Shown here: positions 1-64,000 of the stretch, piece after piece
Layout of the letters: each line of letters begins with the position of its first letter
Numbering within the stretch: position 1 is the first letter of the stretch
Assembly: GCA_039802605.1 (NCBI GenBank)
Contig: JBDRWW010000005.1
Span: 36,902-100,901 of the forward strand
From: a candidate division WOR-3 bacterium
Lineage (GTDB): Bacteria; Hydrothermota; Hydrothermia; LBFQ01
Length of the DNA stretch: 64,000 nt
Direction: 5' to 3'
The notes under the pieces: model-generated
Databases searched by the model: none
Told to the model about the DNA's origin: nothing
Seen by the model: only the letters and a program-made list of their open reading frames with translations
Position numbers and translations under genes: made by a program

Positions 1-247
1 TACCGAAAGCCGCCCCTAAGATCCCGGCTTCGGATAGGGGTGTATCTATAACCCTTTCTTCGCCGAATTCATCTATTAGCCCTTCCGTAACCAGGAAAAC
101 CCCACCCCTCCTACCCACATCCTCGCCGAGTACAATTATCCTGTCATCCCTACGCATTTCCTCCGCGAGGGTATCCCTTATAGCCTGTCTCAATTGAACC
201 GCCTTTTTACTCGTGGGTTGTGCTCCCTCTTCAAGTTTTATTACCAT
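1..247 (-). CDS. 2-oxoacid dehydrogenase E1 beta subunit (N-terminal part, runs off window)
   Basis: Manual translation from ATG 247: [82 protein letters not shown]; GEDVG and DTPLSE motifs. Confidence 0.92.
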
Positions 248-280
248 AGCGGGAATTTTAAGGGAGTAAAATTCCATCCT

Positions 281-309
281 TTGACAAAAATTAAACACAC
301 CCTTAGAAT
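281..309 (+). promoter_or_regulatory. sigma70-type promoter TTGACA-17-TAGAAT
   Basis: TTGACA 281-286, 17-nt spacer, TAGAAT 304-309, 8 nt upstream of the reading frame beginning at 318. Confidence 0.75.
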
Positions 310-317
310 ATCGGTAT

Positions 318-2061
318 ATAGTAATTGCAACCATTATTTCGGCGGGTTTAATTCTCTCACAGGATTTTGAGGGCGCTTCCCACCTAGCGGGTGGGTAAAG
401 CTGGATTTGGGCGCAAGTTCTTCGGATGGGTGGAGGAGGGCCAGTTATAAGGCGAGGTCTGGTGTATATTCGGCGACCGTGGTTTATACAACATCTTACC
501 AAAACGAATGGTTAATAACCCCCGCACTGGACTTATCAACGGCTACCCATGTTATACTTTGGTTTTATGAGGACGAATACTACTGGGATGGATGGGGTGA
601 ACACCACAGGATAAGGGTTTCAACCACATCCCAAACGGATACCTCAACATTTACAACCGTTTTGGATATGACGCCTTATACCCATAACATCAACGGTTTC
701 AAAGGGGATCCGGTTGTTGTTGATCTGTCATCGTTTGCCGGAAACTCAACGGTATATGTGGCATTTCAGTATGAAGGTACGGATGCGGATGTTTGGATGG
801 TGGATGATATAGGCGTATGGGTGGCTCATCCAAACGATGTAAGACCCGTAGCGCTCGTTTCACCTTCGGAGTATGCCCCCTCTTACTTCACGCCAAGGGT
901 AAGGATTCAAAACTTCGGAGACAACCCACAAAGCAACATACCCATCAGACTCATATTTGAAACATTGGACGGAACACCCGTTTATAATCAGGTGGCAAAT
1001 TATACGGGAACTTTGAACTTTTTCGACACCGCAACCGTTAACTTTCCGACATTCACCGGCTCCGACAACAGGGTTTATAGGTATTACATAATAACCGAGT
1101 TGCCCTCGGATAATTACAGGGGAAACGATACCATTACCGGATATATATATACATACACAACGCCTATGATGGTATTGTTTGAAAGGTTCACCCAGCACAA
1201 CTGTGGCCCTTGCGCCTCGGCGGATCCCTATCAACTCAGCATATACCAATCACATGTGGATACCGCTTATAACATAGGCATGATAACATATCACGCCTGG
1301 TGGCCGGGTTCAAACAACGACCCATTTTATAGATACGATACGATGCCACAAAGGCAGAGGATAATTTATTACGGCGTAAACGCCGTTCCTTGGTTGGTAT
1401 TGAACGGTGTTAACAATGTGGGACCCAATTGGACAACCTGGGCTTCTCAGGTTTCATATGAAGAATCTTACAGGAAAACGCCCGTTGAGTTCAAGTTTGA
1501 TTTATCAAATACCTTTGTGGATTTAAACGGTGATGGTTTTATATCGCTTTGGATTAAGCAGATAGGCGAAATGGTTAATAAACCCTATAAGCTCCGCGCG
1601 GTTATAGTGCAGGATAGCGTCTATTACAACGCCCCCAACGGTACAAATTTCCACATAATGAAGTTCAGGCAGTGGAGGGATACATCCTTTACAGCGTTGG
1701 CTATGGGGGATTCGGTTTATTACAGCATACCTTTTAACCTCGTGGTTCCACCCACATATCCTACGGATCCGGGAATAGAACTTGATAAACTCGTTGCAGT
1801 AGTATTTATACAAAGCGATGACGATAAAAAGGTTTGGGGTGTTGGTACTTTCCCCGTGGGTAGGTTCTTAGGTGTATCCGAAAGTGTATCCAAAAGGTGT
1901 TCTTACCTTCCAAACAAAGGGTTGAGATTAAGGTTTATTCCACTTCCGGTAGGTTGGTAAAGGTATATACAACCGAATTCGCCGGTTGGAAGGAGTTTAA
2001 ACCCGTTTTACCAAAAGGTACATATATTGCGGAGGTTAAAGTTGGAGGGAATAAATCTTAG
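318..2061 (+). pseudogene. T9SS cargo with choice-of-anchor J/cleaved adhesin domain, Omp28-like CxxC domain and CTD; frameshifted
   Basis: 318-377 reads (I)[19 protein letters not shown], then a frameshift to [12 protein letters not shown] joining ORF 407-1960 (FTQHNCGPC). The CTD VEIKVYSTSGRLVK...LPKGTYIAEVKV is in another frame (1891-2061). First codon is ATA. Confidence 0.8.
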
Positions 2062-3021
2062 CCGTTATTTTTGCTTATTCGTGCAAGAAAAGAGGAGAAG
2101 GTGGAAGCGGGGGTGGGGAGGAACTCCCCTACCCCATCCTTGTGGAACAGGTCACAAATTATCAGTGTACCCCATGTAAGGGGGCAAACGAGGTTATAGA
2201 CTCCTTGGCGGATGCCCATCCCGACAAAATATTCCCAATACGCTACCATGTGAATACCCCTTACCCAGGTGATCCCCTCAACAACGAATACGCCGATAGT
2301 ATGGTTTCCTTCCACGGTTTGGATTTGAGTCGTGGTGTTCCTATAACCTTAATAGGAGGTGATTTTGTGGATTACGGATATGACGATAACCAGAGGGCGG
2401 ATTATGTTCAGAGGTGGTATAACAGAATAAAGGAAAAGTCCCAAACCCAACCTTACTATAATCCAACGGTTGAACTAATATACGGCGACGGCGCCATTGA
2501 TGTCAGTATTTCTCTTGATAAGCCGCTTCAAAGCGGTGATAATCCAAAGATATTCCTATCGGAATACAATGTTCCCCTACCACCCGGAAGCGAAAAACCC
2601 TATTCCAATTACGCCCTTCGCGGTATGATAAACGGTACAGGTGGAACATTTGTTGTAGATACCGCCTGGGATGTAAATAACCTTTATGTTATTTTTGCGA
2701 TCTTTAACCCCTCAAAACGGGTTGTTGGGTTAAGCAGGGTAAAGGTTTCGAACACATCAAACACCTTTACATTCTACGCTACCGACCCGGTTGTCGATAC
2801 GGTTGATTCGGGTGCAATATCTAAGTTTCATCTATATGCAAAAAACAATACAAATAAGGATCTGGTTATGACCTTAATGATTTCGGGAGTTCCGAGGTTT
2901 TGGAATACCGCCGTATGTTGGGGTATATGTATTTCGGGGAACAGGATAACGGATACCTTATAACACCTACAACCAAAGACTCGGCGAAAGGAGTGTAAAT
3001 TTCAAGGTATATGTCAGATGA
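2055..3021 (+). pseudogene. Omp28-related lipoprotein (thioredoxin fold, CTPC), 5' and internal deletions
   Basis: Frame of ORF 2142-2963 extends upstream as ILAVIFAYS-C (lipobox) to a TAA at 2052 with no start codon. CTPC and CWGIC motifs. The likely C-terminus YNQRLGERSVNFKVYVR* is out of frame and ends at 3021. Confidence 0.7.
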
Positions 3022-3431
3022 TTTGGATATTTATAGGATTTGTTGCAACCGATATATACGGCAACAAAGTGGATTTTGACGGCATAGTTAAAGAAAAGCA
3101 TGTGGTTTTAAACTTCTGGGCTACATGGTGCAATCACTGCGATGAGGAACTTGACAAACTAAACAAGCACTTTTCGGATAGAGACGATATCGTAATTATA
3201 GCGATTAGTCAGGATACAAAAAGGGACATAGAAAGGGTGAAGAGTATGGCCAAATCCCACGGTTGGAAAATGCCAATAGTGATAGACGACGGTAAAAGGA
3301 TATCATCACAATTTGCCGTATTAGGCCTACCCACGGTTATAATATTTGAAAAGGGTGGGAAATTGAAGAAAAAGGTTTTCGGATACAACCCCAAGATAGT
3401 TGAAATAATAAGGGAAACCCTCAAACTGTGA
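3018..3431 (+). CDS. TlpA/ResA-family thiol-disulfide oxidoreductase
   Basis: LNFWATWCNHC active site, GLPTV cis-Pro loop. Confidence 0.92.
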   Translation: MIWIFIGFVATDIYGNKVDFDGIVKEKHVVLNFWATWCNHCDEELDKLNKHFSDRDDIVIIAISQDTKRDIERVKSMAKSHGWKMPIVIDDGKRISSQFAVLGLPTVIIFEKGGKLKKKVFGYNPKIVEIIRETLKL

Positions 3432-4660
3432 TATTCTTTTCCATATACAATTCCTTATGGTTATCCGATAGTGTTCGCAATCTCGGTAAGATTCTATTTG
3501 ATTACAATTATGGTAGTTTTGGGTTATCATGCGAGATAAGGGATTATAGGACACCATCTCCTATATATGGCGATACCTATAAACTCAATTTGTTCAAACT
3601 TTCCGCAAAATATTTCGGAGGGGATTGGGAAATGCACTTGGGCGATAACAACATTACGGCTGGAAGGGGTTTATCGGTTTTTCTCTCATACGATGATAGG
3701 GCGCTTTTGGAGAGCTTCCTAAGGGGTGCATATTTCAGGTGGAGGTTTTTAAACCTGTACGGGGGATTAAAGAGAAAGTGGATATATTTTCAAGGGGATA
3801 GCGATACCACATATATAGGTGGCGTAAATTTTGATTTCAAAACCTTGGGAATAAATGGAATAAGGTATTTCATAAATTCAAAGGGGGGTTATTTGATCTC
3901 GGGAAACCTGAACGCATCCTTAGGATTATTGAAGGCCTATTTGGAAGGGGCTTATAGGTTTGGATACGACCCAACGGTCTTTGCGGAGGATACCGGTTAT
4001 GGAATTTTCGGCAATTTAACATTTTCTTATGGTGACCTTTCCCTATCCCTTGAAGGTAAAAATTACAAAAGGTTGTATGTGGGATTCAATATACCGGCAC
4101 CCGCAAACGGATACGGACTTTTGCCCACAAACGCCCGTTATGAAAGGGGAGGTTCGGTATACCTGTATTATAAAACCCTATACGCCGAATTTTCAAGGGG
4201 ACTTTCAACATTAAACGGCGAGAAGGTTATGGATTTTATAAAACTGCAATATTACACCAATGTTTTAAACGACTTTATAACCTTAAAGGTTTCCGCCCAT
4301 AGATTGTATTGGTTTCAAAATCTTGATGAATATTTGGCCTTTTGGGAAATCAAAACAAAAACGGAACCTTCCTTTATTGGATACTTAGAATATCGTAAAA
4401 GGAAAGGGGATGAACCCTTTGCATCTTTTTCTATACTCTATAAAGGTATAACCCTCGGAATATCCGGCAGATATTATAAATTCCAAAAGAAGAGGGATTA
4501 CCTTCTTGGAATCGCCTACGATAACTACCGCTTCTTAAGGTTATCCCTGAGTTATGGTAGTTTTTCGGGGGATATAGTTTGCTCTTCCGGTGTTTGCAGG
4601 TATGAGCCTCCCTTTAAGGGTTTTAAAGGGGAAATTCAAGTGTCTATAACCCATCCTTAG
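3428..4660 (+). CDS. DUF6029-like outer-membrane beta-barrel protein
   Basis: Alternating aromatic beta-strands; C-terminal GDIVCSSGVCRYEPPFKG signature; follows TlpA. Confidence 0.7.
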   Translation: MIFFSIYNSLWLSDSVRNLGKILFDYNYGSFGLSCEIRDYRTPSPIYGDTYKLNLFKLSAKYFGGDWEMHLGDNNITAGRGLSVFLSYDDRALLESFLRGAYFRWRFLNLYGGLKRKWIYFQGDSDTTYIGGVNFDFKTLGINGIRYFINSKGGYLISGNLNASLGLLKAYLEGAYRFGYDPTVFAEDTGYGIFGNLTFSYGDLSLSLEGKNYKRLYVGFNIPAPANGYGLLPTNARYERGGSVYLYYKTLYAEFSRGLSTLNGEKVMDFIKLQYYTNVLNDFITLKVSAHRLYWFQNLDEYLAFWEIKTKTEPSFIGYLEYRKRKGDEPFASFSILYKGITLGISGRYYKFQKKRDYLLGIAYDNYRFLRLSLSYGSFSGDIVCSSGVCRYEPPFKGFKGEIQVSITHP

Positions 4661-4681
4661 CATCCTTATAATACCCATTGT

Positions 4682-5626
4682 ATGAAAAAGGTTTTATTGG
4701 TTTTCGGTTTTGCCTCGCCGTTGTTTGCCCAGCCCTTCACATATCTGGGTATAATAGATGGGCAAATGGGTGCCTTCTCGGGTAATAGGAAGGATTCTAC
4801 ATATATAACGGGTTCGGGTTCTACCGTAAATACCGCCGTAAAAGCGGAAACACTATTCGTGGATCAGAGTTTCACATACATGGGCTACAACGCAAAGGGG
4901 ATACAGAGAAAGGCGTATTACAACGGAAGTCCCTCGCCAATATTTGAAGACACGGTTTACGAGGTTGGCGATACTATGCACAGGTTAATGGTTGTGGGCA
5001 GGTCAAGTAGTTCAACATATGTGAAGGCGGATGTTAAAGCGCTGGTAGTTCCCTTTGTCGTCGGAAATTCCTGGACATTGGGTATAGCGGGCAACACCTA
5101 TGTGGCGGACATTGACGGGGATAACAACTGGGCGAATCCCGACACATTCGTTATAACAAAGGATTCAATGTACGTTGTGTCTATGGGTACCGTTACGGTT
5201 CCGGCCGGAACATTTGACAGCGTATATACCATAAGGTTAAGGCTTGAAGGCAGGCTTTGGTCATCACTCGTATATTCCAACACCGGAAGTTCATCCGCCG
5301 CTTGGTCGGATTCCCTTTATAGGGATTATTACATTTGGTGGAAGCCCGGCCTTGGGTATGTTAAGGATTCAATGTTCCAGTTCGCCAAATGGAGATATCT
5401 CTTTGTTACAATACGTAACTTCTCCTGGGAAACTTCCGAGTTAAACGGTTATTGGGTAGATTTGGCCGAGAAGGGGAAATATCCCGAGTTATCGGGAAAG
5501 GGATACGCGGTTATATACGATATAACGGGTAAAAAGGTGGCGGAAGGTAAAGGTAAAATCTCTCTAAGGAAGGGTATATACTTTATTGTGCAAAAGGGGA
5601 GGGTGTATAAATACATTGTGAAGTGA
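4682..5626 (+). CDS. Secreted protein with short T9SS-type C-terminal domain
   Basis: Signal peptide MKKVLLVFGFASPLFA-Q; VTVPAGTF motif; C-terminal IYDITGKKV...LRKGIYFI...YKYIVK. Confidence 0.75.
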   Translation: MKKVLLVFGFASPLFAQPFTYLGIIDGQMGAFSGNRKDSTYITGSGSTVNTAVKAETLFVDQSFTYMGYNAKGIQRKAYYNGSPSPIFEDTVYEVGDTMHRLMVVGRSSSSTYVKADVKALVVPFVVGNSWTLGIAGNTYVADIDGDNNWANPDTFVITKDSMYVVSMGTVTVPAGTFDSVYTIRLRLEGRLWSSLVYSNTGSSSAAWSDSLYRDYYIWWKPGLGYVKDSMFQFAKWRYLFVTIRNFSWETSELNGYWVDLAEKGKYPELSGKGYAVIYDITGKKVAEGKGKISLRKGIYFIVQKGRVYKYIVK

Positions 5627-6903
5627 GGGGAATAATCAAAGTGGCCCCCCTATGGGGGGCCGTCTTTTTCTCCTGTTTTGGTCCCAATTTTGGTGCCTAT
5701 TTCAATACATATTACAACATAGATCGTATAGTTAAAAGGATTGAAAGGCTTGAATCCTTGGGCGATACATTATTGGCAAAACCATTATACGATTCCCTTG
5801 AAACAAAATGCGCATACCTTATAAAATACTATCCCAATTCCAAATACCTACCGGATGCCGTTTTCTATTTGGGCTTAGCCTTTTCAAGAAAGGGACAATA
5901 CGAAAAGGCCATACAGAAGTTTAGGGAGTTTTTGGAATTTTTCCCAAACCACCCTTTAAGTAATAGGGCAAAATTAGAATTGGGAAGGGTTTACGCCCTT
6001 GACCCGAGGTATACGGATTTGTCTATAAGCGTTTTGAAAGATGTAAAAAGCGATGAGGCGTATTATTGGATGGCTTATTCCTACTATCAAATCGGCGATT
6101 ACAATTCGGCCCAAGTGTATTTTGAAAAGTTAAACATAAAAGAAAAGCCTAATAAGGCAAAGAGGTATATACCTTTGGGCTTGGACATATACATTAAGGC
6201 AAACAAAGCGGATAGGGCCCAGGAACTGTTAAAAATTTATCTATCCTTAAACTTACTGCCTTCCGAAAAGAAGTTAGCAGAGGAGAAAAAGGGGGATATA
6301 CTTTTTAGCACCAACAGGATAAAGGAGGCAATTGAAGTTTATAACTCCTTAGATTATCCGCCTAGGGGTTCGGATGACGGTAGGTTAAAGTTTAAGTTGG
6401 GTAAGGCGTATATGCTATTAGGGGATACATCAAAGGCCTTGGAAAATTACGAGATATGCTATTCATCTTCTGCTTATGAAAAGTGGGAGTGTGGATACGA
6501 GGCGGCGGGGATATATATACTAAAAGGGGATTACGATAAGGCCGCGAGGTTTTATGACGGTATATACACACAGGGTGGGGGTGAATGGAGATCAAAAGCC
6601 TTTATAAAAAAGTTGGTTTTGGATGAATGGAGGCATTTAAAGGGCAAGGATGACCCAAAATCCACTTATAGAAAGGCGGAAATTTACTATTTTCACCTGA
6701 ACAGTACGGATACGGCAATGGCCATTTGGAAAAACTTATCAAAATCTTCGGATAAAGAGATCTCCATAAAAAGCGCGTTGGCGTTAATTTACGCGTATTC
6801 CCAAAAAGGCGAAAAGGATTCGGCGGAAAATGTATATCGTACGATAAGGCATGAGGTTAAGGATACTTTTCTTATTAATTGGATTCGCTCTATCATACAT
6901 TAG
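5623..6903 (+). CDS. TPR-repeat lipoprotein (BamD/PorW-like)
   Basis: FFS-C lipobox, YFNTYYN, YPNSKY and FPNHPL TPR turns; GTG start overlaps the upstream stop. Confidence 0.7.
   Translation: MRGIIKVAPLWGAVFFSCFGPNFGAYFNTYYNIDRIVKRIERLESLGDTLLAKPLYDSLETKCAYLIKYYPNSKYLPDAVFYLGLAFSRKGQYEKAIQKFREFLEFFPNHPLSNRAKLELGRVYALDPRYTDLSISVLKDVKSDEAYYWMAYSYYQIGDYNSAQVYFEKLNIKEKPNKAKRYIPLGLDIYIKANKADRAQELLKIYLSLNLLPSEKKLAEEKKGDILFSTNRIKEAIEVYNSLDYPPRGSDDGRLKFKLGKAYMLLGDTSKALENYEICYSSSAYEKWECGYEAAGIYILKGDYDKAARFYDGIYTQGGGEWRSKAFIKKLVLDEWRHLKGKDDPKSTYRKAEIYYFHLNSTDTAMAIWKNLSKSSDKEISIKSALALIYAYSQKGEKDSAENVYRTIRHEVKDTFLINWIRSIIH
5643..5669 (+). terminator. Intrinsic terminator-like hairpin after the 4682-5626 gene
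   Basis: GGCCCCCC-TAT-GGGGGGCC followed by GTCTTTTT. Confidence 0.55.
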
Positions 6904-8362
6904 TTGCGTTTCAACCGGTAAAGAAACCGGCAAACTGGAAAGAATGGAGGTTTATAAACCGAACGATGTAAGGGTATTAAAATTAAAGCAAATATTTCCC
7001 AAAGAACCGAGGATAAAGGTGGGTATAGGCAAGGGCAGAATTATAAGGTTAAAAACCCTTGGAGGGTGTTCCCTTAGGGATAGCTCAACCCTTTCGGTGA
7101 ATGGAGAATTCCCAACACTAACCTTTAAAGCATTAAAATCCCAAAAACCGGTAATATATCATTGGGTAATTTTAGAGGATTACCTTGACCCCACCTTGGC
7201 AAAGGCTTACCAACTCTCCTTTCCGGATGTTAAAATCCTTAAACTCGGCATATATCCGAGGTATTTTGTGGCGTTGGGGCCTTTTGAGGATTTTAAAGAA
7301 GCGTTAAGGTTTAAACATCCAAACAAAAAAGCCGTTTTTTCCATTTTAGAAAAACCATCGTCCGGCGAGATTTATGTTGAAGAATTGGATAAGGTGTTAA
7401 AATCTCCCGTGTATATAAGTTGTGCCGGATACTTCTCATACAAGGGTAATAGGTATAAAGGCGATATGATTATTATGACGGATTACGAAAATGGTTTAGT
7501 GTTGATAAACGATATAGACATAGAGGATTATTTAAGGGGTGTTATACCTTGGGAAATATCACCCTCTTATCCGGAAGAGGCATTAAAGGCCCAGGCCGTA
7601 GCCGCAAGGACACACGCGGTTGATGTCGCTGGAATAAAATGGTATCTCTTGAAAGAACCTTATGATATTACCGACGATTTTACAACACAGGTTTATAAAG
7701 GATTTACGGACTATGCAATAATTGACAGCGTTATAAATGAAACCAAAGGTATAGTTATGATGAACGGTGAAAGGTTTTCAATAGCAACATTTTTTACGAA
7801 TTGTGGGGGGGTTTTGGAAAGCGGTAGGGAATGGGGGGATAGTTTAATAAGGCCGAAAACGGATGCATTTATTGATATGAAACCCTCTTTAAGTCTTTTA
7901 AAGGTTAAAAGCGATACGAATTTTGCATGCTCACCGTCCAAGGATTTACCGAGAATTTTAAAGGTAGGCGCGGAAAGCTTTCGCTGGGAAAAAAAAGTAT
8001 CATTGACGGAAATTTCGGAAAGTATTAAAAAGAACTTTGGAGTTGATGTCGGAAGGATAAAAAGTTTAGAAGTGTTAATGAGGAGTGAAACGGGAAGGGT
8101 TAAAGAGGTAAAGGTAGTTGGGAGTAAGAATTCCTTTGTTGTCCGTGGGGATTGGAATATTAGGGTTGCACTCGGAAACTTAAAGTCATCGTATTTTACA
8201 TTCAAGCGAAAGGGGAATTATATTTACTTTTACGGTGGTGGATGGGGGCACGGTATAGGTATGTGCCAGGTGGGGGCGGGGGTTAGGGCTTTAAAGGGTT
8301 GGAATTATGAGGAGATTTTAAAGTTTTATTACGGCAATGTTGAACTCGTAAAGGTGTGGTAA
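6851..8362 (+). CDS. SpoIID/LytB-domain peptidoglycan lytic transglycosylase
   Basis: EDYLRGVIPWE, EALKAQAVAART, GWGHGIGMCQVGA, YEEILKFYY. Confidence 0.92.
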   Translation: MRLRILFLLIGFALSYISCVSTGKETGKLERMEVYKPNDVRVLKLKQIFPKEPRIKVGIGKGRIIRLKTLGGCSLRDSSTLSVNGEFPTLTFKALKSQKPVIYHWVILEDYLDPTLAKAYQLSFPDVKILKLGIYPRYFVALGPFEDFKEALRFKHPNKKAVFSILEKPSSGEIYVEELDKVLKSPVYISCAGYFSYKGNRYKGDMIIMTDYENGLVLINDIDIEDYLRGVIPWEISPSYPEEALKAQAVAARTHAVDVAGIKWYLLKEPYDITDDFTTQVYKGFTDYAIIDSVINETKGIVMMNGERFSIATFFTNCGGVLESGREWGDSLIRPKTDAFIDMKPSLSLLKVKSDTNFACSPSKDLPRILKVGAESFRWEKKVSLTEISESIKKNFGVDVGRIKSLEVLMRSETGRVKEVKVVGSKNSFVVRGDWNIRVALGNLKSSYFTFKRKGNYIYFYGGGWGHGIGMCQVGAGVRALKGWNYEEILKFYYGNVELVKVW

Positions 8363-8389
8363 GGTTTTCAACCTTAAAATATTTAAACT

Positions 8390-8839
8390 ATGCTAATGGT
8401 TTTTTTTACCCAGGTAAGGGTTGATATAGTGGATGTTATGGGAAACTTTTTAATACTCGGTAAAAGGGAAACCTCTTCGTATGTTATAATGACCATAGGT
8501 GAAAGCGAAGCATTTTCAATAAAAGTTGCCTTGGAAAACATTCCATTTGAGAGGCCGTTATCCCACGACCTTATGAAGAGCATAATAAACCTCTCCGGCT
8601 TTAAGCCCAAAAAGGTGGTTATATACGATGTAAAGAACGGGGCATATCTGGCAAAGATCTATATGGAAAAGGGGGTATTTATATTTAAACAGACCGTTGT
8701 CCTTGACAGTAGGCCTTCGGATGCGGTTGCCTTGGCCCTAAGGTTTAAAATCCCTATATATGTTATGCCCCACCTCTTCATAAACCCCTTAGAAATCAAA
8801 CCCGACACCTTACAAAAACCAAAGGGCATTGAGGGATGA
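8390..8839 (+). CDS. Bifunctional nuclease family (DUF151)
   Basis: IGESEA, RPLSHDL, LDSRPSDAVALALR. Confidence 0.9.
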   Translation: MLMVFFTQVRVDIVDVMGNFLILGKRETSSYVIMTIGESEAFSIKVALENIPFERPLSHDLMKSIINLSGFKPKKVVIYDVKNGAYLAKIYMEKGVFIFKQTVVLDSRPSDAVALALRFKIPIYVMPHLFINPLEIKPDTLQKPKGIEG

Positions 8840-9675
8840 TACCTTACGAAGAGGAATTCATAAAGCATTTGATGTCCTTAGGTAGGGGTGAAAAAACCGT
8901 AGAGGCGTATCTCAGGGATATAAAAGCGCTCTCCGAATTTGCCGGGGATTTGGGGAAAGGAATAGACGAATTGGACAAAGGGGATTTCAGATTTTTCATA
9001 CCTTACCTTCAAAACAAAGGTTTAAATCCAACAACCATTAACAGGAAGATAACCTCTATAAGGGTTTATTTTAAGTTTTTGTTAAAAAGGGGATATATTA
9101 AGAAAGACCCCACAGCTCATATCCAACGACCAAAGAATCCCAAAAGGTTTCCAAGGCCCGTTGATAAGGATAAAATTTTAGGAATTATCCTACTTTGGAA
9201 TCCGGAAAAGGATGAAGAGGTATTGGCAAAGGATATTATAATTTTGCTCTACTCCACCGGGATGAGGATAAGCGAACTCTTATCTTTAAGGGGTAGGGAC
9301 ATAAACCTTTCGGATATGTCAATAGTTGTTAAGGGCAAAAGGGGCAAGTTTAGGAAGCTGCCTATTATAAAAGTCGCCTACGATGTGATTATGAAGTACA
9401 TTAAGGGGCCAGAAGAAAAACTTTTTAACATCAGCAGGTTTAAGGCTTATAGGCTTGTTAAAAGGGCTTTTGAAAAAATCGCCAAGATCAGCGGAGTACA
9501 TCCGCATACATTAAGGCATTCATTTGCAACCCATCTTTTGGAAAATGGGGCGGATTTAAAGAGCGTTCAAGAGTTGTTGGGACATTCAAATTTAACATCA
9601 ACACAAATCTATACGAAAGTTTCTTTAAACCATATAAGGAAGGTGTATAAAAGGGTTTGGGAGGGAGAGGATTAA
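8836..9675 (+). CDS. xerC: Tyrosine recombinase XerC/XerD
   Basis: TGMRISEL, HPHTLRHSFATHLL, QELLGHSNLTSTQIYT. Confidence 0.85.
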   Translation: MIPYEEEFIKHLMSLGRGEKTVEAYLRDIKALSEFAGDLGKGIDELDKGDFRFFIPYLQNKGLNPTTINRKITSIRVYFKFLLKRGYIKKDPTAHIQRPKNPKRFPRPVDKDKILGIILLWNPEKDEEVLAKDIIILLYSTGMRISELLSLRGRDINLSDMSIVVKGKRGKFRKLPIIKVAYDVIMKYIKGPEEKLFNISRFKAYRLVKRAFEKIAKISGVHPHTLRHSFATHLLENGADLKSVQELLGHSNLTSTQIYTKVSLNHIRKVYKRVWEGED

Positions 9676-9709
9676 AAACCTTTCAACCTTAAAATATCCG
9701 CTTTTCGGT

Positions 9710-9794
9710 GCCGGGGTGGCGGAATTGGCAGACGCGCTGGGTTCAGGACCCAGTGGGTTTTATACCCGTGCGGGTTCAAGTCCCGCCCCCGGCA
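9710..9794 (+). tRNA. tRNA-Leu(CAG), CCA not encoded
   Basis: GCCGGGG acceptor stem, CTGGG-TTCAGGA-CCCAG anticodon arm, long variable arm, GGTTCAAGTCC T arm; TAAAAT box at 9690. Confidence 0.96.
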
Positions 9795-9795
9795 T

Positions 9796-10278
9796 TTGAG
9801 GGAAATATATGGAGGGTTGGAAACGCCTTTCTATGTTTACGACAGGGAAAAGATAGAGGAAAAGTGTAACAAGCTTTTAAACGGTTTTCCGTTTGCAAAA
9901 ATCCTTTATTCCGTAAAGGCAAATTCAAATCCCGAAATATTAAAAGTTATTAAAGGGTGTGGGCTTGATTTTGAGGTGGTATACCTAGTTGCAGATGCGA
10001 GGTTTATAATAAAGAGAGATTATCCTTACATCATAAGACCCGCTTTATACGGTGTAAAACATTCCATAAGGGCGTTAAAATCTTCTGTAGGTCCCGTTTT
10101 TGGGGTTTATGAATTGCCAATTATGAGGAAGGAGGATATGGTTGTTATTGAGGAGGCCGGGGCTTATGGTTATAGTATGGCCAGCAATTACAACGGTCGC
10201 CCAAAACCCGCCGAATATATGTTGGAAAACGGCGGGTTAAGGATTATCAGGCCGAGGCAGGATTATAGGGTTTTATAA
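9796..10278 (+). pseudogene. Internally deleted diaminopimelate/ornithine decarboxylase (LysA-like) remnant, still one open frame
   Basis: TPFYVYD, YSVKANS (PLP lysine), IRPALYG, AGAYGYSMASNYNGRP present in only 160 aa; most of the barrel and the CESGD motif are missing. Confidence 0.75.
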
Positions 10279-10294
10279 AAAAGGAGGTAGAGGA

Positions 10295-10723
10295 TTGGAA
10301 AAGTTGGAGCACTCCACCTTGGGGGAGCACTATATAGTGGAAGCCTCGGGTTGCAACCCCGAGGTTATAGGGGATATACAAAAGGTTCAAAAGATTTTGG
10401 TTGAGGCGGCGCAAAGGGCAAGGGTCACCATATGGAATATTTCCTTTCACAGGTTTCCTCCCAATGGGGTGAGCGGTGTTATAGTAATTGCGGAATCACA
10501 CATATCAATACACACATGGCCCGAGGTGGGGTACGCCGCCATAGACATATATACCTGCGGTGATAACGCCTTACCAGAAGAAGCGGTAAATTATGCCATA
10601 AAGGAGTTTGGCGCAACGCACGTACATATAACGGAAATTACCCGCGGTATAGACGATGGGGATAGGATTTTCTACCATACAATAGCCACCTGGGAGGAGG
10701 CGACAAAAGAGAAGTTCTTATAA
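10295..10723 (+). CDS. speD: S-adenosylmethionine decarboxylase proenzyme
   Basis: GVSGVIVIAESHISIHTWPE, DIYTCG; SD AAGGAGGT before TTG. Confidence 0.93.
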   Translation: MEKLEHSTLGEHYIVEASGCNPEVIGDIQKVQKILVEAAQRARVTIWNISFHRFPPNGVSGVIVIAESHISIHTWPEVGYAAIDIYTCGDNALPEEAVNYAIKEFGATHVHITEITRGIDDGDRIFYHTIATWEEATKEKFL

Positions 10724-11367
10724 TTATACCCTGTTATAACTGCGTACCGGAACTTATAGAGGTTTTGGATGAATGGAAAATTTTGGGTTATGATATTTTG
10801 GTTGTGGATGACGGGTCAGAAAGTGATGTAAGGGAGGTATGTGAGAGATTTGGGGTTTATTATATCAAACTTGAAAAAAACTACGGTAAGGGATATGCCT
10901 TAAAGGAAGGTTTTAAATGGGGAATGCTTAGGGGGTATAACCTCTTTGCCACGGTTGATGGGGATAGGCAGCATAAGGCAGAAAATTTCCAAAAATTTTT
11001 AGAAGCAATAAAATCGTTTGATATTGTAATCGGAAGTAGAAGGGGTGAAATATCCCGTATGGATTTACCGAGGAAGTTATCAAACCGCATAACGAGTTCC
11101 TTTATCTCCATTATGACGGGTAAAAGGATTGAGGATTCCCAATGCGGTTATAGGCTTATAAAAAGGGAGGTTTTGGAGAAGGTTGAACTAAAAAGGAATA
11201 GATACGACCTAGAATCGGAGCTCTTGGTAAAGGGCATTTGGATGGGTTTCAAGGTGGGTTTTGTCCCCATAAGCGTTGTAAAATCCAAAAAATCCTACAT
11301 AAAACCCCTTAGGGATATATTTTTGGCCATATCCTTAGCTTTGGAGCTGATTTTTTTGAAATCTTAG
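10690..11367 (+). CDS. Family 2 glycosyltransferase (DPM synthase-like)
   Basis: VVDDGS, NYGKG, DGDRQH, DSQCGYR; the N-terminal VLIIIPCYN lies upstream of the ORF-track start, with a probable CTG start at 10690. Confidence 0.85.
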   Translation: MGGGDKREVLIIIPCYNCVPELIEVLDEWKILGYDILVVDDGSESDVREVCERFGVYYIKLEKNYGKGYALKEGFKWGMLRGYNLFATVDGDRQHKAENFQKFLEAIKSFDIVIGSRRGEISRMDLPRKLSNRITSSFISIMTGKRIEDSQCGYRLIKREVLEKVELKRNRYDLESELLVKGIWMGFKVGFVPISVVKSKKSYIKPLRDIFLAISLALELIFLKS

Positions 11368-12038
11368 CGGGGCCTTAAATATCTCTTTATGTCCATTTTT
11401 TGGGACAACACCGCTATTGTCGTCGGCATGAGCCAAATTATTGATATGTCCGTGGAGGTATATCCGTAAAATAGCCATAAGAAAAACCATATTTCGGATA
11501 CCGCATATATTCCAAAGGCTATAAACCTTATGGTCCATGCCCTATCGTAAAATGCGGGTGGGAATATGAGTATGGTGTTTAAAATTCCGAGGAACATATA
11601 CAATATGTTAAAAAATGTGCCAATCCTTGAAACAAAAGCGGGTTCAATTTGGACGGCCAGATAATACGATACAAAGGGTGATAAAAGCAATAGTATAAAT
11701 ATCAACATCAAATACACCCTTGACCCCTCATTCCACATATACCAAGCCGAGCCGGTAAAGAACATAAGGTAAGCACCCATATACAATGCATCGGCGATGT
11801 AGTAAAACTCTTGGGGTAATTTAAAGGAATTTATAAGGGAGTATAGGGCAAGGAATAAAAAACCACCAGCCCAGACCCTTTCAAAAACCCTACCCTCAAC
11901 AAAAGTTATAAAGGAAGATATTAGATAAACAAGCGTTCCCATTTGATATACATAGTTTTCGCTTATCTCCCTCATATAAGGTGAAACGGCCATGGCGGTT
12001 ATCACAAAAATCACAAATACACCCTTAAAAACCCTCAT
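11364..12038 (-). CDS. Multi-pass membrane protein, unknown function
   Basis: About 7 hydrophobic segments; start overlaps the porU stop. Confidence 0.7.
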   Translation of the reverse strand: MRVFKGVFVIFVITAMAVSPYMREISENYVYQMGTLVYLISSFITFVEGRVFERVWAGGFLFLALYSLINSFKLPQEFYYIADALYMGAYLMFFTGSAWYMWNEGSRVYLMLIFILLLLSPFVSYYLAVQIEPAFVSRIGTFFNILYMFLGILNTILIFPPAFYDRAWTIRFIAFGIYAVSEIWFFLWLFYGYTSTDISIIWLMPTTIAVLSQKMDIKRYLRPR

Positions 12039-15000
12039 CTTATTACCACAAACCTTGTAAAGTTTTTCACCTTTTCTTCCCGCGTTTTAGCCTCTACAAG
12101 GGCAACATATATCCCGTTTGAGAGGGAGTTTATCGGAACATTTAAGGAGTTAAAGCCCGGTGGGAGGTTCATAAAATACCGTTCAATGGCCACTTTACCC
12201 GTAGGCGTGTATATCCTTAACCTTACATCGGCGGATTTTGTCAGTTTAAAGGTTATGTAAAAATTACCACCCCTATAAGGGTTTGGGTATGTCAAAAGGT
12301 CAAAAACCCTTAAAGAATCCGAAACGAAGTTTAAATCCCAAATGTTATACCCCCTTATACCTTTTGCGGATGTTATTGATACGCCTATCCTATGGGTTCC
12401 CGGGGATGTGGAAAAATCAAAATCGTAGCTCGCTTCCGCCAAGGTATCGTTTAAAATTTTCACTTCCAAAACATCGGTAAAGGAATTGTCTATTATAATT
12501 CTTGGGGGTGAAGCGTTGTCCCCACTTGTCCTTATATCAAACCCCTCGTGGCTAATAAATTGAAACCTAAGGGTTGTTTTTGCGGGTAAATTCATCCCGT
12601 TTCTTAAACCCTCATCCTTATAAAAGCCCAAAACCTTAGGCCTTTCCGTTCCGATTGTGGAATCGGCATAAGATATAGGGTATAACCCCGCATAACCCCT
12701 ATCCCCCTTCCACCACAAAAGGCTTGCCTTTTGCCAAGCGGATGTATCGGAGGATATATGCCCGCGAAATGGTATCCAAAACCCAATCGTATCCCCTTTT
12801 ACATCCCCGTAAAACATAACTGTCCTTTCCGAGTAGTAAGGGTACTTTACGCTTAAACAGGTAAATGAAACCGTATCAATATCCGGTATATCAAGGACCA
12901 AGAATTTACCATCTTCCGGTATTATTGCCGAATTTTTCGCCCCCCTACGCAGAGTATCGGATATTAAAGGCCCAACACTGTCGGGGAATTTAAGCATTAT
13001 CCCGGGATCCCCTAGGAGAACATAATACCTATCGTTTTTACCAACAAGGGAAAGGTATCCCAACGGCGTTTTACCATAAGTGTTCAGATAAGAGTATATA
13101 GCCCGTGCGTACAAAGCGTTGTTTCCCGCATATGCCAAGGCCGTGGTTGATAAAACCGCTATTCCCCTGTTTTTATGCAACATCATCTCCTCACCCAATA
13201 CATGCTCGGGGTCCAACCTATCATAAGCCCCCACCTTACAAGACAAAACCGTAATAAACGGTTCTCTACCCCTTGTGTTTAGTTTTGGAACATCGTCTAA
13301 GGTAAATAATCTCTCGTGGGCCATTTGGCTGGGATTTCCGTGTATAAAGAAGCTAACCATCAGGACACCGGAGTTTAAAATCCTTATTAAATCCCTAGTG
13401 GCCTTAGGTTTTGTGTATCCTTCAAGGGGATAATTTTGTAAAAGAAAGGGGATCGTGTTTATCCTTGGGGATAGTTGTGGTCTAACGGTATATAAAACAT
13501 CGTATGTATGGAATATTTCGCAAGATGAAGGGCTATCGCTCTTCTCGTCATCGGCAACCAGCATAATCCTATAACGCCAAAAACCATCGTTTATAAGGCT
13601 TTCGTATTCAATAACCTTGTTTATATATTCCGCAAGTTCCGTGTTATCCCTTACGGGTATTCTCCCAATACCTATATCGGAATAGTAATCGCCATCGAAA
13701 TCACCGTAAAAATCGTCATAAGCACCAAAGTTATCGAGATTAACGGATAAACTGGAATCAATGGGATAATATGGGGGAACTTGCTTTGGGAAGTAATTCT
13801 GGGTAAATCCCTTATAATCGTATGTTCCATCCCCAACGAGAACGGCATATAAAGGTTTGTTTCCACCACTCCTTAAAAAAATGTTATACAAAAAGTTCCT
13901 TATAGCCACGGGATCGGGATTTCCCAAAGAGAACTGGGTATATATGTCTTCAAGGTTTATCCACAAAACGGTACCTACGGAATACTCCCAATTTCTACCG
14001 TTAAAAACCGGTATCCTGTTCCTTCTAAAATTTAGGAGTTTCCAAAATGTCCCGGAAAACCCTTTATTCCCTATTGCCACATAATCGGGGGAGATGTTGT
14101 ACAAATCTTGCGACAAATCTATCAACTCAATGGATATAGGTCTCCTCGCAAAGTTTGATAGGTATATCTTAGTCCAACCGTTTGCCGAGTCGTTTATGAA
14201 AAGGTTCCCCGAGGAATAAGTATAACTTTCAATTATTTTGGGATTATACGGGTCTGATACATCCCATACAAACACGGGCCTATTACCCTTTAAATTTACC
14301 GTAAATTTCCCCGAAGCGTTTATAAAGAAAATGCCCTCATTTCCATAAGAGCCGGTTGATATGTATGAAACCTGATAGTAGTCCAGGTATAGGGTTTGGG
14401 AGCCACCAGAGGGTTTTATAACATAATCAACATTGTTGTTTTCGGACAAATTGGGGATGCAGGTTATGGTACGGTAGTTCCTTGGTAAAACCCCAATGGA
14501 ATCGCAAATTTGACCGTTTATTCTTACAACAACGGATGTTATACTATCCGAGAATTCACTATTTGCTATCCTTGTTCTAAATTCAACTCCGGATAAAACA
14601 TCGTTCAATGCAAAGCCGTATGTATAAACCCTCTCGGGGTCGGATGGGTTTCTCGTCATCTCCCTTCCAACCCAGACCCTCCCCTTTTTTCCGGGGTTGT
14701 TTATGTTCTCCTCAAACCTGTAAAACTTAACGGGTTGGGCATAAGGACCCGGAGATGCGGTTATTATCCCCATTCTTCCACCTACTTCCCCACCAATACC
14801 CAAAAAATAATAGGTGGTATCGGTATAAGGATTTTCAAAATAGACAACATTCCCGTTTATTATCCTGAAACCCTTTTGAGATTCACCCCAGAAAAGGACC
14901 CTTCTCCCGGCTTCATCAATCCAAATGGGAACTTCATATTTTTGGGGAAATGCGGAATCCAAGGGCGATTTAAGGGTATCAAGGAGGGCTATCATTTTAA

Positions 15001-15448
15001 GGGTTTGCAACGGATAAGAATTTATGTTTATGCCAAGTTTTTCTATCTCCGAAAATGGGATTTCGTATATTCCGCTTTTTGTTATTTTAACCTTTATCCA
15101 AACTTCGGATTTTGAAAAGGGGTTTTGGGGAGCGCTTTGGGGTCTAAATACCAGGTATTCCACCCATTCCTCTTTGGGATTTAAAACCGAGTTTAAAATT
15201 ATATGAGTCCTAAAATCCTTAATCTTTGAGGGTTTAACCTTTGGCTCGGGGAATACCACTTCAACCTTCCCATCCTTATAGGCCTTTATTTCAACATACC
15301 TAACCCCAAAGGAATAACCTTCTCTATGTTCGCACTTATTACAAATAACGGTGTAGGAAACCTTTGGCGGAATTTGAACTTTAAAGGTTTCATATGGCTT
15401 ACCTTTAAGGGAAACTTCAAATGAGAAGTTTGAAATAATCCATACCAT
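12035..15448 (-). CDS. porU: T9SS sortase PorU-like, peptidase C25 family
   Basis: WIKVKITKSGIY, NPYTDTTYYFL, DPVAIRNFL, VGDGTYDYKG, GIGRIP, catalytic HG (FFIHGNP) and Cys (LSCKVG), CTD YPNPY...SNGIYV. Confidence 0.85.
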   Translation of the reverse strand: MVWIISNFSFEVSLKGKPYETFKVQIPPKVSYTVICNKCEHREGYSFGVRYVEIKAYKDGKVEVVFPEPKVKPSKIKDFRTHIILNSVLNPKEEWVEYLVFRPQSAPQNPFSKSEVWIKVKITKSGIYEIPFSEIEKLGININSYPLQTLKMIALLDTLKSPLDSAFPQKYEVPIWIDEAGRRVLFWGESQKGFRIINGNVVYFENPYTDTTYYFLGIGGEVGGRMGIITASPGPYAQPVKFYRFEENINNPGKKGRVWVGREMTRNPSDPERVYTYGFALNDVLSGVEFRTRIANSEFSDSITSVVVRINGQICDSIGVLPRNYRTITCIPNLSENNNVDYVIKPSGGSQTLYLDYYQVSYISTGSYGNEGIFFINASGKFTVNLKGNRPVFVWDVSDPYNPKIIESYTYSSGNLFINDSANGWTKIYLSNFARRPISIELIDLSQDLYNISPDYVAIGNKGFSGTFWKLLNFRRNRIPVFNGRNWEYSVGTVLWINLEDIYTQFSLGNPDPVAIRNFLYNIFLRSGGNKPLYAVLVGDGTYDYKGFTQNYFPKQVPPYYPIDSSLSVNLDNFGAYDDFYGDFDGDYYSDIGIGRIPVRDNTELAEYINKVIEYESLINDGFWRYRIMLVADDEKSDSPSSCEIFHTYDVLYTVRPQLSPRINTIPFLLQNYPLEGYTKPKATRDLIRILNSGVLMVSFFIHGNPSQMAHERLFTLDDVPKLNTRGREPFITVLSCKVGAYDRLDPEHVLGEEMMLHKNRGIAVLSTTALAYAGNNALYARAIYSYLNTYGKTPLGYLSLVGKNDRYYVLLGDPGIMLKFPDSVGPLISDTLRRGAKNSAIIPEDGKFLVLDIPDIDTVSFTCLSVKYPYYSERTVMFYGDVKGDTIGFWIPFRGHISSDTSAWQKASLLWWKGDRGYAGLYPISYADSTIGTERPKVLGFYKDEGLRNGMNLPAKTTLRFQFISHEGFDIRTSGDNASPPRIIIDNSFTDVLEVKILNDTLAEASYDFDFSTSPGTHRIGVSITSAKGIRGYNIWDLNFVSDSLRVFDLLTYPNPYRGGNFYITFKLTKSADVRLRIYTPTGKVAIERYFMNLPPGFNSLNVPINSLSNGIYVALVEAKTREEKVKNFTRFVVIR

Positions 15449-16174
15449 TTATCCCCAAATTCCGGTAATCGTGGGAAGCCAGTTGTTTAACAAAAAGTAT
15501 ATCCTCCCCAATAGTAGGGATATCCTTCCCATAACCGTATAACCGAACGAGGCCCCAAATGCTATCATTATAAAAACTATACCCAACCTTACGATCGGCT
15601 TCATAATACCCTTATGCTCCGTTGAGAAAAAGAAGTAAAGGATTGATGTTATAACACCTACGAAGAATACCCAGTTTGAAAAAACCGTCCAAAAGCTTTC
15701 CCCCCAAAGGGGTAAAAATGTCGCCCTTATTTGGGGAATTATAAAACCTTGAAATGTAGCCGTTAAACCTATACCCGTATATATACCAATAGTGTAAGCC
15801 AATGGGTATAAAGCAAGCCATCTAAGGTTTGGGGCTATGTATCCGAAAATTTCAAGTTTTGTAAGTATTAAAAGTCCGAGTATTACCCCCACTATCACCG
15901 CAAATTGCCCCCAAGACAAAAAGGCGACTTTCTGACCAAAGAGGTATATTTCTCCGAACTTATAAATCATATACTTTGTATCCAACAAACCGTTCTGTAT
16001 TTGTGGCCATATAGCCTGCTGCAAGGTATTAATTATTCCATATCCGGCCGAAACTCCGACAAATATGTGTTCCGCAAGCCTATAAAAGGGGTTTTCCTTG
16101 AAAATCAAAGAGAGTATTGCAAATGTCAGTAAAGCCGCTACCCATATACCCACTATATCCCAGAAACCGTTCAT
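15449..16174 (-). CDS. Conserved hypothetical multi-pass membrane protein
   Basis: ENPFYRLAEHIFVGVSAGY and FGASFGYTVMGR motifs; about 6-7 TM segments. Confidence 0.75.
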   Translation of the reverse strand: MNGFWDIVGIWVAALLTFAILSLIFKENPFYRLAEHIFVGVSAGYGIINTLQQAIWPQIQNGLLDTKYMIYKFGEIYLFGQKVAFLSWGQFAVIVGVILGLLILTKLEIFGYIAPNLRWLALYPLAYTIGIYTGIGLTATFQGFIIPQIRATFLPLWGESFWTVFSNWVFFVGVITSILYFFFSTEHKGIMKPIVRLGIVFIMIAFGASFGYTVMGRISLLLGRIYFLLNNWLPTITGIWG

Positions 16175-16410
16175 CTTTTACCTTTTTTGAGGTTTTCCAC
16201 CTCTTTGTAAAGGATTTCGTAGTTCTTTTCCAAAGCCTTTACCTTACCCACGGCGGATGAAACTTCCCCGTTTGCCTCGCTTAACTCGTTTCTCAACCTA
16301 TTAACCTCTATTTCCAACTTTGTTATCCTCTCCTCAAACTTTTTAACATCCCTTCCCGAAGAACAACCCGCAATAACAAAAAGAGACAATAAAAAAATCA
16401 ACCTTTTCAT
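16171..16410 (-). CDS. Small coiled-coil lipoprotein
   Basis: MKRLIFLLSLFVIAG-C lipobox, heptad pattern, basic C-terminus. Confidence 0.75.
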   Translation of the reverse strand: MKRLIFLLSLFVIAGCSSGRDVKKFEERITKLEIEVNRLRNELSEANGEVSSAVGKVKALEKNYEILYKEVENLKKGKR

Positions 16411-16782
16411 TCAAAACCAATCCAAACCCTTATACCTATAGGCGTACATCCATCCACCCATTAATATGCTTACAAAAACTACAACAGCCCAAAAGGACAG
16501 GATTGGAGCAACCGAGGTGTATGATACTATCCATGGGAGGAAAAATGCTATTTCCACATCGAAGAGTAAGAACATGAGGGCTATCGGGAAGTACCTTATG
16601 AAATACCTTTTACGGGCTTCGTCCATCGGTTTTTCACCGGATTCATACGGTTCATACTTTTGGGGTTCGGGTATGGCCCTCGGACGGAGGATTTTGTATA
16701 TAACAAGCATTCCAGCTATGGCCAAAAATCCGAGTAAGAAGAAGATCCCCAAGGAGGTTAAATTTATCCAGAAGTTTTCCAA
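16411..16782 (-). CDS. nuoA: NADH-quinone oxidoreductase subunit A (copy 1, orphan)
   Basis: KYEPYESGE, RYFPIALMFLLFDVE, KGLDWF; TTG start. Confidence 0.9.
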   Translation of the reverse strand: MENFWINLTSLGIFFLLGFLAIAGMLVIYKILRPRAIPEPQKYEPYESGEKPMDEARKRYFIRYFPIALMFLLFDVEIAFFLPWIVSYTSVAPILSFWAVVVFVSILMGGWMYAYRYKGLDWF

Positions 16783-16784
16783 TG

Positions 16785-16857
16785 CTCCCCGGGCAGGATT
16801 CGAACCTGCGACCCCCCGGTTAACAGCCGGGTGCTCTACCTGCTGAGCTACCGGGGA
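16785..16857 (-). tRNA. tRNA-Asn(GTT), CCA not encoded
   Basis: TCCCCGG acceptor, CCGG-CTGTTAA-CCGG anticodon arm, GGTTCGAATCC, discriminator G; TATAAT box at 16870-16875. Confidence 0.96.
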
Positions 16858-16929
16858 GCGTAGTAGGGTATTATAAGGGTGAAAGGGTTTTGGGTTAGGG
16901 TAGTTTTTCCGTAATATAATTCCCGGATT

Positions 16930-17517
16930 ATGAAAAGGTATTTAAAGGCTGGGGAAAAGCTCTTGCTCAACCATCCGTTTTATAAGGATTGGGAAAGCGG
17001 AAGGTTATCCGAAAGGGATCTGGCAATATACTCCGCAGAATACGAGCATTTTATAAAAGGGATCTTACCCCTTGCTTGGAAAGAATTGAGATATAACAAT
17101 ATCTACGAGGAGGAATTGGAACATGCGGAACTTTGGAAGGTATTCGGCAATTCGGTAAATTATACTCCTACCAAAACCCCACAAACCGACGGTATGAAAA
17201 GGTTAATTCAAAAGTTCAACTCCATAAAACATAACAAACCCTCCCTAATAGGATTCCTTTACGCCTTCGAACATCAACAGCCGGAGGTATCAAAGAGCAA
17301 ACTTCAAGGCTTGGAAAAATGGTTTAACATCCCGGATAAAGGCAAGGAGTACTTTTTATTACACGCCAGAAATACGGAGGAAAAGGGGATTTTGGAGAAC
17401 CTTATAAACTCTATGAACAACGATGAATTCTCCAAATGCGAGGAAACATTTGAGGAAACCATAAACATCTTGTGGGATGTTTTAACCGATATACAAAACC
17501 TTTGCCTTAAAGGTTGA
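16930..17517 (+). CDS. CADD/PqqC/TenA heme-oxygenase-like fold protein
   Basis: HPFYKDW..G.L, EE..HAELW, LYAFE.Q, EYFLLH. Confidence 0.75.
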   Translation: MKRYLKAGEKLLLNHPFYKDWESGRLSERDLAIYSAEYEHFIKGILPLAWKELRYNNIYEEELEHAELWKVFGNSVNYTPTKTPQTDGMKRLIQKFNSIKHNKPSLIGFLYAFEHQQPEVSKSKLQGLEKWFNIPDKGKEYFLLHARNTEEKGILENLINSMNNDEFSKCEETFEETINILWDVLTDIQNLCLKG

Positions 17518-17933
17518 GGGAACAACTCCTGAAATTTTTAGATGAAAGGTTTGGAATAGGGGAGGATGTTTTTAAGGGTTTTAAGTTTGTACAAAGGGGG
17601 GATGATGTTTGGATAATGTCGCAGGATATACCGGATAACCTAAAAGACATAAATAGGGCGGGTTTGAGGTTTGCGAGGGGGGTTTCAAGGAATATAAAGA
17701 TAACAACGGCCGTCATCCAGCTCTTCGGTAAATACGCCACAAAAAATGTGGTTAATATATCGGAGGAACACCTATGGGATTTTCTCGCGGGAAGGGATAT
17801 AATTGTTGGAAAATTGGAAGGCGTTGAAAGGGGTCAGGTTATAGTGAAATTCGGGGAAGATGTTTTGGGTTTGGGTTTGTACGACGGTGAGAAAATTAAA
17901 AATCAAATACCCAAGGCCAGAAGAATAGTTTAG
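17514..17933 (+). CDS. Stand-alone NIP7/RsmF C-terminal PUA-like RNA-binding protein
   Basis: RAGLRF, QLFGKYATKNVV, FLAGRDI, LGLG..GEKIKNQIPKARR. Confidence 0.65.
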   Translation: MREQLLKFLDERFGIGEDVFKGFKFVQRGDDVWIMSQDIPDNLKDINRAGLRFARGVSRNIKITTAVIQLFGKYATKNVVNISEEHLWDFLAGRDIIVGKLEGVERGQVIVKFGEDVLGLGLYDGEKIKNQIPKARRIV

Positions 17934-18220
17934 AGTATGTCAAAGGATATGGGTTCTATACTCTTCTTTATCCCGAGGATTTCAAAGTTTTCATCAACCT
18001 TATCTATGATCCTCTCCAATATGGAATCCAAAACGCTCGCGGTATTCCCCACAACGACATAAACAACGGTTGCCAGTTGCCATTTATCGTGATTGTCAAT
18101 TTCGGAGAACGCCGCATTAAAATCCCGGGAAATACTTCGCAATGTATAAAGGTATTTCCTCTTTTCCTTTAACGACCTAACAAAGGGGAGGTGTATTTCC
18201 AAAACCAATATTCCCAACAT
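17930..18220 (-). CDS. DUF503 (YlxP) family protein
   Basis: LHLP..RSLKEKR, FNAAFSE...DKWQ. Confidence 0.85.
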   Translation of the reverse strand: MLGILVLEIHLPFVRSLKEKRKYLYTLRSISRDFNAAFSEIDNHDKWQLATVVYVVVGNTASVLDSILERIIDKVDENFEILGIKKSIEPISFDIL

Positions 18221-18221
18221 C

Positions 18222-19166
18222 TTACGATTTTATAGCCGAAGCCCTTATGTATATACAGTCCCCATCTTTAACCACATAATCCCTACCCTCCAACCTTATG
18301 AAGTTTTTCTCCCTTGCCCCCTTCCAACCCCCATACTTTATAAGTTCTTCCCAGTTTATAACCTCCGCCTTTATAAATGTGCGGGCTAAATCCTTGTGTA
18401 TCTTACCGGCGGCATCAACCGCGGTTGAGCCCTTTTCCAACAACCAGCCCCTAACCTCCTTTTCCGAAGGTGTAAAGAAAACTATAAGTTGTAGGATTTC
18501 AAGGAGTTTTTGGAAAAGTTTTTCCGTAATATCATCAACATCGTCTTTTAAAACATTGAAAAGGAGATACGGGAGGTTTTGGCTTTTGAGTTCTTCATAT
18601 ACCGAATCCTCTATTTTGGAGTTTTCGGTAATGTTTAGAACTACCAAGCGGGGTTTTAACGAAAGGAATCCATAGCCTTTTAAGATCTTTCTTTCTTCAT
18701 CGGAAAAATCACCGGAGTTTAACGGTATCCCTTCGGATATGATTTTATAAGCCTTTTCCAAAACCCCTAAAACCTTTTCATCCCCCTTACCTACGGCAAC
18801 CTCTTTTTTTAATCTCTGTATATTCCCCTCTAAAACTTCGGATTCTATGCTCAGAAATTTCAGCGTTGTATCCGTAAATGTGGTAAAGTTTTCGGTCAAT
18901 CCTCCTACAACCTCAATAAAGGCGTCGGCATTAACGAGTTGTTGAAATAACGACCTCTCCTTTCCGTATGAAAACATCTTGCCAAGGGCATCGGAATCGT
19001 AAAGGTTTATGAAGGGTGGGGTAATCTTTTTTGGTTTGAAGAAATCAACAAGTGTTTTGAGCCTTTTATCGTTAAGCTTTAAAGAACCAACACCTTTGCC
19101 ACCCGTTAGCCTATACAAAAGCGTACTTTTCCCCGTAAAGGGGGAACCGATTATATAAACATCCAT
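18222..19166 (-). CDS. YchF-like (DUF933) P-loop protein, divergent
   Basis: GSPFTGKST, LSLKP, FFT...EVRGW, AAGKIHKDL..FIKAEV, RLEGRDYVVKDGD. Confidence 0.8.
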   Translation of the reverse strand: MDVYIIGSPFTGKSTLLYRLTGGKGVGSLKLNDKRLKTLVDFFKPKKITPPFINLYDSDALGKMFSYGKERSLFQQLVNADAFIEVVGGLTENFTTFTDTTLKFLSIESEVLEGNIQRLKKEVAVGKGDEKVLGVLEKAYKIISEGIPLNSGDFSDEERKILKGYGFLSLKPRLVVLNITENSKIEDSVYEELKSQNLPYLLFNVLKDDVDDITEKLFQKLLEILQLIVFFTPSEKEVRGWLLEKGSTAVDAAGKIHKDLARTFIKAEVINWEELIKYGGWKGAREKNFIRLEGRDYVVKDGDCIYIRASAIKS

Positions 19167-19597
19167 TAAAGGAGTTCGGCGTTAAGGACTATTTCCGGAA
19201 CACCTCCCAAGGCAACGGATACAGGGCAACCCTTTTTTGCCTGCTCGGCAAATTTTAAAAATGTTTCCCAATCTATACCCTCAACCCTTGCCTTTGTATT
19301 TAAAACGATTTTTGTAATCCTAGGACCCTCTTCCTTCATCTCCAAATAAACCTCGGCTTCCGTTGAAACCTCATTAACCTTATAACCGTTCTTTTCCAAG
19401 GTCGCGGATAGGGCCATACTAAAACAACCCGCATGAGCCGCCGCTATTAACTCCTCGGGGTTCGTACCCTCACCGCTTTCAAACCTTGAAGCAAAGGTAA
19501 AGGGACCCTCAAACCAACCCCTACCCACAACCATTTTACCCTTTCCATCCCTTAAACCGCCAGACCATACGGCCGATGATTTTCTGATTATCGCCAT
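19166..19597 (-). CDS. osmC: OsmC peroxiredoxin
   Basis: GTNPEELIAAAHAGCFSMAL, AKKGCPVS. Confidence 0.95.
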   Translation of the reverse strand: MAIIRKSSAVWSGGLRDGKGKMVVGRGWFEGPFTFASRFESGEGTNPEELIAAAHAGCFSMALSATLEKNGYKVNEVSTEAEVYLEMKEEGPRITKIVLNTKARVEGIDWETFLKFAEQAKKGCPVSVALGGVPEIVLNAELL

Positions 19598-19617
19598 AGG
19601 TGGGTATTGTAAGGGCG

Positions 19618-20379
19618 TTATATATTTGATAGGTTTTCCGCAAAATATGTGGGGACTATTTTCAACCTTTCCACATCTTCAAGGGTATGTACGCCCGTTA
19701 AAACAAAAACCGTGGGTATGTTTAGCCTATTCCCGCCGATAATATCCGTATCCAGCCTATCCCCTATTACTATTGCGGTTTCTATACTCCCCGAGAATTC
19801 GTAAATATAACGGTTTGGTTTTCCCATAACGGCATCCGGCTCCCTACCAGAAGCGTATGATATAGCCGAAACCAAGGAACCCGCGCCGGGCAAGATCCCA
19901 TCCGATTTTTTTATATGTGCATCCGTATTTGTGGCTATAAATGTTAGTCCCCTATGAACAAAGTTTGCCGCTTTTTTTAGTTTCTCATAGTTAAAATTCC
20001 TATCCAAACCCACCACAACGGCTTCGGGATTGACATCATCGGTTGTAATACCTTTGCTTTTTAATGGGTCAATCAGTCCGTCCTCACCTATTGCAAAAAC
20101 CCTTTTTATACCCCTTTTAAAAAGGTATTCCGCCGCAACGACGGAAGGGGTTATAACCTTGTCGGGATACAAACCCAAAGCCCTCAACCTTTCGGCATAG
20201 TACTCCGGCGTTCTTGTGGAGTTGTTGGTTAAGAACACCAATTTTTTACCCATTTCCTTTAACCTCTTTAAACCCTCAACATTTTCCCAAATAACTTCCT
20301 CCTCCATCCACACAACACCATCCAAATCGCACAAAACGGTTTCAAACTTTCTAAAATCATCAATTGTTATCCTTTTCAC
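19618..20379 (-). CDS. HAD-IIA hydrolase (NagD-like)
   Basis: DLDGV, LTNNS, GKP, GDRLDTDI. Confidence 0.92.
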   Translation of the reverse strand: MKRITIDDFRKFETVLCDLDGVVWMEEEVIWENVEGLKRLKEMGKKLVFLTNNSTRTPEYYAERLRALGLYPDKVITPSVVAAEYLFKRGIKRVFAIGEDGLIDPLKSKGITTDDVNPEAVVVGLDRNFNYEKLKKAANFVHRGLTFIATNTDAHIKKSDGILPGAGSLVSAISYASGREPDAVMGKPNRYIYEFSGSIETAIVIGDRLDTDIIGGNRLNIPTVFVLTGVHTLEDVERLKIVPTYFAENLSNI

Positions 20380-21125
20380 CTAAAACCGTAAATTTTTACA
20401 ATTGTGGGCGAAAAGGACGAGAGGATTTTTGAGGCCAAGAAGTCCCCAAAGGATATAAAAACCTCTTCCTTTTCGCGGATTATTGACTTTACTATTTTAT
20501 CCGCAACCTTATCGGGTGAAACGGCTCTACCAACGGGTTTGGACCTTTCTCCGATGGTTTTTTCAAAAAATGGGGTTTTAACCGCCGGTGGATAAACGTT
20601 TATGATTTTTATCCCCTTATCCTTTAACTCCTCCCTTAGAGACATAAATATAAACCTCTCGGCGGATTTTGAGGTGGCATAAATGTTCCATTTAGGCAAG
20701 GGCAAAAATGCTATAAGGCTTATAACATTGACGATTATGGCCTTTTCGCCGTTTTTAAATTTTGCGAATTCTATTGATAAATCCAAAGGCGCCCAGAAGT
20801 TAACCTCCATTATGGTTTGCAAATCCTTCCAGTTGGAATGTAAAAGACTTCCAAAATAACCCACACCGGCGTTGTTTATCAAGATATCAACACCATCAAG
20901 GATTTCATAGGCGGATGGTATTAAACCCTTTCTCGCGGATGCATCCCTTAAATCCAACCTAAAAGTTTTTATTTCGGGAAATTCCTCTTTTAGTTTTTTT
21001 AATGCCTCTTCGTTTTTGCCCACGGCCAAAATCTTCGCATTTCTCTCGTAGAGTTTCCTAACCAAGGAATAACCTATTCCGGAAGTTGCCCCCGTTATGA
21101 TAACGCCTTTCCCCTCAATTTTCAT
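20376..21125 (-). CDS. Short-chain dehydrogenase/reductase
   Basis: [17 protein letters not shown]. Confidence 0.92.
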
Positions 21126-22215
21126 TTCTTTTCTTTGACAATTCTAGGAGCTTTTTGTAAAGCTCCCTTTCTTCCTTACTTATACCGCGTGGTACTTTTA
21201 TGGTTGCCTTTAACAACAGATCGCCGCTTCCCCCACCCGGATCGGGAATCCCTTTACCCCTAATCCTTGCGAATATTTCACCGTTTTGCAAACCTTCCGG
21301 GATTTTAACCCTTATTTTTTCACCGGTTAAATGTACAAACTCCGTTTCACCACCCAAAACGGCCAATGGTGGCTCAACTTCAAGGTTGTATATTAGGTCT
21401 CTATTGTTTCTCGTGTATTGTGGGTGTGGTTTTTCCTTTATGTGGATAACAAGCCTCCCCCTTCCCCTCCTACCCTCATGCCCCCAATTTTTATAAACCA
21501 CTTTTTGCCCATTAAGAACACCGGGCGGTATATTTACAACCCTTTGTACCTCCTCCCATACAAACCCCCTACCCCCACATCTATAACAGGTTTTACCACT
21601 AATTCCCCTACCCCCACAGTTTGAGCAAACCGTATCTACATAAAAAGTACCTATGAAAGTCCTGTTGGCCCTCCTAATCCTACCGCTTCCATAACAAACG
21701 GGACAGGTATGCGGGTCGGTTATACCCTCACCCCTGCAAACCGGACATAAGACCTTTCTGGTATATTTAATCCTTTTCTCCGCTCCCTTAACTATTTCTT
21801 CCAGATCCAATTCCAAATCAATATGCACATCAAGGTCTTCCACCTCTTCATATACCCTTCTACCCCTCCCGAAAAGGGTTTCAAATATATCCTCAAACCT
21901 TCCAAAACCCCTTCCAAATATGTTTTCCAAAATCTCGTCTACGGTCATACCCGAGAAATCAACACCCACATCGGGTGCCCCTGTATCGGGATCCCATCCC
22001 CTATCATACATTTCTCTCTTTTTCGGATCGGATAACACCGCGTAGGCCTCGCTTATCTCCTTGAACTTTTGCTCCGCTTCCGCCTTTTTTTCGGGTGGAA
22101 CCCTGTCGGGATGCCATTGCATTGCCAATTTGGCAAAAGCGGCATCTATTTGTTCTTTCGTTGCATTACGGGGAACGCCCAGAATCTCATAATAATCCTT
22201 TTTATTCGCCCTCAT
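21115..22215 (-). CDS. dnaJ: Chaperone DnaJ
   Basis: J domain with HPD, G/F region, four CxxCxGxG repeats. Confidence 0.92.
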
Positions 22216-22216
22216 A

Positions 22217-22570
22217 TCACAACCACTTTATAGCACCCTTACCCCAAGCATATATATAACCAACCAATAAAACCAAGATAAAGAAACCCCCTTCTAGCGC
22301 CGCCAAAAGCTTCAAATCCCCCACTTGCAACGCCCACGGGAATAACAATATAGCCTCAACATCAAAAATTAAAAATATTACCGCAACCAAAAAGTATTTT
22401 ACGGCAAGTTTTCCTTTTGGCCACTTACCGGGCTTCACCCCGGATTCGTAGGGCTCCAACTTCTCCTTATTTGGTCTTTTTGGACCCAAAACAAAGGACA
22501 AAACAACACCCGAATACCCCAACACTATGGCTATTAACAACATTACACCCAACTTCCAGAGTTCCTCCAT
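22217..22570 (-). CDS. nuoA: NADH-quinone oxidoreductase subunit A (copy 2, orphan)
   Basis: [29 protein letters not shown]; likely ATG at 22570, 10 nt after TAAAAT. Confidence 0.9.
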
Positions 22571-22651
22571 AAAGTTGTGTATTTTAAGGTTGTTAATTGT
22601 GGGTTTAATATGCCACCCCCGGTAAATCACTCACCCTTAAAATACCGTTCT

Positions 22652-22904
22652 TTGAGGGAGAAATTGGGTGAGGAAGCAACGGATTCGCTTAGTTATGGAA
22701 GCCGCCGAGGATAGGTTTGCTAGGAGATTGGCGGAGGAAATTGGGAAGTTAAGGGTGGAAATGTATAACGAAATGGGGAAATTAAGGGCAGAGATGCACC
22801 AATTCAAAGGGGATATAGTTAAATGGATGTTTGTGTTTTGGATTGGACAGGTTATAGCCCTCGGAAGTTTGATGTTTGCAATGATAAAAATTTTTCGGGA
22901 ATAG
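22652..22904 (+). pseudogene. CCDC90/DUF1640-like coiled-coil protein with frameshifting deletion
   Basis: TTG 22652 gives LREKLGEEATDSL; the frame switches near 22690 to VMEAAEDRFARRLAEE...DIVKWMFVFWIGQ. Confidence 0.65.
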
Positions 22905-22916
22905 AATAACGGCTTA

Positions 22917-23834
22917 ATGAAACACCTACTTGATATTGAAACCCTGCAAGTTGAAGATATTTTAAAAATCCTTGATACCGCCGAGATCTTTTTAAAAGTT
23001 TTGGATCAGCCTTCCAAGAAATTACCAACGCTAAAAGGTAAAACGGTTCTGTTTATGTTCCTTGAACCCTCAACTAGGACTCAAATGTCTTTTGAATTGG
23101 CCGCTAAAAGGCTTTCGGCCGACACCATAAACTTCTCGCCCTCAAAATCCTCCATGCAAAAAGGCGAAACCCTACTTGATACGCTTTTGAACCTACAATC
23201 TATGGAAATAGATGCAATAGTTGTAAGGAGTTCTTCGCCGGGAGCACCACACTTTTTAGCAAAACACACAAATGCAAGCGTTATAAACGCGGGGGATGGT
23301 ATGCACGAACATCCAACGCAGGCCTTGCTTGATGCCTTTACGGTAAGGAAAAAATTGGGGAAATTGGAAAACTTAAAAATACTCATAGTGGGCGATATTT
23401 TGCATTCAAGGGTTGCAAGGTCAAACCTGTTTTTGTGGAAAAAGTTTAATTCAGAGGTTTATTTTAGTGGCCCTCCAACCCTTGTACCTAAGGAATTTGA
23501 AAAATTGGGGGCAAAAATTGTAAATTTTGACGAGTATATTGATAAAGTTGATGTTATAATGGCTTTGAGGGTTCAGAGGGAAAGGATGGAGGGATCGTTT
23601 ATACCATCTGTGAGGGAATACAGAAAATTCTGGGGTATAACGGTTGAGAGGCTAAATAAGATTCCGGAGAAAACTATAATTATGCATCCAGGCCCCGTAA
23701 ATTGGGGTGTTGAAATGGATTGGGAGGTTAATCATAGGGAAAACACCGTAATTTTGGATCAGGTTAGGAATGGCGTTGCGGTTAGAATGTCCGTATTGTA
23801 TCACTTACTCGCAAAAGCGGAGGATATGAGGTGA
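22917..23834 (+). CDS. pyrB: Aspartate carbamoyltransferase catalytic subunit
   Basis: EPSTRT, HEHPTQALLD, GDILHSRVARS, HPGP. Confidence 0.97.
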   Translation: MKHLLDIETLQVEDILKILDTAEIFLKVLDQPSKKLPTLKGKTVLFMFLEPSTRTQMSFELAAKRLSADTINFSPSKSSMQKGETLLDTLLNLQSMEIDAIVVRSSSPGAPHFLAKHTNASVINAGDGMHEHPTQALLDAFTVRKKLGKLENLKILIVGDILHSRVARSNLFLWKKFNSEVYFSGPPTLVPKEFEKLGAKIVNFDEYIDKVDVIMALRVQRERMEGSFIPSVREYRKFWGITVERLNKIPEKTIIMHPGPVNWGVEMDWEVNHRENTVILDQVRNGVAVRMSVLYHLLAKAEDMR

Positions 23835-24991
23835 AGGGGATTTTGTACTATCCTTACAAGGCTTTAACTGTTAAAAAGATCTCATTGGCCTTTATATGGG
23901 TCTTGATAGGGGCGGTTTTGTATTCTTCATTTACATATTTGGCATATTATGTGTCGGGTTTGGATTTATCAAGGGTTTGGGAGATAAACGGTTTATTCCC
24001 CATACCCATATGGGCTAAAACCTTTCCAAAATACTTGCCGGAAAGGGGGGGAAATGTGCTATTCCCCACGGATTTTGAGGTATTCAATTTTTGGGGAAAG
24101 GTTCTTTGGTTCTTAGGAGTTTATGGGGTTATATATTCATACTTTTCGGCGGGCATAGGGATTTCAAGGTTTGTTATAGAGGAGGAAAGGGGAGACCCTT
24201 TTTATCCATTTTTGGATGCCTTAAAGGAATCGTTTAAAAAATCCGGCCTCTTCATAACATCAACCCTAACCGTAATTTCCTCTTTTGTAATAGTGATTAT
24301 AGTTCATCTGTTGATTTCGCTTTGGGGGAATTTTAAAGGTTTGGTTTATTTAACAGGTGCAGTACTGATCATTGTTTTTCCGTTTTTGGTTGTTTTGAGC
24401 GCCCTGTTTTTATACCTGATTTTGGGATTTTTGAGCGTTGTAATCTTTGGCCCCGTAGTTTCCACATCAATGGAAGGGGATACATTTGACCTGTTTTATG
24501 AAGGCTTCACCATTTTAAACGAGAGATTGGTTAAGGCCATATTTTTGGAAGGCATAAACTTTGCGGTTAAAATTTTCTCATTTTCCCTGTTTTCATATGT
24601 GTTTTTAAGGGCGGTGTTGTTATCTTTAAAAATTTTAACCCTTATATCCCCAAGGCTGAAATTCATCCTTTATTCAAATATAGACCTCGTTTCCTTTCCA
24701 CAACTCCATCCCCTACTATCGCAATACTTTGCCTTTATCATACCCCGTGAGTTTTTCGTTCCCATCGCCACCCCCATACCATCACCGCTTACAAATACAT
24801 TTTCTATCGTATTTTCAGTCTGGTTTTTTGTTTTTATGTTTGTATGTTCGGCGGTTTATGTAAGCCTTACTTGGACGGGTAGAACATATGTTTATAGGGA
24901 AATGGTTAAGGATAAAGATGGCTTGGATATATTTGCAATAAAACCAAAATTGCTAAATTTCAAGGTTGAGACCCAATCCCAAACCGAATAG
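23831..24991 (+). CDS. Multi-pass membrane protein, unknown function
   Basis: Several long hydrophobic segments; coupled to pyrB. Confidence 0.7.
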   Translation: MKGILYYPYKALTVKKISLAFIWVLIGAVLYSSFTYLAYYVSGLDLSRVWEINGLFPIPIWAKTFPKYLPERGGNVLFPTDFEVFNFWGKVLWFLGVYGVIYSYFSAGIGISRFVIEEERGDPFYPFLDALKESFKKSGLFITSTLTVISSFVIVIIVHLLISLWGNFKGLVYLTGAVLIIVFPFLVVLSALFLYLILGFLSVVIFGPVVSTSMEGDTFDLFYEGFTILNERLVKAIFLEGINFAVKIFSFSLFSYVFLRAVLLSLKILTLISPRLKFILYSNIDLVSFPQLHPLLSQYFAFIIPREFFVPIATPIPSPLTNTFSIVFSVWFFVFMFVCSAVYVSLTWTGRTYVYREMVKDKDGLDIFAIKPKLLNFKVETQSQTE

Positions 24992-26527
24992 CGTATTTAT
25001 TTTCCTTTCTTCTTTGGTTTTACCGTTTATAGCCTTTGATATTTCGGATAACTTAATCCTTTCGGCGGAAATCATCAAAATCCAAGGGGTATCCTTATAC
25101 TTGTAATTTAAAGATGTTCTCAGGGATGCGGGGTTTTTACCCCCTTCGTTTAGTATTCCTATGCCCATAGCGAGTTTTAAGGATTTATAGGTGTATAGCC
25201 CTTCAAACCTAAGCCTCTCATATCCCCCCAAAAATGCTATGAACCTTACAAAGGGTGCTCCCAAACCCATCCCAAAGGAAGAATTCTTTACGACATAAAG
25301 CGTTGTATTCCAAAACATTAAATCAACACCTAAGAATGCCTCCATCCTATCATCGGGGGTTAAGGTGTTATCACCGTAGAGGAAGTTGTCCGCGTAACCC
25401 CTCACAAAATATACACCAAATTCAACCGTTCTCTTCTTCTTATAAACGCTGCCAATATTTACAGGCTTGGGAGCTTCAACGCTTAAAGTTTCCCCTTTTC
25501 CTTTATCCTCTTCGGACTCTGTGGATTCTTCGTAGGTTTCTTCTTTTGCGGTGGTATCTTTCTCCTCGGGGTTCAAAAGTTTTTCAACGGTTTCCTTATT
25601 ATAGTTATCGTCAAACAGGGATGGTTTGAGTTTATAAGCGGTGTTGTATTCCCTTTGCGCTATCTTGTAAGCATTATACTTATAGGCCAAGAATCCGTAA
25701 AAGAAATGCCCTTCGGCGTAATTTGGGTCTATTTCTATGGCCTTTTGGGCGTGGGTTATAGCCTCGTTGTAATCTTCAAAGAAGAGGGCCTTTATCAAAC
25801 CCCTTCCCAGTTCCTCATAAGCCTCATACATATCCGTACCCGCATATTTTCCTTTGAAACCCCTGAGATCCACCTTCCTCAAAACCTTTTTGACAACATG
25901 CGTGGGTACGGCATAAGATATCGCTTCCCTGCCGCCTCCCTCTTTGGCAAACACAACTCCAATAACATCCCCATTCCTATCAATCAAAGGCCCCCCACTA
26001 TTTCCCGGATTTACACTCATGTTTAAGGCAATGGGATTTGCATTTTTATCGGAGGCCACAAACCCAAACATAACCTTTAATTCGTTGTCATGATAAGATG
26101 TTCCCGGATATCCCAGGGCGGCTACCGGTTCCCCCTGGTTCAAGGTTTCCCTTGAAGAAAGACTTATGGTTGGAAAATTCTCACCGGTAATCTTTAAGAC
26201 TGCGATATCGTTATCCGGGTCATCGTATATAACCTCCGCAAAGTATAACCTATCAACCAACTCTTTAAAGTTTGTAGCAGTAGGACCGTTTAACAAAACC
26301 GCTATTATCTTACCCGACCTTATAACATGACTATTGGTTATTATTGTACCGTTTTTATCAACAAAGAAACCAGAACCCGTTGATACATTCCAATCCGCGA
26401 CCACATCCCCAACGGATCTGAGTTTTGGCAAACCAAAGGATATTATCCTGATCACGGCATCCTTTTTGTCCTTAGTTAATAGCGCATCCCAATTGGGTAA
26501 AGTTATCTGTCCTAAAAGCATTAGCAT
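24953..26527 (-). CDS. S1C trypsin-like serine protease with TPR and putative C-terminal beta-barrel
   Basis: TNSHV / DIAVLK / GNSGG triad, TPR AIEIDPNYAEG, acidic linker, amphipathic strands ending LGLGLNLEI; ATG 26527 (alternative TTG 26533). Confidence 0.8.
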   Translation of the reverse strand: MLMLLGQITLPNWDALLTKDKKDAVIRIISFGLPKLRSVGDVVADWNVSTGSGFFVDKNGTIITNSHVIRSGKIIAVLLNGPTATNFKELVDRLYFAEVIYDDPDNDIAVLKITGENFPTISLSSRETLNQGEPVAALGYPGTSYHDNELKVMFGFVASDKNANPIALNMSVNPGNSGGPLIDRNGDVIGVVFAKEGGGREAISYAVPTHVVKKVLRKVDLRGFKGKYAGTDMYEAYEELGRGLIKALFFEDYNEAITHAQKAIEIDPNYAEGHFFYGFLAYKYNAYKIAQREYNTAYKLKPSLFDDNYNKETVEKLLNPEEKDTTAKEETYEESTESEEDKGKGETLSVEAPKPVNIGSVYKKKRTVEFGVYFVRGYADNFLYGDNTLTPDDRMEAFLGVDLMFWNTTLYVVKNSSFGMGLGAPFVRFIAFLGGYERLRFEGLYTYKSLKLAMGIGILNEGGKNPASLRTSLNYKYKDTPWILMISAERIKLSEISKAINGKTKEERKINTLFGLGLGLNLEI

Positions 26528-26597
26528 ATGCAACCAATATTATAAAGCCGATGTGTTTGTTCGTTAAACAAAGCATTCCCATTTACAATAAACACCT

Positions 26598-27158
26598 ATG
26601 AAATTGCTGGAAAAGTTCAATTTTAGGAGATTGTACGCGGTATATCCCACTTCCGCGGTCGTGGCCACGGCATATGATGGGGAAAATAAGGCCGTTATGA
26701 GCTTGGTATGGCACACCCCATTGTCCTTTGATCCGCCTTTATACGGCATTTCAGTATCCCCCAAAAGGTTTAGCCACGATATATTTTTAAAGGCGCGGGC
26801 CTTTGCGGTTCATTATTTCCATTATAATTATTCCGATTTCGTTGAAAAGGTTGGTTCGGTTAGCGGGAGGGATGTTGATAAATACAAAGAGTTTAAAATT
26901 GATTTCTTCACCTCACCGTTAAACAATCCCATAATAAAAACTGCTTTTTTGGTTTTGGATTGCTATTATGTTGAACACTATGTAATAGGCGATCATACGC
27001 TAATTGTTGGGGAGGTTCAAAGGGTATATTACGACGAAGGAAAAGTTGAAATAAAGGATGATTATATTTTGCTGAAAGACAAGAGAACGGTCTTATATGC
27101 GGGTATGGGTGAATACATAACATCCGACCCAAAAACTTTGATTAAGTTAAGAAAGTGA
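26598..27158 (+). CDS. Flavin reductase-like protein
   Basis: SFDPP, GSVSGRDVDK, GDHTLIVGEV. Confidence 0.9.
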   Translation: MKLLEKFNFRRLYAVYPTSAVVATAYDGENKAVMSLVWHTPLSFDPPLYGISVSPKRFSHDIFLKARAFAVHYFHYNYSDFVEKVGSVSGRDVDKYKEFKIDFFTSPLNNPIIKTAFLVLDCYYVEHYVIGDHTLIVGEVQRVYYDEGKVEIKDDYILLKDKRTVLYAGMGEYITSDPKTLIKLRK

Positions 27159-27161
27159 GGT

Positions 27162-28790
27162 TTAATCAAATTTTCCCGGAGAGTAAAGGCTCTTGTAAAT
27201 CCAATAGCCCTTCAAAACCCTCCTGACATAAGCACGGGTTTCGTTGTAGGGTATAATATCAATGAATAGGTCGTAATCAAGTCTTTCATACTCGTAATCG
27301 CAAAGCCATCCGTTCAGCGCTCCCATACCGGCGTTATAAGACGCCAAGGCCAAAGCGTAATCGGGGAAAACCCTTAAATATTCCGAAAAAACCCAGGCTC
27401 CAATTAAAAGGTTTGTCTTCGGGTCGTATGGATCTTTAATCCCCTTTTTGAACTTCCTTGAAAATTTTTTAACCTTGTCGGGCATAATTTGGGATAAACC
27501 CAAAGCACCGGCTGGGGATTGGGCTCTAACCATAAACCTACTTTCTTCCCTTATTAATGCTACAAATAAAAGGGGATCTATACCAAAGGTAGTTGAAGCC
27601 GAATCGATGTAATGGGAAAAGAACTTCTTGTTATAGGGGTAAGCGAGCTTTCCCCACCACAAGGGAATCCCCTCACTTTTATCGGAAATGTCATATATGT
27701 ACTGCAATACAAGGGAAGCCCTATAAAAATCCCCACTTTTCAGCAAATCCTTTAAATGCTTGTAAGCCGAGGGGATGTTTTTCAGGTAAAAATCCCTTGC
27801 GTATTGATAACCTGCGATTTTTTCAACAATTTTACCCATCTCGTAAAATCTGGTATCCCCCAATGTATCCCATAAGGCACCTTTCGACCATTTTGGCTTT
27901 ATTCCCAGTTTTAAGGAATAGTAATTTAAAGGATCCTCACTTTTTATTATGCGAACATAATAGGTGTCCCGTGTAATTTTGTATAGCCAAAAAGCCGCCC
28001 GAATCCTGTTAAAATCGCCATAACCGCCTTTACGAAAGGCCATATAAAGGTAGTTATAAGCATCCTCTATGTATCCCAAAATGTAAGCGGAAATACCCAG
28101 CCATACCAAACCATCCGATTCGGTGTTTTCATCAGCATAGGATTTTAATAGAGAAAATAGCCTGTAACCCAAATGTTTCATATCGGGTTTGGCCACTTCC
28201 GAGGCCATAAGTCTGAATGCCCTTTCTTCGTCCCCTATATCCGCCAAAACCTTTAAATAAACCTCTATTGAATCGTAAATTTCATCGGTTAGGGCTTTTA
28301 TCAAAGGTTTCACTATATATCCTCTCAAATACCATTTGGGGAGTTTAAGCATTTCGTCAAGGGTTAGGTCTGTAAATTTGCTCTTTGCTACAAGATAAAG
28401 GGAATACTCGTTTTCCTTTGTGGTATCGGCATACTTAAATACGCTATCGTAAAGTTTGTGGTCGAGGAATACGCGCAATTTGTTATAGTTGTCCAAAAGG
28501 GGTATTGCCTTCAAAGAAAACGGGTAATATGGGTATAACTTTGCGAGTTTAATTAGGGAAGATGTATCGGCGAATAATTCGTATTTGGCTTTTAAAACCT
28601 CGGGTATTTCGGGGCAAAGGGTGTAGTCGGTTTTAACACCTTTAAGGGCAATAAATTTACAAGACAATGTGCAAGGAGGGGTTGGATTATTGCAAACCTC
28701 CTTTAATAAACCGTACTCCCCCGCCTTTATCCTATCATAAAGTAAAAACCCCTCAATTTCGGGATATGAGGATATAAGAAATAAGCTCAT
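27162..28790 (-). CDS. Soluble lytic transglycosylase (Slt domain)
   Basis: IREESRF, GALGLSQIMP, ASYNAG, IPYNETRAYV. Confidence 0.9.
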   Translation of the reverse strand: MSLFLISSYPEIEGFLLYDRIKAGEYGLLKEVCNNPTPPCTLSCKFIALKGVKTDYTLCPEIPEVLKAKYELFADTSSLIKLAKLYPYYPFSLKAIPLLDNYNKLRVFLDHKLYDSVFKYADTTKENEYSLYLVAKSKFTDLTLDEMLKLPKWYLRGYIVKPLIKALTDEIYDSIEVYLKVLADIGDEERAFRLMASEVAKPDMKHLGYRLFSLLKSYADENTESDGLVWLGISAYILGYIEDAYNYLYMAFRKGGYGDFNRIRAAFWLYKITRDTYYVRIIKSEDPLNYYSLKLGIKPKWSKGALWDTLGDTRFYEMGKIVEKIAGYQYARDFYLKNIPSAYKHLKDLLKSGDFYRASLVLQYIYDISDKSEGIPLWWGKLAYPYNKKFFSHYIDSASTTFGIDPLLFVALIREESRFMVRAQSPAGALGLSQIMPDKVKKFSRKFKKGIKDPYDPKTNLLIGAWVFSEYLRVFPDYALALASYNAGMGALNGWLCDYEYERLDYDLFIDIIPYNETRAYVRRVLKGYWIYKSLYSPGKFD

Positions 28791-29374
28791 TTTTCAGAAG
28801 GCTTGTGTATAGCCTCTATTTGCAATTCAACCTTTACGGTTTTATCAACCACCAAACCCCCGGTTTCAAGTACCTTATTCCAGTTTAATCCGAAGTCAAA
28901 CCTGTTGATTTCAAAAGATGCCTCAACCCCTATCCTTAGATTGCCCCAAGGATCTTTAATTGGACCATTTATCGTGTAGGGAAAAGATACGGTTTTGGTA
29001 GTTCCCTTTATGGTTAAATCCGCATCCGCCCACCAAGTATTACCCTTTTTATAAACCTTTTTTACCACCATCCTCATTTCCGGATATTTTTCGGCATCAA
29101 AGAAATCGGGACTCCTCAAATGCTCATCCCTCCTTTCATTTCTCGTATCTATGCTTTGAACATAAACCACGCCTTCGGCCTTCGTGTTTTTTGGATTATC
29201 CGGGTCGTACTCTATCCAACCGTCAAACTTTTCAAATGTGCCCACGACCGTCGTCACCATCATGTGTTTTACCTTGAATGTAATGGATGTATGCGCTGGA
29301 TCCACCACAAACTTCAAAGGCTTTGCATATACCAATGCCGGCGCAAGGGCTAATAATATCGCCATCCTTTTCAT
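28787..29374 (-). CDS. YceI family periplasmic protein
   Basis: Signal peptide; VDPAHT, F.VKHM, RDEHLRSPDFF, INRFDFG. Confidence 0.93.
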   Translation of the reverse strand: MKRMAILLALAPALVYAKPLKFVVDPAHTSITFKVKHMMVTTVVGTFEKFDGWIEYDPDNPKNTKAEGVVYVQSIDTRNERRDEHLRSPDFFDAEKYPEMRMVVKKVYKKGNTWWADADLTIKGTTKTVSFPYTINGPIKDPWGNLRIGVEASFEINRFDFGLNWNKVLETGGLVVDKTVKVELQIEAIHKPSEK

Positions 29375-29460
29375 ATCAGCGGGTATAATAAGGTGTGAAG
29401 GGATACTTTTAGTAAATTATATGCCACTAAGATAATACCCAACTTTTTGGGTAAGTTTCC

Positions 29461-31197
29461 CTATCCATTTAGAAACTCCTTTAAGGTTTTTGCCACCTTT
29501 TTGTTAAAACCGGGGAGCGACGCTATCTCTTCAACACTTGCCTCCTTTATCCCCTTAATGCTCCCGAAATAAGCGAGGAGAACCTTCTTCCTCTTCTCAC
29601 CTATCCCAGGTATTAAATCAAGAACGGATTTATTTGCGTTTTTACTCCTCAATGTTCTATGATAACTCAAAGCAAACCTGTGTGCCTCATCCCTAACGCT
29701 TTGCAGGAGCTTCAAAGCGGGTTCGCTTAAAGGAATCTGAACTATTCTGTTGCCGGGTAATATTACCGTTTCAAACCGTTTTGCAAGGGCCACCGTGGGA
29801 ATTTCAAGGTTGAGCTCTTCTAAGGCTTTCAAGGCCGAATTCAACTGACCTATCCCCCCATCTATAAGGATTAAATCCGGTAGCTCTTTACCTTCTTCCA
29901 AAACCCTTTTATACCTCCTATAAACCACCTCATAAATGGCCTTGTAATCGTCAATGCCTTTAACCGTTTTTATTTTAAACCTCCTATAACCGGATTTAAA
30001 AGGTTTCCCATCTTTAAAAACCACAAGGGATGCAACCTTATGGGTTCCAAAGGTGTGGGAAACATCAAACCCTTCAATTATTCTCGGCAGTTTCGGGAGT
30101 TTTAATAATTTTTTCAAAGATTCCAATGATGGGTGAATTCTTTGCGATTTTTGGATATAACCTTCAACCTCCAACCTCGCGTACATTTCTGCCGCCCTAA
30201 CCGTCTCCAAAACCCCTTCATAAGGCAATTTTATGGGTATCCCGTTTATCTCGTTTAGTTCCAATTCAAAAGGTACTATTATTTCATCCACCTTTCTTGG
30301 ATTGTTGGCATAGTACATTATAAGAAACTCCTCCAATGTTCCCCTTTCCCCTTCTATTGATGTGGTCGTTAAAAATTTATAACTCCCATTTATAATACCG
30401 CCTTCAAGGGTGTATAAGACCACACACGAAGTATTACCTAGGGTATATATAGCCCAAACATCCTTTTCACCCGTATTCCTTGACATAAACTCGTTTAAAC
30501 TCCTAAGCCTATCCCTCCAAATCGCCGCGGCCTCAAAGTTGAGTTTGTTCGCCTCGTTTATCATCCTTTCGTAAATATACCTTGCGACATCACCAATATC
30601 ACCGCTTAAAAACCTCTTAAACCTCTCAACATATTCCGAATATTCTCCTTTAACATCAAACCTACAAGGTGCTATACACCTGCCTATGTGATACTCTATA
30701 CAGGGGTTGTATTTTTTACTTGAAGGGAGCTTTAAAGAGCAATTCCTTAAAGGAAATAGCTTTCTTGCAAACTTCAAGAAGAACCTAACCTGTGATCTGT
30801 TCAGGTAAGGGCCGAAGTTCTCGCCATCCTCCAATGGCCTTCTCGTTAGAACCACACGGGGAATTTCCTCACCGGTAAGGTGTATATAGTAAAAAGGTGT
30901 CTCGCTTTTGAGTTTTATGTTATACTTTGGCTGATGCTTTTTTATAAGGCTGGCCTCCAAAAAAACCGCATTCCTTTCCCCATCCGTTATTATGAATTCC
31001 AAGTCATCCGCTTCCGAAACCATCTTTTGCACCCTCTCATCCGTAGGGGATAGGTAGTATTTAAGCCTATTCCTAAGATTCTTGGCCTTACCGATATATA
31101 TTGGATTGCCGTTATTTTTAAAAACATAAACACCGCTCCTTTCCGGAGCGTTTAATATCTTTTCGGTTATGCTATCTTTGGGTTGAAAGCGATACAT
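29461..31197 (-). CDS. uvrC: Excinuclease ABC subunit C
   Basis: GIY-YIG (GVY/YIGKA), EGFDVSH, DLILIDGG.GQ, RDEAHRFA, HhH IPGIG. Confidence 0.96.
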   Translation of the reverse strand: MYRFQPKDSITEKILNAPERSGVYVFKNNGNPIYIGKAKNLRNRLKYYLSPTDERVQKMVSEADDLEFIITDGERNAVFLEASLIKKHQPKYNIKLKSETPFYYIHLTGEEIPRVVLTRRPLEDGENFGPYLNRSQVRFFLKFARKLFPLRNCSLKLPSSKKYNPCIEYHIGRCIAPCRFDVKGEYSEYVERFKRFLSGDIGDVARYIYERMINEANKLNFEAAAIWRDRLRSLNEFMSRNTGEKDVWAIYTLGNTSCVVLYTLEGGIINGSYKFLTTTSIEGERGTLEEFLIMYYANNPRKVDEIIVPFELELNEINGIPIKLPYEGVLETVRAAEMYARLEVEGYIQKSQRIHPSLESLKKLLKLPKLPRIIEGFDVSHTFGTHKVASLVVFKDGKPFKSGYRRFKIKTVKGIDDYKAIYEVVYRRYKRVLEEGKELPDLILIDGGIGQLNSALKALEELNLEIPTVALAKRFETVILPGNRIVQIPLSEPALKLLQSVRDEAHRFALSYHRTLRSKNANKSVLDLIPGIGEKRKKVLLAYFGSIKGIKEASVEEIASLPGFNKKVAKTLKEFLNG

Positions 31198-31609
31198 AAA
31201 TCATGGGTGCTGGTAAAACGGAGAATTTGCCCTCCTGGGCGAGTAGATATATGGGCAGATTTATACCCCCTTTTAAAAACTTCAACCTATATCCACCCCT
31301 TAAAAATATCGCCGTATAACTCTGATCGTATATGTTTAACCTCGGTATCCCCGCAGTTGTACCGGAAAACCCAAAAGCCAATTCCCATTTGCCGATGTTC
31401 CCACCAAAACCCAAGGAAGAGTTGAGGAGGACAATGTTTTCTTCTCCAATACTATACCTTATACCACCGACTTCAAAAATCCCAAAGGTTGCTTCTCCAA
31501 AGGGGGCATTAACGCCGAAGGCGGGATAACCGAAAAAAATGGGTAATTCTTTATTTACCAAGCCCGGAAATGTGGCAAAGAGATTAATATTAAAAGCCAA
31601 ACTTAGCAT
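31172..31609 (-). CDS. Hypothetical protein, beta-strand rich (small outer-membrane barrel?)
   Basis: ATG 31609 overlaps the upstream gene end; Gly/aromatic alternating strands. Confidence 0.55.
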   Translation of the reverse strand: MLSLAFNINLFATFPGLVNKELPIFFGYPAFGVNAPFGEATFGIFEVGGIRYSIGEENIVLLNSSLGFGGNIGKWELAFGFSGTTAGIPRLNIYDQSYTAIFLRGGYRLKFLKGGINLPIYLLAQEGKFSVLPAPMIYVSLSTQR

Positions 31610-32654
31610 ATTCAAACTCCATTCCCAAGTAAAAAGACCTATGCGAGTTGTTGTAAGCAAATGTAAAGCTCCTGCGGAATAGGTTAAGGGATATTCCCCC
31701 AAATAAGGCTTTATCCACCGGATACAGGTATCCTATAAATACCTCGGGTCTAAACCTCTTTGCGAATCTATACCTAATAACGGGCTCAAAACCCAATAAT
31801 TGCCCTCCCCCGCTTAGAAACCACCTAAAACCTATACCCATCTCCCCACCTTCAAAAAATCCCGTATATCCCAACCTGTTTTCAAATATCAGGCCATTTT
31901 TCAAGTTTTCCGAGTTAAAGACATAACCCAAAAAAGAATAAAAGTCCAAATTATACCTACCCCTGACAAAAACCTTACCCACTTCACCCTCCACCCTCAC
32001 GGGGATTATGGTGGTTGATAGGAAGGATATCTGCCTAAACCTTATGTTGTATCCGTTAAAGGTTTTGTAAAACCCCGACCAAAGGGGAACACCGGAATTG
32101 TTATAAACAAATCCCGAAAAGTACCCGTATCCATCACCCCTTGAAACAAACTCCAAACCTCCACTTGAAAGGTATATCCACTCTTCATAAAAGTCCAAAA
32201 CCATAGTGTCATAAGGATACCTACCTATGTACGCGCTCCTACGGAAAGTTGTAAAGAAACCGCTAATTGTGAATTCCTTCAAAAGCGAAGAATAGGATGA
32301 AAAGGAGATCTTCCCAAAGGATACATCATAATCACCAACCTTGTCCGTGTAACTTCCCCAAAAACTTCCTTCAAATTGAAGGTAAGATTTTCCAATTTTG
32401 CCTCCCACACTCATAAATACCGGTTTTGCATAAAATGGCCTTGTAAGATAAGCGCTATCGCTTAAATATTCGGAATTCTGTGAGGATACCGAATAGGGGT
32501 ATGTATATGCAAAAACATATTCCCTTAGAATTGATGATGAACCCAAGGAACTGTGATAGTTGGCTATGTCTTCAAGCGTTTTATAAGAATTTGGCAAAGA
32601 AAAGGTTAAACCTCCGGATAAAATTGCGTGTAATAAGGGCAGAGTATCTATCAA
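31590..32654 (-). CDS. Hypothetical outer-membrane beta-barrel-like protein
   Basis: 354 aa rich in Y/F/G strands; TTG start 1 nt after tRNA-Met. Confidence 0.6.
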   Translation of the reverse strand: MIDTLPLLHAILSGGLTFSLPNSYKTLEDIANYHSSLGSSSILREYVFAYTYPYSVSSQNSEYLSDSAYLTRPFYAKPVFMSVGGKIGKSYLQFEGSFWGSYTDKVGDYDVSFGKISFSSYSSLLKEFTISGFFTTFRRSAYIGRYPYDTMVLDFYEEWIYLSSGGLEFVSRGDGYGYFSGFVYNNSGVPLWSGFYKTFNGYNIRFRQISFLSTTIIPVRVEGEVGKVFVRGRYNLDFYSFLGYVFNSENLKNGLIFENRLGYTGFFEGGEMGIGFRWFLSGGGQLLGFEPVIRYRFAKRFRPEVFIGYLYPVDKALFGGISLNLFRRSFTFAYNNSHRSFYLGMEFEYAKFGF

Positions 32655-32655
32655 G

Positions 32656-32730
<75 letters not shown>

Positions 32731-32800
32731 TAGAAGTGGATATTTTATACCCGAACGATTGGTTTGTGTGAAAATAAAACGGAGGTATAATTCCCGCTCT

Positions 32801-34366
32801 ATGTCAAGCAAAAACCTTATAAGGTTGATTATTATCCTCTTGGTATTTGTTGGGGGCTTATGGTTGTTGTATCCCACTTATAGGGTTTTAACCATGTCCC
32901 AAGAGGAAAAGGAAAAGATGAACCCCTACGAATTCCAAAAGTTGATGAAGAATTCCCTAAACCTCGGTTTGGATATACAAGGGGGTATGTATATAGTCCT
33001 TTCCATTGACAAATCCAAGCTAAAACCCGAACAGGCGGTGGATGCCGCGGATAGGGTTGTTGAGGTTATAAGGAACAGGGTTGACCAGTTGGGGGTATTT
33101 GAGCCGGTTATCCAAAAGGTCGGTGATGATAGGATAATAGTGCAATTGCCGGGTGTTGTTAGTAAGGAGAGGGCGAGGATGATTATAGGAAAAACCGCCC
33201 TTTTGGAGTTTAAGCTTCTGGCGGATGAAAGGTTATTTGTTGATTTTATTAGGGATGTTGATAGGACTTTGAAAGGGGAAAAAACAGATGGCATTTTTAA
33301 CAGAGAAGATACGACAAAATTGAGCGGGCCGTTTTCAAAACTGCTGGTAGGATTGGAAGGAGATGTAGCGGTTGCGGAAGAAAATTGGGCCAAAGTGGAT
33401 AGCATTTTGAATTTACCCGAGGTAAAGAAACTTGTACCCCCCGGTTATGAAATCCTTTGGGGGGCAACAAAGGAGATTAACGGAAAGAAGTTTAGACATC
33501 TCTTTATGGTAAAGGCCGAAACTCCCCTTACGGGTGCCTATTTGGTGGATGCAAATGCCACAATTGGACAGCAACAGGCGGCGGGGCAGCCCGTGGTTCA
33601 ACTGAGATTTGATAGGACGGGAGCCGCCATATTCGCGAGGATAACCGGTGAAAATGTTGGCAAAAGACTTGCAATAGTTTTGGACGGTATAGTGCAATCA
33701 GCCCCAAGAATTCAAGAAAAAATTCCCACGGGTAATGCCCAGATAACGGGTATTCCGACGCTTCAAGAGGCCAGGGATTTGGCGGCCATTTTAAGGGGCG
33801 GCGCATTGCCCGTACCCGTTAAAATAGAGGAGGAAAGGGTAGTTGGACCCACCTTAGGAAAAGATTCAATAGAAAGGGGTATGAGGGCACTGGCATTGGC
33901 TTTTATAGCCGTAGTGCTGTTTATGATACTATATTACAGGTTTGGCGGAATTATAGCAAACCTCGCCCTTTTGGCAAACTTGGTCCTTATTTTGGACTTT
34001 ATGGCCATGCTAAACGCAACGCTGACTATGCCCGGAATGGCGGGGCTTATTCTAACGGTTGGTATGGCGGTTGATTCAAATGTCCTCATATTTGAGAGAA
34101 TAAGGGAGGAACTGAGAAAGGGGAATCCTTTTAGAACCGCCCTTGAAAGCGGTTATTCAAACGCAACCCGTACCATCTTGGACGCAAATATAACAACGCT
34201 TTTAACATCCTTGGTCCTGATGTTCTTGGGTACGGGTCCAATTCGGGGTTTTGCCGTAGTTTTGAGCATAGGTATCGTAATAAACCTATTCACGGCTATT
34301 GTAATGACGCGTTGGATATTTGAGATTTTGTTGGAAGAGTTAAAGTGGAAAGAAGTGGCGGTATAA
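32801..34366 (+). CDS. secD: Protein translocase subunit SecD
   Basis: LGLDIQGG, RIIVQLPG, GMAVDSNVLIFERIREE, ILDANITT; likely ATG 32801. Confidence 0.97.
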   Translation: MSSKNLIRLIIILLVFVGGLWLLYPTYRVLTMSQEEKEKMNPYEFQKLMKNSLNLGLDIQGGMYIVLSIDKSKLKPEQAVDAADRVVEVIRNRVDQLGVFEPVIQKVGDDRIIVQLPGVVSKERARMIIGKTALLEFKLLADERLFVDFIRDVDRTLKGEKTDGIFNREDTTKLSGPFSKLLVGLEGDVAVAEENWAKVDSILNLPEVKKLVPPGYEILWGATKEINGKKFRHLFMVKAETPLTGAYLVDANATIGQQQAAGQPVVQLRFDRTGAAIFARITGENVGKRLAIVLDGIVQSAPRIQEKIPTGNAQITGIPTLQEARDLAAILRGGALPVPVKIEEERVVGPTLGKDSIERGMRALALAFIAVVLFMILYYRFGGIIANLALLANLVLILDFMAMLNATLTMPGMAGLILTVGMAVDSNVLIFERIREELRKGNPFRTALESGYSNATRTILDANITTLLTSLVLMFLGTGPIRGFAVVLSIGIVINLFTAIVMTRWIFEILLEELKWKEVAV

Positions 34367-34376
34367 GGAGGGAAAA

Positions 34377-35288
34377 ATGTTTAAGTTCCTTTACAATTTA
34401 AACTTTGATTTTATGGGCAATCGAAGGATAGCATATTTGATTTCCGGAACCCTTGTAGCGCTTGGATTGGTGGGGATACTTTTGAGGCTTACACCTCTGG
34501 CGGGATTGGTGGGCTTGAAACAAACATGGTCAATAGATTTCACGGGCGGTAGGTTGGTACAGGTATATGTTGAGGCTCCAATTGAAAGGGTTAGGGGTGC
34601 AATTCTCGGTGCCGGGATAAATGCGGAAATCCAAAACATAGGAGAGGCCAACAAATTCCTGATAAAATATTCCGGGAATGTTGAAGCGGATAGTGTTGTT
34701 AAAATATTGGAGAACAAACTCGGCAAAAAGGTTAGGCTTGATAGGTCGGATATAGTGGGTCCCCGTATAGGATCCGAATTGAGGGAAAGGGCTATACTCC
34801 TCAGCATTTTGGGTTTAATATTGATACTCATATACATATGGTTTAGGTTTGACTTGGTTTTCGGTTTGGCGGCCACCTTAGCATTGTTCCACGATGCGAT
34901 AATCTCTTGGGGTATATACTCCCTGCTCGGTTTTGAAACGGACATGACCGTAATAGCGGCGGTTCTAACCCTTATAGGTTATTCAATAAACGACTCCATA
35001 GTTATAGCGGATAGGGTGAGGGAATACTTGGGAAGGTTTAAGCTGATGGAGTTTTCGGCAGAGGAACTCATAAAAATCTTTAACAGTGCTATAAATTCCA
35101 CGCTTTCAAGAACCGTTATAACCGCATTTACCGCACTAATAGTTGTGTTGGCCATTCTGTTCTTTGGGGGACCCGTTCTATTCAATTTTGCCTTTGTTAT
35201 GACCGTAGGGATAATTGTGGGTACATATTCATCAATATTTATTGTTGCGGCTTTGGTATTGGATTGGAGGCTTAGAAGGGAGAAATAA
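34377..35288 (+). CDS. secF: Protein translocase subunit SecF
   Basis: IDFTGG, VGPRIGSEL, GYSINDSIVIADRVRE, GTYSSIF. Confidence 0.97.
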   Translation: MFKFLYNLNFDFMGNRRIAYLISGTLVALGLVGILLRLTPLAGLVGLKQTWSIDFTGGRLVQVYVEAPIERVRGAILGAGINAEIQNIGEANKFLIKYSGNVEADSVVKILENKLGKKVRLDRSDIVGPRIGSELRERAILLSILGLILILIYIWFRFDLVFGLAATLALFHDAIISWGIYSLLGFETDMTVIAAVLTLIGYSINDSIVIADRVREYLGRFKLMEFSAEELIKIFNSAINSTLSRTVITAFTALIVVLAILFFGGPVLFNFAFVMTVGIIVGTYSSIFIVAALVLDWRLRREK

Positions 35289-35300
35289 AATCCCCAAACT

Positions 35301-37373
35301 TCAGCCAACGGTTATGGCATCTTTGAAGTTTTGAAGGGTTTCCCTCAATATTTTGTTCTTTTCCGATAATAGGTCGGGGTCTTTGGTTAAAATATATTCC
35401 GCATCTTTTTTTGCAATTTCAACGATTTTTAAAAACCTCTCATCGGATGAGATTTCTGTGAGGTTTATACCCTTTAACGACCACTCCCCATGCTGCTTTG
35501 TACCTATTATTTCCCCCGGACCCCTTATCTTCATATCCTCCTCGGCCAAAACAAAGCCATCGGTAATACTTTCAATTGCCTTTATCCTAAGATACGCCTC
35601 ATAACCCAATTTTTCCGGAACCACCATTATGAAAAACGCGGGCTCTTCGTTTCTCAAAATCCTACCCCTTAACTGGTGCAACTGCGCTATTCCAAACCTG
35701 TGGGCATCCTCAACAACCATGAACTTTGCCTTTGGAACATCAACCCCCACCTCAACTATGGTCGTTGAAACCAATATATGTATTTCACCACTCCTAAACC
35801 TTTCCATAACCCCGTTCCTCTCATCGAGTTTCATTTTCCCGTGTATTAAACCCACATTTATTTCCGGTGGCGCTATGGATATCAGGTTTTCGTATAACTT
35901 TTGAACGGATATCAATTGCATCTTTTCACTCTCATCTATCAAGGGTGCTATTACATATGCCTGCCTTTTCGTCTCTATAATCTTTCTAAAAAGCCATTTG
36001 TATAGGTTTAACCTCTGACCTTTCCTTACAACCCGGTTATATACGACGGTTTCAAATGGCCTTTTGGTTATCCTTGAAACCTTTAAATCACCGTATACGG
36101 TTAGGGCCAATGTCCTCGGTATGGGGGTTGCGGTTGAAACTAGAAAGTGGGGATAATAATCCTTTGCCTTCTCAACTAGCCTTGCCCTTTGCGCCACACC
36201 AAACCTGTGTTGCTCATCAACTATGGCCAAAGCCAGGTTTTTAAAAACCGTCTCATCCGTTATCAGGGCGTGGGTTCCAATGACCAATTGTGCCCTACCA
36301 CTTCTAACCTCCTCCCTTACCAACCTTTTAACCCTACCCTTTTGGGAGCTCGTAAGTAAGACCACATTTATCCCCAAAGGTTTCAAATATCCGTATGCAA
36401 CGGAAAATATTTGTTCTGCGAGTATTTCCGTAGGGGCCATTAAGGCCGCCTGATAACCGTTTTCTATTGCTATAAGGGCACTCCAAAGGAGTACAACCGT
36501 CTTACCCGAACCGACATCACCCTGCAAAAGCCTGTGCATGGCCTCGTCTTTGGACATATCCTCCTCTATCTCCCCCATAACCCTCATTTGTTCTTCGGTA
36601 AGTTTAAATGGAAGGCTTTTTACAAATTCATCCGTATATTTCCCAGTTCTATTTAAGGGTATAGCCCTCCTCTTTCCAAAAGATGCGGATATGTTTAAGG
36701 ATAGATAAAACTTTAAAAACTGCTCGTAAATTACCCTCTTTTTACCCTGTAAAATCTCCTCTTCGCTGTTGGGAAAGTGCAAGTGGTATAGGGCATCCTT
36801 TAAGGATACCAAATTCCTACTTTTAACAATGTATTCCGGTAGGGTTTCCGGTATTTCAACTTCCTTCAAAGCGATTTCCACAAGCTTATGAATAGTTTTT
36901 GATTTTAATCCCTCCGTTTGGGGATATACCGGTGTTATCCCCACAAGCTCGTCTTCGGTTGCTATCTCGGGATGAAAAATCCTAAAACTTCCAAAACTCC
37001 TACCGGAATAAGCCCTACCCGCCGCAAGGATTATATCCCCTATCTCGTATTTTCCGAGGATGAATTCCATACCCCTCCATATGAGTTCAACTATTCCCGA
37101 ACCGTCGGATATAACTATGACGGCTTCCGATATGTTGTTTTCCCTATGCCTTTTAAACTTCTTTATAACCCTACCCCTAACCACGACATCCTCACCGGCT
37201 TTTATATACGCTATTCTCTTTATCTCGTTCCTTATTATATACCTTCGGGGTAAGAAAAATAACAAATCTTCAACGGTTTTTATTCCAAGTTTCATTAACT
37301 TTTTAGCCCTACTTTCTCCAACCCCTTTTAAAAACCTAACCTCTGAATTCAGCTTCACTTGTGTATATCGCAA
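35301..37373 (-). CDS. recG: ATP-dependent DNA helicase RecG
   Basis: QGDVGSGKT, DEQHRFGV, ATPIPRTL, QLHQLRGR. Confidence 0.96.
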   Translation of the reverse strand: MRYTQVKLNSEVRFLKGVGESRAKKLMKLGIKTVEDLLFFLPRRYIIRNEIKRIAYIKAGEDVVVRGRVIKKFKRHRENNISEAVIVISDGSGIVELIWRGMEFILGKYEIGDIILAAGRAYSGRSFGSFRIFHPEIATEDELVGITPVYPQTEGLKSKTIHKLVEIALKEVEIPETLPEYIVKSRNLVSLKDALYHLHFPNSEEEILQGKKRVIYEQFLKFYLSLNISASFGKRRAIPLNRTGKYTDEFVKSLPFKLTEEQMRVMGEIEEDMSKDEAMHRLLQGDVGSGKTVVLLWSALIAIENGYQAALMAPTEILAEQIFSVAYGYLKPLGINVVLLTSSQKGRVKRLVREEVRSGRAQLVIGTHALITDETVFKNLALAIVDEQHRFGVAQRARLVEKAKDYYPHFLVSTATPIPRTLALTVYGDLKVSRITKRPFETVVYNRVVRKGQRLNLYKWLFRKIIETKRQAYVIAPLIDESEKMQLISVQKLYENLISIAPPEINVGLIHGKMKLDERNGVMERFRSGEIHILVSTTIVEVGVDVPKAKFMVVEDAHRFGIAQLHQLRGRILRNEEPAFFIMVVPEKLGYEAYLRIKAIESITDGFVLAEEDMKIRGPGEIIGTKQHGEWSLKGINLTEISSDERFLKIVEIAKKDAEYILTKDPDLLSEKNKILRETLQNFKDAITVG

Positions 37374-39382
37374 CTGTCTTGGGGTTCCCTACCGGCCCAA
37401 AACATCTCCAAAGTCTTCTTTGGACAACTTTCCCTTGCGAGTTTAAGGGATTCCGAACATACATTTACAAACCTGAAAGGACCGGAAAAGTCAAAGCTTT
37501 TGGGTTTCAAACCCCTATGAACCTGCGCCATAAACTTTGCCCAAATTGGTACCGCCAATTCCGAACCCGTAGCCCCATAAAATATAACCCTTAAACTGTC
37601 ATATCCCACCCATACCCCAGTAACCATATATGGAGAAAAACCCACAAACCATGTATCCTTGTAATCATCCGTGGTTCCCGTTTTACCAGCAGCCGGCATT
37701 TTCGCATTATCCCACCCGTAATACCTGCTGTTATATGCCGTTCCGCAACACACCACAAATGTTAAAGCATAAGTCGCCATTTTTGCAACATTGGGGTCTA
37801 AAACCTGCACGAGGGTGGGGTGGTTTTCCTCCAAAACATTCCCATAAGCATCTTCAATACGGGTTATGAAGTACGGGTTAAACCTCTTCCCCTTATCCAT
37901 TAAAGTCCCAAATGCCCTTGTCAAATCCCAAAGGGTTACCTCTATACCCCCCAGTGCCATAGATGGATAGGGTTTTATTTGTGTCGTTATTCCCATTTTT
38001 CTCGCAATATCGGATATGTAATATGGCCCTATGTCAAGCGTTAATTTAACCGCCGGGATATTTTTTGATAAGGCCAAGGCCCTCCTTAAATTTATCAAAC
38101 CATCGTATTTTCCATCGTAGTTTTTTGGGGACCATATCCTACCCAACTCATCGACCATTTCAACCTCTTCATCCCTTATGGTATCGCCTGGGGAGTATCC
38201 CTTTGAAAAGGCCGCGGTATATACAAAAACTTTAAAAGCCGAACCCGGTTGCCTCTTAGCCTGCCTAACCCTGTCAAATTGGGAATGTTGGAAATCCCTC
38301 CCCCCAACATATGCCAAAATTCCTCCCAAGGTATCGTAAGCTATTAAGGCCGCTTGAAGGTATTTAGGCTCCCCACCCTTGTAATCTATATACTTCGGTT
38401 TTAGGAATTTCCACTTTTTTTCGTAGTTATCCAAAGTGCTCTTTACTACATCGTTTGCTATCCTCTGCATGTCCAAATCCAAAGTTGTGTATATTTTTCC
38501 GCCACCTCTGTATAAAAAGTCCTCGCCGTATTTTTCAATTACATACTGCCTTACCAACTCCGCAAAATAAGGGGCATCCCCTCCGAATGTGGTTTTCGGG
38601 CGTGGCTGTAATTTTGGTTGTACGTTTATCAAACTGTCGTACTGCTTTTTGTTTATTACCCCGTTTTTAAGCATTGCGTGTAAAACAACCTTTCTACGGG
38701 CGTTTGCCCTTTCGGGATATTTATAAGGGGAGTATGCATTTGGGCTTTTAGGCAATCCGGCGAGTAATGCCGCCTCGTTTATATCTATGTCCTTTGCATC
38801 CTTACCGAAAAAGAACTTTGCGGCGGATTGAACTCCATAAACCCCTTCCCCAAAGTATATTTGGTTTAGATACCTTTCAAGGATTTCATCCTTTGTAAAT
38901 GTGGATTCAAGTTTCAAGGCTAATGCCAACTCCAAGATTTTCCTGTTAATAGTCCTTTCGTGTCCGAGAAACATATTTCTTGCCAACTGTTGGGTTATGG
39001 TTGATCCCCCCTGCCTTATCCGTAAGGAAAACAAGTTTATAATCAATGCCGTAAATGTCCTTCTAAGATCAAAACCCCAATGGTTATAAAATTTCCTATC
39101 TTCAAGGGATATAAAGGCATTTTTTAGTCCGTCGGATATTTTGTCAAGGGTTACATACTCCCTCCTCTCCTCATAAAACTGGTATATAACCTTTCCATGC
39201 CTATCGTAAAGGGTTGTGGCTTGGGGGGGTTTAAAGGCCTCCAACCTCTCAACATCCGGCAGATGTGGCGAAGCCCATATAACTATTAATCCGAGGAGGA
39301 AAAAACCCAAGCAATAAAGTATAAAAACGACCACACCTGTTAATAAGAAATTCCTGAGTTCCTTTTTAAGAAAGTTCTCCAT
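37355..39382 (-). CDS. Class A penicillin-binding protein (PBP1A family)
   Basis: EDRKFY.H.G, GGSTITQQL, SAFK, SKN, KTGT. Confidence 0.95.
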   Translation of the reverse strand: MENFLKKELRNFLLTGVVVFILYCLGFFLLGLIVIWASPHLPDVERLEAFKPPQATTLYDRHGKVIYQFYEERREYVTLDKISDGLKNAFISLEDRKFYNHWGFDLRRTFTALIINLFSLRIRQGGSTITQQLARNMFLGHERTINRKILELALALKLESTFTKDEILERYLNQIYFGEGVYGVQSAAKFFFGKDAKDIDINEAALLAGLPKSPNAYSPYKYPERANARRKVVLHAMLKNGVINKKQYDSLINVQPKLQPRPKTTFGGDAPYFAELVRQYVIEKYGEDFLYRGGGKIYTTLDLDMQRIANDVVKSTLDNYEKKWKFLKPKYIDYKGGEPKYLQAALIAYDTLGGILAYVGGRDFQHSQFDRVRQAKRQPGSAFKVFVYTAAFSKGYSPGDTIRDEEVEMVDELGRIWSPKNYDGKYDGLINLRRALALSKNIPAVKLTLDIGPYYISDIARKMGITTQIKPYPSMALGGIEVTLWDLTRAFGTLMDKGKRFNPYFITRIEDAYGNVLEENHPTLVQVLDPNVAKMATYALTFVVCCGTAYNSRYYGWDNAKMPAAGKTGTTDDYKDTWFVGFSPYMVTGVWVGYDSLRVIFYGATGSELAVPIWAKFMAQVHRGLKPKSFDFSGPFRFVNVCSESLKLARESCPKKTLEMFWAGREPQDSCDIHK

Positions 39383-42092
39383 GATAAATCTTTCTCAAAA
39401 CATATGGCAGAATTCCGCCGTGTTTATAGTATTCCACCTCTACTGGTGTATCCAACCTTGCTATTACTTCAAATTCAATTTTGCCGCCATCGGGCTTATG
39501 GGCTATAACCTTTAAGGTTTTGCGGGGATGTATATCCCTTATACCGATTATGTCATATCTCTCAAAACCCGTTAAACCCAGGGTTTTCATGTTTTCGCCC
39601 TCTTTAAACTGCAAGGGTAAAACTCCCATACCCACCAAGTTGCTCCTGTGGATCCTCTCGAAACTTTCGGCTATAACGGCCTTAACCCCAAGCAAGGCTG
39701 TCCCCTTTGCCGCCCAATCCCTTGAAGAACCAGTACCGTATTCCTTTCCCGCAAGTATTATTAAAGGTATATTCTCGGATTTATATCGCATAGCGGCATC
39801 ATAGACGCTCATCTTTTCACCCGTTGGAATGTATATTGTCCACCAACCCCTAACCTCTTCCTTAAACAGATAGTTCCTAAACCTCACATTTGCAAATGTA
39901 CCCCTCATCATAACTTCATGGTTTCCCCTCCTTGAACCATACGAGTTGAATTCGGAAGGTTTAACACCACTTTCTATAAGGTATTTCCCGGCAGGGCTTT
40001 CTGGGTGTATGCTACCAGCAGGTGATATATGATCCGTGGTTACACTATCACCACCAACGACCAACACATAGGCGCCCTTTATATCTTCGGGTGGTTTCAC
40101 CTCTAAGGAGAAGTTCTCAAAGTATGGAGGTTTCTTTATGTATGTTGAATTCGGATCCCATTCAAATGTTTCACCCTCTTTTACATCTAAGGATTTCCAG
40201 TACTCATCCCCTTCAAAAACATCTGCATATCTCTTACGGAACATCTCGGGATTTAAACTCTTCTCTATGTATTCCCTTATTTCCCTTTGGGATGGCCAAA
40301 TATCCCTCAAATAAACAGGTTCTCCATTCGGGTCGTATCCCAAAGGTTCGTTTTCAAAGTCAATATCAACCCTACCCGCTAAGGCAAAGGCAACCACAAG
40401 CATAGGGGATGCTAAGTAGTTAGCCTTTACAAGGGGATGGATTCTCGCCTCAAAGTTTCTATTCCCACTCAAAACGGATGCAACCACAAGGTCATATTCC
40501 TTAATAGCTTCCTCAACCTTCTTGGGCAAAGGACCGCTGTTCCCTATGCATGTAGTGCAACCATAACCTACAACATGGAACCGTAATGCTTCAAGGTAGG
40601 GCAATAATCCGGATTCCCTCAAATAATCCGTCACCACCCCTGAACCAGGTGCCAAACTCGTCTTTATATAGGGTTTAACAGTTAAACCTCTCTCAACCGC
40701 CTTTTTTGCAACAAGACCCGCGCCTATCATAACGGAAGGGTTTGATGTATTGGTGCAACTCGTTATGGCAGCTATCACAACTGAACCGTGTGTTAGGAAA
40801 AATTCCTCACCCTCATGTACTATAACCGCAACATCGCTTTTTACAGCCAAACCTCCCTCGGATTCATAAGCATCCTTTTGGTGGTTATCAAAGGGCTTTT
40901 TTCCAAACTCTTTTTCAAGGGATATGTAAAAGGATTTTTTAAGGTCCTTTAAAGGTATCCTATCCTGTGGCCTTTTTGGACCTGCAACGCTCGGTTCAAT
41001 CTTCGAAAGGTCTATTTCAACCACATCGCTATATTCCGGTTCGGGTGAATCGGGTGTCCAGAATATACCCTGTTCCTTTGCAAAAACTTCAACGAGTTTA
41101 ACCAATTCTTCATCCCTACCTGTTCCCCTTAAATATTCCAATGTCCTTTCGTCTATGGGGAAGTATCCACAGGTTGAACCGTATTCGGGAGCCATATTGG
41201 CAATTGTCGCCCTATCAGGTACGCTTAAATTTTTTAAGGCTGGCCCAAAGTATTCCACGAATTTACCTACAACTCCCTTTTTCCTCAAAACCTCAGTTAT
41301 CGTCAATACTAAATCGGTTGCCGTAGAACCCTCGGGTAATTCCCCCACAAGCCTTACCCCAACCACCTCGGGTAATAGCATGTAGTAGGGTTGTCCTAAC
41401 ATTACCGCCTCGGCTTCTATACCCCCGACTCCCCATCCCAAAACACCTATGCCGTTTATCATTGTGGTGTGTGAATCCGTTCCCAAAAGCGTATCAAGAA
41501 CTACAATTCCATCCTTTATATAAACAACCTTTGCAAAATATTCGAGATTTACCTGATGGATGATACCCGTACCGGTTGGGACAACGCGAAAATTCTTAAA
41601 AGACTTCTGTGCCCATTTCAAGAGTTGATACCTCTCCCTATTCCTTTCAAGTTCCTTTTTAACATTCATAACATATGCATAACCCGTCCCAAAATAATCA
41701 ACCTGAACGGAATGGTCTATAACCAGATCCGATTGTATTACCGGGTTTATCCTCTTGGGGTCTCCCCCCAATTCTTTCATAGCATCACGCATAGCCGCCA
41801 AATCCACCACAACGGGAACACCTGTAAAATCTTGTAAAACGACCCTTATCGGCATATAGGGTATTTCAACTTCCTTAGGTTTTGGTTTCCAATTCGCTAT
41901 ATCCTTTAAATTTTCCTCAGTCACAAGAAAACCATCAACGCTGTGTAATGCATTCTCAACCAAAACTCTAATGGAATACGGGAGTTTATCGGGATTTATA
42001 CCAAGAGATTGGAGATATTCTGGAATTGAAAAATAAGGGAATTCACCGCTATCCGTTTTCAGAACCCTTTGAAAATATTTTAAGCCCTTCAT
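39366..42092 (-). CDS. acnA: Aconitate hydratase A
   Basis: QDFTGVP, DSHTT, TSCTNTSNP, GCTTCIGNSG, GSSRDWAAKG. Confidence 0.98.
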   Translation of the reverse strand: MKGLKYFQRVLKTDSGEFPYFSIPEYLQSLGINPDKLPYSIRVLVENALHSVDGFLVTEENLKDIANWKPKPKEVEIPYMPIRVVLQDFTGVPVVVDLAAMRDAMKELGGDPKRINPVIQSDLVIDHSVQVDYFGTGYAYVMNVKKELERNRERYQLLKWAQKSFKNFRVVPTGTGIIHQVNLEYFAKVVYIKDGIVVLDTLLGTDSHTTMINGIGVLGWGVGGIEAEAVMLGQPYYMLLPEVVGVRLVGELPEGSTATDLVLTITEVLRKKGVVGKFVEYFGPALKNLSVPDRATIANMAPEYGSTCGYFPIDERTLEYLRGTGRDEELVKLVEVFAKEQGIFWTPDSPEPEYSDVVEIDLSKIEPSVAGPKRPQDRIPLKDLKKSFYISLEKEFGKKPFDNHQKDAYESEGGLAVKSDVAVIVHEGEEFFLTHGSVVIAAITSCTNTSNPSVMIGAGLVAKKAVERGLTVKPYIKTSLAPGSGVVTDYLRESGLLPYLEALRFHVVGYGCTTCIGNSGPLPKKVEEAIKEYDLVVASVLSGNRNFEARIHPLVKANYLASPMLVVAFALAGRVDIDFENEPLGYDPNGEPVYLRDIWPSQREIREYIEKSLNPEMFRKRYADVFEGDEYWKSLDVKEGETFEWDPNSTYIKKPPYFENFSLEVKPPEDIKGAYVLVVGGDSVTTDHISPAGSIHPESPAGKYLIESGVKPSEFNSYGSRRGNHEVMMRGTFANVRFRNYLFKEEVRGWWTIYIPTGEKMSVYDAAMRYKSENIPLIILAGKEYGTGSSRDWAAKGTALLGVKAVIAESFERIHRSNLVGMGVLPLQFKEGENMKTLGLTGFERYDIIGIRDIHPRKTLKVIAHKPDGGKIEFEVIARLDTPVEVEYYKHGGILPYVLRKIYHGELS

Positions 42093-42130
42093 AAGTCGGG
42101 AATTTTAACGCTGAAAAGGATTAGAATACC

Positions 42131-42604
42131 TTAAAGTTTTTTAGCCGGTGTAGGTTTGCCGTTTATATGCTTTTCAACGATTTTTATGATTTTTTCAACC
42201 TTCTCAAAACCATCGTCTATTGACTTTTTACTCTGCAACTCCCTGTAATAACCGCTTATGTGGAGGATCGTATAAACATCATCAAACAAACCCAAAAGAA
42301 TATCCCTATCCTTTCCCAAACCCTTAATTTCCTTTAAACCCTTGTAATACCCTTCAACTTTCTTTAACCTTTGGTTTAACTCCTCACTTGAAATCAATCC
42401 TTTGGAAATAAACAATGCCTTTAAAGCCTCCAAAGCAACGAGATAAGCAATACCGCAAGCTGATGAGATATGCTTTAAATCAATATAACGCCCAACAACC
42501 CTATCAATACCCGCCTTCCTTAACTCTTCCTTTGCATTCTTCAAATACCTCTTTGCCAGCTCTAACCTTCCTTCCGGTGTTAAAGGTATTTTTGTTTTCG
42601 GCAT
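42131..42604 (-). CDS. DUF5618-like (HEPN-fold) protein
   Basis: AKRYL.NAKE.L, ACGIAY..ALEAL, Y.ILHISGYY. Confidence 0.6.
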   Translation of the reverse strand: MPKTKIPLTPEGRLELAKRYLKNAKEELRKAGIDRVVGRYIDLKHISSACGIAYLVALEALKALFISKGLISSEELNQRLKKVEGYYKGLKEIKGLGKDRDILLGLFDDVYTILHISGYYRELQSKKSIDDGFEKVEKIIKIVEKHINGKPTPAKKL

Positions 42605-42713
42605 AAGCCCTTATTTTAAGGTTGTTTAGCCCATACATCTATAATTTCTCCCCCAAACCCGTTTTGTCAATCCCAACCTCTAATTTGACCATTAGGGGTT
42701 TATCAGCGCGTTT

Positions 42714-42758
42714 AAAAATAAAAAACCCCAACCCCACCAATAAAGGCGAGATTGGGGT
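42714..42758 (-). terminator. Intrinsic terminator of the FG-GAP cargo gene
   Basis: Minus-strand hairpin ACCCCAATCTCGCC/GGTGGGGTTGGGGT (with G-U pairs) followed by a T tract. Confidence 0.65.
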
Positions 42759-42784
42759 GGAAAACGAAAGAGAAATATGGGAAA

Positions 42785-44395
42785 TTATCTAACCACTACG
42801 GTTTTGACACCTTTACTCGTTCTCACGATATAAACACCTCTTGGAAGTTCAAACCTCGCATATCCGTTTACCTCTCCACCCTTCACAAGCCTACCCGAGG
42901 GTGTGTATATCCCAATATTTCCACTATATCCCGTGATCTCAACATAATTTTTACCACCCAACACGGCATATGGAACTATTGTGCCCGCCTTCTCACCTAC
43001 ACTTAGACCATCATCATACCCTAACACTGCCACAGGACAAGACCACACATTCGTATAACAGGAAACATCACCCTCTACTATAAGCATACTCGTGTTTGTG
43101 TGCTTTGCAACTATTAGGTCAGAACTTATAGGAGGTTCATCCGCACATCCAGAAGATGTCCACACAGGAGCACTCCAACCGTTTGACATTGACCAAGCGT
43201 GTGGATTTCCACAACCACACTCGGAAATAAGCACATCGAAAACACCATCACCGCTTATATCGGCTATAGTAGGGGCTCCGCAGTAGCTTGCCGAACCGTT
43301 TGGAGCCGCCAAGACCGAACCGTCCACCCCATTCAAAACGACGAAATCCCAAGAACCCGAGCCATCCCTAAAAACTATATCGGGATGACCGTCCATATTC
43401 AAGTCACCCACAGCAACGGCGCTTAGTGGAGACCCCGTCCATGTCCAAAAAACTACCGGAGAACCGGAAACCTCTTTAACGGCAATTATACCCGTTGTGG
43501 TCCTAACTATGAGTTCATCTTTCCCATCCCCATCAAGGTCGGATGCGGCGAGAACACTACTATAAATATCCCAACTTAACAAATTAGGAAATGTTCCGCC
43601 TGTATTCCAAGTCCATCTCGGTGTTCCGGTTAAGGCATCATAGGAATAAACATTATTGTTAGAGGCAGGGAAGTAGGCTTCAAGATTCCTGTCCCCGTTT
43701 AAATCGGCTAAAACAGGAATCCCCACAGTTGTACCTATGCTTCTTGACCACCTTTCGGTATATGTATTGGCACATCCATCAACGCTTACAGCATATCCTC
43801 CAACACCTCTATAAATTTCCGGACACCCATCGCCATTAACATCGGCTATAGTTAGACCGGAATGGTCGCTTGACTCGTTCCTTTCGTATATTTGGCCCCC
43901 GGTTATAGCATCTCTGACCTCAAAAAGGTAATACGAATCCCATGTATCATCGTCATAATAAACGGAAAAAATCCTATTTTGCCCCGATGGTGTTTTACCA
44001 ACCGCCCAGTAAGCATCATAATCATCTCCATCGTATGTAATATCCCAAATTATAGAACCGTTTGAGCCCACATATAAATACATTCCCACATCCATACCTG
44101 CGAAACCGTCATCATCCGGACCGCCTCCTAAAACCTCACTTACCCCATCGTTATTATAATCAAACACGGCATTCAAAACAGCAGAGCCAGAAGCCAAAAA
44201 CCAACCCGGGCTGCTTTCGTGAGACCAAATCCTACTAACCGAAGCCGGGGATGAACACCTCCAAGGAGACCGAGCGGTCTTTTTATAATCATGCCTTCCC
44301 TGTCTCCATTCCGGATCACTGGGGGAATACGTTTGTGCAAATAACCCCCACACCCAGAGGCATATCAACACAGGTATTAAATATAGCCTTTTCAT
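42785..44395 (-). CDS. FG-GAP/VCBS beta-propeller protein with short T9SS-type CTD
   Basis: Signal MKRLY...GLFA-Q from ATG 44395; repeated DxNGDG motifs; C-terminal IYTPSGRLVK...LPRGVYIV...TVVVR. Confidence 0.85.
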   Translation of the reverse strand: MKRLYLIPVLICLWVWGLFAQTYSPSDPEWRQGRHDYKKTARSPWRCSSPASVSRIWSHESSPGWFLASGSAVLNAVFDYNNDGVSEVLGGGPDDDGFAGMDVGMYLYVGSNGSIIWDITYDGDDYDAYWAVGKTPSGQNRIFSVYYDDDTWDSYYLFEVRDAITGGQIYERNESSDHSGLTIADVNGDGCPEIYRGVGGYAVSVDGCANTYTERWSRSIGTTVGIPVLADLNGDRNLEAYFPASNNNVYSYDALTGTPRWTWNTGGTFPNLLSWDIYSSVLAASDLDGDGKDELIVRTTTGIIAVKEVSGSPVVFWTWTGSPLSAVAVGDLNMDGHPDIVFRDGSGSWDFVVLNGVDGSVLAAPNGSASYCGAPTIADISGDGVFDVLISECGCGNPHAWSMSNGWSAPVWTSSGCADEPPISSDLIVAKHTNTSMLIVEGDVSCYTNVWSCPVAVLGYDDGLSVGEKAGTIVPYAVLGGKNYVEITGYSGNIGIYTPSGRLVKGGEVNGYARFELPRGVYIVRTSKGVKTVVVR

Positions 44396-44510
44396 CACCC
44401 TATATTGTAATGCCAAAAACTTTGCCAAGGGGTGTGGCAAAGACACTAAAAATTATTTCCTGACAATCAAATAAGGTAAGGTTTATTTCCGCTATATAAT
44501 ACCCAGCCCT

Positions 44511-45026
44511 ATGACCGAAAAGGAAATCAAGAATAAAAGGCGGGAATTCCTAAAAAACATAGGAAGGTTAATCGGTTATGGAACCCTTGGGGGTTTGTTT
44601 GCGGGTTTCGGTAGGTCCCTTTGGCCGAACATCCTATATGAACCCCCAAAGAGGGTTAGGTTGATAGATCCCAAGAATCTGGCCGAGGGAATGAATTATT
44701 TCCCCGAGCAAAGGCTTTTTGTCTTTAAGAGGGGAGGTGAGGTTTGGGCTATTTCCGCCGTATGCCAACACCTCGGATGTACGGTAAATTTTGTTCCCTT
44801 TGGTGAGAAAATAGAGAAAAAGATTCTCGGAAAGGTTATAGAGGAGGAATGGGAATTCCACTGCCCTTGCCACGGTTCAAAATACACGCAGGAAGGGGAT
44901 ATATATGAAGGCCCGGCACCGAGGGGATTGCCCCATTATCCCCTTGAAATAGATCCCGCTACGGGTTATCTTGTGGTTGATATGTCAAAAGAGGTGAAAA
45001 AGGATTGGAGGCTTAAACTTTCATAA
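44511..45026 (+). CDS. Rieske 2Fe-2S subunit of a quinol:cytochrome c reductase
   Basis: Tat motif RREFL, CQHLGC, CPCHGS. Confidence 0.95.
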   Translation: MTEKEIKNKRREFLKNIGRLIGYGTLGGLFAGFGRSLWPNILYEPPKRVRLIDPKNLAEGMNYFPEQRLFVFKRGGEVWAISAVCQHLGCTVNFVPFGEKIEKKILGKVIEEEWEFHCPCHGSKYTQEGDIYEGPAPRGLPHYPLEIDPATGYLVVDMSKEVKKDWRLKLS

Positions 45027-45038
45027 AGGAGGGAAAAT

Positions 45039-46274
45039 ATGAAGGAAAGGCTCTATCAGGTTTGGAGGGCACTTATATGGACATTTGACCCGGCGGATAG
45101 GGGGGAGGCGGGTAAGGCCGTAACAAGAAACTTTTGGCTCCACTGGTTTCCCCCAAGGATGACCAAGGAAAGCCTATCTTGGGGGTATTCCCTATGGTTG
45201 GGGACGATTTCAGCGGTTTTGTTTTTTATACTAGTAATAACCGGTATAATCCTTATGTTCCTTTATGTTCCCTCCGTTGAAAGGGCATACCAATCAATAA
45301 AGGATCTTGAATATGCCGTTTCATTTGGGTGGTTTTTGAGGAACATGCACAGGTGGTCGGCACACATGATGGTCGCCGCCGTATTCTTACATATGCTAAG
45401 GGTTTTCTACACCGGGGCGTATAAAAACGGTATGAGTCATATGGCAAAAAGGCAAATAAACTGGGTTGTGGGTATGATTTTGTTGGGTGTTACGCTGTTG
45501 CTATCTTTCAGCGGATACCTACTCCCTTGGGATCAGTTGGCCCTTTGGGCGGTTACGGTTGGAACGCAAATAGCGAGGTCCGTGCCGTTTATAGGCGATG
45601 AAATATACTATGTTTTGGCGGGCGGTACGAGGTTGGACCAAAACGCCTTAATAAGGTTTTATACCTTGCATGTGATATTCTTGCCGGCTTTGCTCTTGGT
45701 ATTGTTCTCTTATCATATGTGGAGGATTAGAAAGGACGAGGGGCTTGCCATAACGGAGCAGTTTAGCATAGCGAGGAAGAAGGGAGAAGCGGTACAGCCG
45801 GAAATGGTGTTCTCAACACCTTGGGCTGTTAGGAGGATAGTTTTGGTTTCCTTGGGCACGCTGGTTTGGGTTATGTTTCTCTCGGTATTCTTAAAATCAC
45901 CCTTGGAGGAACCCGCAAGCCTTGAATGGACACCCAACCCCGCAAAAGCACCTTGGTATTTCCTATGGTTGCAGGAGCTGGTGGCCATAACAACGATAAG
46001 GATAGGTGGATTCACATTAAACGGTGGGTTTGTTGGAGGGGTTTTGATTCCCGCAATTCTCGGTGGAGCGGCAACCATATGGGCATTTATAGACAAAAGC
46101 CCAGCGGAGGCTACGGGGGTTTGGTTTCACAAAAGTAGGCTCGTTCAAAACTTGGTATTTACCTTTTTCGTTTTAATAATAGTGGGAATGACAATTTTCG
46201 CTATGTACTTCCGTGGGCCGTATTGGGGTATTTACTGGCCTTGGGCTTGGCCGGAATTGCCGGAGATAATTTAA
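45039..46274 (+). CDS. Cytochrome b (unsplit) of a Rieske/b complex
   Basis: RNMHRWSAH, LHMLRVF, GYLLPWDQ, RFYTLH, PEWY-equivalent APWY. Confidence 0.95.
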   Translation: MKERLYQVWRALIWTFDPADRGEAGKAVTRNFWLHWFPPRMTKESLSWGYSLWLGTISAVLFFILVITGIILMFLYVPSVERAYQSIKDLEYAVSFGWFLRNMHRWSAHMMVAAVFLHMLRVFYTGAYKNGMSHMAKRQINWVVGMILLGVTLLLSFSGYLLPWDQLALWAVTVGTQIARSVPFIGDEIYYVLAGGTRLDQNALIRFYTLHVIFLPALLLVLFSYHMWRIRKDEGLAITEQFSIARKKGEAVQPEMVFSTPWAVRRIVLVSLGTLVWVMFLSVFLKSPLEEPASLEWTPNPAKAPWYFLWLQELVAITTIRIGGFTLNGGFVGGVLIPAILGGAATIWAFIDKSPAEATGVWFHKSRLVQNLVFTFFVLIIVGMTIFAMYFRGPYWGIYWPWAWPELPEII

Positions 46275-46287
46275 AAGGAGGTAAAAA

Positions 46288-47616
46288 ATGGAACAGAAAC
46301 CTCAAAAACAGGCTCTACCCGATGTTAAAGAAGACCCATTTCCTTATGATTCTTGGATAATATACGGTTTGGCGGTTGTAGGCGCTTTCCTTTTGGGTTT
46401 GGCCATATACAAGGAGTTAAATCCGGAATACATAAAGTACCAGAGGGAGTTCAAGGCCCTGGTTGAAAAAAAGTTCGGAAAGGAGGCCGCCGCATCCATA
46501 ACATTTGGTGTAAAGCAGATATGGATACCAGCGTTGAACAAAACCGAAAGGTGTATAACCTGTCATATGGGTTATGAGTGGAAAGGGCTTGAAGGTGAAG
46601 ATGTCCCAAAGGTTTTCAGGACACATCCGGACATAGAAGGCCTTATAGCAAAGCATCCATTTAATAAGTTCGGATGTACGACATGCCACGGGGGTCAGGG
46701 TTTTGCAACCAATGTAAGGGAGGCGCATGTTATAAATGAGGGTGGAAAGAAGGTTAGGTGGCTTGAACCACTCTTATCCTCCGAAAAAGCAAAGGAATAC
46801 GGGTTCAAAGACTGGCAAAAATCTCCACTGATTGAAATAAACTGTAATACTTGCCATAGGTTTGACGATAGCCTTCCCGGTACCCCTTATATAAACCTTG
46901 CGAAAAGGTTGGTTGAAGAAAAGGCTTGTAGAACCTGCCACATGATAAACGGAGAAGGGGGACAAATAGGACCGGATTTAACTTACGAGGGTTCAAAGAT
47001 GCCAGAAATGTTTGACATGAGGGGAACATATTATGAAATAAAGGATGGAAAACCCGTACCTTCCGGAAGAACTGTACAAGAGGAAATTGAGAGGAGGGGA
47101 TTACCATTAACCGTGTTCTCCTGGCACATATTACACTTTGAAGAACCGAGGTCTATAACCCCAACTTCAAAAATGCCAAACTTTGGATTTACGGATGAGG
47201 AAAAGTTGGCTTTGACCATGCTAGTAATGTCTTGGAAGAAGGTAAATCTCCCCGCGGAATACATACCGAGGCCGAAGAAGGGGGAGGTAATACCCCAAGC
47301 GGATACATCCAAGAAGGCCGAGGGAACCGTTTCGGCGGATTTGGTAAAGAGGGGTGAGGAGATATTCAAACAGAAGTGTACCGCTTGCCATCAGATTGAC
47401 AAAAAACTCGTAGGACCTGCCTTAAAGGGCTTGTTTGAAAGGAGAAAGGAAGAATGGGTTTTTGCTATGATTATGCATCCGGATTCAATGGTTAAGAACG
47501 ACCCAACGGCAAAGAAGCTGCTTGAGGAATATAAAGTTCCTATGGCAGTGCCCGGTGGTATAACGGAGGATGAGACAAAGGCCGTAATTGAATACTTAAA
47601 GCAGGCGACCAAGTGA
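46288..47616 (+). CDS. Membrane-anchored pentaheme cytochrome c
   Basis: CITCH, CTTCH, CNTCH, CRTCH, CTACH; N-terminal TM helix. Confidence 0.9.
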   Translation: MEQKPQKQALPDVKEDPFPYDSWIIYGLAVVGAFLLGLAIYKELNPEYIKYQREFKALVEKKFGKEAAASITFGVKQIWIPALNKTERCITCHMGYEWKGLEGEDVPKVFRTHPDIEGLIAKHPFNKFGCTTCHGGQGFATNVREAHVINEGGKKVRWLEPLLSSEKAKEYGFKDWQKSPLIEINCNTCHRFDDSLPGTPYINLAKRLVEEKACRTCHMINGEGGQIGPDLTYEGSKMPEMFDMRGTYYEIKDGKPVPSGRTVQEEIERRGLPLTVFSWHILHFEEPRSITPTSKMPNFGFTDEEKLALTMLVMSWKKVNLPAEYIPRPKKGEVIPQADTSKKAEGTVSADLVKRGEEIFKQKCTACHQIDKKLVGPALKGLFERRKEEWVFAMIMHPDSMVKNDPTAKKLLEEYKVPMAVPGGITEDETKAVIEYLKQATK

Positions 47617-48266
47617 AGGTTTCGTTTATAACGGGCGGAACATCCGGCATAGGCTTTGCTATAGCGGAGTTATTTGAGAAAAGGGGTTATAGGGTTTATG
47701 TTTGCGGTAGGAGGGAAGGTTTTGAAAGGTTTAACTACCTTAGGGCGGATGTTAGTAAGTATGAAGAGGTTAGGAGGGCTGTTGAAGACATCGTAAGTAA
47801 GGAGGGGGGAATAAATGTTTTGGTTGTGAATGCGGGTATAGGTAGGGTTGGTTATGTGGAGGAATTTCCAATAGATGAATGGGAAGAGGTTATAAAAATC
47901 AACCTGAACGGGGCTTTCTACACGGTTAAGGCCGCACTACCCCATATAAATAGGGGTGGAAATATAATTTTCATAGGTTCGGTGGCGTCAAAGGAGGCCT
48001 TTGCCGGGTGGTCCGCCTATTGCGCTTCAAAGTTTGGGCTTTTGGGGTTTGCCAAGAGTTTGGCGGATGAACTCAGGGGAAAAATAAAGGTTTCCTTTGT
48101 TATGCCCGGGGCGGTTGATACGGATATATGGAACTCCGTGGGATACAAACCCCCAAAAGAGGCAATGCTGAAACCCGAAGATGTCGCAAGGGTTGTTTTG
48201 GAAATAGTTGAAAATCCGGGTTGGATAAGGGAGATAGAAATATTACCAAAGGGTGGGATACTTTGA
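47613..48266 (+). CDS. Short-chain dehydrogenase/reductase
   Basis: TGGTSGIG, NAG, YCASK. Confidence 0.92.
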   Translation: MKVSFITGGTSGIGFAIAELFEKRGYRVYVCGRREGFERFNYLRADVSKYEEVRRAVEDIVSKEGGINVLVVNAGIGRVGYVEEFPIDEWEEVIKINLNGAFYTVKAALPHINRGGNIIFIGSVASKEAFAGWSAYCASKFGLLGFAKSLADELRGKIKVSFVMPGAVDTDIWNSVGYKPPKEAMLKPEDVARVVLEIVENPGWIREIEILPKGGIL

Positions 48267-48952
48267 GGGTTGTGGGAATACCCGCAAGGTATGGCTCAAC
48301 GAGGTTTCCTGGAAAACTTTTGGCGGAAATAAAGGGAAAACCCATAATAGTTTGGGTGGTTGAAAGGGTTTTAAAGGTAAAGAACGCAAGGGTTATAGTC
48401 GCCACGGACGACGATAGGATAAAGGAAGCCGTTAAGGGTTTGTGCGAAGTTGTATTAACACCTACGGATTTACCTTCCGGAACGGATAGGCTCGCGTATG
48501 CTTTAAGGGATTTTGACGATAACGCAAAAATCGTAAATGTTCAGGGGGATGAACCCTTTATAAAACCCGAAGTGGTTGAATACTTGTTTAACATGATGGA
48601 AAACGAAGATGCGGATATTTACACCCTTGCAAAAAGGGATAAAATGGACGAAAACCCCAACAGGGTTAAAGTGGTTTTGGATTCAAGGGGTTATGCCCTT
48701 TACTTTTCAAGGAGTCCAATACCGTACGGTTCAAGGGAAGGACTGATACACATAGGCATATACGGATATACGAAAGGAAAACTTTTAGAGTTTTCAAAAC
48801 TTCCAAAACCGGGTATAGAAAAAACGGAAAAGTTGGAGCAGTTGAGGGCATTATATTACGGTTGGAGGGTTAAAGTTGGGATAGTGGAATACGGGGGAAT
48901 AAGCATAGATACTCCGGAAGATTTGGAAATCGCCCGTAAAATGTTGGAATGA
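48263..48952 (+). CDS. kdsB: 3-deoxy-manno-octulosonate cytidylyltransferase
   Basis: IPARYGSTRFPGK, SGTDR, NVQGDEP, EKLEQLRAL; likely TTG 48263. Confidence 0.95.
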   Translation: MRVVGIPARYGSTRFPGKLLAEIKGKPIIVWVVERVLKVKNARVIVATDDDRIKEAVKGLCEVVLTPTDLPSGTDRLAYALRDFDDNAKIVNVQGDEPFIKPEVVEYLFNMMENEDADIYTLAKRDKMDENPNRVKVVLDSRGYALYFSRSPIPYGSREGLIHIGIYGYTKGKLLEFSKLPKPGIEKTEKLEQLRALYYGWRVKVGIVEYGGISIDTPEDLEIARKMLE

Positions 48953-49755
48953 ATTTAAGGGAGTTTGTATTAAGGGCAATAGAAGAGGATGCACCCTTTG
49001 GGGATATAACATCGGAGGTTTTCAAGGGGATAAAAATAAAGGCTGTTATACTAGCAAAGGGTGATGGGGTTTTTTGTGGGGATAGGGTTTTAAGGGAGTT
49101 TGAAAGGGTTTTTGACTTTTCGGTTAAAAGCGTTCCGGATGGTTTTGGTTTTAAATACGGGGATGTTTTGGCGGAAATAAAGGGGGATGCGTATGATATA
49201 CTCCTGTGCGAGAGGACGGTTTTAAACATAATATCAAAACTTTCGGGAATAGCAACCCTAACGAAAAGGTTTGTTGATTTGGCCGGAGATGTTCCCATAT
49301 ATGATACGAGGAAAACGACGCCTTTAATGAGATTTTTGGAAAAGTATGCGGTTAGGGTTGGGGGTGGGTATAACCATAGGCTAACCCTATCGGAAATAGC
49401 GATGGTTAAAGATAACCATAAGAGGATAGCGGGGGGGATAAAAAAGGCCATCGGGATGATAAGGGAAAGGTTTGGAAGGCATGTGTATATTGAGGTTGAG
49501 GTTGAAAACCTTGAAGAGTTAAAGGAGGCTTTGGAATGCGGTGTTGATTGGGTTTTGTTGGATAATATGGATATTGAAACATTGCGGGAGGCGATAAATA
49601 TGGCTAAGGGAAAGGTTAAGGTTGAGGTTTCGGGAGGTGTTAGCCTTGAAAATGTTAAGGAAATAGCATCTTTAAAACCCGATAGGATTTCCGTAGGGGC
49701 AATTACAAAGGCTGCAAAACCAATTGACATTAGTTTAGAGGTTGTGGAATGGTAA
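48949..49755 (+). CDS. nadC: Nicotinate-nucleotide diphosphorylase
   Basis: ERTVLN, DTRKT, NHR, KDNH, EVEV, LLDNM, EVSGG. Confidence 0.96.
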   Translation: MNLREFVLRAIEEDAPFGDITSEVFKGIKIKAVILAKGDGVFCGDRVLREFERVFDFSVKSVPDGFGFKYGDVLAEIKGDAYDILLCERTVLNIISKLSGIATLTKRFVDLAGDVPIYDTRKTTPLMRFLEKYAVRVGGGYNHRLTLSEIAMVKDNHKRIAGGIKKAIGMIRERFGRHVYIEVEVENLEELKEALECGVDWVLLDNMDIETLREAINMAKGKVKVEVSGGVSLENVKEIASLKPDRISVGAITKAAKPIDISLEVVEW

Positions 49756-49766
49756 ATGTGTAATGT

Positions 49767-50047
49767 TTATTTAAAACCCTCCAAATCATCCGGGGAACTT
49801 ATATTTCCCGTCTTCCTCAAAGCTATAAACCTAAATAGGGGATTTCCGAAACACAAGGGCCCTACATTAAATCCACCTTGGCGATTTCAACCATATTACC
49901 GTAATTCCTTTAATGGGGAGTTTGTCAAAACATACCAAGTGGAATACAAAATCACCCTTTATAGCGTACTCATACCTTCCGCCACGAGGAGCGTCCAGTT
50001 TACGAAGTTAAGGAAAATGCCACCATAAGGGGGAACACCCTTTTCAT
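49767..50047 (-). pseudogene. Probable decayed lipoprotein gene
   Basis: TATAAT 11 nt before ATG 50047; MKRVFPLMVAFSLTS then stop, with coding-like continuation KLDAPRGGRYEYAIKG in another frame. Confidence 0.4.
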
Positions 50048-50118
50048 AACCGGCGTGGATTATAAGGCAAAACGGTTATCCGATGGGTTTTCAATGCACC
50101 CTTATATTACATTCTCGT

Positions 50119-53100
50119 ATGGCGGATTTTGTCCATTTACATGTTCATAGCGAGTACAGTTTGCTTGATGGGGCTGCGAGGATTGATGATTTGATTAAAA
50201 AGGCTAAGGAATTGGGGTTTGAAGCATTGGCATTAACTGATCACGGTAATTTATTTGGAGCGATCGAATTCTATGTAAAGGCATTGGAGGAAGGTATTAA
50301 ACCCATTCTCGGAATGGAGGCGTACATAGTTGATGACCTAAACGATAGGAGTAAAAGAGATTACAACCACTTAACCCTGCTCGCAATGGATGAGCGGGGT
50401 TGGAAAAATCTCATAAAGTTGTCATCCATAGGTTGGACAAAGGGGTTTTATTCAAAACCGAGAATTGATAAGAAATCCTTAGAGGAATATTCGGAGGGAA
50501 TAATAGTCCTTTCGGGTTGCCCAAAAGGGGAAATAGCCCAATACATTTTAAACGACAATTATAAAAAGGCCTATGAATTAATAGACTGGTTTAAGGAAGT
50601 TTTCAAGGATAGGTTTTTCCTTGAAGTTCAGGATGTTGGAATACCGGAAAACCAAAAGATAAACACATTCTTACTTGAAGCGTCAAAGAAAACGGGTTTG
50701 AAACTGGTTGCTACAAACGATGTGCATTACATAAACAGGGAGGACAGGCATTTACAGGATATTTTAATGTGTATAGCGCAAGGGACAAAATTGACGGATG
50801 AAAAGAGGTTCAGACTATCCACAGAGGAAATTTATATGAGGACGGAAGAGGAGATGTTAAATCTATTCAAGGATATACCCGAAGCGGTAAAAAATACAAA
50901 ACTCGTGGCTGAAATGATTGATTTAAAGATAGAAATTGACCCACAAAAGTTAAAACTCCCCCTACCCCCCAATGTTAAAGAGCCGTTTGAAGACTTAAAA
51001 GTAAAGGCTTATGAGGGTTTGAGGAGGAAGTTAAATGGTAATATCCCAAAGGAGTATGAGGAAAGGCTTGAATACGAGTTGGAGGTCATAAGGAACACGG
51101 GATTTGCCGGCTATTTCTTGATAATTGAGGATATAATAAACTATTGCAAAAACAACGGTATAATGGTGGGTATAGGGAGGGGATCGGCGGCGGGTTCTTT
51201 GGTCTTGTACGCCCTTGATATTACAGATGTGGATCCTATAAAGTACGGCTTGCTCTTTGAGAGGTTTTTAAACCCCGAAAGGGTTTCCCCTCCGGATGTT
51301 GATATAGACTTTGAGGATAGGAGAAGGGACGAAGTTATAGATTACATAAGGAAAACCTATGGTGAGAATTCAACCGCACAGATAATAACTTTTAGCAAGT
51401 TGAAGCCGAGGGCGGCTTTGAAGGATACCGCAAGAGTTTACGGTATTGAGTTTGATGAGGCAAACCGTATAACAAAACTCGTTCCAAACATACCCTCCGA
51501 TCCCATAACATTAAAGGAAGCGTATGAAACCGTAGAAGATTTTAAAAAGGCGGTTTCAAATGGAAAATGGAAGGAAATAGTTGAAAATGCGATTAAAATA
51601 GAAAATTTTACAAGGGGCGTTAGCGTTCATGCCGCCGGCGTGGTAATTACACCGGGGGAAATAACGGATTATGTACCTTTGGCCGTTGTTAAGGATAGGG
51701 TTGTAACGCAGTTTGATAAGAACACCCTTGAACTTTTGGGCATTTTGAAGATTGATATTTTGGGTTTGAGGACATTAAGCGCCCTGAGTATGGCCGAAAA
51801 GATGATAAGGGAGATATACGACCCCAACTTCTCCTTAAAAGATATACCCCTTGATGACAAAAAGACATTTGAACTACTCCAACAAGGTAAAACCATGGGG
51901 GTATTTCAGCTTGAAAGCCCCGCAATGAGAAAACTTTTAATGAGGTTAAGACCAAACCACATAAACGACATTATAGCATTAAACGCCCTCTACAGACCAG
52001 GACCTATACAGAGCGGTATGGTTGATGAATATATTGAAAGAAAACACGGAAAACCCTATGATTACGAATTCGAAGGGTTAAAACCAATACTTGAAGAGAC
52101 TTACGGGCTTATAGTCTATCAGGAGCAGGTTATGAAGGCGGCACAAATCCTTGCGGGCTTCACACCAGGCGAAGCCGATACGCTGAGAAAAGCAATAGGA
52201 AAGAAAAAGAAGGATCTAATGGACGCCATGAGGGAGAAGTTTATAAACGGGGCGGTTGAAAGGGGATACCCGAAGGAAAAGATAGAGGAACTTTGGGAAA
52301 AGATTGAGAAGTTTGCCAGCTATTCCTTCAACAAATCCCATTCCGTTGCTTACGCGATAACATCCTTTTGGACGGCATACATAAAGGCGCATTACCCCTT
52401 GGTTTTCTACGCATCAACACTGTCATCTTTTAGAACATCGGGGCAACAGAAGTTTTTTGATAACGCACCCCTGTTTATATCCGAGATGAAGGAAAGCGGA
52501 ATAAAAATAGAACCCCCGGATGTGAATAAGAGCGATGTGGAATTCATAATTGATAAGGAGCAGAACAAGATTATATGGGGGCTTGGGTTCATAAAGTCGG
52601 TTGGGGATAGCGCCGCGGAAACCATAGTAAACGAGAGGAGAACTAGGGGGCCTTATAAATCCCTTGAAGAGTTCTCGAAGAGGACGAAGTTAAATAAAAG
52701 GACACTTGAAGGGCTTGCAAAGGCTGGGGCGTTTAGAAGCATTACAAACCTTCCAAAAACAAAAATAATTGAGTATATAAACTTTGGGAAGAAGATCACA
52801 AAGGGAACGTCCAAGGACATATTCGGCATAGGCAAAAAATTGGAAGGGGAAAGCGGAAAGGAAGACTTTAAAACGAATTTGATGATGGAAAGGGAATCCA
52901 TAGGCGTGTACATTTCAGAAAACCCGTTTGAAAGGTATATAAAACTCCGGAATTCCTTGGGACTACCAAAAATTTCCGATTTGGAAAACTATGAGGATAA
53001 AAGGGTTGGGATATTGGGTTCTTTAATGTACTTTTCAAAGAAGAAGTTTAAAAACGGGACAAGGTTTAGCCTTAGGTTGGAAGACGATACGGGGTATGTG

Positions 53101-53598
53101 GATGCAGTAATATTTATAAACGATGACCCCAACTCCTTTGAAAAGAAGCTCTCCGAAAACCTGGTATTATATGTTGAAGGTTTTGTTAGGACTTTGGAGG
53201 TTGAAGACGAAAACGGCGAGGAGGAGGTTAGCATAGAGATAAGGATAGATACCATAAACGATGTTAAAACCGTTGACGAAATGCTTACACAGTTTTTGGA
53301 AAAAATAGACTTAAACCGGGCTTGGAAGGGCTATGTTATGAACATGAACGGATACACGGATGAAATGGATATAAAGAGGGAGTTTGTAAGGTTTTGGATA
53401 AAGGAAATTGCGGGCGAGGAGTTCTCCACATCAGAAATACCGTATATGGAGGGCTTAAGGGTTATAAAAACGTTGAAAACATACGGCTCTAAAATTCTTG
53501 AAAATTCGGAGAACGACCCGATAAAAATGGGTGCGAAGGCCTTATTGTTAAAGGATATAGGTTTATGGCAGGATTTCCTTAGGAGGGTTAAGGGATGA
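50119..53598 (+). CDS. dnaE: DNA polymerase III alpha subunit
   Basis: FVHLHVHSEYSLLDG, GRGSAAGS, PDVDIDF, KIDILGL, FNKSHS; likely ATG 50119. Confidence 0.98.
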   Translation: MADFVHLHVHSEYSLLDGAARIDDLIKKAKELGFEALALTDHGNLFGAIEFYVKALEEGIKPILGMEAYIVDDLNDRSKRDYNHLTLLAMDERGWKNLIKLSSIGWTKGFYSKPRIDKKSLEEYSEGIIVLSGCPKGEIAQYILNDNYKKAYELIDWFKEVFKDRFFLEVQDVGIPENQKINTFLLEASKKTGLKLVATNDVHYINREDRHLQDILMCIAQGTKLTDEKRFRLSTEEIYMRTEEEMLNLFKDIPEAVKNTKLVAEMIDLKIEIDPQKLKLPLPPNVKEPFEDLKVKAYEGLRRKLNGNIPKEYEERLEYELEVIRNTGFAGYFLIIEDIINYCKNNGIMVGIGRGSAAGSLVLYALDITDVDPIKYGLLFERFLNPERVSPPDVDIDFEDRRRDEVIDYIRKTYGENSTAQIITFSKLKPRAALKDTARVYGIEFDEANRITKLVPNIPSDPITLKEAYETVEDFKKAVSNGKWKEIVENAIKIENFTRGVSVHAAGVVITPGEITDYVPLAVVKDRVVTQFDKNTLELLGILKIDILGLRTLSALSMAEKMIREIYDPNFSLKDIPLDDKKTFELLQQGKTMGVFQLESPAMRKLLMRLRPNHINDIIALNALYRPGPIQSGMVDEYIERKHGKPYDYEFEGLKPILEETYGLIVYQEQVMKAAQILAGFTPGEADTLRKAIGKKKKDLMDAMREKFINGAVERGYPKEKIEELWEKIEKFASYSFNKSHSVAYAITSFWTAYIKAHYPLVFYASTLSSFRTSGQQKFFDNAPLFISEMKESGIKIEPPDVNKSDVEFIIDKEQNKIIWGLGFIKSVGDSAAETIVNERRTRGPYKSLEEFSKRTKLNKRTLEGLAKAGAFRSITNLPKTKIIEYINFGKKITKGTSKDIFGIGKKLEGESGKEDFKTNLMMERESIGVYISENPFERYIKLRNSLGLPKISDLENYEDKRVGILGSLMYFSKKKFKNGTRFSLRLEDDTGYVDAVIFINDDPNSFEKKLSENLVLYVEGFVRTLEVEDENGEEEVSIEIRIDTINDVKTVDEMLTQFLEKIDLNRAWKGYVMNMNGYTDEMDIKREFVRFWIKEIAGEEFSTSEIPYMEGLRVIKTLKTYGSKILENSENDPIKMGAKALLLKDIGLWQDFLRRVKG

Positions 53599-54611
53599 TA
53601 TTCCCCTTATGCTCGCCGTATCATCCGTTGTTCGGTTATCAAAACTGCGAAACATACTCCCTAACTTACTTTTACGATATACCGAGATTTACATACGAGA
53701 GGACGATAACATTTGAAAGCTTTTCAAGCTCAACGTTTACGGACATTTACACCTACAAAACCGTTTACGATACCTTTGATTATCAAACCGTGGGCTTTAA
53801 ATTCCATTCCCCCAATGTCGTAGGTGGGGCTTACACGGAAAGGATAAACATAAAGGAAAACTATGCCTTCGGTTTTGTGGGGAGGTATAGGTGGTTTTCG
53901 GGTTTAATTTTGAAAGGGAAGAGAAACCCTTATGAGGAAAAGGCGTATTTTGTGAATTTTGATTACGGGAAGTTTTCCTTAGGCGGCGGGTGGGATAGGG
54001 GTTATAGTTTTGGGGGAAGTTTTGGGGATAAAATATTATTAAAGGGTTTGTATTATTCGTCTTATGATACCGTTTTTGGGGGAGGCTTGGGTTACAGGGG
54101 GGATAACTTTACGCTTTCGCTTTTGGGTGGCTACGGGTTTTTGACGGATTTCCTCTTATTCATCTCGGATTTTCAAGTATCGGGGGGATATAATCTAACT
54201 AAAAGGTTAAAAAATGGGTTTATAACATTGAAGTACGGGGATTTTACGGGTCTATCGCTCGTTTACGGTAAAAGGCCTTGGGGTGAAAATGAGTATATTG
54301 ATAATCCTGAGGTTCAGGGCTTTATAAGTTTTAAAAACCCTTGGTTTTCCACATATCTCAAAGGTGTGTATTTAACCCAAAGGCTTGTGTATAGGATTGC
54401 CGGGGGTATTCAACTGAACTTTTTAAAGTTAAAAGAAATAGCGGAATTAAAACCGGTATTGGATACATATTATGAGGATAACGGAAACCTTTGGGTTAAT
54501 GCGGGGGTAGAGGTGATATTTTACAAGGATTTGCGCATAGGAGCCTTTTACGATTATTGGAAAGGGGGGCAAACCATAGGGGTAAAAGTCCTTTGGAGGT
54601 TGTGGGATTGA
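53595..54611 (+). CDS. Hypothetical outer-membrane beta-barrel-like protein
   Basis: Y/F/G-rich alternating strands ending GVKVLWRLWD. Confidence 0.6.
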   Translation: MIFPLCSPYHPLFGYQNCETYSLTYFYDIPRFTYERTITFESFSSSTFTDIYTYKTVYDTFDYQTVGFKFHSPNVVGGAYTERINIKENYAFGFVGRYRWFSGLILKGKRNPYEEKAYFVNFDYGKFSLGGGWDRGYSFGGSFGDKILLKGLYYSSYDTVFGGGLGYRGDNFTLSLLGGYGFLTDFLLFISDFQVSGGYNLTKRLKNGFITLKYGDFTGLSLVYGKRPWGENEYIDNPEVQGFISFKNPWFSTYLKGVYLTQRLVYRIAGGIQLNFLKLKEIAELKPVLDTYYEDNGNLWVNAGVEVIFYKDLRIGAFYDYWKGGQTIGVKVLWRLWD

Positions 54612-54665
54612 ACAAGGCTTATTATACGACCACATAGTGAGACTGGGTTAGTTTTATAAAAACTC

Positions 54666-54690
54666 CACCCTTAGAATATCTACTATGATG
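54666..54690 (+). repeat. 25-bp direct repeat copy 1 (promoter plus start codons)
   Basis: CACCCTTAGAATATCTACTATGATG, identical to 56655-56679. Confidence 0.9.
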
Positions 54691-54804
54691 CACAGTTGGA
54701 ATATGATGGGAAACGCCATGTGGATGGGTTGGGTAATATGGATACTGATAGTAATAATCCTCGTGTTACTCATCGCGCTTTTACTCAAATATCTGTTTAA
54801 ATAA
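54685..54804 (+). CDS. 39-aa Met/His-rich membrane peptide at the head of the copper operon
   Basis: Manual translation MMHSWNMMGNAMWMGWVIWILIVIILVLLIALLLKYLFK; TAGAAT 7 nt upstream. Confidence 0.6.
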   Translation: MMHSWNMMGNAMWMGWVIWILIVIILVLLIALLLKYLFK

Positions 54805-54815
54805 AGGGTAGAAAT

Positions 54816-56649
54816 ATGGAACACGCACACCACAAGCACCACGGGCACCATAAAAGCATGGAAAAGGATTTTAGGAATAGGTTTATAGTTTCGTTAATCC
54901 TAACCGTACCCATAATCCTTTTATCCGAAACCATACGGGGCTTCTTAGGGATAAACATCAAAATACCTTATGGTGATTTTGTTTCCACATTCATATCCAC
55001 CATTATATTCTTTTACGGCGGATATCCGTTTTTCAAAGGCTTTAAAGACGAGATGGTAAAACGATCACCGGGTATGATGACCCTCATCACCTTAGCAATA
55101 ACCGTGGCATATGTTTATAGTATTGCGGTGGTAATAGGATTTAAAGGTTCACCTTTTTTCTGGGAGCTCGCCACCCTTATAGATATTATGTTGTTGGGAC
55201 ATTGGATAGAAATGAGGTCGGTAATGGGAGCCTCACGGGCTTTAGAAAAACTTAGCAAACTCCTACCGTCCCATGCCATATTGGTGGATGAGAACGGGGA
55301 AACCAGAAAGGTTCATATTCGGGATTTAAAGGTTGGGCATAGGGTTTTGGTTCAAAGCGGGGAAAGGATACCCTTAGACGGTATTGTTATAGACGGCAAG
55401 AGTTATGTGGATGAATCTATGCTTACGGGTGAGTCTAAGCCCGTGGAAAAGTCTAAGGGTTCAAATGTAATAGGTGGTTCGTTGGTTTTGGACGGTTATC
55501 TCATAGTTGAAATAAAGAAAGTTGGGAAAGATACCTATATTCAACAGGTTATGGAAATCGTTAAAAGGGCACAGGAGAGTAGGTCAAAAACCCAAGATTT
55601 GGCGAACAGGTTTGCAAGATACCTAACCGTATTGGCCGTATTGGTAGGTGTTATTACCTTCACCGTTTGGATAGTATTGGGACAAGACTGGCAATACCCT
55701 TGGTCGTGGCGGTATCAACGGCAATAGGGGCAAGTAGGGGTTTGTTGGTAAGAAATAGGGAAGCCTTTGAGAGGGCGAGGAATATAAATGTTGTGGTTTT
55801 TGATAAAACCGGAACTTTAACCTATGGTAGGTTTGAGGTTTCGGAAATCGTTTCCTTGGGTGATAAGGATGAAAGGGATATTCTATCATTAGCCGCATCT
55901 CTGGAAATAAATTCCAGTCATCCAATAGCAAAGGCAATAGTGCCAAGAAAAACGGTGTAAAATTCCTAAAAGTTGAAGATTTTAAAACCCTACCGGGTAA
56001 AGGTGTTGAGGGAAAGATTAACGGAAAAGTATATAGACTGTTGAATCCCAAGTATGTGGAAGGGGTTAATGTACCTTCGGGCAAAACATCGGCTGTGGTG
56101 GTTGAGGATAACAAACCTCTGGGTATAGTAATATTATCCGATAAGGTCAGACCGGAATCCAAAGAAGCCATAAAAAAACTATCCGAAATGGGTATTAAAT
56201 GCGTTATGATAACCGGGGATAATGAGGCGGTGGCTTCGGCGGTTGCCGGGGAACTGAATATAACGGAATACTACGCGGGAGTTATGCCCCACGAAAAGGC
56301 TGAAAAGATTAAAGAGATCAAGGGAAGGGGGTTTAAGGTCGCTATGGTGGGAGATGGTATAAACGACGCCCCCGCACTCGTAGAGGCAGATGTAGGAATA
56401 GCAATAGGAACCGGAACGGACATAGCAATTGAATCCGCGGATATAATTCTGGTTAAGGATAACCCTTTGGATGTCGTGTTTTTATTTAAACTCTCCAAGG
56501 CAACATATAGAAAAAATGTATTCGCCATACCGTTAGCAGCAGGAGTCTTATACCCCTTAGGTATAACCCTTACACCCGCCACAGGGGCATTGCTTATGTC
56601 TTTAAGTACCGTAATAGTAGCCATAAACTCCCGTTTCCTACGCGTTTAA
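54816..56649 (+). pseudogene. copB: Cu-translocating P1B-type ATPase (CopB-like), three fragments
   Basis: His-rich N-terminus, TGES, DKTGTLT, HP, GDGINDAPAL; frameshifts near 55688 (CPH segment lost) and 55941; in-frame loss at YRK|NVFAIP. Confidence 0.9.
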
Positions 56650-56654
56650 ATTTT

Positions 56655-56679
56655 CACCCTTAGAATATCTACTATGATG
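56655..56679 (+). repeat. 25-bp direct repeat copy 2 (promoter plus start codons)
   Basis: CACCCTTAGAATATCTACTATGATG, identical to 54666-54690. Confidence 0.9.
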
Positions 56680-57063
56680 AATAGTAGAACTTTCACAGCC
56701 GCATTTTTAACGCTTTTGACTTGCACTTCCGGGAATAATTATCCCGAGGTTATATCCTTCAAGGGGGCAGGATATGAGGTAAGGATATACTCAAAAGACG
56801 GCGATTTAAATGTTGGGCTAAACGATATAAGGGTTGAGGTAAAACCCCCAGCAAAAATTGAAGAGCTCTACCTCTATATGCCCGAGATGAAAGATTATGC
56901 CCAATTAAAGGAGGAGAAAAAAGGTGTATATTCGGGAAGCATAAGCATTAGTATGGAAGGCCCTTGGGAGTTGAGGATTAAAGTTAACGGAAAAGATATT
57001 CGCAAGGAGATAACTATACCTGTTAAGGGAGGTGCTTCGGAAAATGAAAAACATAGCCACTAA
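56674..57063 (+). CDS. YtkA/FixH-like lipoprotein, paralog of the CusB N-terminal domain
   Basis: YPEVISF...VGLNDI.VEV.PPAKIEE.YLYMP...GVYSGSISISMEGPW. Confidence 0.7.
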   Translation: MMNSRTFTAAFLTLLTCTSGNNYPEVISFKGAGYEVRIYSKDGDLNVGLNDIRVEVKPPAKIEELYLYMPEMKDYAQLKEEKKGVYSGSISISMEGPWELRIKVNGKDIRKEITIPVKGGASENEKHSH

Positions 57064-58345
57064 GTGGGTTTTTGCCTTAATTCTCCTTTTTTCGTGTAAA
57101 GGCGGGAAATTTCCCGAGGTTATAAGTTTTGGCGGTGAAGGTTATACGATAAAGGTTTATTCAAAAAGTGGGGAATTAAAAGTTGGACTAAACGACATAA
57201 TGGTTGAAGTGCAACCACCTGCAAAAATAGAAGAATTCTATTTATACATGCCTCCAATGCCCGGAATGCCGGAGATGAGAGCGTTTGCAAACATAAAAGA
57301 AAAGGGAAAGGGAATTTATGAGGGTAAGATTAGCATAAGTATGGAAGGCTCTTGGCAGATAAGGGCTAAGGTTGACGGAAAGGTTTTAAAAAGGGATATA
57401 AACATACCTTTAAGAGGTGAAAAGCACATGCACGAGGGTATGGACATGGGAAATGTAATGGAATTGACCGCCGCAAAACTTGCGGCTTTTAATGTATCCA
57501 CTTATAAGGTGGATACCCTAAGCGTTCCCGCAGTCATTTACGCCTCGGGAAGCATAAAATATCCCAAAAGTAAAACATTTATGATAACCCCGAGGTTTTC
57601 GGGTTATATAACCGAGATTTTTGTGGATAGGGAGGGTAGTTTTGTGGAAAGGGGTACCCCCCTCTTTGAGTTTTATTCCCCTGAGATTGTTAGGACATAC
57701 GAGGAGTACATAAACGCGAAAGAAACCGGGGATAGCGTATCCTTGACATTGACTTTGGAAAAATTCTCAATATATGGAATATCCCCCGATGATGTTAAGG
57801 ATACATTGGCGGTTTTTAGATCCCCTTCCTCGGGGAAGGTTTCAAAAGTAATGGTGGCTAAGGGGATGATGTTTTCCGAAAACCAAAGCTTATACGAGTT
57901 AGTTACGGGGAAAGTGTTTTACTTTGTGGGGGAAGTTCCACAGGAAAAGGCGAAGCATTTATATCCGGGCTCTTTGGTGGAAATTGAGGGTATATACGCG
58001 AGGTTGGATAGGGTATTCCCAGAGGTTAATCCGGAAACAAAAACGATTAGGTTTATTTCGGTTTTTACAACGGAAAGGGATCTCTACGAAGGTATGATAT
58101 TAACGGCCAAGATAAAGAGGATGGTTAAGGGGTTGTTTGTCCCGAAGGATGCCGTAATAAGGACGGGGACCGCCGATTTTGTTTATTTGAAGGTTCGGGA
58201 TAACGCCTTTTTACCAAAAAGGGTTAAGGTTTTATCCGAAGTTGAAAACGGCTATATGGTAGAGGGCTTGAAGGTGGGAGATGAGGTTGTTGCAAAGGGG
58301 GTATTCTTCATAGATGCCGAGGCCAACCTTAGGGGGTTAAGATGA
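57044..58345 (+). CDS. cusB: CusB-like RND periplasmic adaptor with N-terminal YtkA-like domain
   Basis: FS-C lipobox, MPPMPGMPEM, HMHEGMDM, YSPE, SP.SG, VPKDAVIRTG, GLKVGDEVV; likely ATG 57044. Confidence 0.85.
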   Translation: MKNIATKWVFALILLFSCKGGKFPEVISFGGEGYTIKVYSKSGELKVGLNDIMVEVQPPAKIEEFYLYMPPMPGMPEMRAFANIKEKGKGIYEGKISISMEGSWQIRAKVDGKVLKRDINIPLRGEKHMHEGMDMGNVMELTAAKLAAFNVSTYKVDTLSVPAVIYASGSIKYPKSKTFMITPRFSGYITEIFVDREGSFVERGTPLFEFYSPEIVRTYEEYINAKETGDSVSLTLTLEKFSIYGISPDDVKDTLAVFRSPSSGKVSKVMVAKGMMFSENQSLYELVTGKVFYFVGEVPQEKAKHLYPGSLVEIEGIYARLDRVFPEVNPETKTIRFISVFTTERDLYEGMILTAKIKRMVKGLFVPKDAVIRTGTADFVYLKVRDNAFLPKRVKVLSEVENGYMVEGLKVGDEVVAKGVFFIDAEANLRGLR

Positions 58346-61300
58346 AAATGGATAAATTAATACGCTGGGTTTTAAATAATCCCTTTCTAACCCTAACTAT
58401 AACGGCGTTTTTTGTTATATTGGGCTTTATAGCGGTTTATAAAACACCCCTTGACGCAATACCCAACATATCCGATACGCAGGTAATAATTGAGGCCAAG
58501 TGGGAGGGGCAAGACCCAACGACAATGGAAGATCAAGTGACATATCCCATAGCTTCCGCCATGCTTTCCGCGCCAAAAACAAAGGCGGTTAGGGGCTTTT
58601 CGATGCCAAACAAGTCCTTGATATATGTCATTTTTGAAGATGGGACGGATATATATTGGGCCAGGAGTAGGGTTTTGGAATACCTTTCGGGAATAAGCCT
58701 ACCGGATGAAGTTTCGTTAAGACTGGGACCGGACGCAACCGCCCTTGGGTGGGTGTTTATGTACGCCCTTATTGATACATCCGGAAAAAACGATATATCC
58801 TTTTTGAGGACTTTTAACGATTTCTACCTACGATATAGAATACTTTCGGCGGATGGGGTATCGGATGTTGCGAGCGTAGGGGGGTACTTAAAGGAATATC
58901 AGGTAGATATAGACCCTTATAAGCTCAGGGCTTACGGTTTAACACTAAAAGATGTTTTAAACGCCGTTAAGGGTTCAAATATGCAAGGTGGGGGAAGGGT
59001 AATAGAGGTTTCCGAAAGGTATTATATGATTAGGGGTTTGGGTTATATAAAATCCCCGGAAGATTTGGAAAAGGCTGTTATAAAGACCGATCCGGAAACC
59101 GGGGCAAGTATAAAGTTGGGTGATGTTGCAATTGTCCAATTGGGGCCGGCATTACAGGAGGGTGCCGCCGATTTGGATGGGAAAGGGGAAGTTGTTGGGG
59201 GAATAGTCATAATGAGGGACGGGGAAAACGCTTTGAGGGTTATAAACAATGTTAAAAGGGTTTTAAGCGAAACCCCCCTACCCGAAGGCGTAAAGATCGT
59301 TATAACATATGACAGGAGCGAACTCATAAAGGAGGCGGTTAGCACCCTTTTTAATACCCTTATAAAGGAATCAATAGCCGTTTTAATAGTGGTTGCCATA
59401 TTCCTTTTTACCCTAAGGGGTTCGCTACCCATAGTGGTGTTCTTGCCCTTGGCCCTCATAATCCCTTACATATTTATATATGCAATGCGTATAACCACCA
59501 ACATTATGAGCCTTGGGGGTATGGCTTTGAGCATCGGGGTAATGGTGGATGCGGGTATAGTAATGGTTGAAAATACTTTTAAACATTTTGAAAAAAATCC
59601 ACCTAAAACATTTGGTGAGAGGTTGGAAATCGTGTATAAGGCCATATGCGAAGTCGCCCCATCCATAATTTTCTCATTGGCAATTGTTACAATATCCTTT
59701 TTGCCCATCTTTGCATTAACGGGTGAAGAGGGGAGGCTCTTTAAACCCTTGGCTTTTACAAAAACATTGACAATGGCGGTTGCCACGGTCTTATCAATTA
59801 CTTTAATGCCCGTTTTGATTTTATTAATCATTCCAAACAGGGTTAGGGATGAAACCCAAAACCCCGTAAATGTAATATTACACAAACTCTACGAGCCCAT
59901 ATTCAACTCAACGATGAAATACCCTTATGTATTCATCGGTACATGGGTGGTGATGAGTGTTATGGCCTTTTTCATTTTGAAAAGAATCCCCAACGAATTC
60001 ATGCCACCCCTTGAGGAGGGTTCCCTTTTGTATATGCCTTCATCCGTTGCGGGTGTCCCCCTTGACAAGGGTGTTGAAATTCTTAGAAAACAGGATTCAA
60101 TTTTAAAAACCTTTCCGGAAGTTGAAAGGGTTTTTGGGAAGATAGGTAGGGCGGACAACCCAACGGACCCCGCCCCCCTTTCAATGATAGAAACAACAAT
60201 CCTTTTAAAACCGGAAAAGGAATGGAGAAGGGGTATGACCTTGGAAAAACTCATCGGTGAGATGAACGAGAAATTACAATTCCCGGGGTGGGTGAACACA
60301 TGGGGTATGCCCATAAGGATAAGGGTGGATATGTTATCAACCGGTATAAGGACGCCGGTTGGGATTAAGGTTTTGGGCAACGACCCTTATAAAGTTGAGA
60401 GTTTGGCCGTTGAGGTGGAAAGGATAATTTCGGGATTAAAGGAAACCCAAACCGCCTTTGCGGATAGGTCTGCAAAAATGCTCTATGTTGATATAATTCC
60501 CAAGAGGGAAAAGCTCGCGGAGTATGGTTTAAGCGTGTCGGATTTAACGGATATTATAGGTAAGGTTATAGGGGGTATGCCGATTGGCTATGCTGTTGAG
60601 GGGAGGGAAAGGTATCCCATAAGGGTTAGGTTGGCGAGGGATTTTAGAGACGAGGTTGAGGATATAAGGGATTTGGAGTTTATAACACCCACCGGTGCGG
60701 TTGTTAGTCTTGGCAGTGTGGCGGATGTTAATATATCACGGGCGCCATCAGAAATAAAAAGCGATAACGGTTTTATAGCATCGTATGTTTATGTGGTTCC
60801 AAAGGGGGACATTGGAATGGATAGTTATGTTGAGATGGCTAAAAAAATTCTAAAAGAAAAACTAAAACTCCCTCCCGGATATTTCCTAGTATTCTCCGGG
60901 CAATACGAGAATCTCAAAAGGGCGCAACAAACTATGGTAATCATACTCCCAATAACGCTTATAATTATCTTCATCTTGCTTTATATGAACTTCCGCTCTT
61001 TCTTTAAATCAATCCTTGTGATTTTGAGTGTTCCCTTCACACTCTTTGGTGCCTTTGGATTAATGTATATCCTCGGATACAAAATGTCAATTGCTTCTTG
61101 GGTTGGAGTAGTGGCCCTTTTGGGTTTGACGGCGGAGTTGGGGGTTGTAATGATTATGTTTATGGATTTGGGATTAAAGGAACACCCATACGACCCATTA
61201 AAGGGTATATACGAGGGTGCCCTGAGGAGGTTGAGGCCCAAGGTTATGACGGCCACCACGACATTTATATCACTTATTCCCATAATGTTTGAAACCGAAG

Positions 61301-61422
61301 TAGGTTCGGGTGTTATGAAGAGGTTGGCCGCTCCCATGATAGGTGGGGTATTTTTCGCGTTAATATTGGTTTTGGTCGTGTATCCGGCGATATATAGGGT
61401 AATCTACGGGAGGGGCAAATGA
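58342..61422 (+). CDS. cusA: CusA/CzcA heavy-metal RND permease
   Basis: LDAIPNISDTQVI, GPDATALGWV, MVDAGIVMVEN, RIRVDMLSTG, RLRPKVMT. Confidence 0.95.
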   Translation: MKMDKLIRWVLNNPFLTLTITAFFVILGFIAVYKTPLDAIPNISDTQVIIEAKWEGQDPTTMEDQVTYPIASAMLSAPKTKAVRGFSMPNKSLIYVIFEDGTDIYWARSRVLEYLSGISLPDEVSLRLGPDATALGWVFMYALIDTSGKNDISFLRTFNDFYLRYRILSADGVSDVASVGGYLKEYQVDIDPYKLRAYGLTLKDVLNAVKGSNMQGGGRVIEVSERYYMIRGLGYIKSPEDLEKAVIKTDPETGASIKLGDVAIVQLGPALQEGAADLDGKGEVVGGIVIMRDGENALRVINNVKRVLSETPLPEGVKIVITYDRSELIKEAVSTLFNTLIKESIAVLIVVAIFLFTLRGSLPIVVFLPLALIIPYIFIYAMRITTNIMSLGGMALSIGVMVDAGIVMVENTFKHFEKNPPKTFGERLEIVYKAICEVAPSIIFSLAIVTISFLPIFALTGEEGRLFKPLAFTKTLTMAVATVLSITLMPVLILLIIPNRVRDETQNPVNVILHKLYEPIFNSTMKYPYVFIGTWVVMSVMAFFILKRIPNEFMPPLEEGSLLYMPSSVAGVPLDKGVEILRKQDSILKTFPEVERVFGKIGRADNPTDPAPLSMIETTILLKPEKEWRRGMTLEKLIGEMNEKLQFPGWVNTWGMPIRIRVDMLSTGIRTPVGIKVLGNDPYKVESLAVEVERIISGLKETQTAFADRSAKMLYVDIIPKREKLAEYGLSVSDLTDIIGKVIGGMPIGYAVEGRERYPIRVRLARDFRDEVEDIRDLEFITPTGAVVSLGSVADVNISRAPSEIKSDNGFIASYVYVVPKGDIGMDSYVEMAKKILKEKLKLPPGYFLVFSGQYENLKRAQQTMVIILPITLIIIFILLYMNFRSFFKSILVILSVPFTLFGAFGLMYILGYKMSIASWVGVVALLGLTAELGVVMIMFMDLGLKEHPYDPLKGIYEGALRRLRPKVMTATTTFISLIPIMFETEVGSGVMKRLAAPMIGGVFFALILVLVVYPAIYRVIYGRGK

Positions 61423-62516
61423 TTTTAATCCTCGCTTTAACACTTGATGATTATTTAAAGGGTGTTAAAAACCATCCGCAGATAAAGGGGTACGAAAGCG
61501 GTGTTAGGGTTTATTCCGGAAGGGTTATAACGGATCTTTTGCCACCAAATCCTACGCTAACATATAACGCCATGTTTATGCCCGGCGCAATATCCTTAGA
61601 CCAACCAATACCCCTTTCATGGCCTATAAAAACCCTTTCAAGCTTGGAAAACAAAAGGGCTATGGAATACCAATACTTAGAACTCAAAAACGAGTTCCTT
61701 TTTATGGCTATAAACTCATACCTTGATGCCTTGTATTTACATGAGAAAATAAGGGTTTTGGAGGAAATTTTGAAGAACCTACAAAGCGTTTATAAGAGCG
61801 TATCCGCCCTTTACAAGGTTGGGAAAATCCCGGAAAGTGAGTTAAAGAGGATAGAGGCAAAGATGAATGTAATTCGCGCCGATATAGAGGGGGCAAGGGG
61901 TGAATTACTTGGTAAAATGAAACTTGTGGAATACTTTTATGGAAAATCCGTTGATAGTTTGGAATTCCCACCCGTTGATACCCTACCCAACCTTGAAAGT
62001 TTGTTAAAGGATGTTGAGAAATCCCCTTACATCAAATCCCAATATCATGCAAAGCGCTCTTCAAATTACAACAGGCTTTCATCAATCCTATCTTTGGTCC
62101 CGGTTTTATCACCGGGAATCCTTTACAACAACGGTACGATGTCCTTTTCTATATCCTTTGAAATCCCCCTTTGGCTTCCCAAATATTTTGGGGATTTAAA
62201 GGGCTCCCAAAGCGAATACAAAATGCAAGAGTACATTTACCAAAGCGTTAAATTAAGGGTGAATTCGGAGGTTTATTCGGAATATGAGGCCTATGTCTCG
62301 TCTTTGGGCAGATTAAAATCCCTTGAAATGTCTTTAAAAGAACTTGAAAAGGCTTATTCTTCCGAACTCTCAAAGTATAAAACAACGGGCGCCGGTACGA
62401 CGGATTACCTGTTTATTCAAAACGATATACTTGAAACCGAACTGGCGATAATAAAGGAAAAACTTGAAGTTATAAGGAGGATATATAGGGTTAAATCGCT
62501 TCTTGGAACTATTTAA
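61419..62516 (+). CDS. TolC-family outer-membrane factor (CusC-like)
   Basis: LTLDD..., LPPNP, helical repeats, YKVG; last gene of the cus operon. Confidence 0.8.
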   Translation: MILILALTLDDYLKGVKNHPQIKGYESGVRVYSGRVITDLLPPNPTLTYNAMFMPGAISLDQPIPLSWPIKTLSSLENKRAMEYQYLELKNEFLFMAINSYLDALYLHEKIRVLEEILKNLQSVYKSVSALYKVGKIPESELKRIEAKMNVIRADIEGARGELLGKMKLVEYFYGKSVDSLEFPPVDTLPNLESLLKDVEKSPYIKSQYHAKRSSNYNRLSSILSLVPVLSPGILYNNGTMSFSISFEIPLWLPKYFGDLKGSQSEYKMQEYIYQSVKLRVNSEVYSEYEAYVSSLGRLKSLEMSLKELEKAYSSELSKYKTTGAGTTDYLFIQNDILETELAIIKEKLEVIRRIYRVKSLLGTI

Positions 62517-64000
62517 ACTCCCAGAATGACCTTTCCATCTTTTTCCAACCCATTTCTTCAAGGTTTTTTTGCACATCGTAATCCCCGTATGGAGCCTCAA
62601 TTATGTTTCCAAAATCCCTTTCCCTATAAAAATCACCACCATGGTCGTCAAGACGGAATATCTCTCCGGTTTCTGGGTCTTTGGTGAAGACATGCTCGCC
62701 CAAAGCGTTTGTCCAAGCGGTGTTCATATCCGATACGAACTCGTTCCCCTCAGAAATAATTTCCCTCCAAGACTCGGATTCCTCCCTTATGGAAGAAAGG
62801 TAGTTTTGAAAGGCTTGGGCTTCCCTCCTCCTCTCCTCAATTATATTCATGGTTAAAGCGTTAAGCCTTTTGTTTTCCGCAATGAATCTCTGGTTTGTAA
62901 TTTCCAACCACTGGGGGTTATAAAAATTGGAGTTTAAAAAGGATATTGCTATTCTTGAAAACTCAACATGCCTTTTCTCCGGCATTTGGAATGTAAAAAC
63001 AAAGATGGACCCACCGCCATACCCATTGGAAATTCCAAACATATCCGTGTTTACAAAACCGGCCAAAGAACAGAACCCTAAGCCATACCTAAGGGTATCC
63101 CCCTTAACGGCTTTAATGTATATTTTGTAAGCCATGCTTTTCCCCCCGGGTACCATAGAGGGTGGAGCCTTTAACCTTTGATAATCAATGTCCTCAACAT
63201 TCCAACCCTTATCCCAAATCAAGTTTATAATAAGGTCTTGGCAGGTTTTTTGGGATTCCACGCTTAAAAACCCCTCTGCCCTCCAAACTTTACCGTTCAG
63301 GTTATAAACCGTAAAAGCCGAATACCCCATAGGGCTACCGACATAGGAGGATTTAAAGTTAAAACCATCCAACCTTAGGAATTCCCCGGTTGTATCCCCA
63401 ACAAGTGAATAGGAAACCCCCCAAGCGGTTCCCAATTTTATAACGCTTCCGTTAAAGTTATACCCCTCGGGAACCAGGGAATACATAGCCACTATTCCGG
63501 ATGGGTCAAGGATTGAATCCACGGTAAATGGGATACGGTAAGATGGTGGGAGTATATGGAAACTTCCAACTATTTCTTTAAGCTCATTGAGATATAAGGT
63601 ATCGTATTTTGATGGGTATAACATGGCGGATACCCGTGTGTATTCCTTTCCACCGATGAGGACGAATATGGCGTCATATTCTCCTTTACCTTCGTTAATG
63701 GCAAACTTAGAGGGGAAGAGGATTTTCCTTAGGTATATAGCCCTTTCGTTTTCTTTACCCTCTTTATACATAACCTCTGTGCCGTTTAGTACATAAGGGG
63801 ATAAATCCCTTTTTAGAGAATTAAAAACCTCATCTATGCTTCCACGGGCAAAGGCCACCATGCCCGAATAGCCCTTATCGTTATATGCGTAAAATATTCC
63901 ACCAACGGTTTGAAAAGTCCAACCCTTATGGTGTCTAACATAATAGCCGTTTATAGGATCTACGAATACACCCTTCCCTTTGAATAGGGAATCCAAACCT
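62509..64000 (-). CDS. Hypothetical protein (5' end probably outside window)
   Basis: Frame open to the window edge; C-terminal coiled coil then FTKDPETGE and GWKKM motifs. Confidence 0.7.
   Translation of the reverse strand, partial: GLDSLFKGKGVFVDPINGYYVRHHKGWTFQTVGGIFYAYNDKGYSGMVAFARGSIDEVFNSLKRDLSPYVLNGTEVMYKEGKENERAIYLRKILFPSKFAINEGKGEYDAIFVLIGGKEYTRVSAMLYPSKYDTLYLNELKEIVGSFHILPPSYRIPFTVDSILDPSGIVAMYSLVPEGYNFNGSVIKLGTAWGVSYSLVGDTTGEFLRLDGFNFKSSYVGSPMGYSAFTVYNLNGKVWRAEGFLSVESQKTCQDLIINLIWDKGWNVEDIDYQRLKAPPSMVPGGKSMAYKIYIKAVKGDTLRYGLGFCSLAGFVNTDMFGISNGYGGGSIFVFTFQMPEKRHVEFSRIAISFLNSNFYNPQWLEITNQRFIAENKRLNALTMNIIEERRREAQAFQNYLSSIREESESWREIISEGNEFVSDMNTAWTNALGEHVFTKDPETGEIFRLDDHGGDFYRERDFGNIIEAPYGDYDVQKNLEEMGWKKMERSFWEFK

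Follow-up and report, generated by a model that had tools for sequence, protein, structure and literature searches.

Short N-termini in the window

The window is a 64,000-nt stretch of one contig of a candidate division WOR-3 bacterium, a hot-spring organism whose genome (G000) is 90% complete. Genes were called and signals assigned with a home-made gene caller and home-made heuristics. Nine short, uncharged N-termini had been singled out by the first-pass annotation and all nine were found in place; they are given below by position in the window, together with a further start of the same type, two canonical comparator signals and the Sec accessory genes.

3018..3038, + strand: MIWIFIG, mini signal of a TlpA/Redoxin-type gene (3018–3431) with Pfam match and WCxxC motif; in-frame stop 54 nt upstream
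3428..3445, + strand: (GTG) IFFSI, mini signal of gene 3428–4660, matched by DUF6029 at its C-terminal end only; the upstream gene's stop overlaps the start; in-frame stop 24 nt upstream
4682..4729, + strand: canonical signal for comparison, MKKVLLVFGFASPLFA then Q, on gene 4682–5626
8390..8410, + strand: MLMVFFT then Q, further mini-type start, gene 8390–8839 (BFN domain); TAAAAT −10 box upstream; absent from the first-pass list
15431..15448, − strand: MVWIIS, mini signal of a PorU-like gene (12035–15448) with Peptidase_C25 and T9SS C-terminal domain; the upstream gene's TAA directly abuts the ATG (in-frame stop at 0 nt)
26510..26527, − strand: MLMLLG then Q, mini signal of a Trypsin_2+TPR protease gene (24953–26527); TATAAT 11 nt before the ATG; in-frame stop 6 nt before a TTG, the ATG following 6 nt further on
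28770..28790, − strand: MSLFLIS, mini signal of an SLT lytic transglycosylase gene (27162–28790); Pfam match; in-frame stop 3 nt upstream
29324..29374, − strand: canonical comparator signal MKRMAILLALAPALVYA, YceI gene 28787–29374
31592..31609, − strand: MLSLAF..., uncharged start of small gene 31172–31609; conserved Shine-Dalgarno (SD) site and ATG
32616..32654, − strand: (TTG) IDTLPLLHAILS, uncharged 13-residue start of gene 31590–32654; abuts tRNA-Met (32655–32729), its first base following the tRNA directly
32759..35288, + strand: secD (32759–34366) and secF (34377–35288), with Pfam SecD/SecF domains
53595..53609, + strand: MIFPL, with a conserved Cys next, opening gene 53595–54611; GGAGG SD; no Pfam match; in-frame stop 3 nt upstream
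61419..61436, + strand: MILILA then LTLDD, mini signal of a TolC-family gene (61419–62516); Pfam OEP; GGGAGG SD; in-frame stop 21 nt upstream

The assignment of all nine genes to exported families is supported by Pfam for six (OEP, Peptidase_C25+Por_Secre_tail, SLT, AhpC-TSA/Redoxin, the C-terminal end of DUF6029, and Trypsin_2+TPR), while the three supposed 'barrels' were without a Pfam match. Canonical signals do stand beside the short ones, as had been noted, at 4682, 29374 and 44395 and on lipoproteins. The window also holds broken genes, for example a P-type ATPase spread over three frames (54816–56649). In a related strain, an RNA-library contig carries 18 nt inserted at 28780 in the SLT gene, which results in a leaderless GTG start, and the protease gene is covered by RNA-library contigs.

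The starts are constrained, as the annotation had claimed for most of them, each being bounded by an in-frame stop, the tRNA, an SD site or a −10 box. True starts lying further upstream and bringing a normal signal were looked for, and none of the nine N-termini could be extended to one; nor was a signal-like peptide found in any upstream frame of the nine genes. The frame of the gene at 31609 is open upstream, but TGGAGG-N7–9-ATG is conserved, with SD and ATG present in 10 loci of family f1. The TolC-like protein has 365 aa in the public gene calls too.

A genome-wide class of putative mini signals

Met followed by at least five residues of the set ILVFMWAC opens 70 of the 1666 genes of the genome, compared with about 18 expected from the chance rate of 1.1% after 7787 internal Met residues. 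The consensus of the mini starts, M-[ILVM]-[W/L]-h-h-h-[S/G/A] followed by Q, S or D, peaks sharply at a length of 7. Among 118 mini genes, Trp occupies position 3 in 37 (background 1.3%) and Gln position 8 in 18 (background 1.8%). The pattern of a hydrophobic core, then A, S or G, a presumed cut and Q likewise peaks at length 7, with 13 cases versus 2 of 6455 internal-Met controls. Hydrophobic runs are predominantly of 4–6 residues, not the ~7–15 of type I signals, and the residue directly after them is S in 44, G in 22, Q in 12 and T in 12 of the 118; position −1 is mostly S/G/A and position −3 mostly L/I/V/F. No Lys or Arg was found before or within the run of any of these starts, and in 3 of the 118 one follows it directly.

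Carriers of mini signals include all three Omp85/BamA proteins, among them a 776-aa BamA-like one, TolC, PorU, a TonB-dependent receptor and seven of the ten proteins with the T9SS C-terminal domain (type IX secretion cargo); two of the latter carry canonical signals and one is ambiguous. In a random sample of 40 of the 114 mini proteins encoded outside the window, 23 had Pfam matches: 14 to exported types, four ambiguous, three to polytopic membrane proteins and two to cytoplasmic enzymes. The motif marks exported families, though not fully specifically. Lipoprotein-type starts, about 50 in number, keep MKR and have their Cys at 13–32; only two are short and uncharged.

Wrong starts, assembly errors or gene decay could in principle create such N-termini. 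Broken genes like the ATPase above would fit this, as would the 50 mini genes that by a crude rule have neither an SD site nor a −10 box (TA[ATG]AAT at −17 to −12), one or the other being present in the remaining 68 of 118. Yet in-frame stops lie directly upstream, up to 20 genomes that were assembled independently share the same starts in full-length frames, and the carriers include a BamA-like protein, from a family that E. coli and the other diderms studied cannot do without. Moreover, in the E. coli control only 2 of 166 genes had a mini-type start, neither of them exported. We regard an artefact as very improbable.

Orthologues of the window genes

Comparison with orthologues within the family or order, made for six of the nine genes (TolC, PorU, SLT, 53595, 31609 and 32654), agrees with the annotation in that all six starts are uncharged; four are very short and two have 13–16 residues. 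These uncharged starts are kept across family f1 and, where the gene is present there, across f2. TolC orthologues begin with MIVILA, MILLLG, MITLIC, MILFLA, MIFLIFG, VIFLILS or MIIIVS; in the starts read, position −1 is A, G, S or C and the rest of the peptide varies. All PorU orthologues (12 loci in f1 and five in f2) have short, uncharged starts, in most cases with TAGAAT 6–7 nt upstream.

Three of the annotation's examples are not of the six-residue type that it had proposed. The start at 53595, a gene confined to f1, is not a typical mini signal: its N-terminus is strongly conserved as MIFP[LI]CSP or V[LF]FLP[FI]C[NE]P, with Cys at 6–7. Those at 31609 and 32654 are uncharged but longer hydrophobic starts (13–16 aa); orthologues of the former start with MEFLLFSLG in g2, and the start codon of the latter lies 0–3 nt past the tRNA in nine of ten f1 loci, the tenth being masked there. 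The minimal class itself is distinct from the canonical signals of the genome, as judged by bimodal signal lengths, the exported families that carry it and its conservation in relatives.

Descent from normal signals is indicated by the TolC orthologue at class level (G019), starting with MKNLIFLTIFNLTLFS, and the PorU orthologue of G020, starting with MKFLILANLLLTQ, as opposed to the 6–8 residues in f1 and f2. Such a gradation suggests that Sec signals were trimmed step by step. Some hydrophobic starts are nearly gone: PorU has MVWF then DVVL in G001 and G004, and SLT has MFIY then AEVQ in G003 and MLLA then LYPEI in G004. A signal function is hard to picture for MVWF, MFIY and MLLA.

Comparison with known signal classes

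The usual Sec signal has ~18–30 residues, with a basic n-region and an h-region of 7–15. Mini signals resemble such Sec/SPase I signals in being N-terminal hydrophobic stretches that end with a small residue on exported proteins, in coexisting with them and in having normal-signal orthologues in relatives. They differ in the lack of a basic n-region, an h-region of 4–6 within a total of ~7, the frequent Trp at position 3 and the usually bulky −3 residue. The lipobox of SPase II with Cys at +1 is absent from mini signals (53595 has a conserved ...P[LIF]C), and the N-termini contain no Arg at all and hence no Tat twin-arginine motif. A type IV pilin (class III) signal, in which a short basic leader and a G|F/M cleavage site precede about 20 hydrophobic residues, was considered and rejected, the run comprising only 4–6 hydrophobic residues before a polar mature domain.

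Gln is frequent after the predicted cleavage site of both mini and canonical signals here, in likeness to the Q-rule of Bacteroidetes signals, which is reported not to extend to all of the FCB group or to related phyla (PMC5837995). A search of this genome for the PF05096 glutaminyl cyclase found none, and only M28-family peptidases were seen.

The short N-terminus might alternatively open the Sec channel and stay uncut, being too short to anchor the protein and sliding out on the mature part. A helix of seven residues is indeed too short for the bilayer, the −3 residue is usually bulky, and some N-termini are conserved in more than their hydrophobicity (MIFPLCSPYHP, in which a Cys pair is kept; MVW in PorU). 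However, a small residue ends the run and Gln is enriched as the next residue, its spacing from Met being fixed; TolC orthologues keep A/G/S/C at −1 while other positions vary; and canonical signals of the same genome also end in ...A then Q. Uncut export is considered unlikely, and cleavage of the mini signals is the favoured reading.

Apparent absence of the signal recognition particle

To our knowledge, SRP is otherwise regarded as universal, and signal peptides are likewise textbook universals. Neither Ffh, FtsY nor SRP RNA was found in any genome of this class searched with the probe in question, several of these genomes being 99–100% complete. PF02978 matched none of 21 relatives at E≤1, and of 61 genomes in the phylum searched with PF00448, 43 gave a strong Ffh/FtsY pair, but none of the 11 of this class did; the genome search used a loose first filter. 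When G058's Ffh and FtsY served as tblastn queries against G000, no match was better than E 0.05. The SRP RNA model RF00169 matched G058 and G049 but not G000, G013, G019 or G020, in which RF01854 was not found either. The protein models and the RNA model recovered SRP in 14/14 and 13/13 control genomes, respectively. A single weak SRP-protein match reads as RadA. It appears that the clade has lost the SRP pathway (Ffh, FtsY and SRP RNA). Other classes of the phylum possess all three components, though the families of G021, G041 and G053 are also without SRP.

Uncharged N-termini make up 30–46% of the signal-like ones in six genomes without SRP versus 13–16% in two with SRP, an association that may reflect only one or two evolutionary events. 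Uncharged signals are also present in G021, outside the class. Streptococcus mutans stays viable when its SRP pathway is lost, by means of YidC2 (PMC8546722), and is comparable in living without Ffh and FtsY; there, the loss is experimental, whereas the apparent loss here is natural, clade-wide and in diderms. YidC of the present genome is single and lacks a long basic C-terminal tail.

The Sec machinery

The annotation had inferred altered export machinery. This is borne out in a respect that it had not foreseen, SRP components not being found, and SecY also shows class-specific changes adjoining prlA sites. Paralogues of SecA, SecY and LepB were not found, SecA, SecY, LepB and YidC being present in one copy each, and nothing obviously unusual was seen in SecA, LepB or YidC, a residue comparison between groups having been made for SecY.

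In TM10 of SecY, Arg is found in 26/26 sequences of the class at the equivalent of S405 (E. coli numbering), L407, a prlA site, lying two residues further on; 23/23 others have S, T or A, including SRP-lacking G021, G041 and G053. The residue is S in E. coli and T in Aquifex. We know of no prlA allele reported at the S405 equivalent. At the equivalent of I187, which we take, as for the other E. coli pore-ring numbers, to be a pore-ring position, Ala or Ser occurs in f1–f3, the families with the shortest signals; Aquifex has Ala there too. No change is seen at F286 or at the remaining five positions of the pore ring; I278 and I408 are among the unchanged residues.

The prlA mutations L407R and I408N are located in TM10 (PMC11494458). 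PrlA-type SecY is marked by destabilising substitutions in TM7, TM10, the plug or the pore ring. The class is reminiscent of it in a polar or charged TM10 change beside L407/I408, a smaller pore-ring residue and export signals which in E. coli would count as defective; here the changes are natural and fixed across a class. By analogy with prlA alleles, they may lower the gating threshold.

A new factor or route could instead have replaced SRP, reading M-h-W-h-h-h directly and independently of classical SecA recognition. The position-specific motif with its Trp and fixed length of 7, the SRP components not found and the ordinary look of SecA, LepB and YidC are all compatible with this. On the other hand, no candidate factor was identified, Trp is missing from many members, also from f2 and f4, and the orthologues grade from normal signals into mini ones, as trimming of Sec signals would have it. 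We consider such a replacement distinctly improbable.

Proposed origin and significance

Judged from the sequences, the short starts are true N-termini that probably act as Sec/SPase I signals reduced to a minimum, in a clade apparently devoid of SRP. A mini signal would consist of fMet, 4–6 strong hydrophobic residues (position 3 often being Trp) and a single small residue, with loss of the basic n-region. Positive charge would have been lost first, across the whole class and also in some SRP-less families of the phylum; the hydrophobic core would then have been cut to ~5 residues in the order holding this genome. The SRP pathway being apparently lost, targeting would therefore proceed via the single SecA and SecYEG, and cleavage by the only LepB probably falls behind the small residue at 6–8, so that +1 is Q, S or D. 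The sequence pattern, its conservation, its enrichment in families and the failure to find SRP are observations, from which we infer export, Sec dependence, cleavage, any part played by the SecY changes and a causal tie with the loss of SRP.

More tentatively, a free-living, thermophilic diderm clade without SRP might export most of its non-lipoprotein cargo, BamA included, via uncharged ~7-mers under a rule not found in textbooks. Recognition might then rely on a SecY that its TM10 Arg and small pore ring keep constitutively 'unlocked', for which few hydrophobic residues suffice, or on an unknown factor reading an M-h-W-h-h-h tag.

Work in E. coli has defined a lower limit on core length and has revealed that missing positive charge is offset by a longer core; here, both core length and charge are minimal, on proteins such as BamA. 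No description of such mini signals or of SRP absence in this class was found in the literature searched. If confirmed, they would redefine the minimum information for opening the Sec channel and offer a natural system for targeting without SRP, and signal predictors, as well as completeness estimates counting ffh and ftsY as markers, would systematically misjudge the clade. A cultured WOR-3 isolate is available (PMC12285271), in which the question would be directly testable should it belong to the SRP-less class.

Short uncharged N-termini in the window

The first-pass annotation had described nine predicted exported proteins in the window as starting with very short, uncharged hydrophobic segments, mostly at constrained positions, and this description holds: an in-frame stop codon lies 0–54 nt upstream of the start in seven of the nine. 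The ORF at 32654 begins on the base directly after a tRNA-Met gene, and the start at 31609 lies within a conserved TGGAGG-N7–9-ATG. A longer signal peptide hidden upstream could be dismissed, none being present in any upstream frame of the nine genes. We refer to such N-termini (Met followed by about five hydrophobic residues, ∼7 aa, on predicted exported proteins) as mini signals. As had also been noted, canonical signals coexist with them in the window (4682, 29374 and 44395), together with MKR-type lipoproteins. These sequences are read most economically as Sec/SPase I signals minimised specifically in this lineage, within a clade that lost the signal recognition particle (SRP: Ffh, FtsY and SRP RNA).

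Pfam matches of the nine short-start proteins
TolC-family protein: OEP
PorU: Peptidase_C25 and Por_Secre_tail
Slt: SLT
TlpA: AhpC-TSA/Redoxin
DUF6029-like protein: DUF6029 (C-terminal end)
Protease: Trypsin_2 and TPR
Products of 53595, 31609 and 32654: no Pfam match

Seven close relatives of the TolC-like protein were retrieved by homologue search, all of 365–390 aa; a PDB sequence search with the same query gave no matches. The family encoded at 53595–54611 (loci L245–L253), restricted to the family f1 of the studied genome, has a highly conserved N-terminus (MIFPLCSPYHP or VLFLPFCNPVHP) with a second conserved Cys ∼13 residues after the first; the two could form a disulfide pair, or the first could belong to an atypical, very short lipoprotein leader.

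Genome-wide occurrence of mini signals

The genome (G000; 1.65 Mb in 23 contigs, 41% GC, completeness rating 90%), in which the window occupies C5:36902-100901, yielded 1666 genes with a simple home-made gene caller. An alternative genetic code proved unnecessary, the standard code giving 96.7% coding density and long ORFs. Met followed by at least five residues of the set ILVFMWAC opens 70 of the 1666 genes; ∼18 would be expected from the rate of 1.1% after 7787 internal Met residues. Among the 118 starts with hydrophobic runs of 4–8 residues, Trp occupies position 3 in 37 and Gln position 8 in 18, and the residue directly following the run is most often Ser (44), Gly (22), Gln (12) or Thr (12). 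A detector for a hydrophobic core followed by [A/S/G]|Q found 47 matches, with lengths peaking sharply at 7 (13 matches, flanked by three at length 6 and five at length 8); another, broad group spans 13–23. Applied to 6455 internal Met sites, this detector returned two matches at length 7. An E. coli control (200 kb, 166 genes) contained two such starts, neither on an exported protein. Gln is enriched right after canonical and mini signals alike (48 at position 8 vs ∼27 elsewhere; e.g. window 4730 and 26509), resembling the Q-rule, which has been described as Bacteroidetes-specific. Type I glutaminyl cyclase (PF05096) was not found in G000; M28-family peptidases are encoded at C7:8765-9364 and C2:120401-120670.

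The carriers are largely of exported protein types. All three Omp85-family proteins have a mini start (MLLGILVLQ in a BamA-like protein of 776 aa, MITLLVS and MVLFLLS|Q). Por_Secre_tail, the T9SS C-terminal domain, gave 11 matches above the Pfam cut-off; of the ten mapped to genes, seven have uncharged and short N-termini, two canonical ones and one is ambiguous. Of the 114 mini proteins encoded outside the window, 40 were picked at random and compared with Pfam; 23 had matches, 14 of them to exported types (S8, Amidase_2, NosD, SCO1, cytochrome c-FTR1, FG-GAP with CTD, PQQ_2, DUF7948/SBBP, Sortilin-like, DUF3108, Plug, GSDH, PD40 with OmpA, and Tll0287-like). The remainder comprised four ambiguous proteins (two TPR, two rhodanese), three membrane proteins and two cytoplasmic enzymes. 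Lipoprotein-type starts differ: ∼50 retain Lys or Arg, with Cys at 13–32, and merely two are short and uncharged.

Conservation and descent

TolC orthologues in f1 and in f2, a second family of the same order, align from residue 1–3 and occupy open frames of 356–412 aa, starting with MIVILA, MILLLG, MITLIC, MILFLA, MLLSILLA, MIFLIFG, VIFLILS or MIIIVS. The same pattern was observed for PorU (12 + 5 loci) and SLT (11 + 3 loci). More distant members of the class read MKNLIFLTIFNLTLFS (TolC, G019) and MKFLILANLLLTQ (PorU, G020). Such a graded series among TolC, PorU and SLT orthologues argues, at the level of sequence, that mini signals are trimmed Sec signals. Some orthologue starts are extremely short (PorU MVWF|DVVL in G001 and G004; SLT MFIY|AEVQ in G003) and count against a simple signal role.

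SRP and SecY

The Ffh M domain (PF02978) was detected in none of 21 relatives at E≤1 and in 14 of 14 control genomes. Of 61 genomes sampled from the phylum, 43 gave strong Ffh-sized and FtsY-sized matches to the SRP54 GTPase domain (PF00448). No strong match occurred in 11 genomes of the class (G000, one of f3, six of f4, two of f5 and one of f6), of which four have a completeness rating of 100% and another two 99%, nor in seven genomes of f7, f19, f20 and f22 (G021, G038, G041, G053, G064, G073 and G078). The single weak SRP54-domain match in G000 was rejected as an SRP GTPase, as its zinc finger, Walker A and KNRFG motif read by eye as those of RadA. With the Ffh and FtsY proteins of G058, an SRP-containing relative, as queries, tblastn retrieved nothing better than E 0.05 from G000. 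Small SRP RNA was found in G058 and G049; neither the small nor the large form was found in G000, G013, G019 and G020. A YidC2/Oxa1-like basic C-terminal tail as a substitute for SRP was discarded, the YidC tails being short whether or not a genome contains SRP.

Paralogues of the export machinery, a possible source of altered specificity raised in the first-pass annotation, did not materialise: SecA, SecY, LepB and YidC are each single-copy in G000. Across the phylum LepB is conserved, mostly single-copy and 43–57% identical. A lineage-specific change was, on the other hand, borne out for SecY. Alignment to E. coli SecY and comparison of 49 sequences revealed Arg at the equivalent of S405 (TM10) in 26/26 members of the class; the other 23 sequences have Ser (17), Thr (3) or Ala (3), and Aquifex has Thr. 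At the equivalent of the E. coli pore-ring residue I187, families f1, f2 and f3 have Ala or Ser, and f4, f5 and 20/23 others Ile, Aquifex also having Ala. F286 and the remaining pore-ring positions show no change. The prlA alleles L407R and I408N, also in TM10, permit export with defective signals (PMC11494458, PMC4826270). Changes of the prlA4 type were not seen, the equivalents of I278, F286 and I408 being unaltered. Mini signals would be read as minimised Sec/SPase I signals, with predicted export and cleavage and a putative role for the SecY changes. Dev, Ray and Novak (1990) reportedly found the best minimal peptide substrate of E. coli SPase I to extend from −7 to +2, which would fit a seven-residue prepeptide.

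Per-genome counts were obtained from 170–400 kb samples with one shared pipeline.

Distribution of SRP and uncharged N-termini (uncharged share refers to signal-like N-termini; its detector is loose, and the contrast between rows alone is meaningful)
Genome; family; relation; SRP; M + at least 5 hydrophobic; uncharged share
G000; f1; own genome; not found; 70/1666; 177/444
G013; f2; same order; not found; 8/183; 21/56
G019; f3; same class; not found; 9/369; 35/116
G020; f4; same class; not found; 7/363; 47/113
G021; f7; other class; not found; 11/177; 20/52
G064; f22; other class; not found; 3/172; 17/37
G058; f12; other class; found; 5/367; 15/117
G049; f9; other class; found; 4/294; 14/90

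The uncharged signals of G020 are 9–15 aa long and often start with MN. Many uncharged signals also occur in G021 and G064, and SecY of G021, G041 and G053 is without the TM10 Arg. The link between SRP and signals may represent just one or two evolutionary events.

The terms 'signal peptide' and 'SignalP' are absent from the main texts of the WOR-3/Caldipriscus papers PMC11696919, PMC12285271, PMC12542636 and PMC4791363. On short or minimal signal peptides, the literature searched offered just pilin-type and unrelated cases; searches combining SRP with WOR-3 names, or on natural loss of ffh/SRP, retrieved nothing relevant. No description of either mini signals or SRP loss was found in the literature searched.

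Promoters and start codons

In 422 of 1655 genes (about a quarter; e.g. window 4662–4681, 8370–8389 and 39383–39402) the motif TA[ATG]AAT begins 15 to 12 nt ahead of the start codon, and leaderless or near-leaderless mRNAs are therefore predicted to be common in G000. The start-region consensus is AAAtttTTCa.CCTTAtAATACCCgcTT-ATG; the spacer between box and start is conserved (TATAAT-ACCCGCTT-ATG), the sequence immediately upstream forms an A/T-rich block, and no clear −35 box was seen. By a home-made rule, 47 of the 118 mini genes have the box, 21 a Shine-Dalgarno sequence and 50 neither. No reads from ∼3% of each of two raw-read RNA runs could be placed for mapping transcript starts; contig-only runs are unable to show 5′ ends. 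Part of the window is present in an RNA library whose label reads 'hot springs metagenome'.

Two ORFs open with a TTG that immediately follows a tRNA gene:
32654: ORF adjoining tRNA-Met (32655–32729)
9796: ORF adjoining tRNA-Leu (9709–9795)
For tRNA-Met, the distance from the tRNA to the start codon is 0–3 nt in nine of ten f1 loci, the tenth being masked. This direct adjacency suggests that a leaderless mRNA could be set free when the tRNA is processed.

A contig from RNA run X1, from a related strain, has 18 nt inserted where SLT starts (window 28780); the insertion recreates a −10 box and GTG start, like that of the SLT orthologue of G002. Judging from such sequences, N-termini evolve by indels that shift the promoter relative to the coding region. 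At L114 (SLT orthologue of G019) and L039 (TolC orthologue of G013) the hydrophobic stretch opens a stop-bounded frame with no ATG, GTG or TTG before it, a hint that start codons in some relatives may be non-canonical.

Other features of the window

A P-type ATPase is apparently split over three frames, through either pseudogenisation or assembly error, and several ORFs have fragmentary Pfam matches:
54816–56649: P-type ATPase, comprising an E1-E2_ATPase part (54816–55727), a third-frame ORF (55667–55960) and a hydrolase part (56041–56649)
9796–10278: Orn_Arg_deC_N, positions 2–46 of 247
17514–17933: RsmF PUA domain alone
10765–11367: Glycos_transf_2 from model position 27
Two NuoA (Oxidored_q4) paralogues, at 16411–16782 and 22217–22630, lie 5.4 kb apart.
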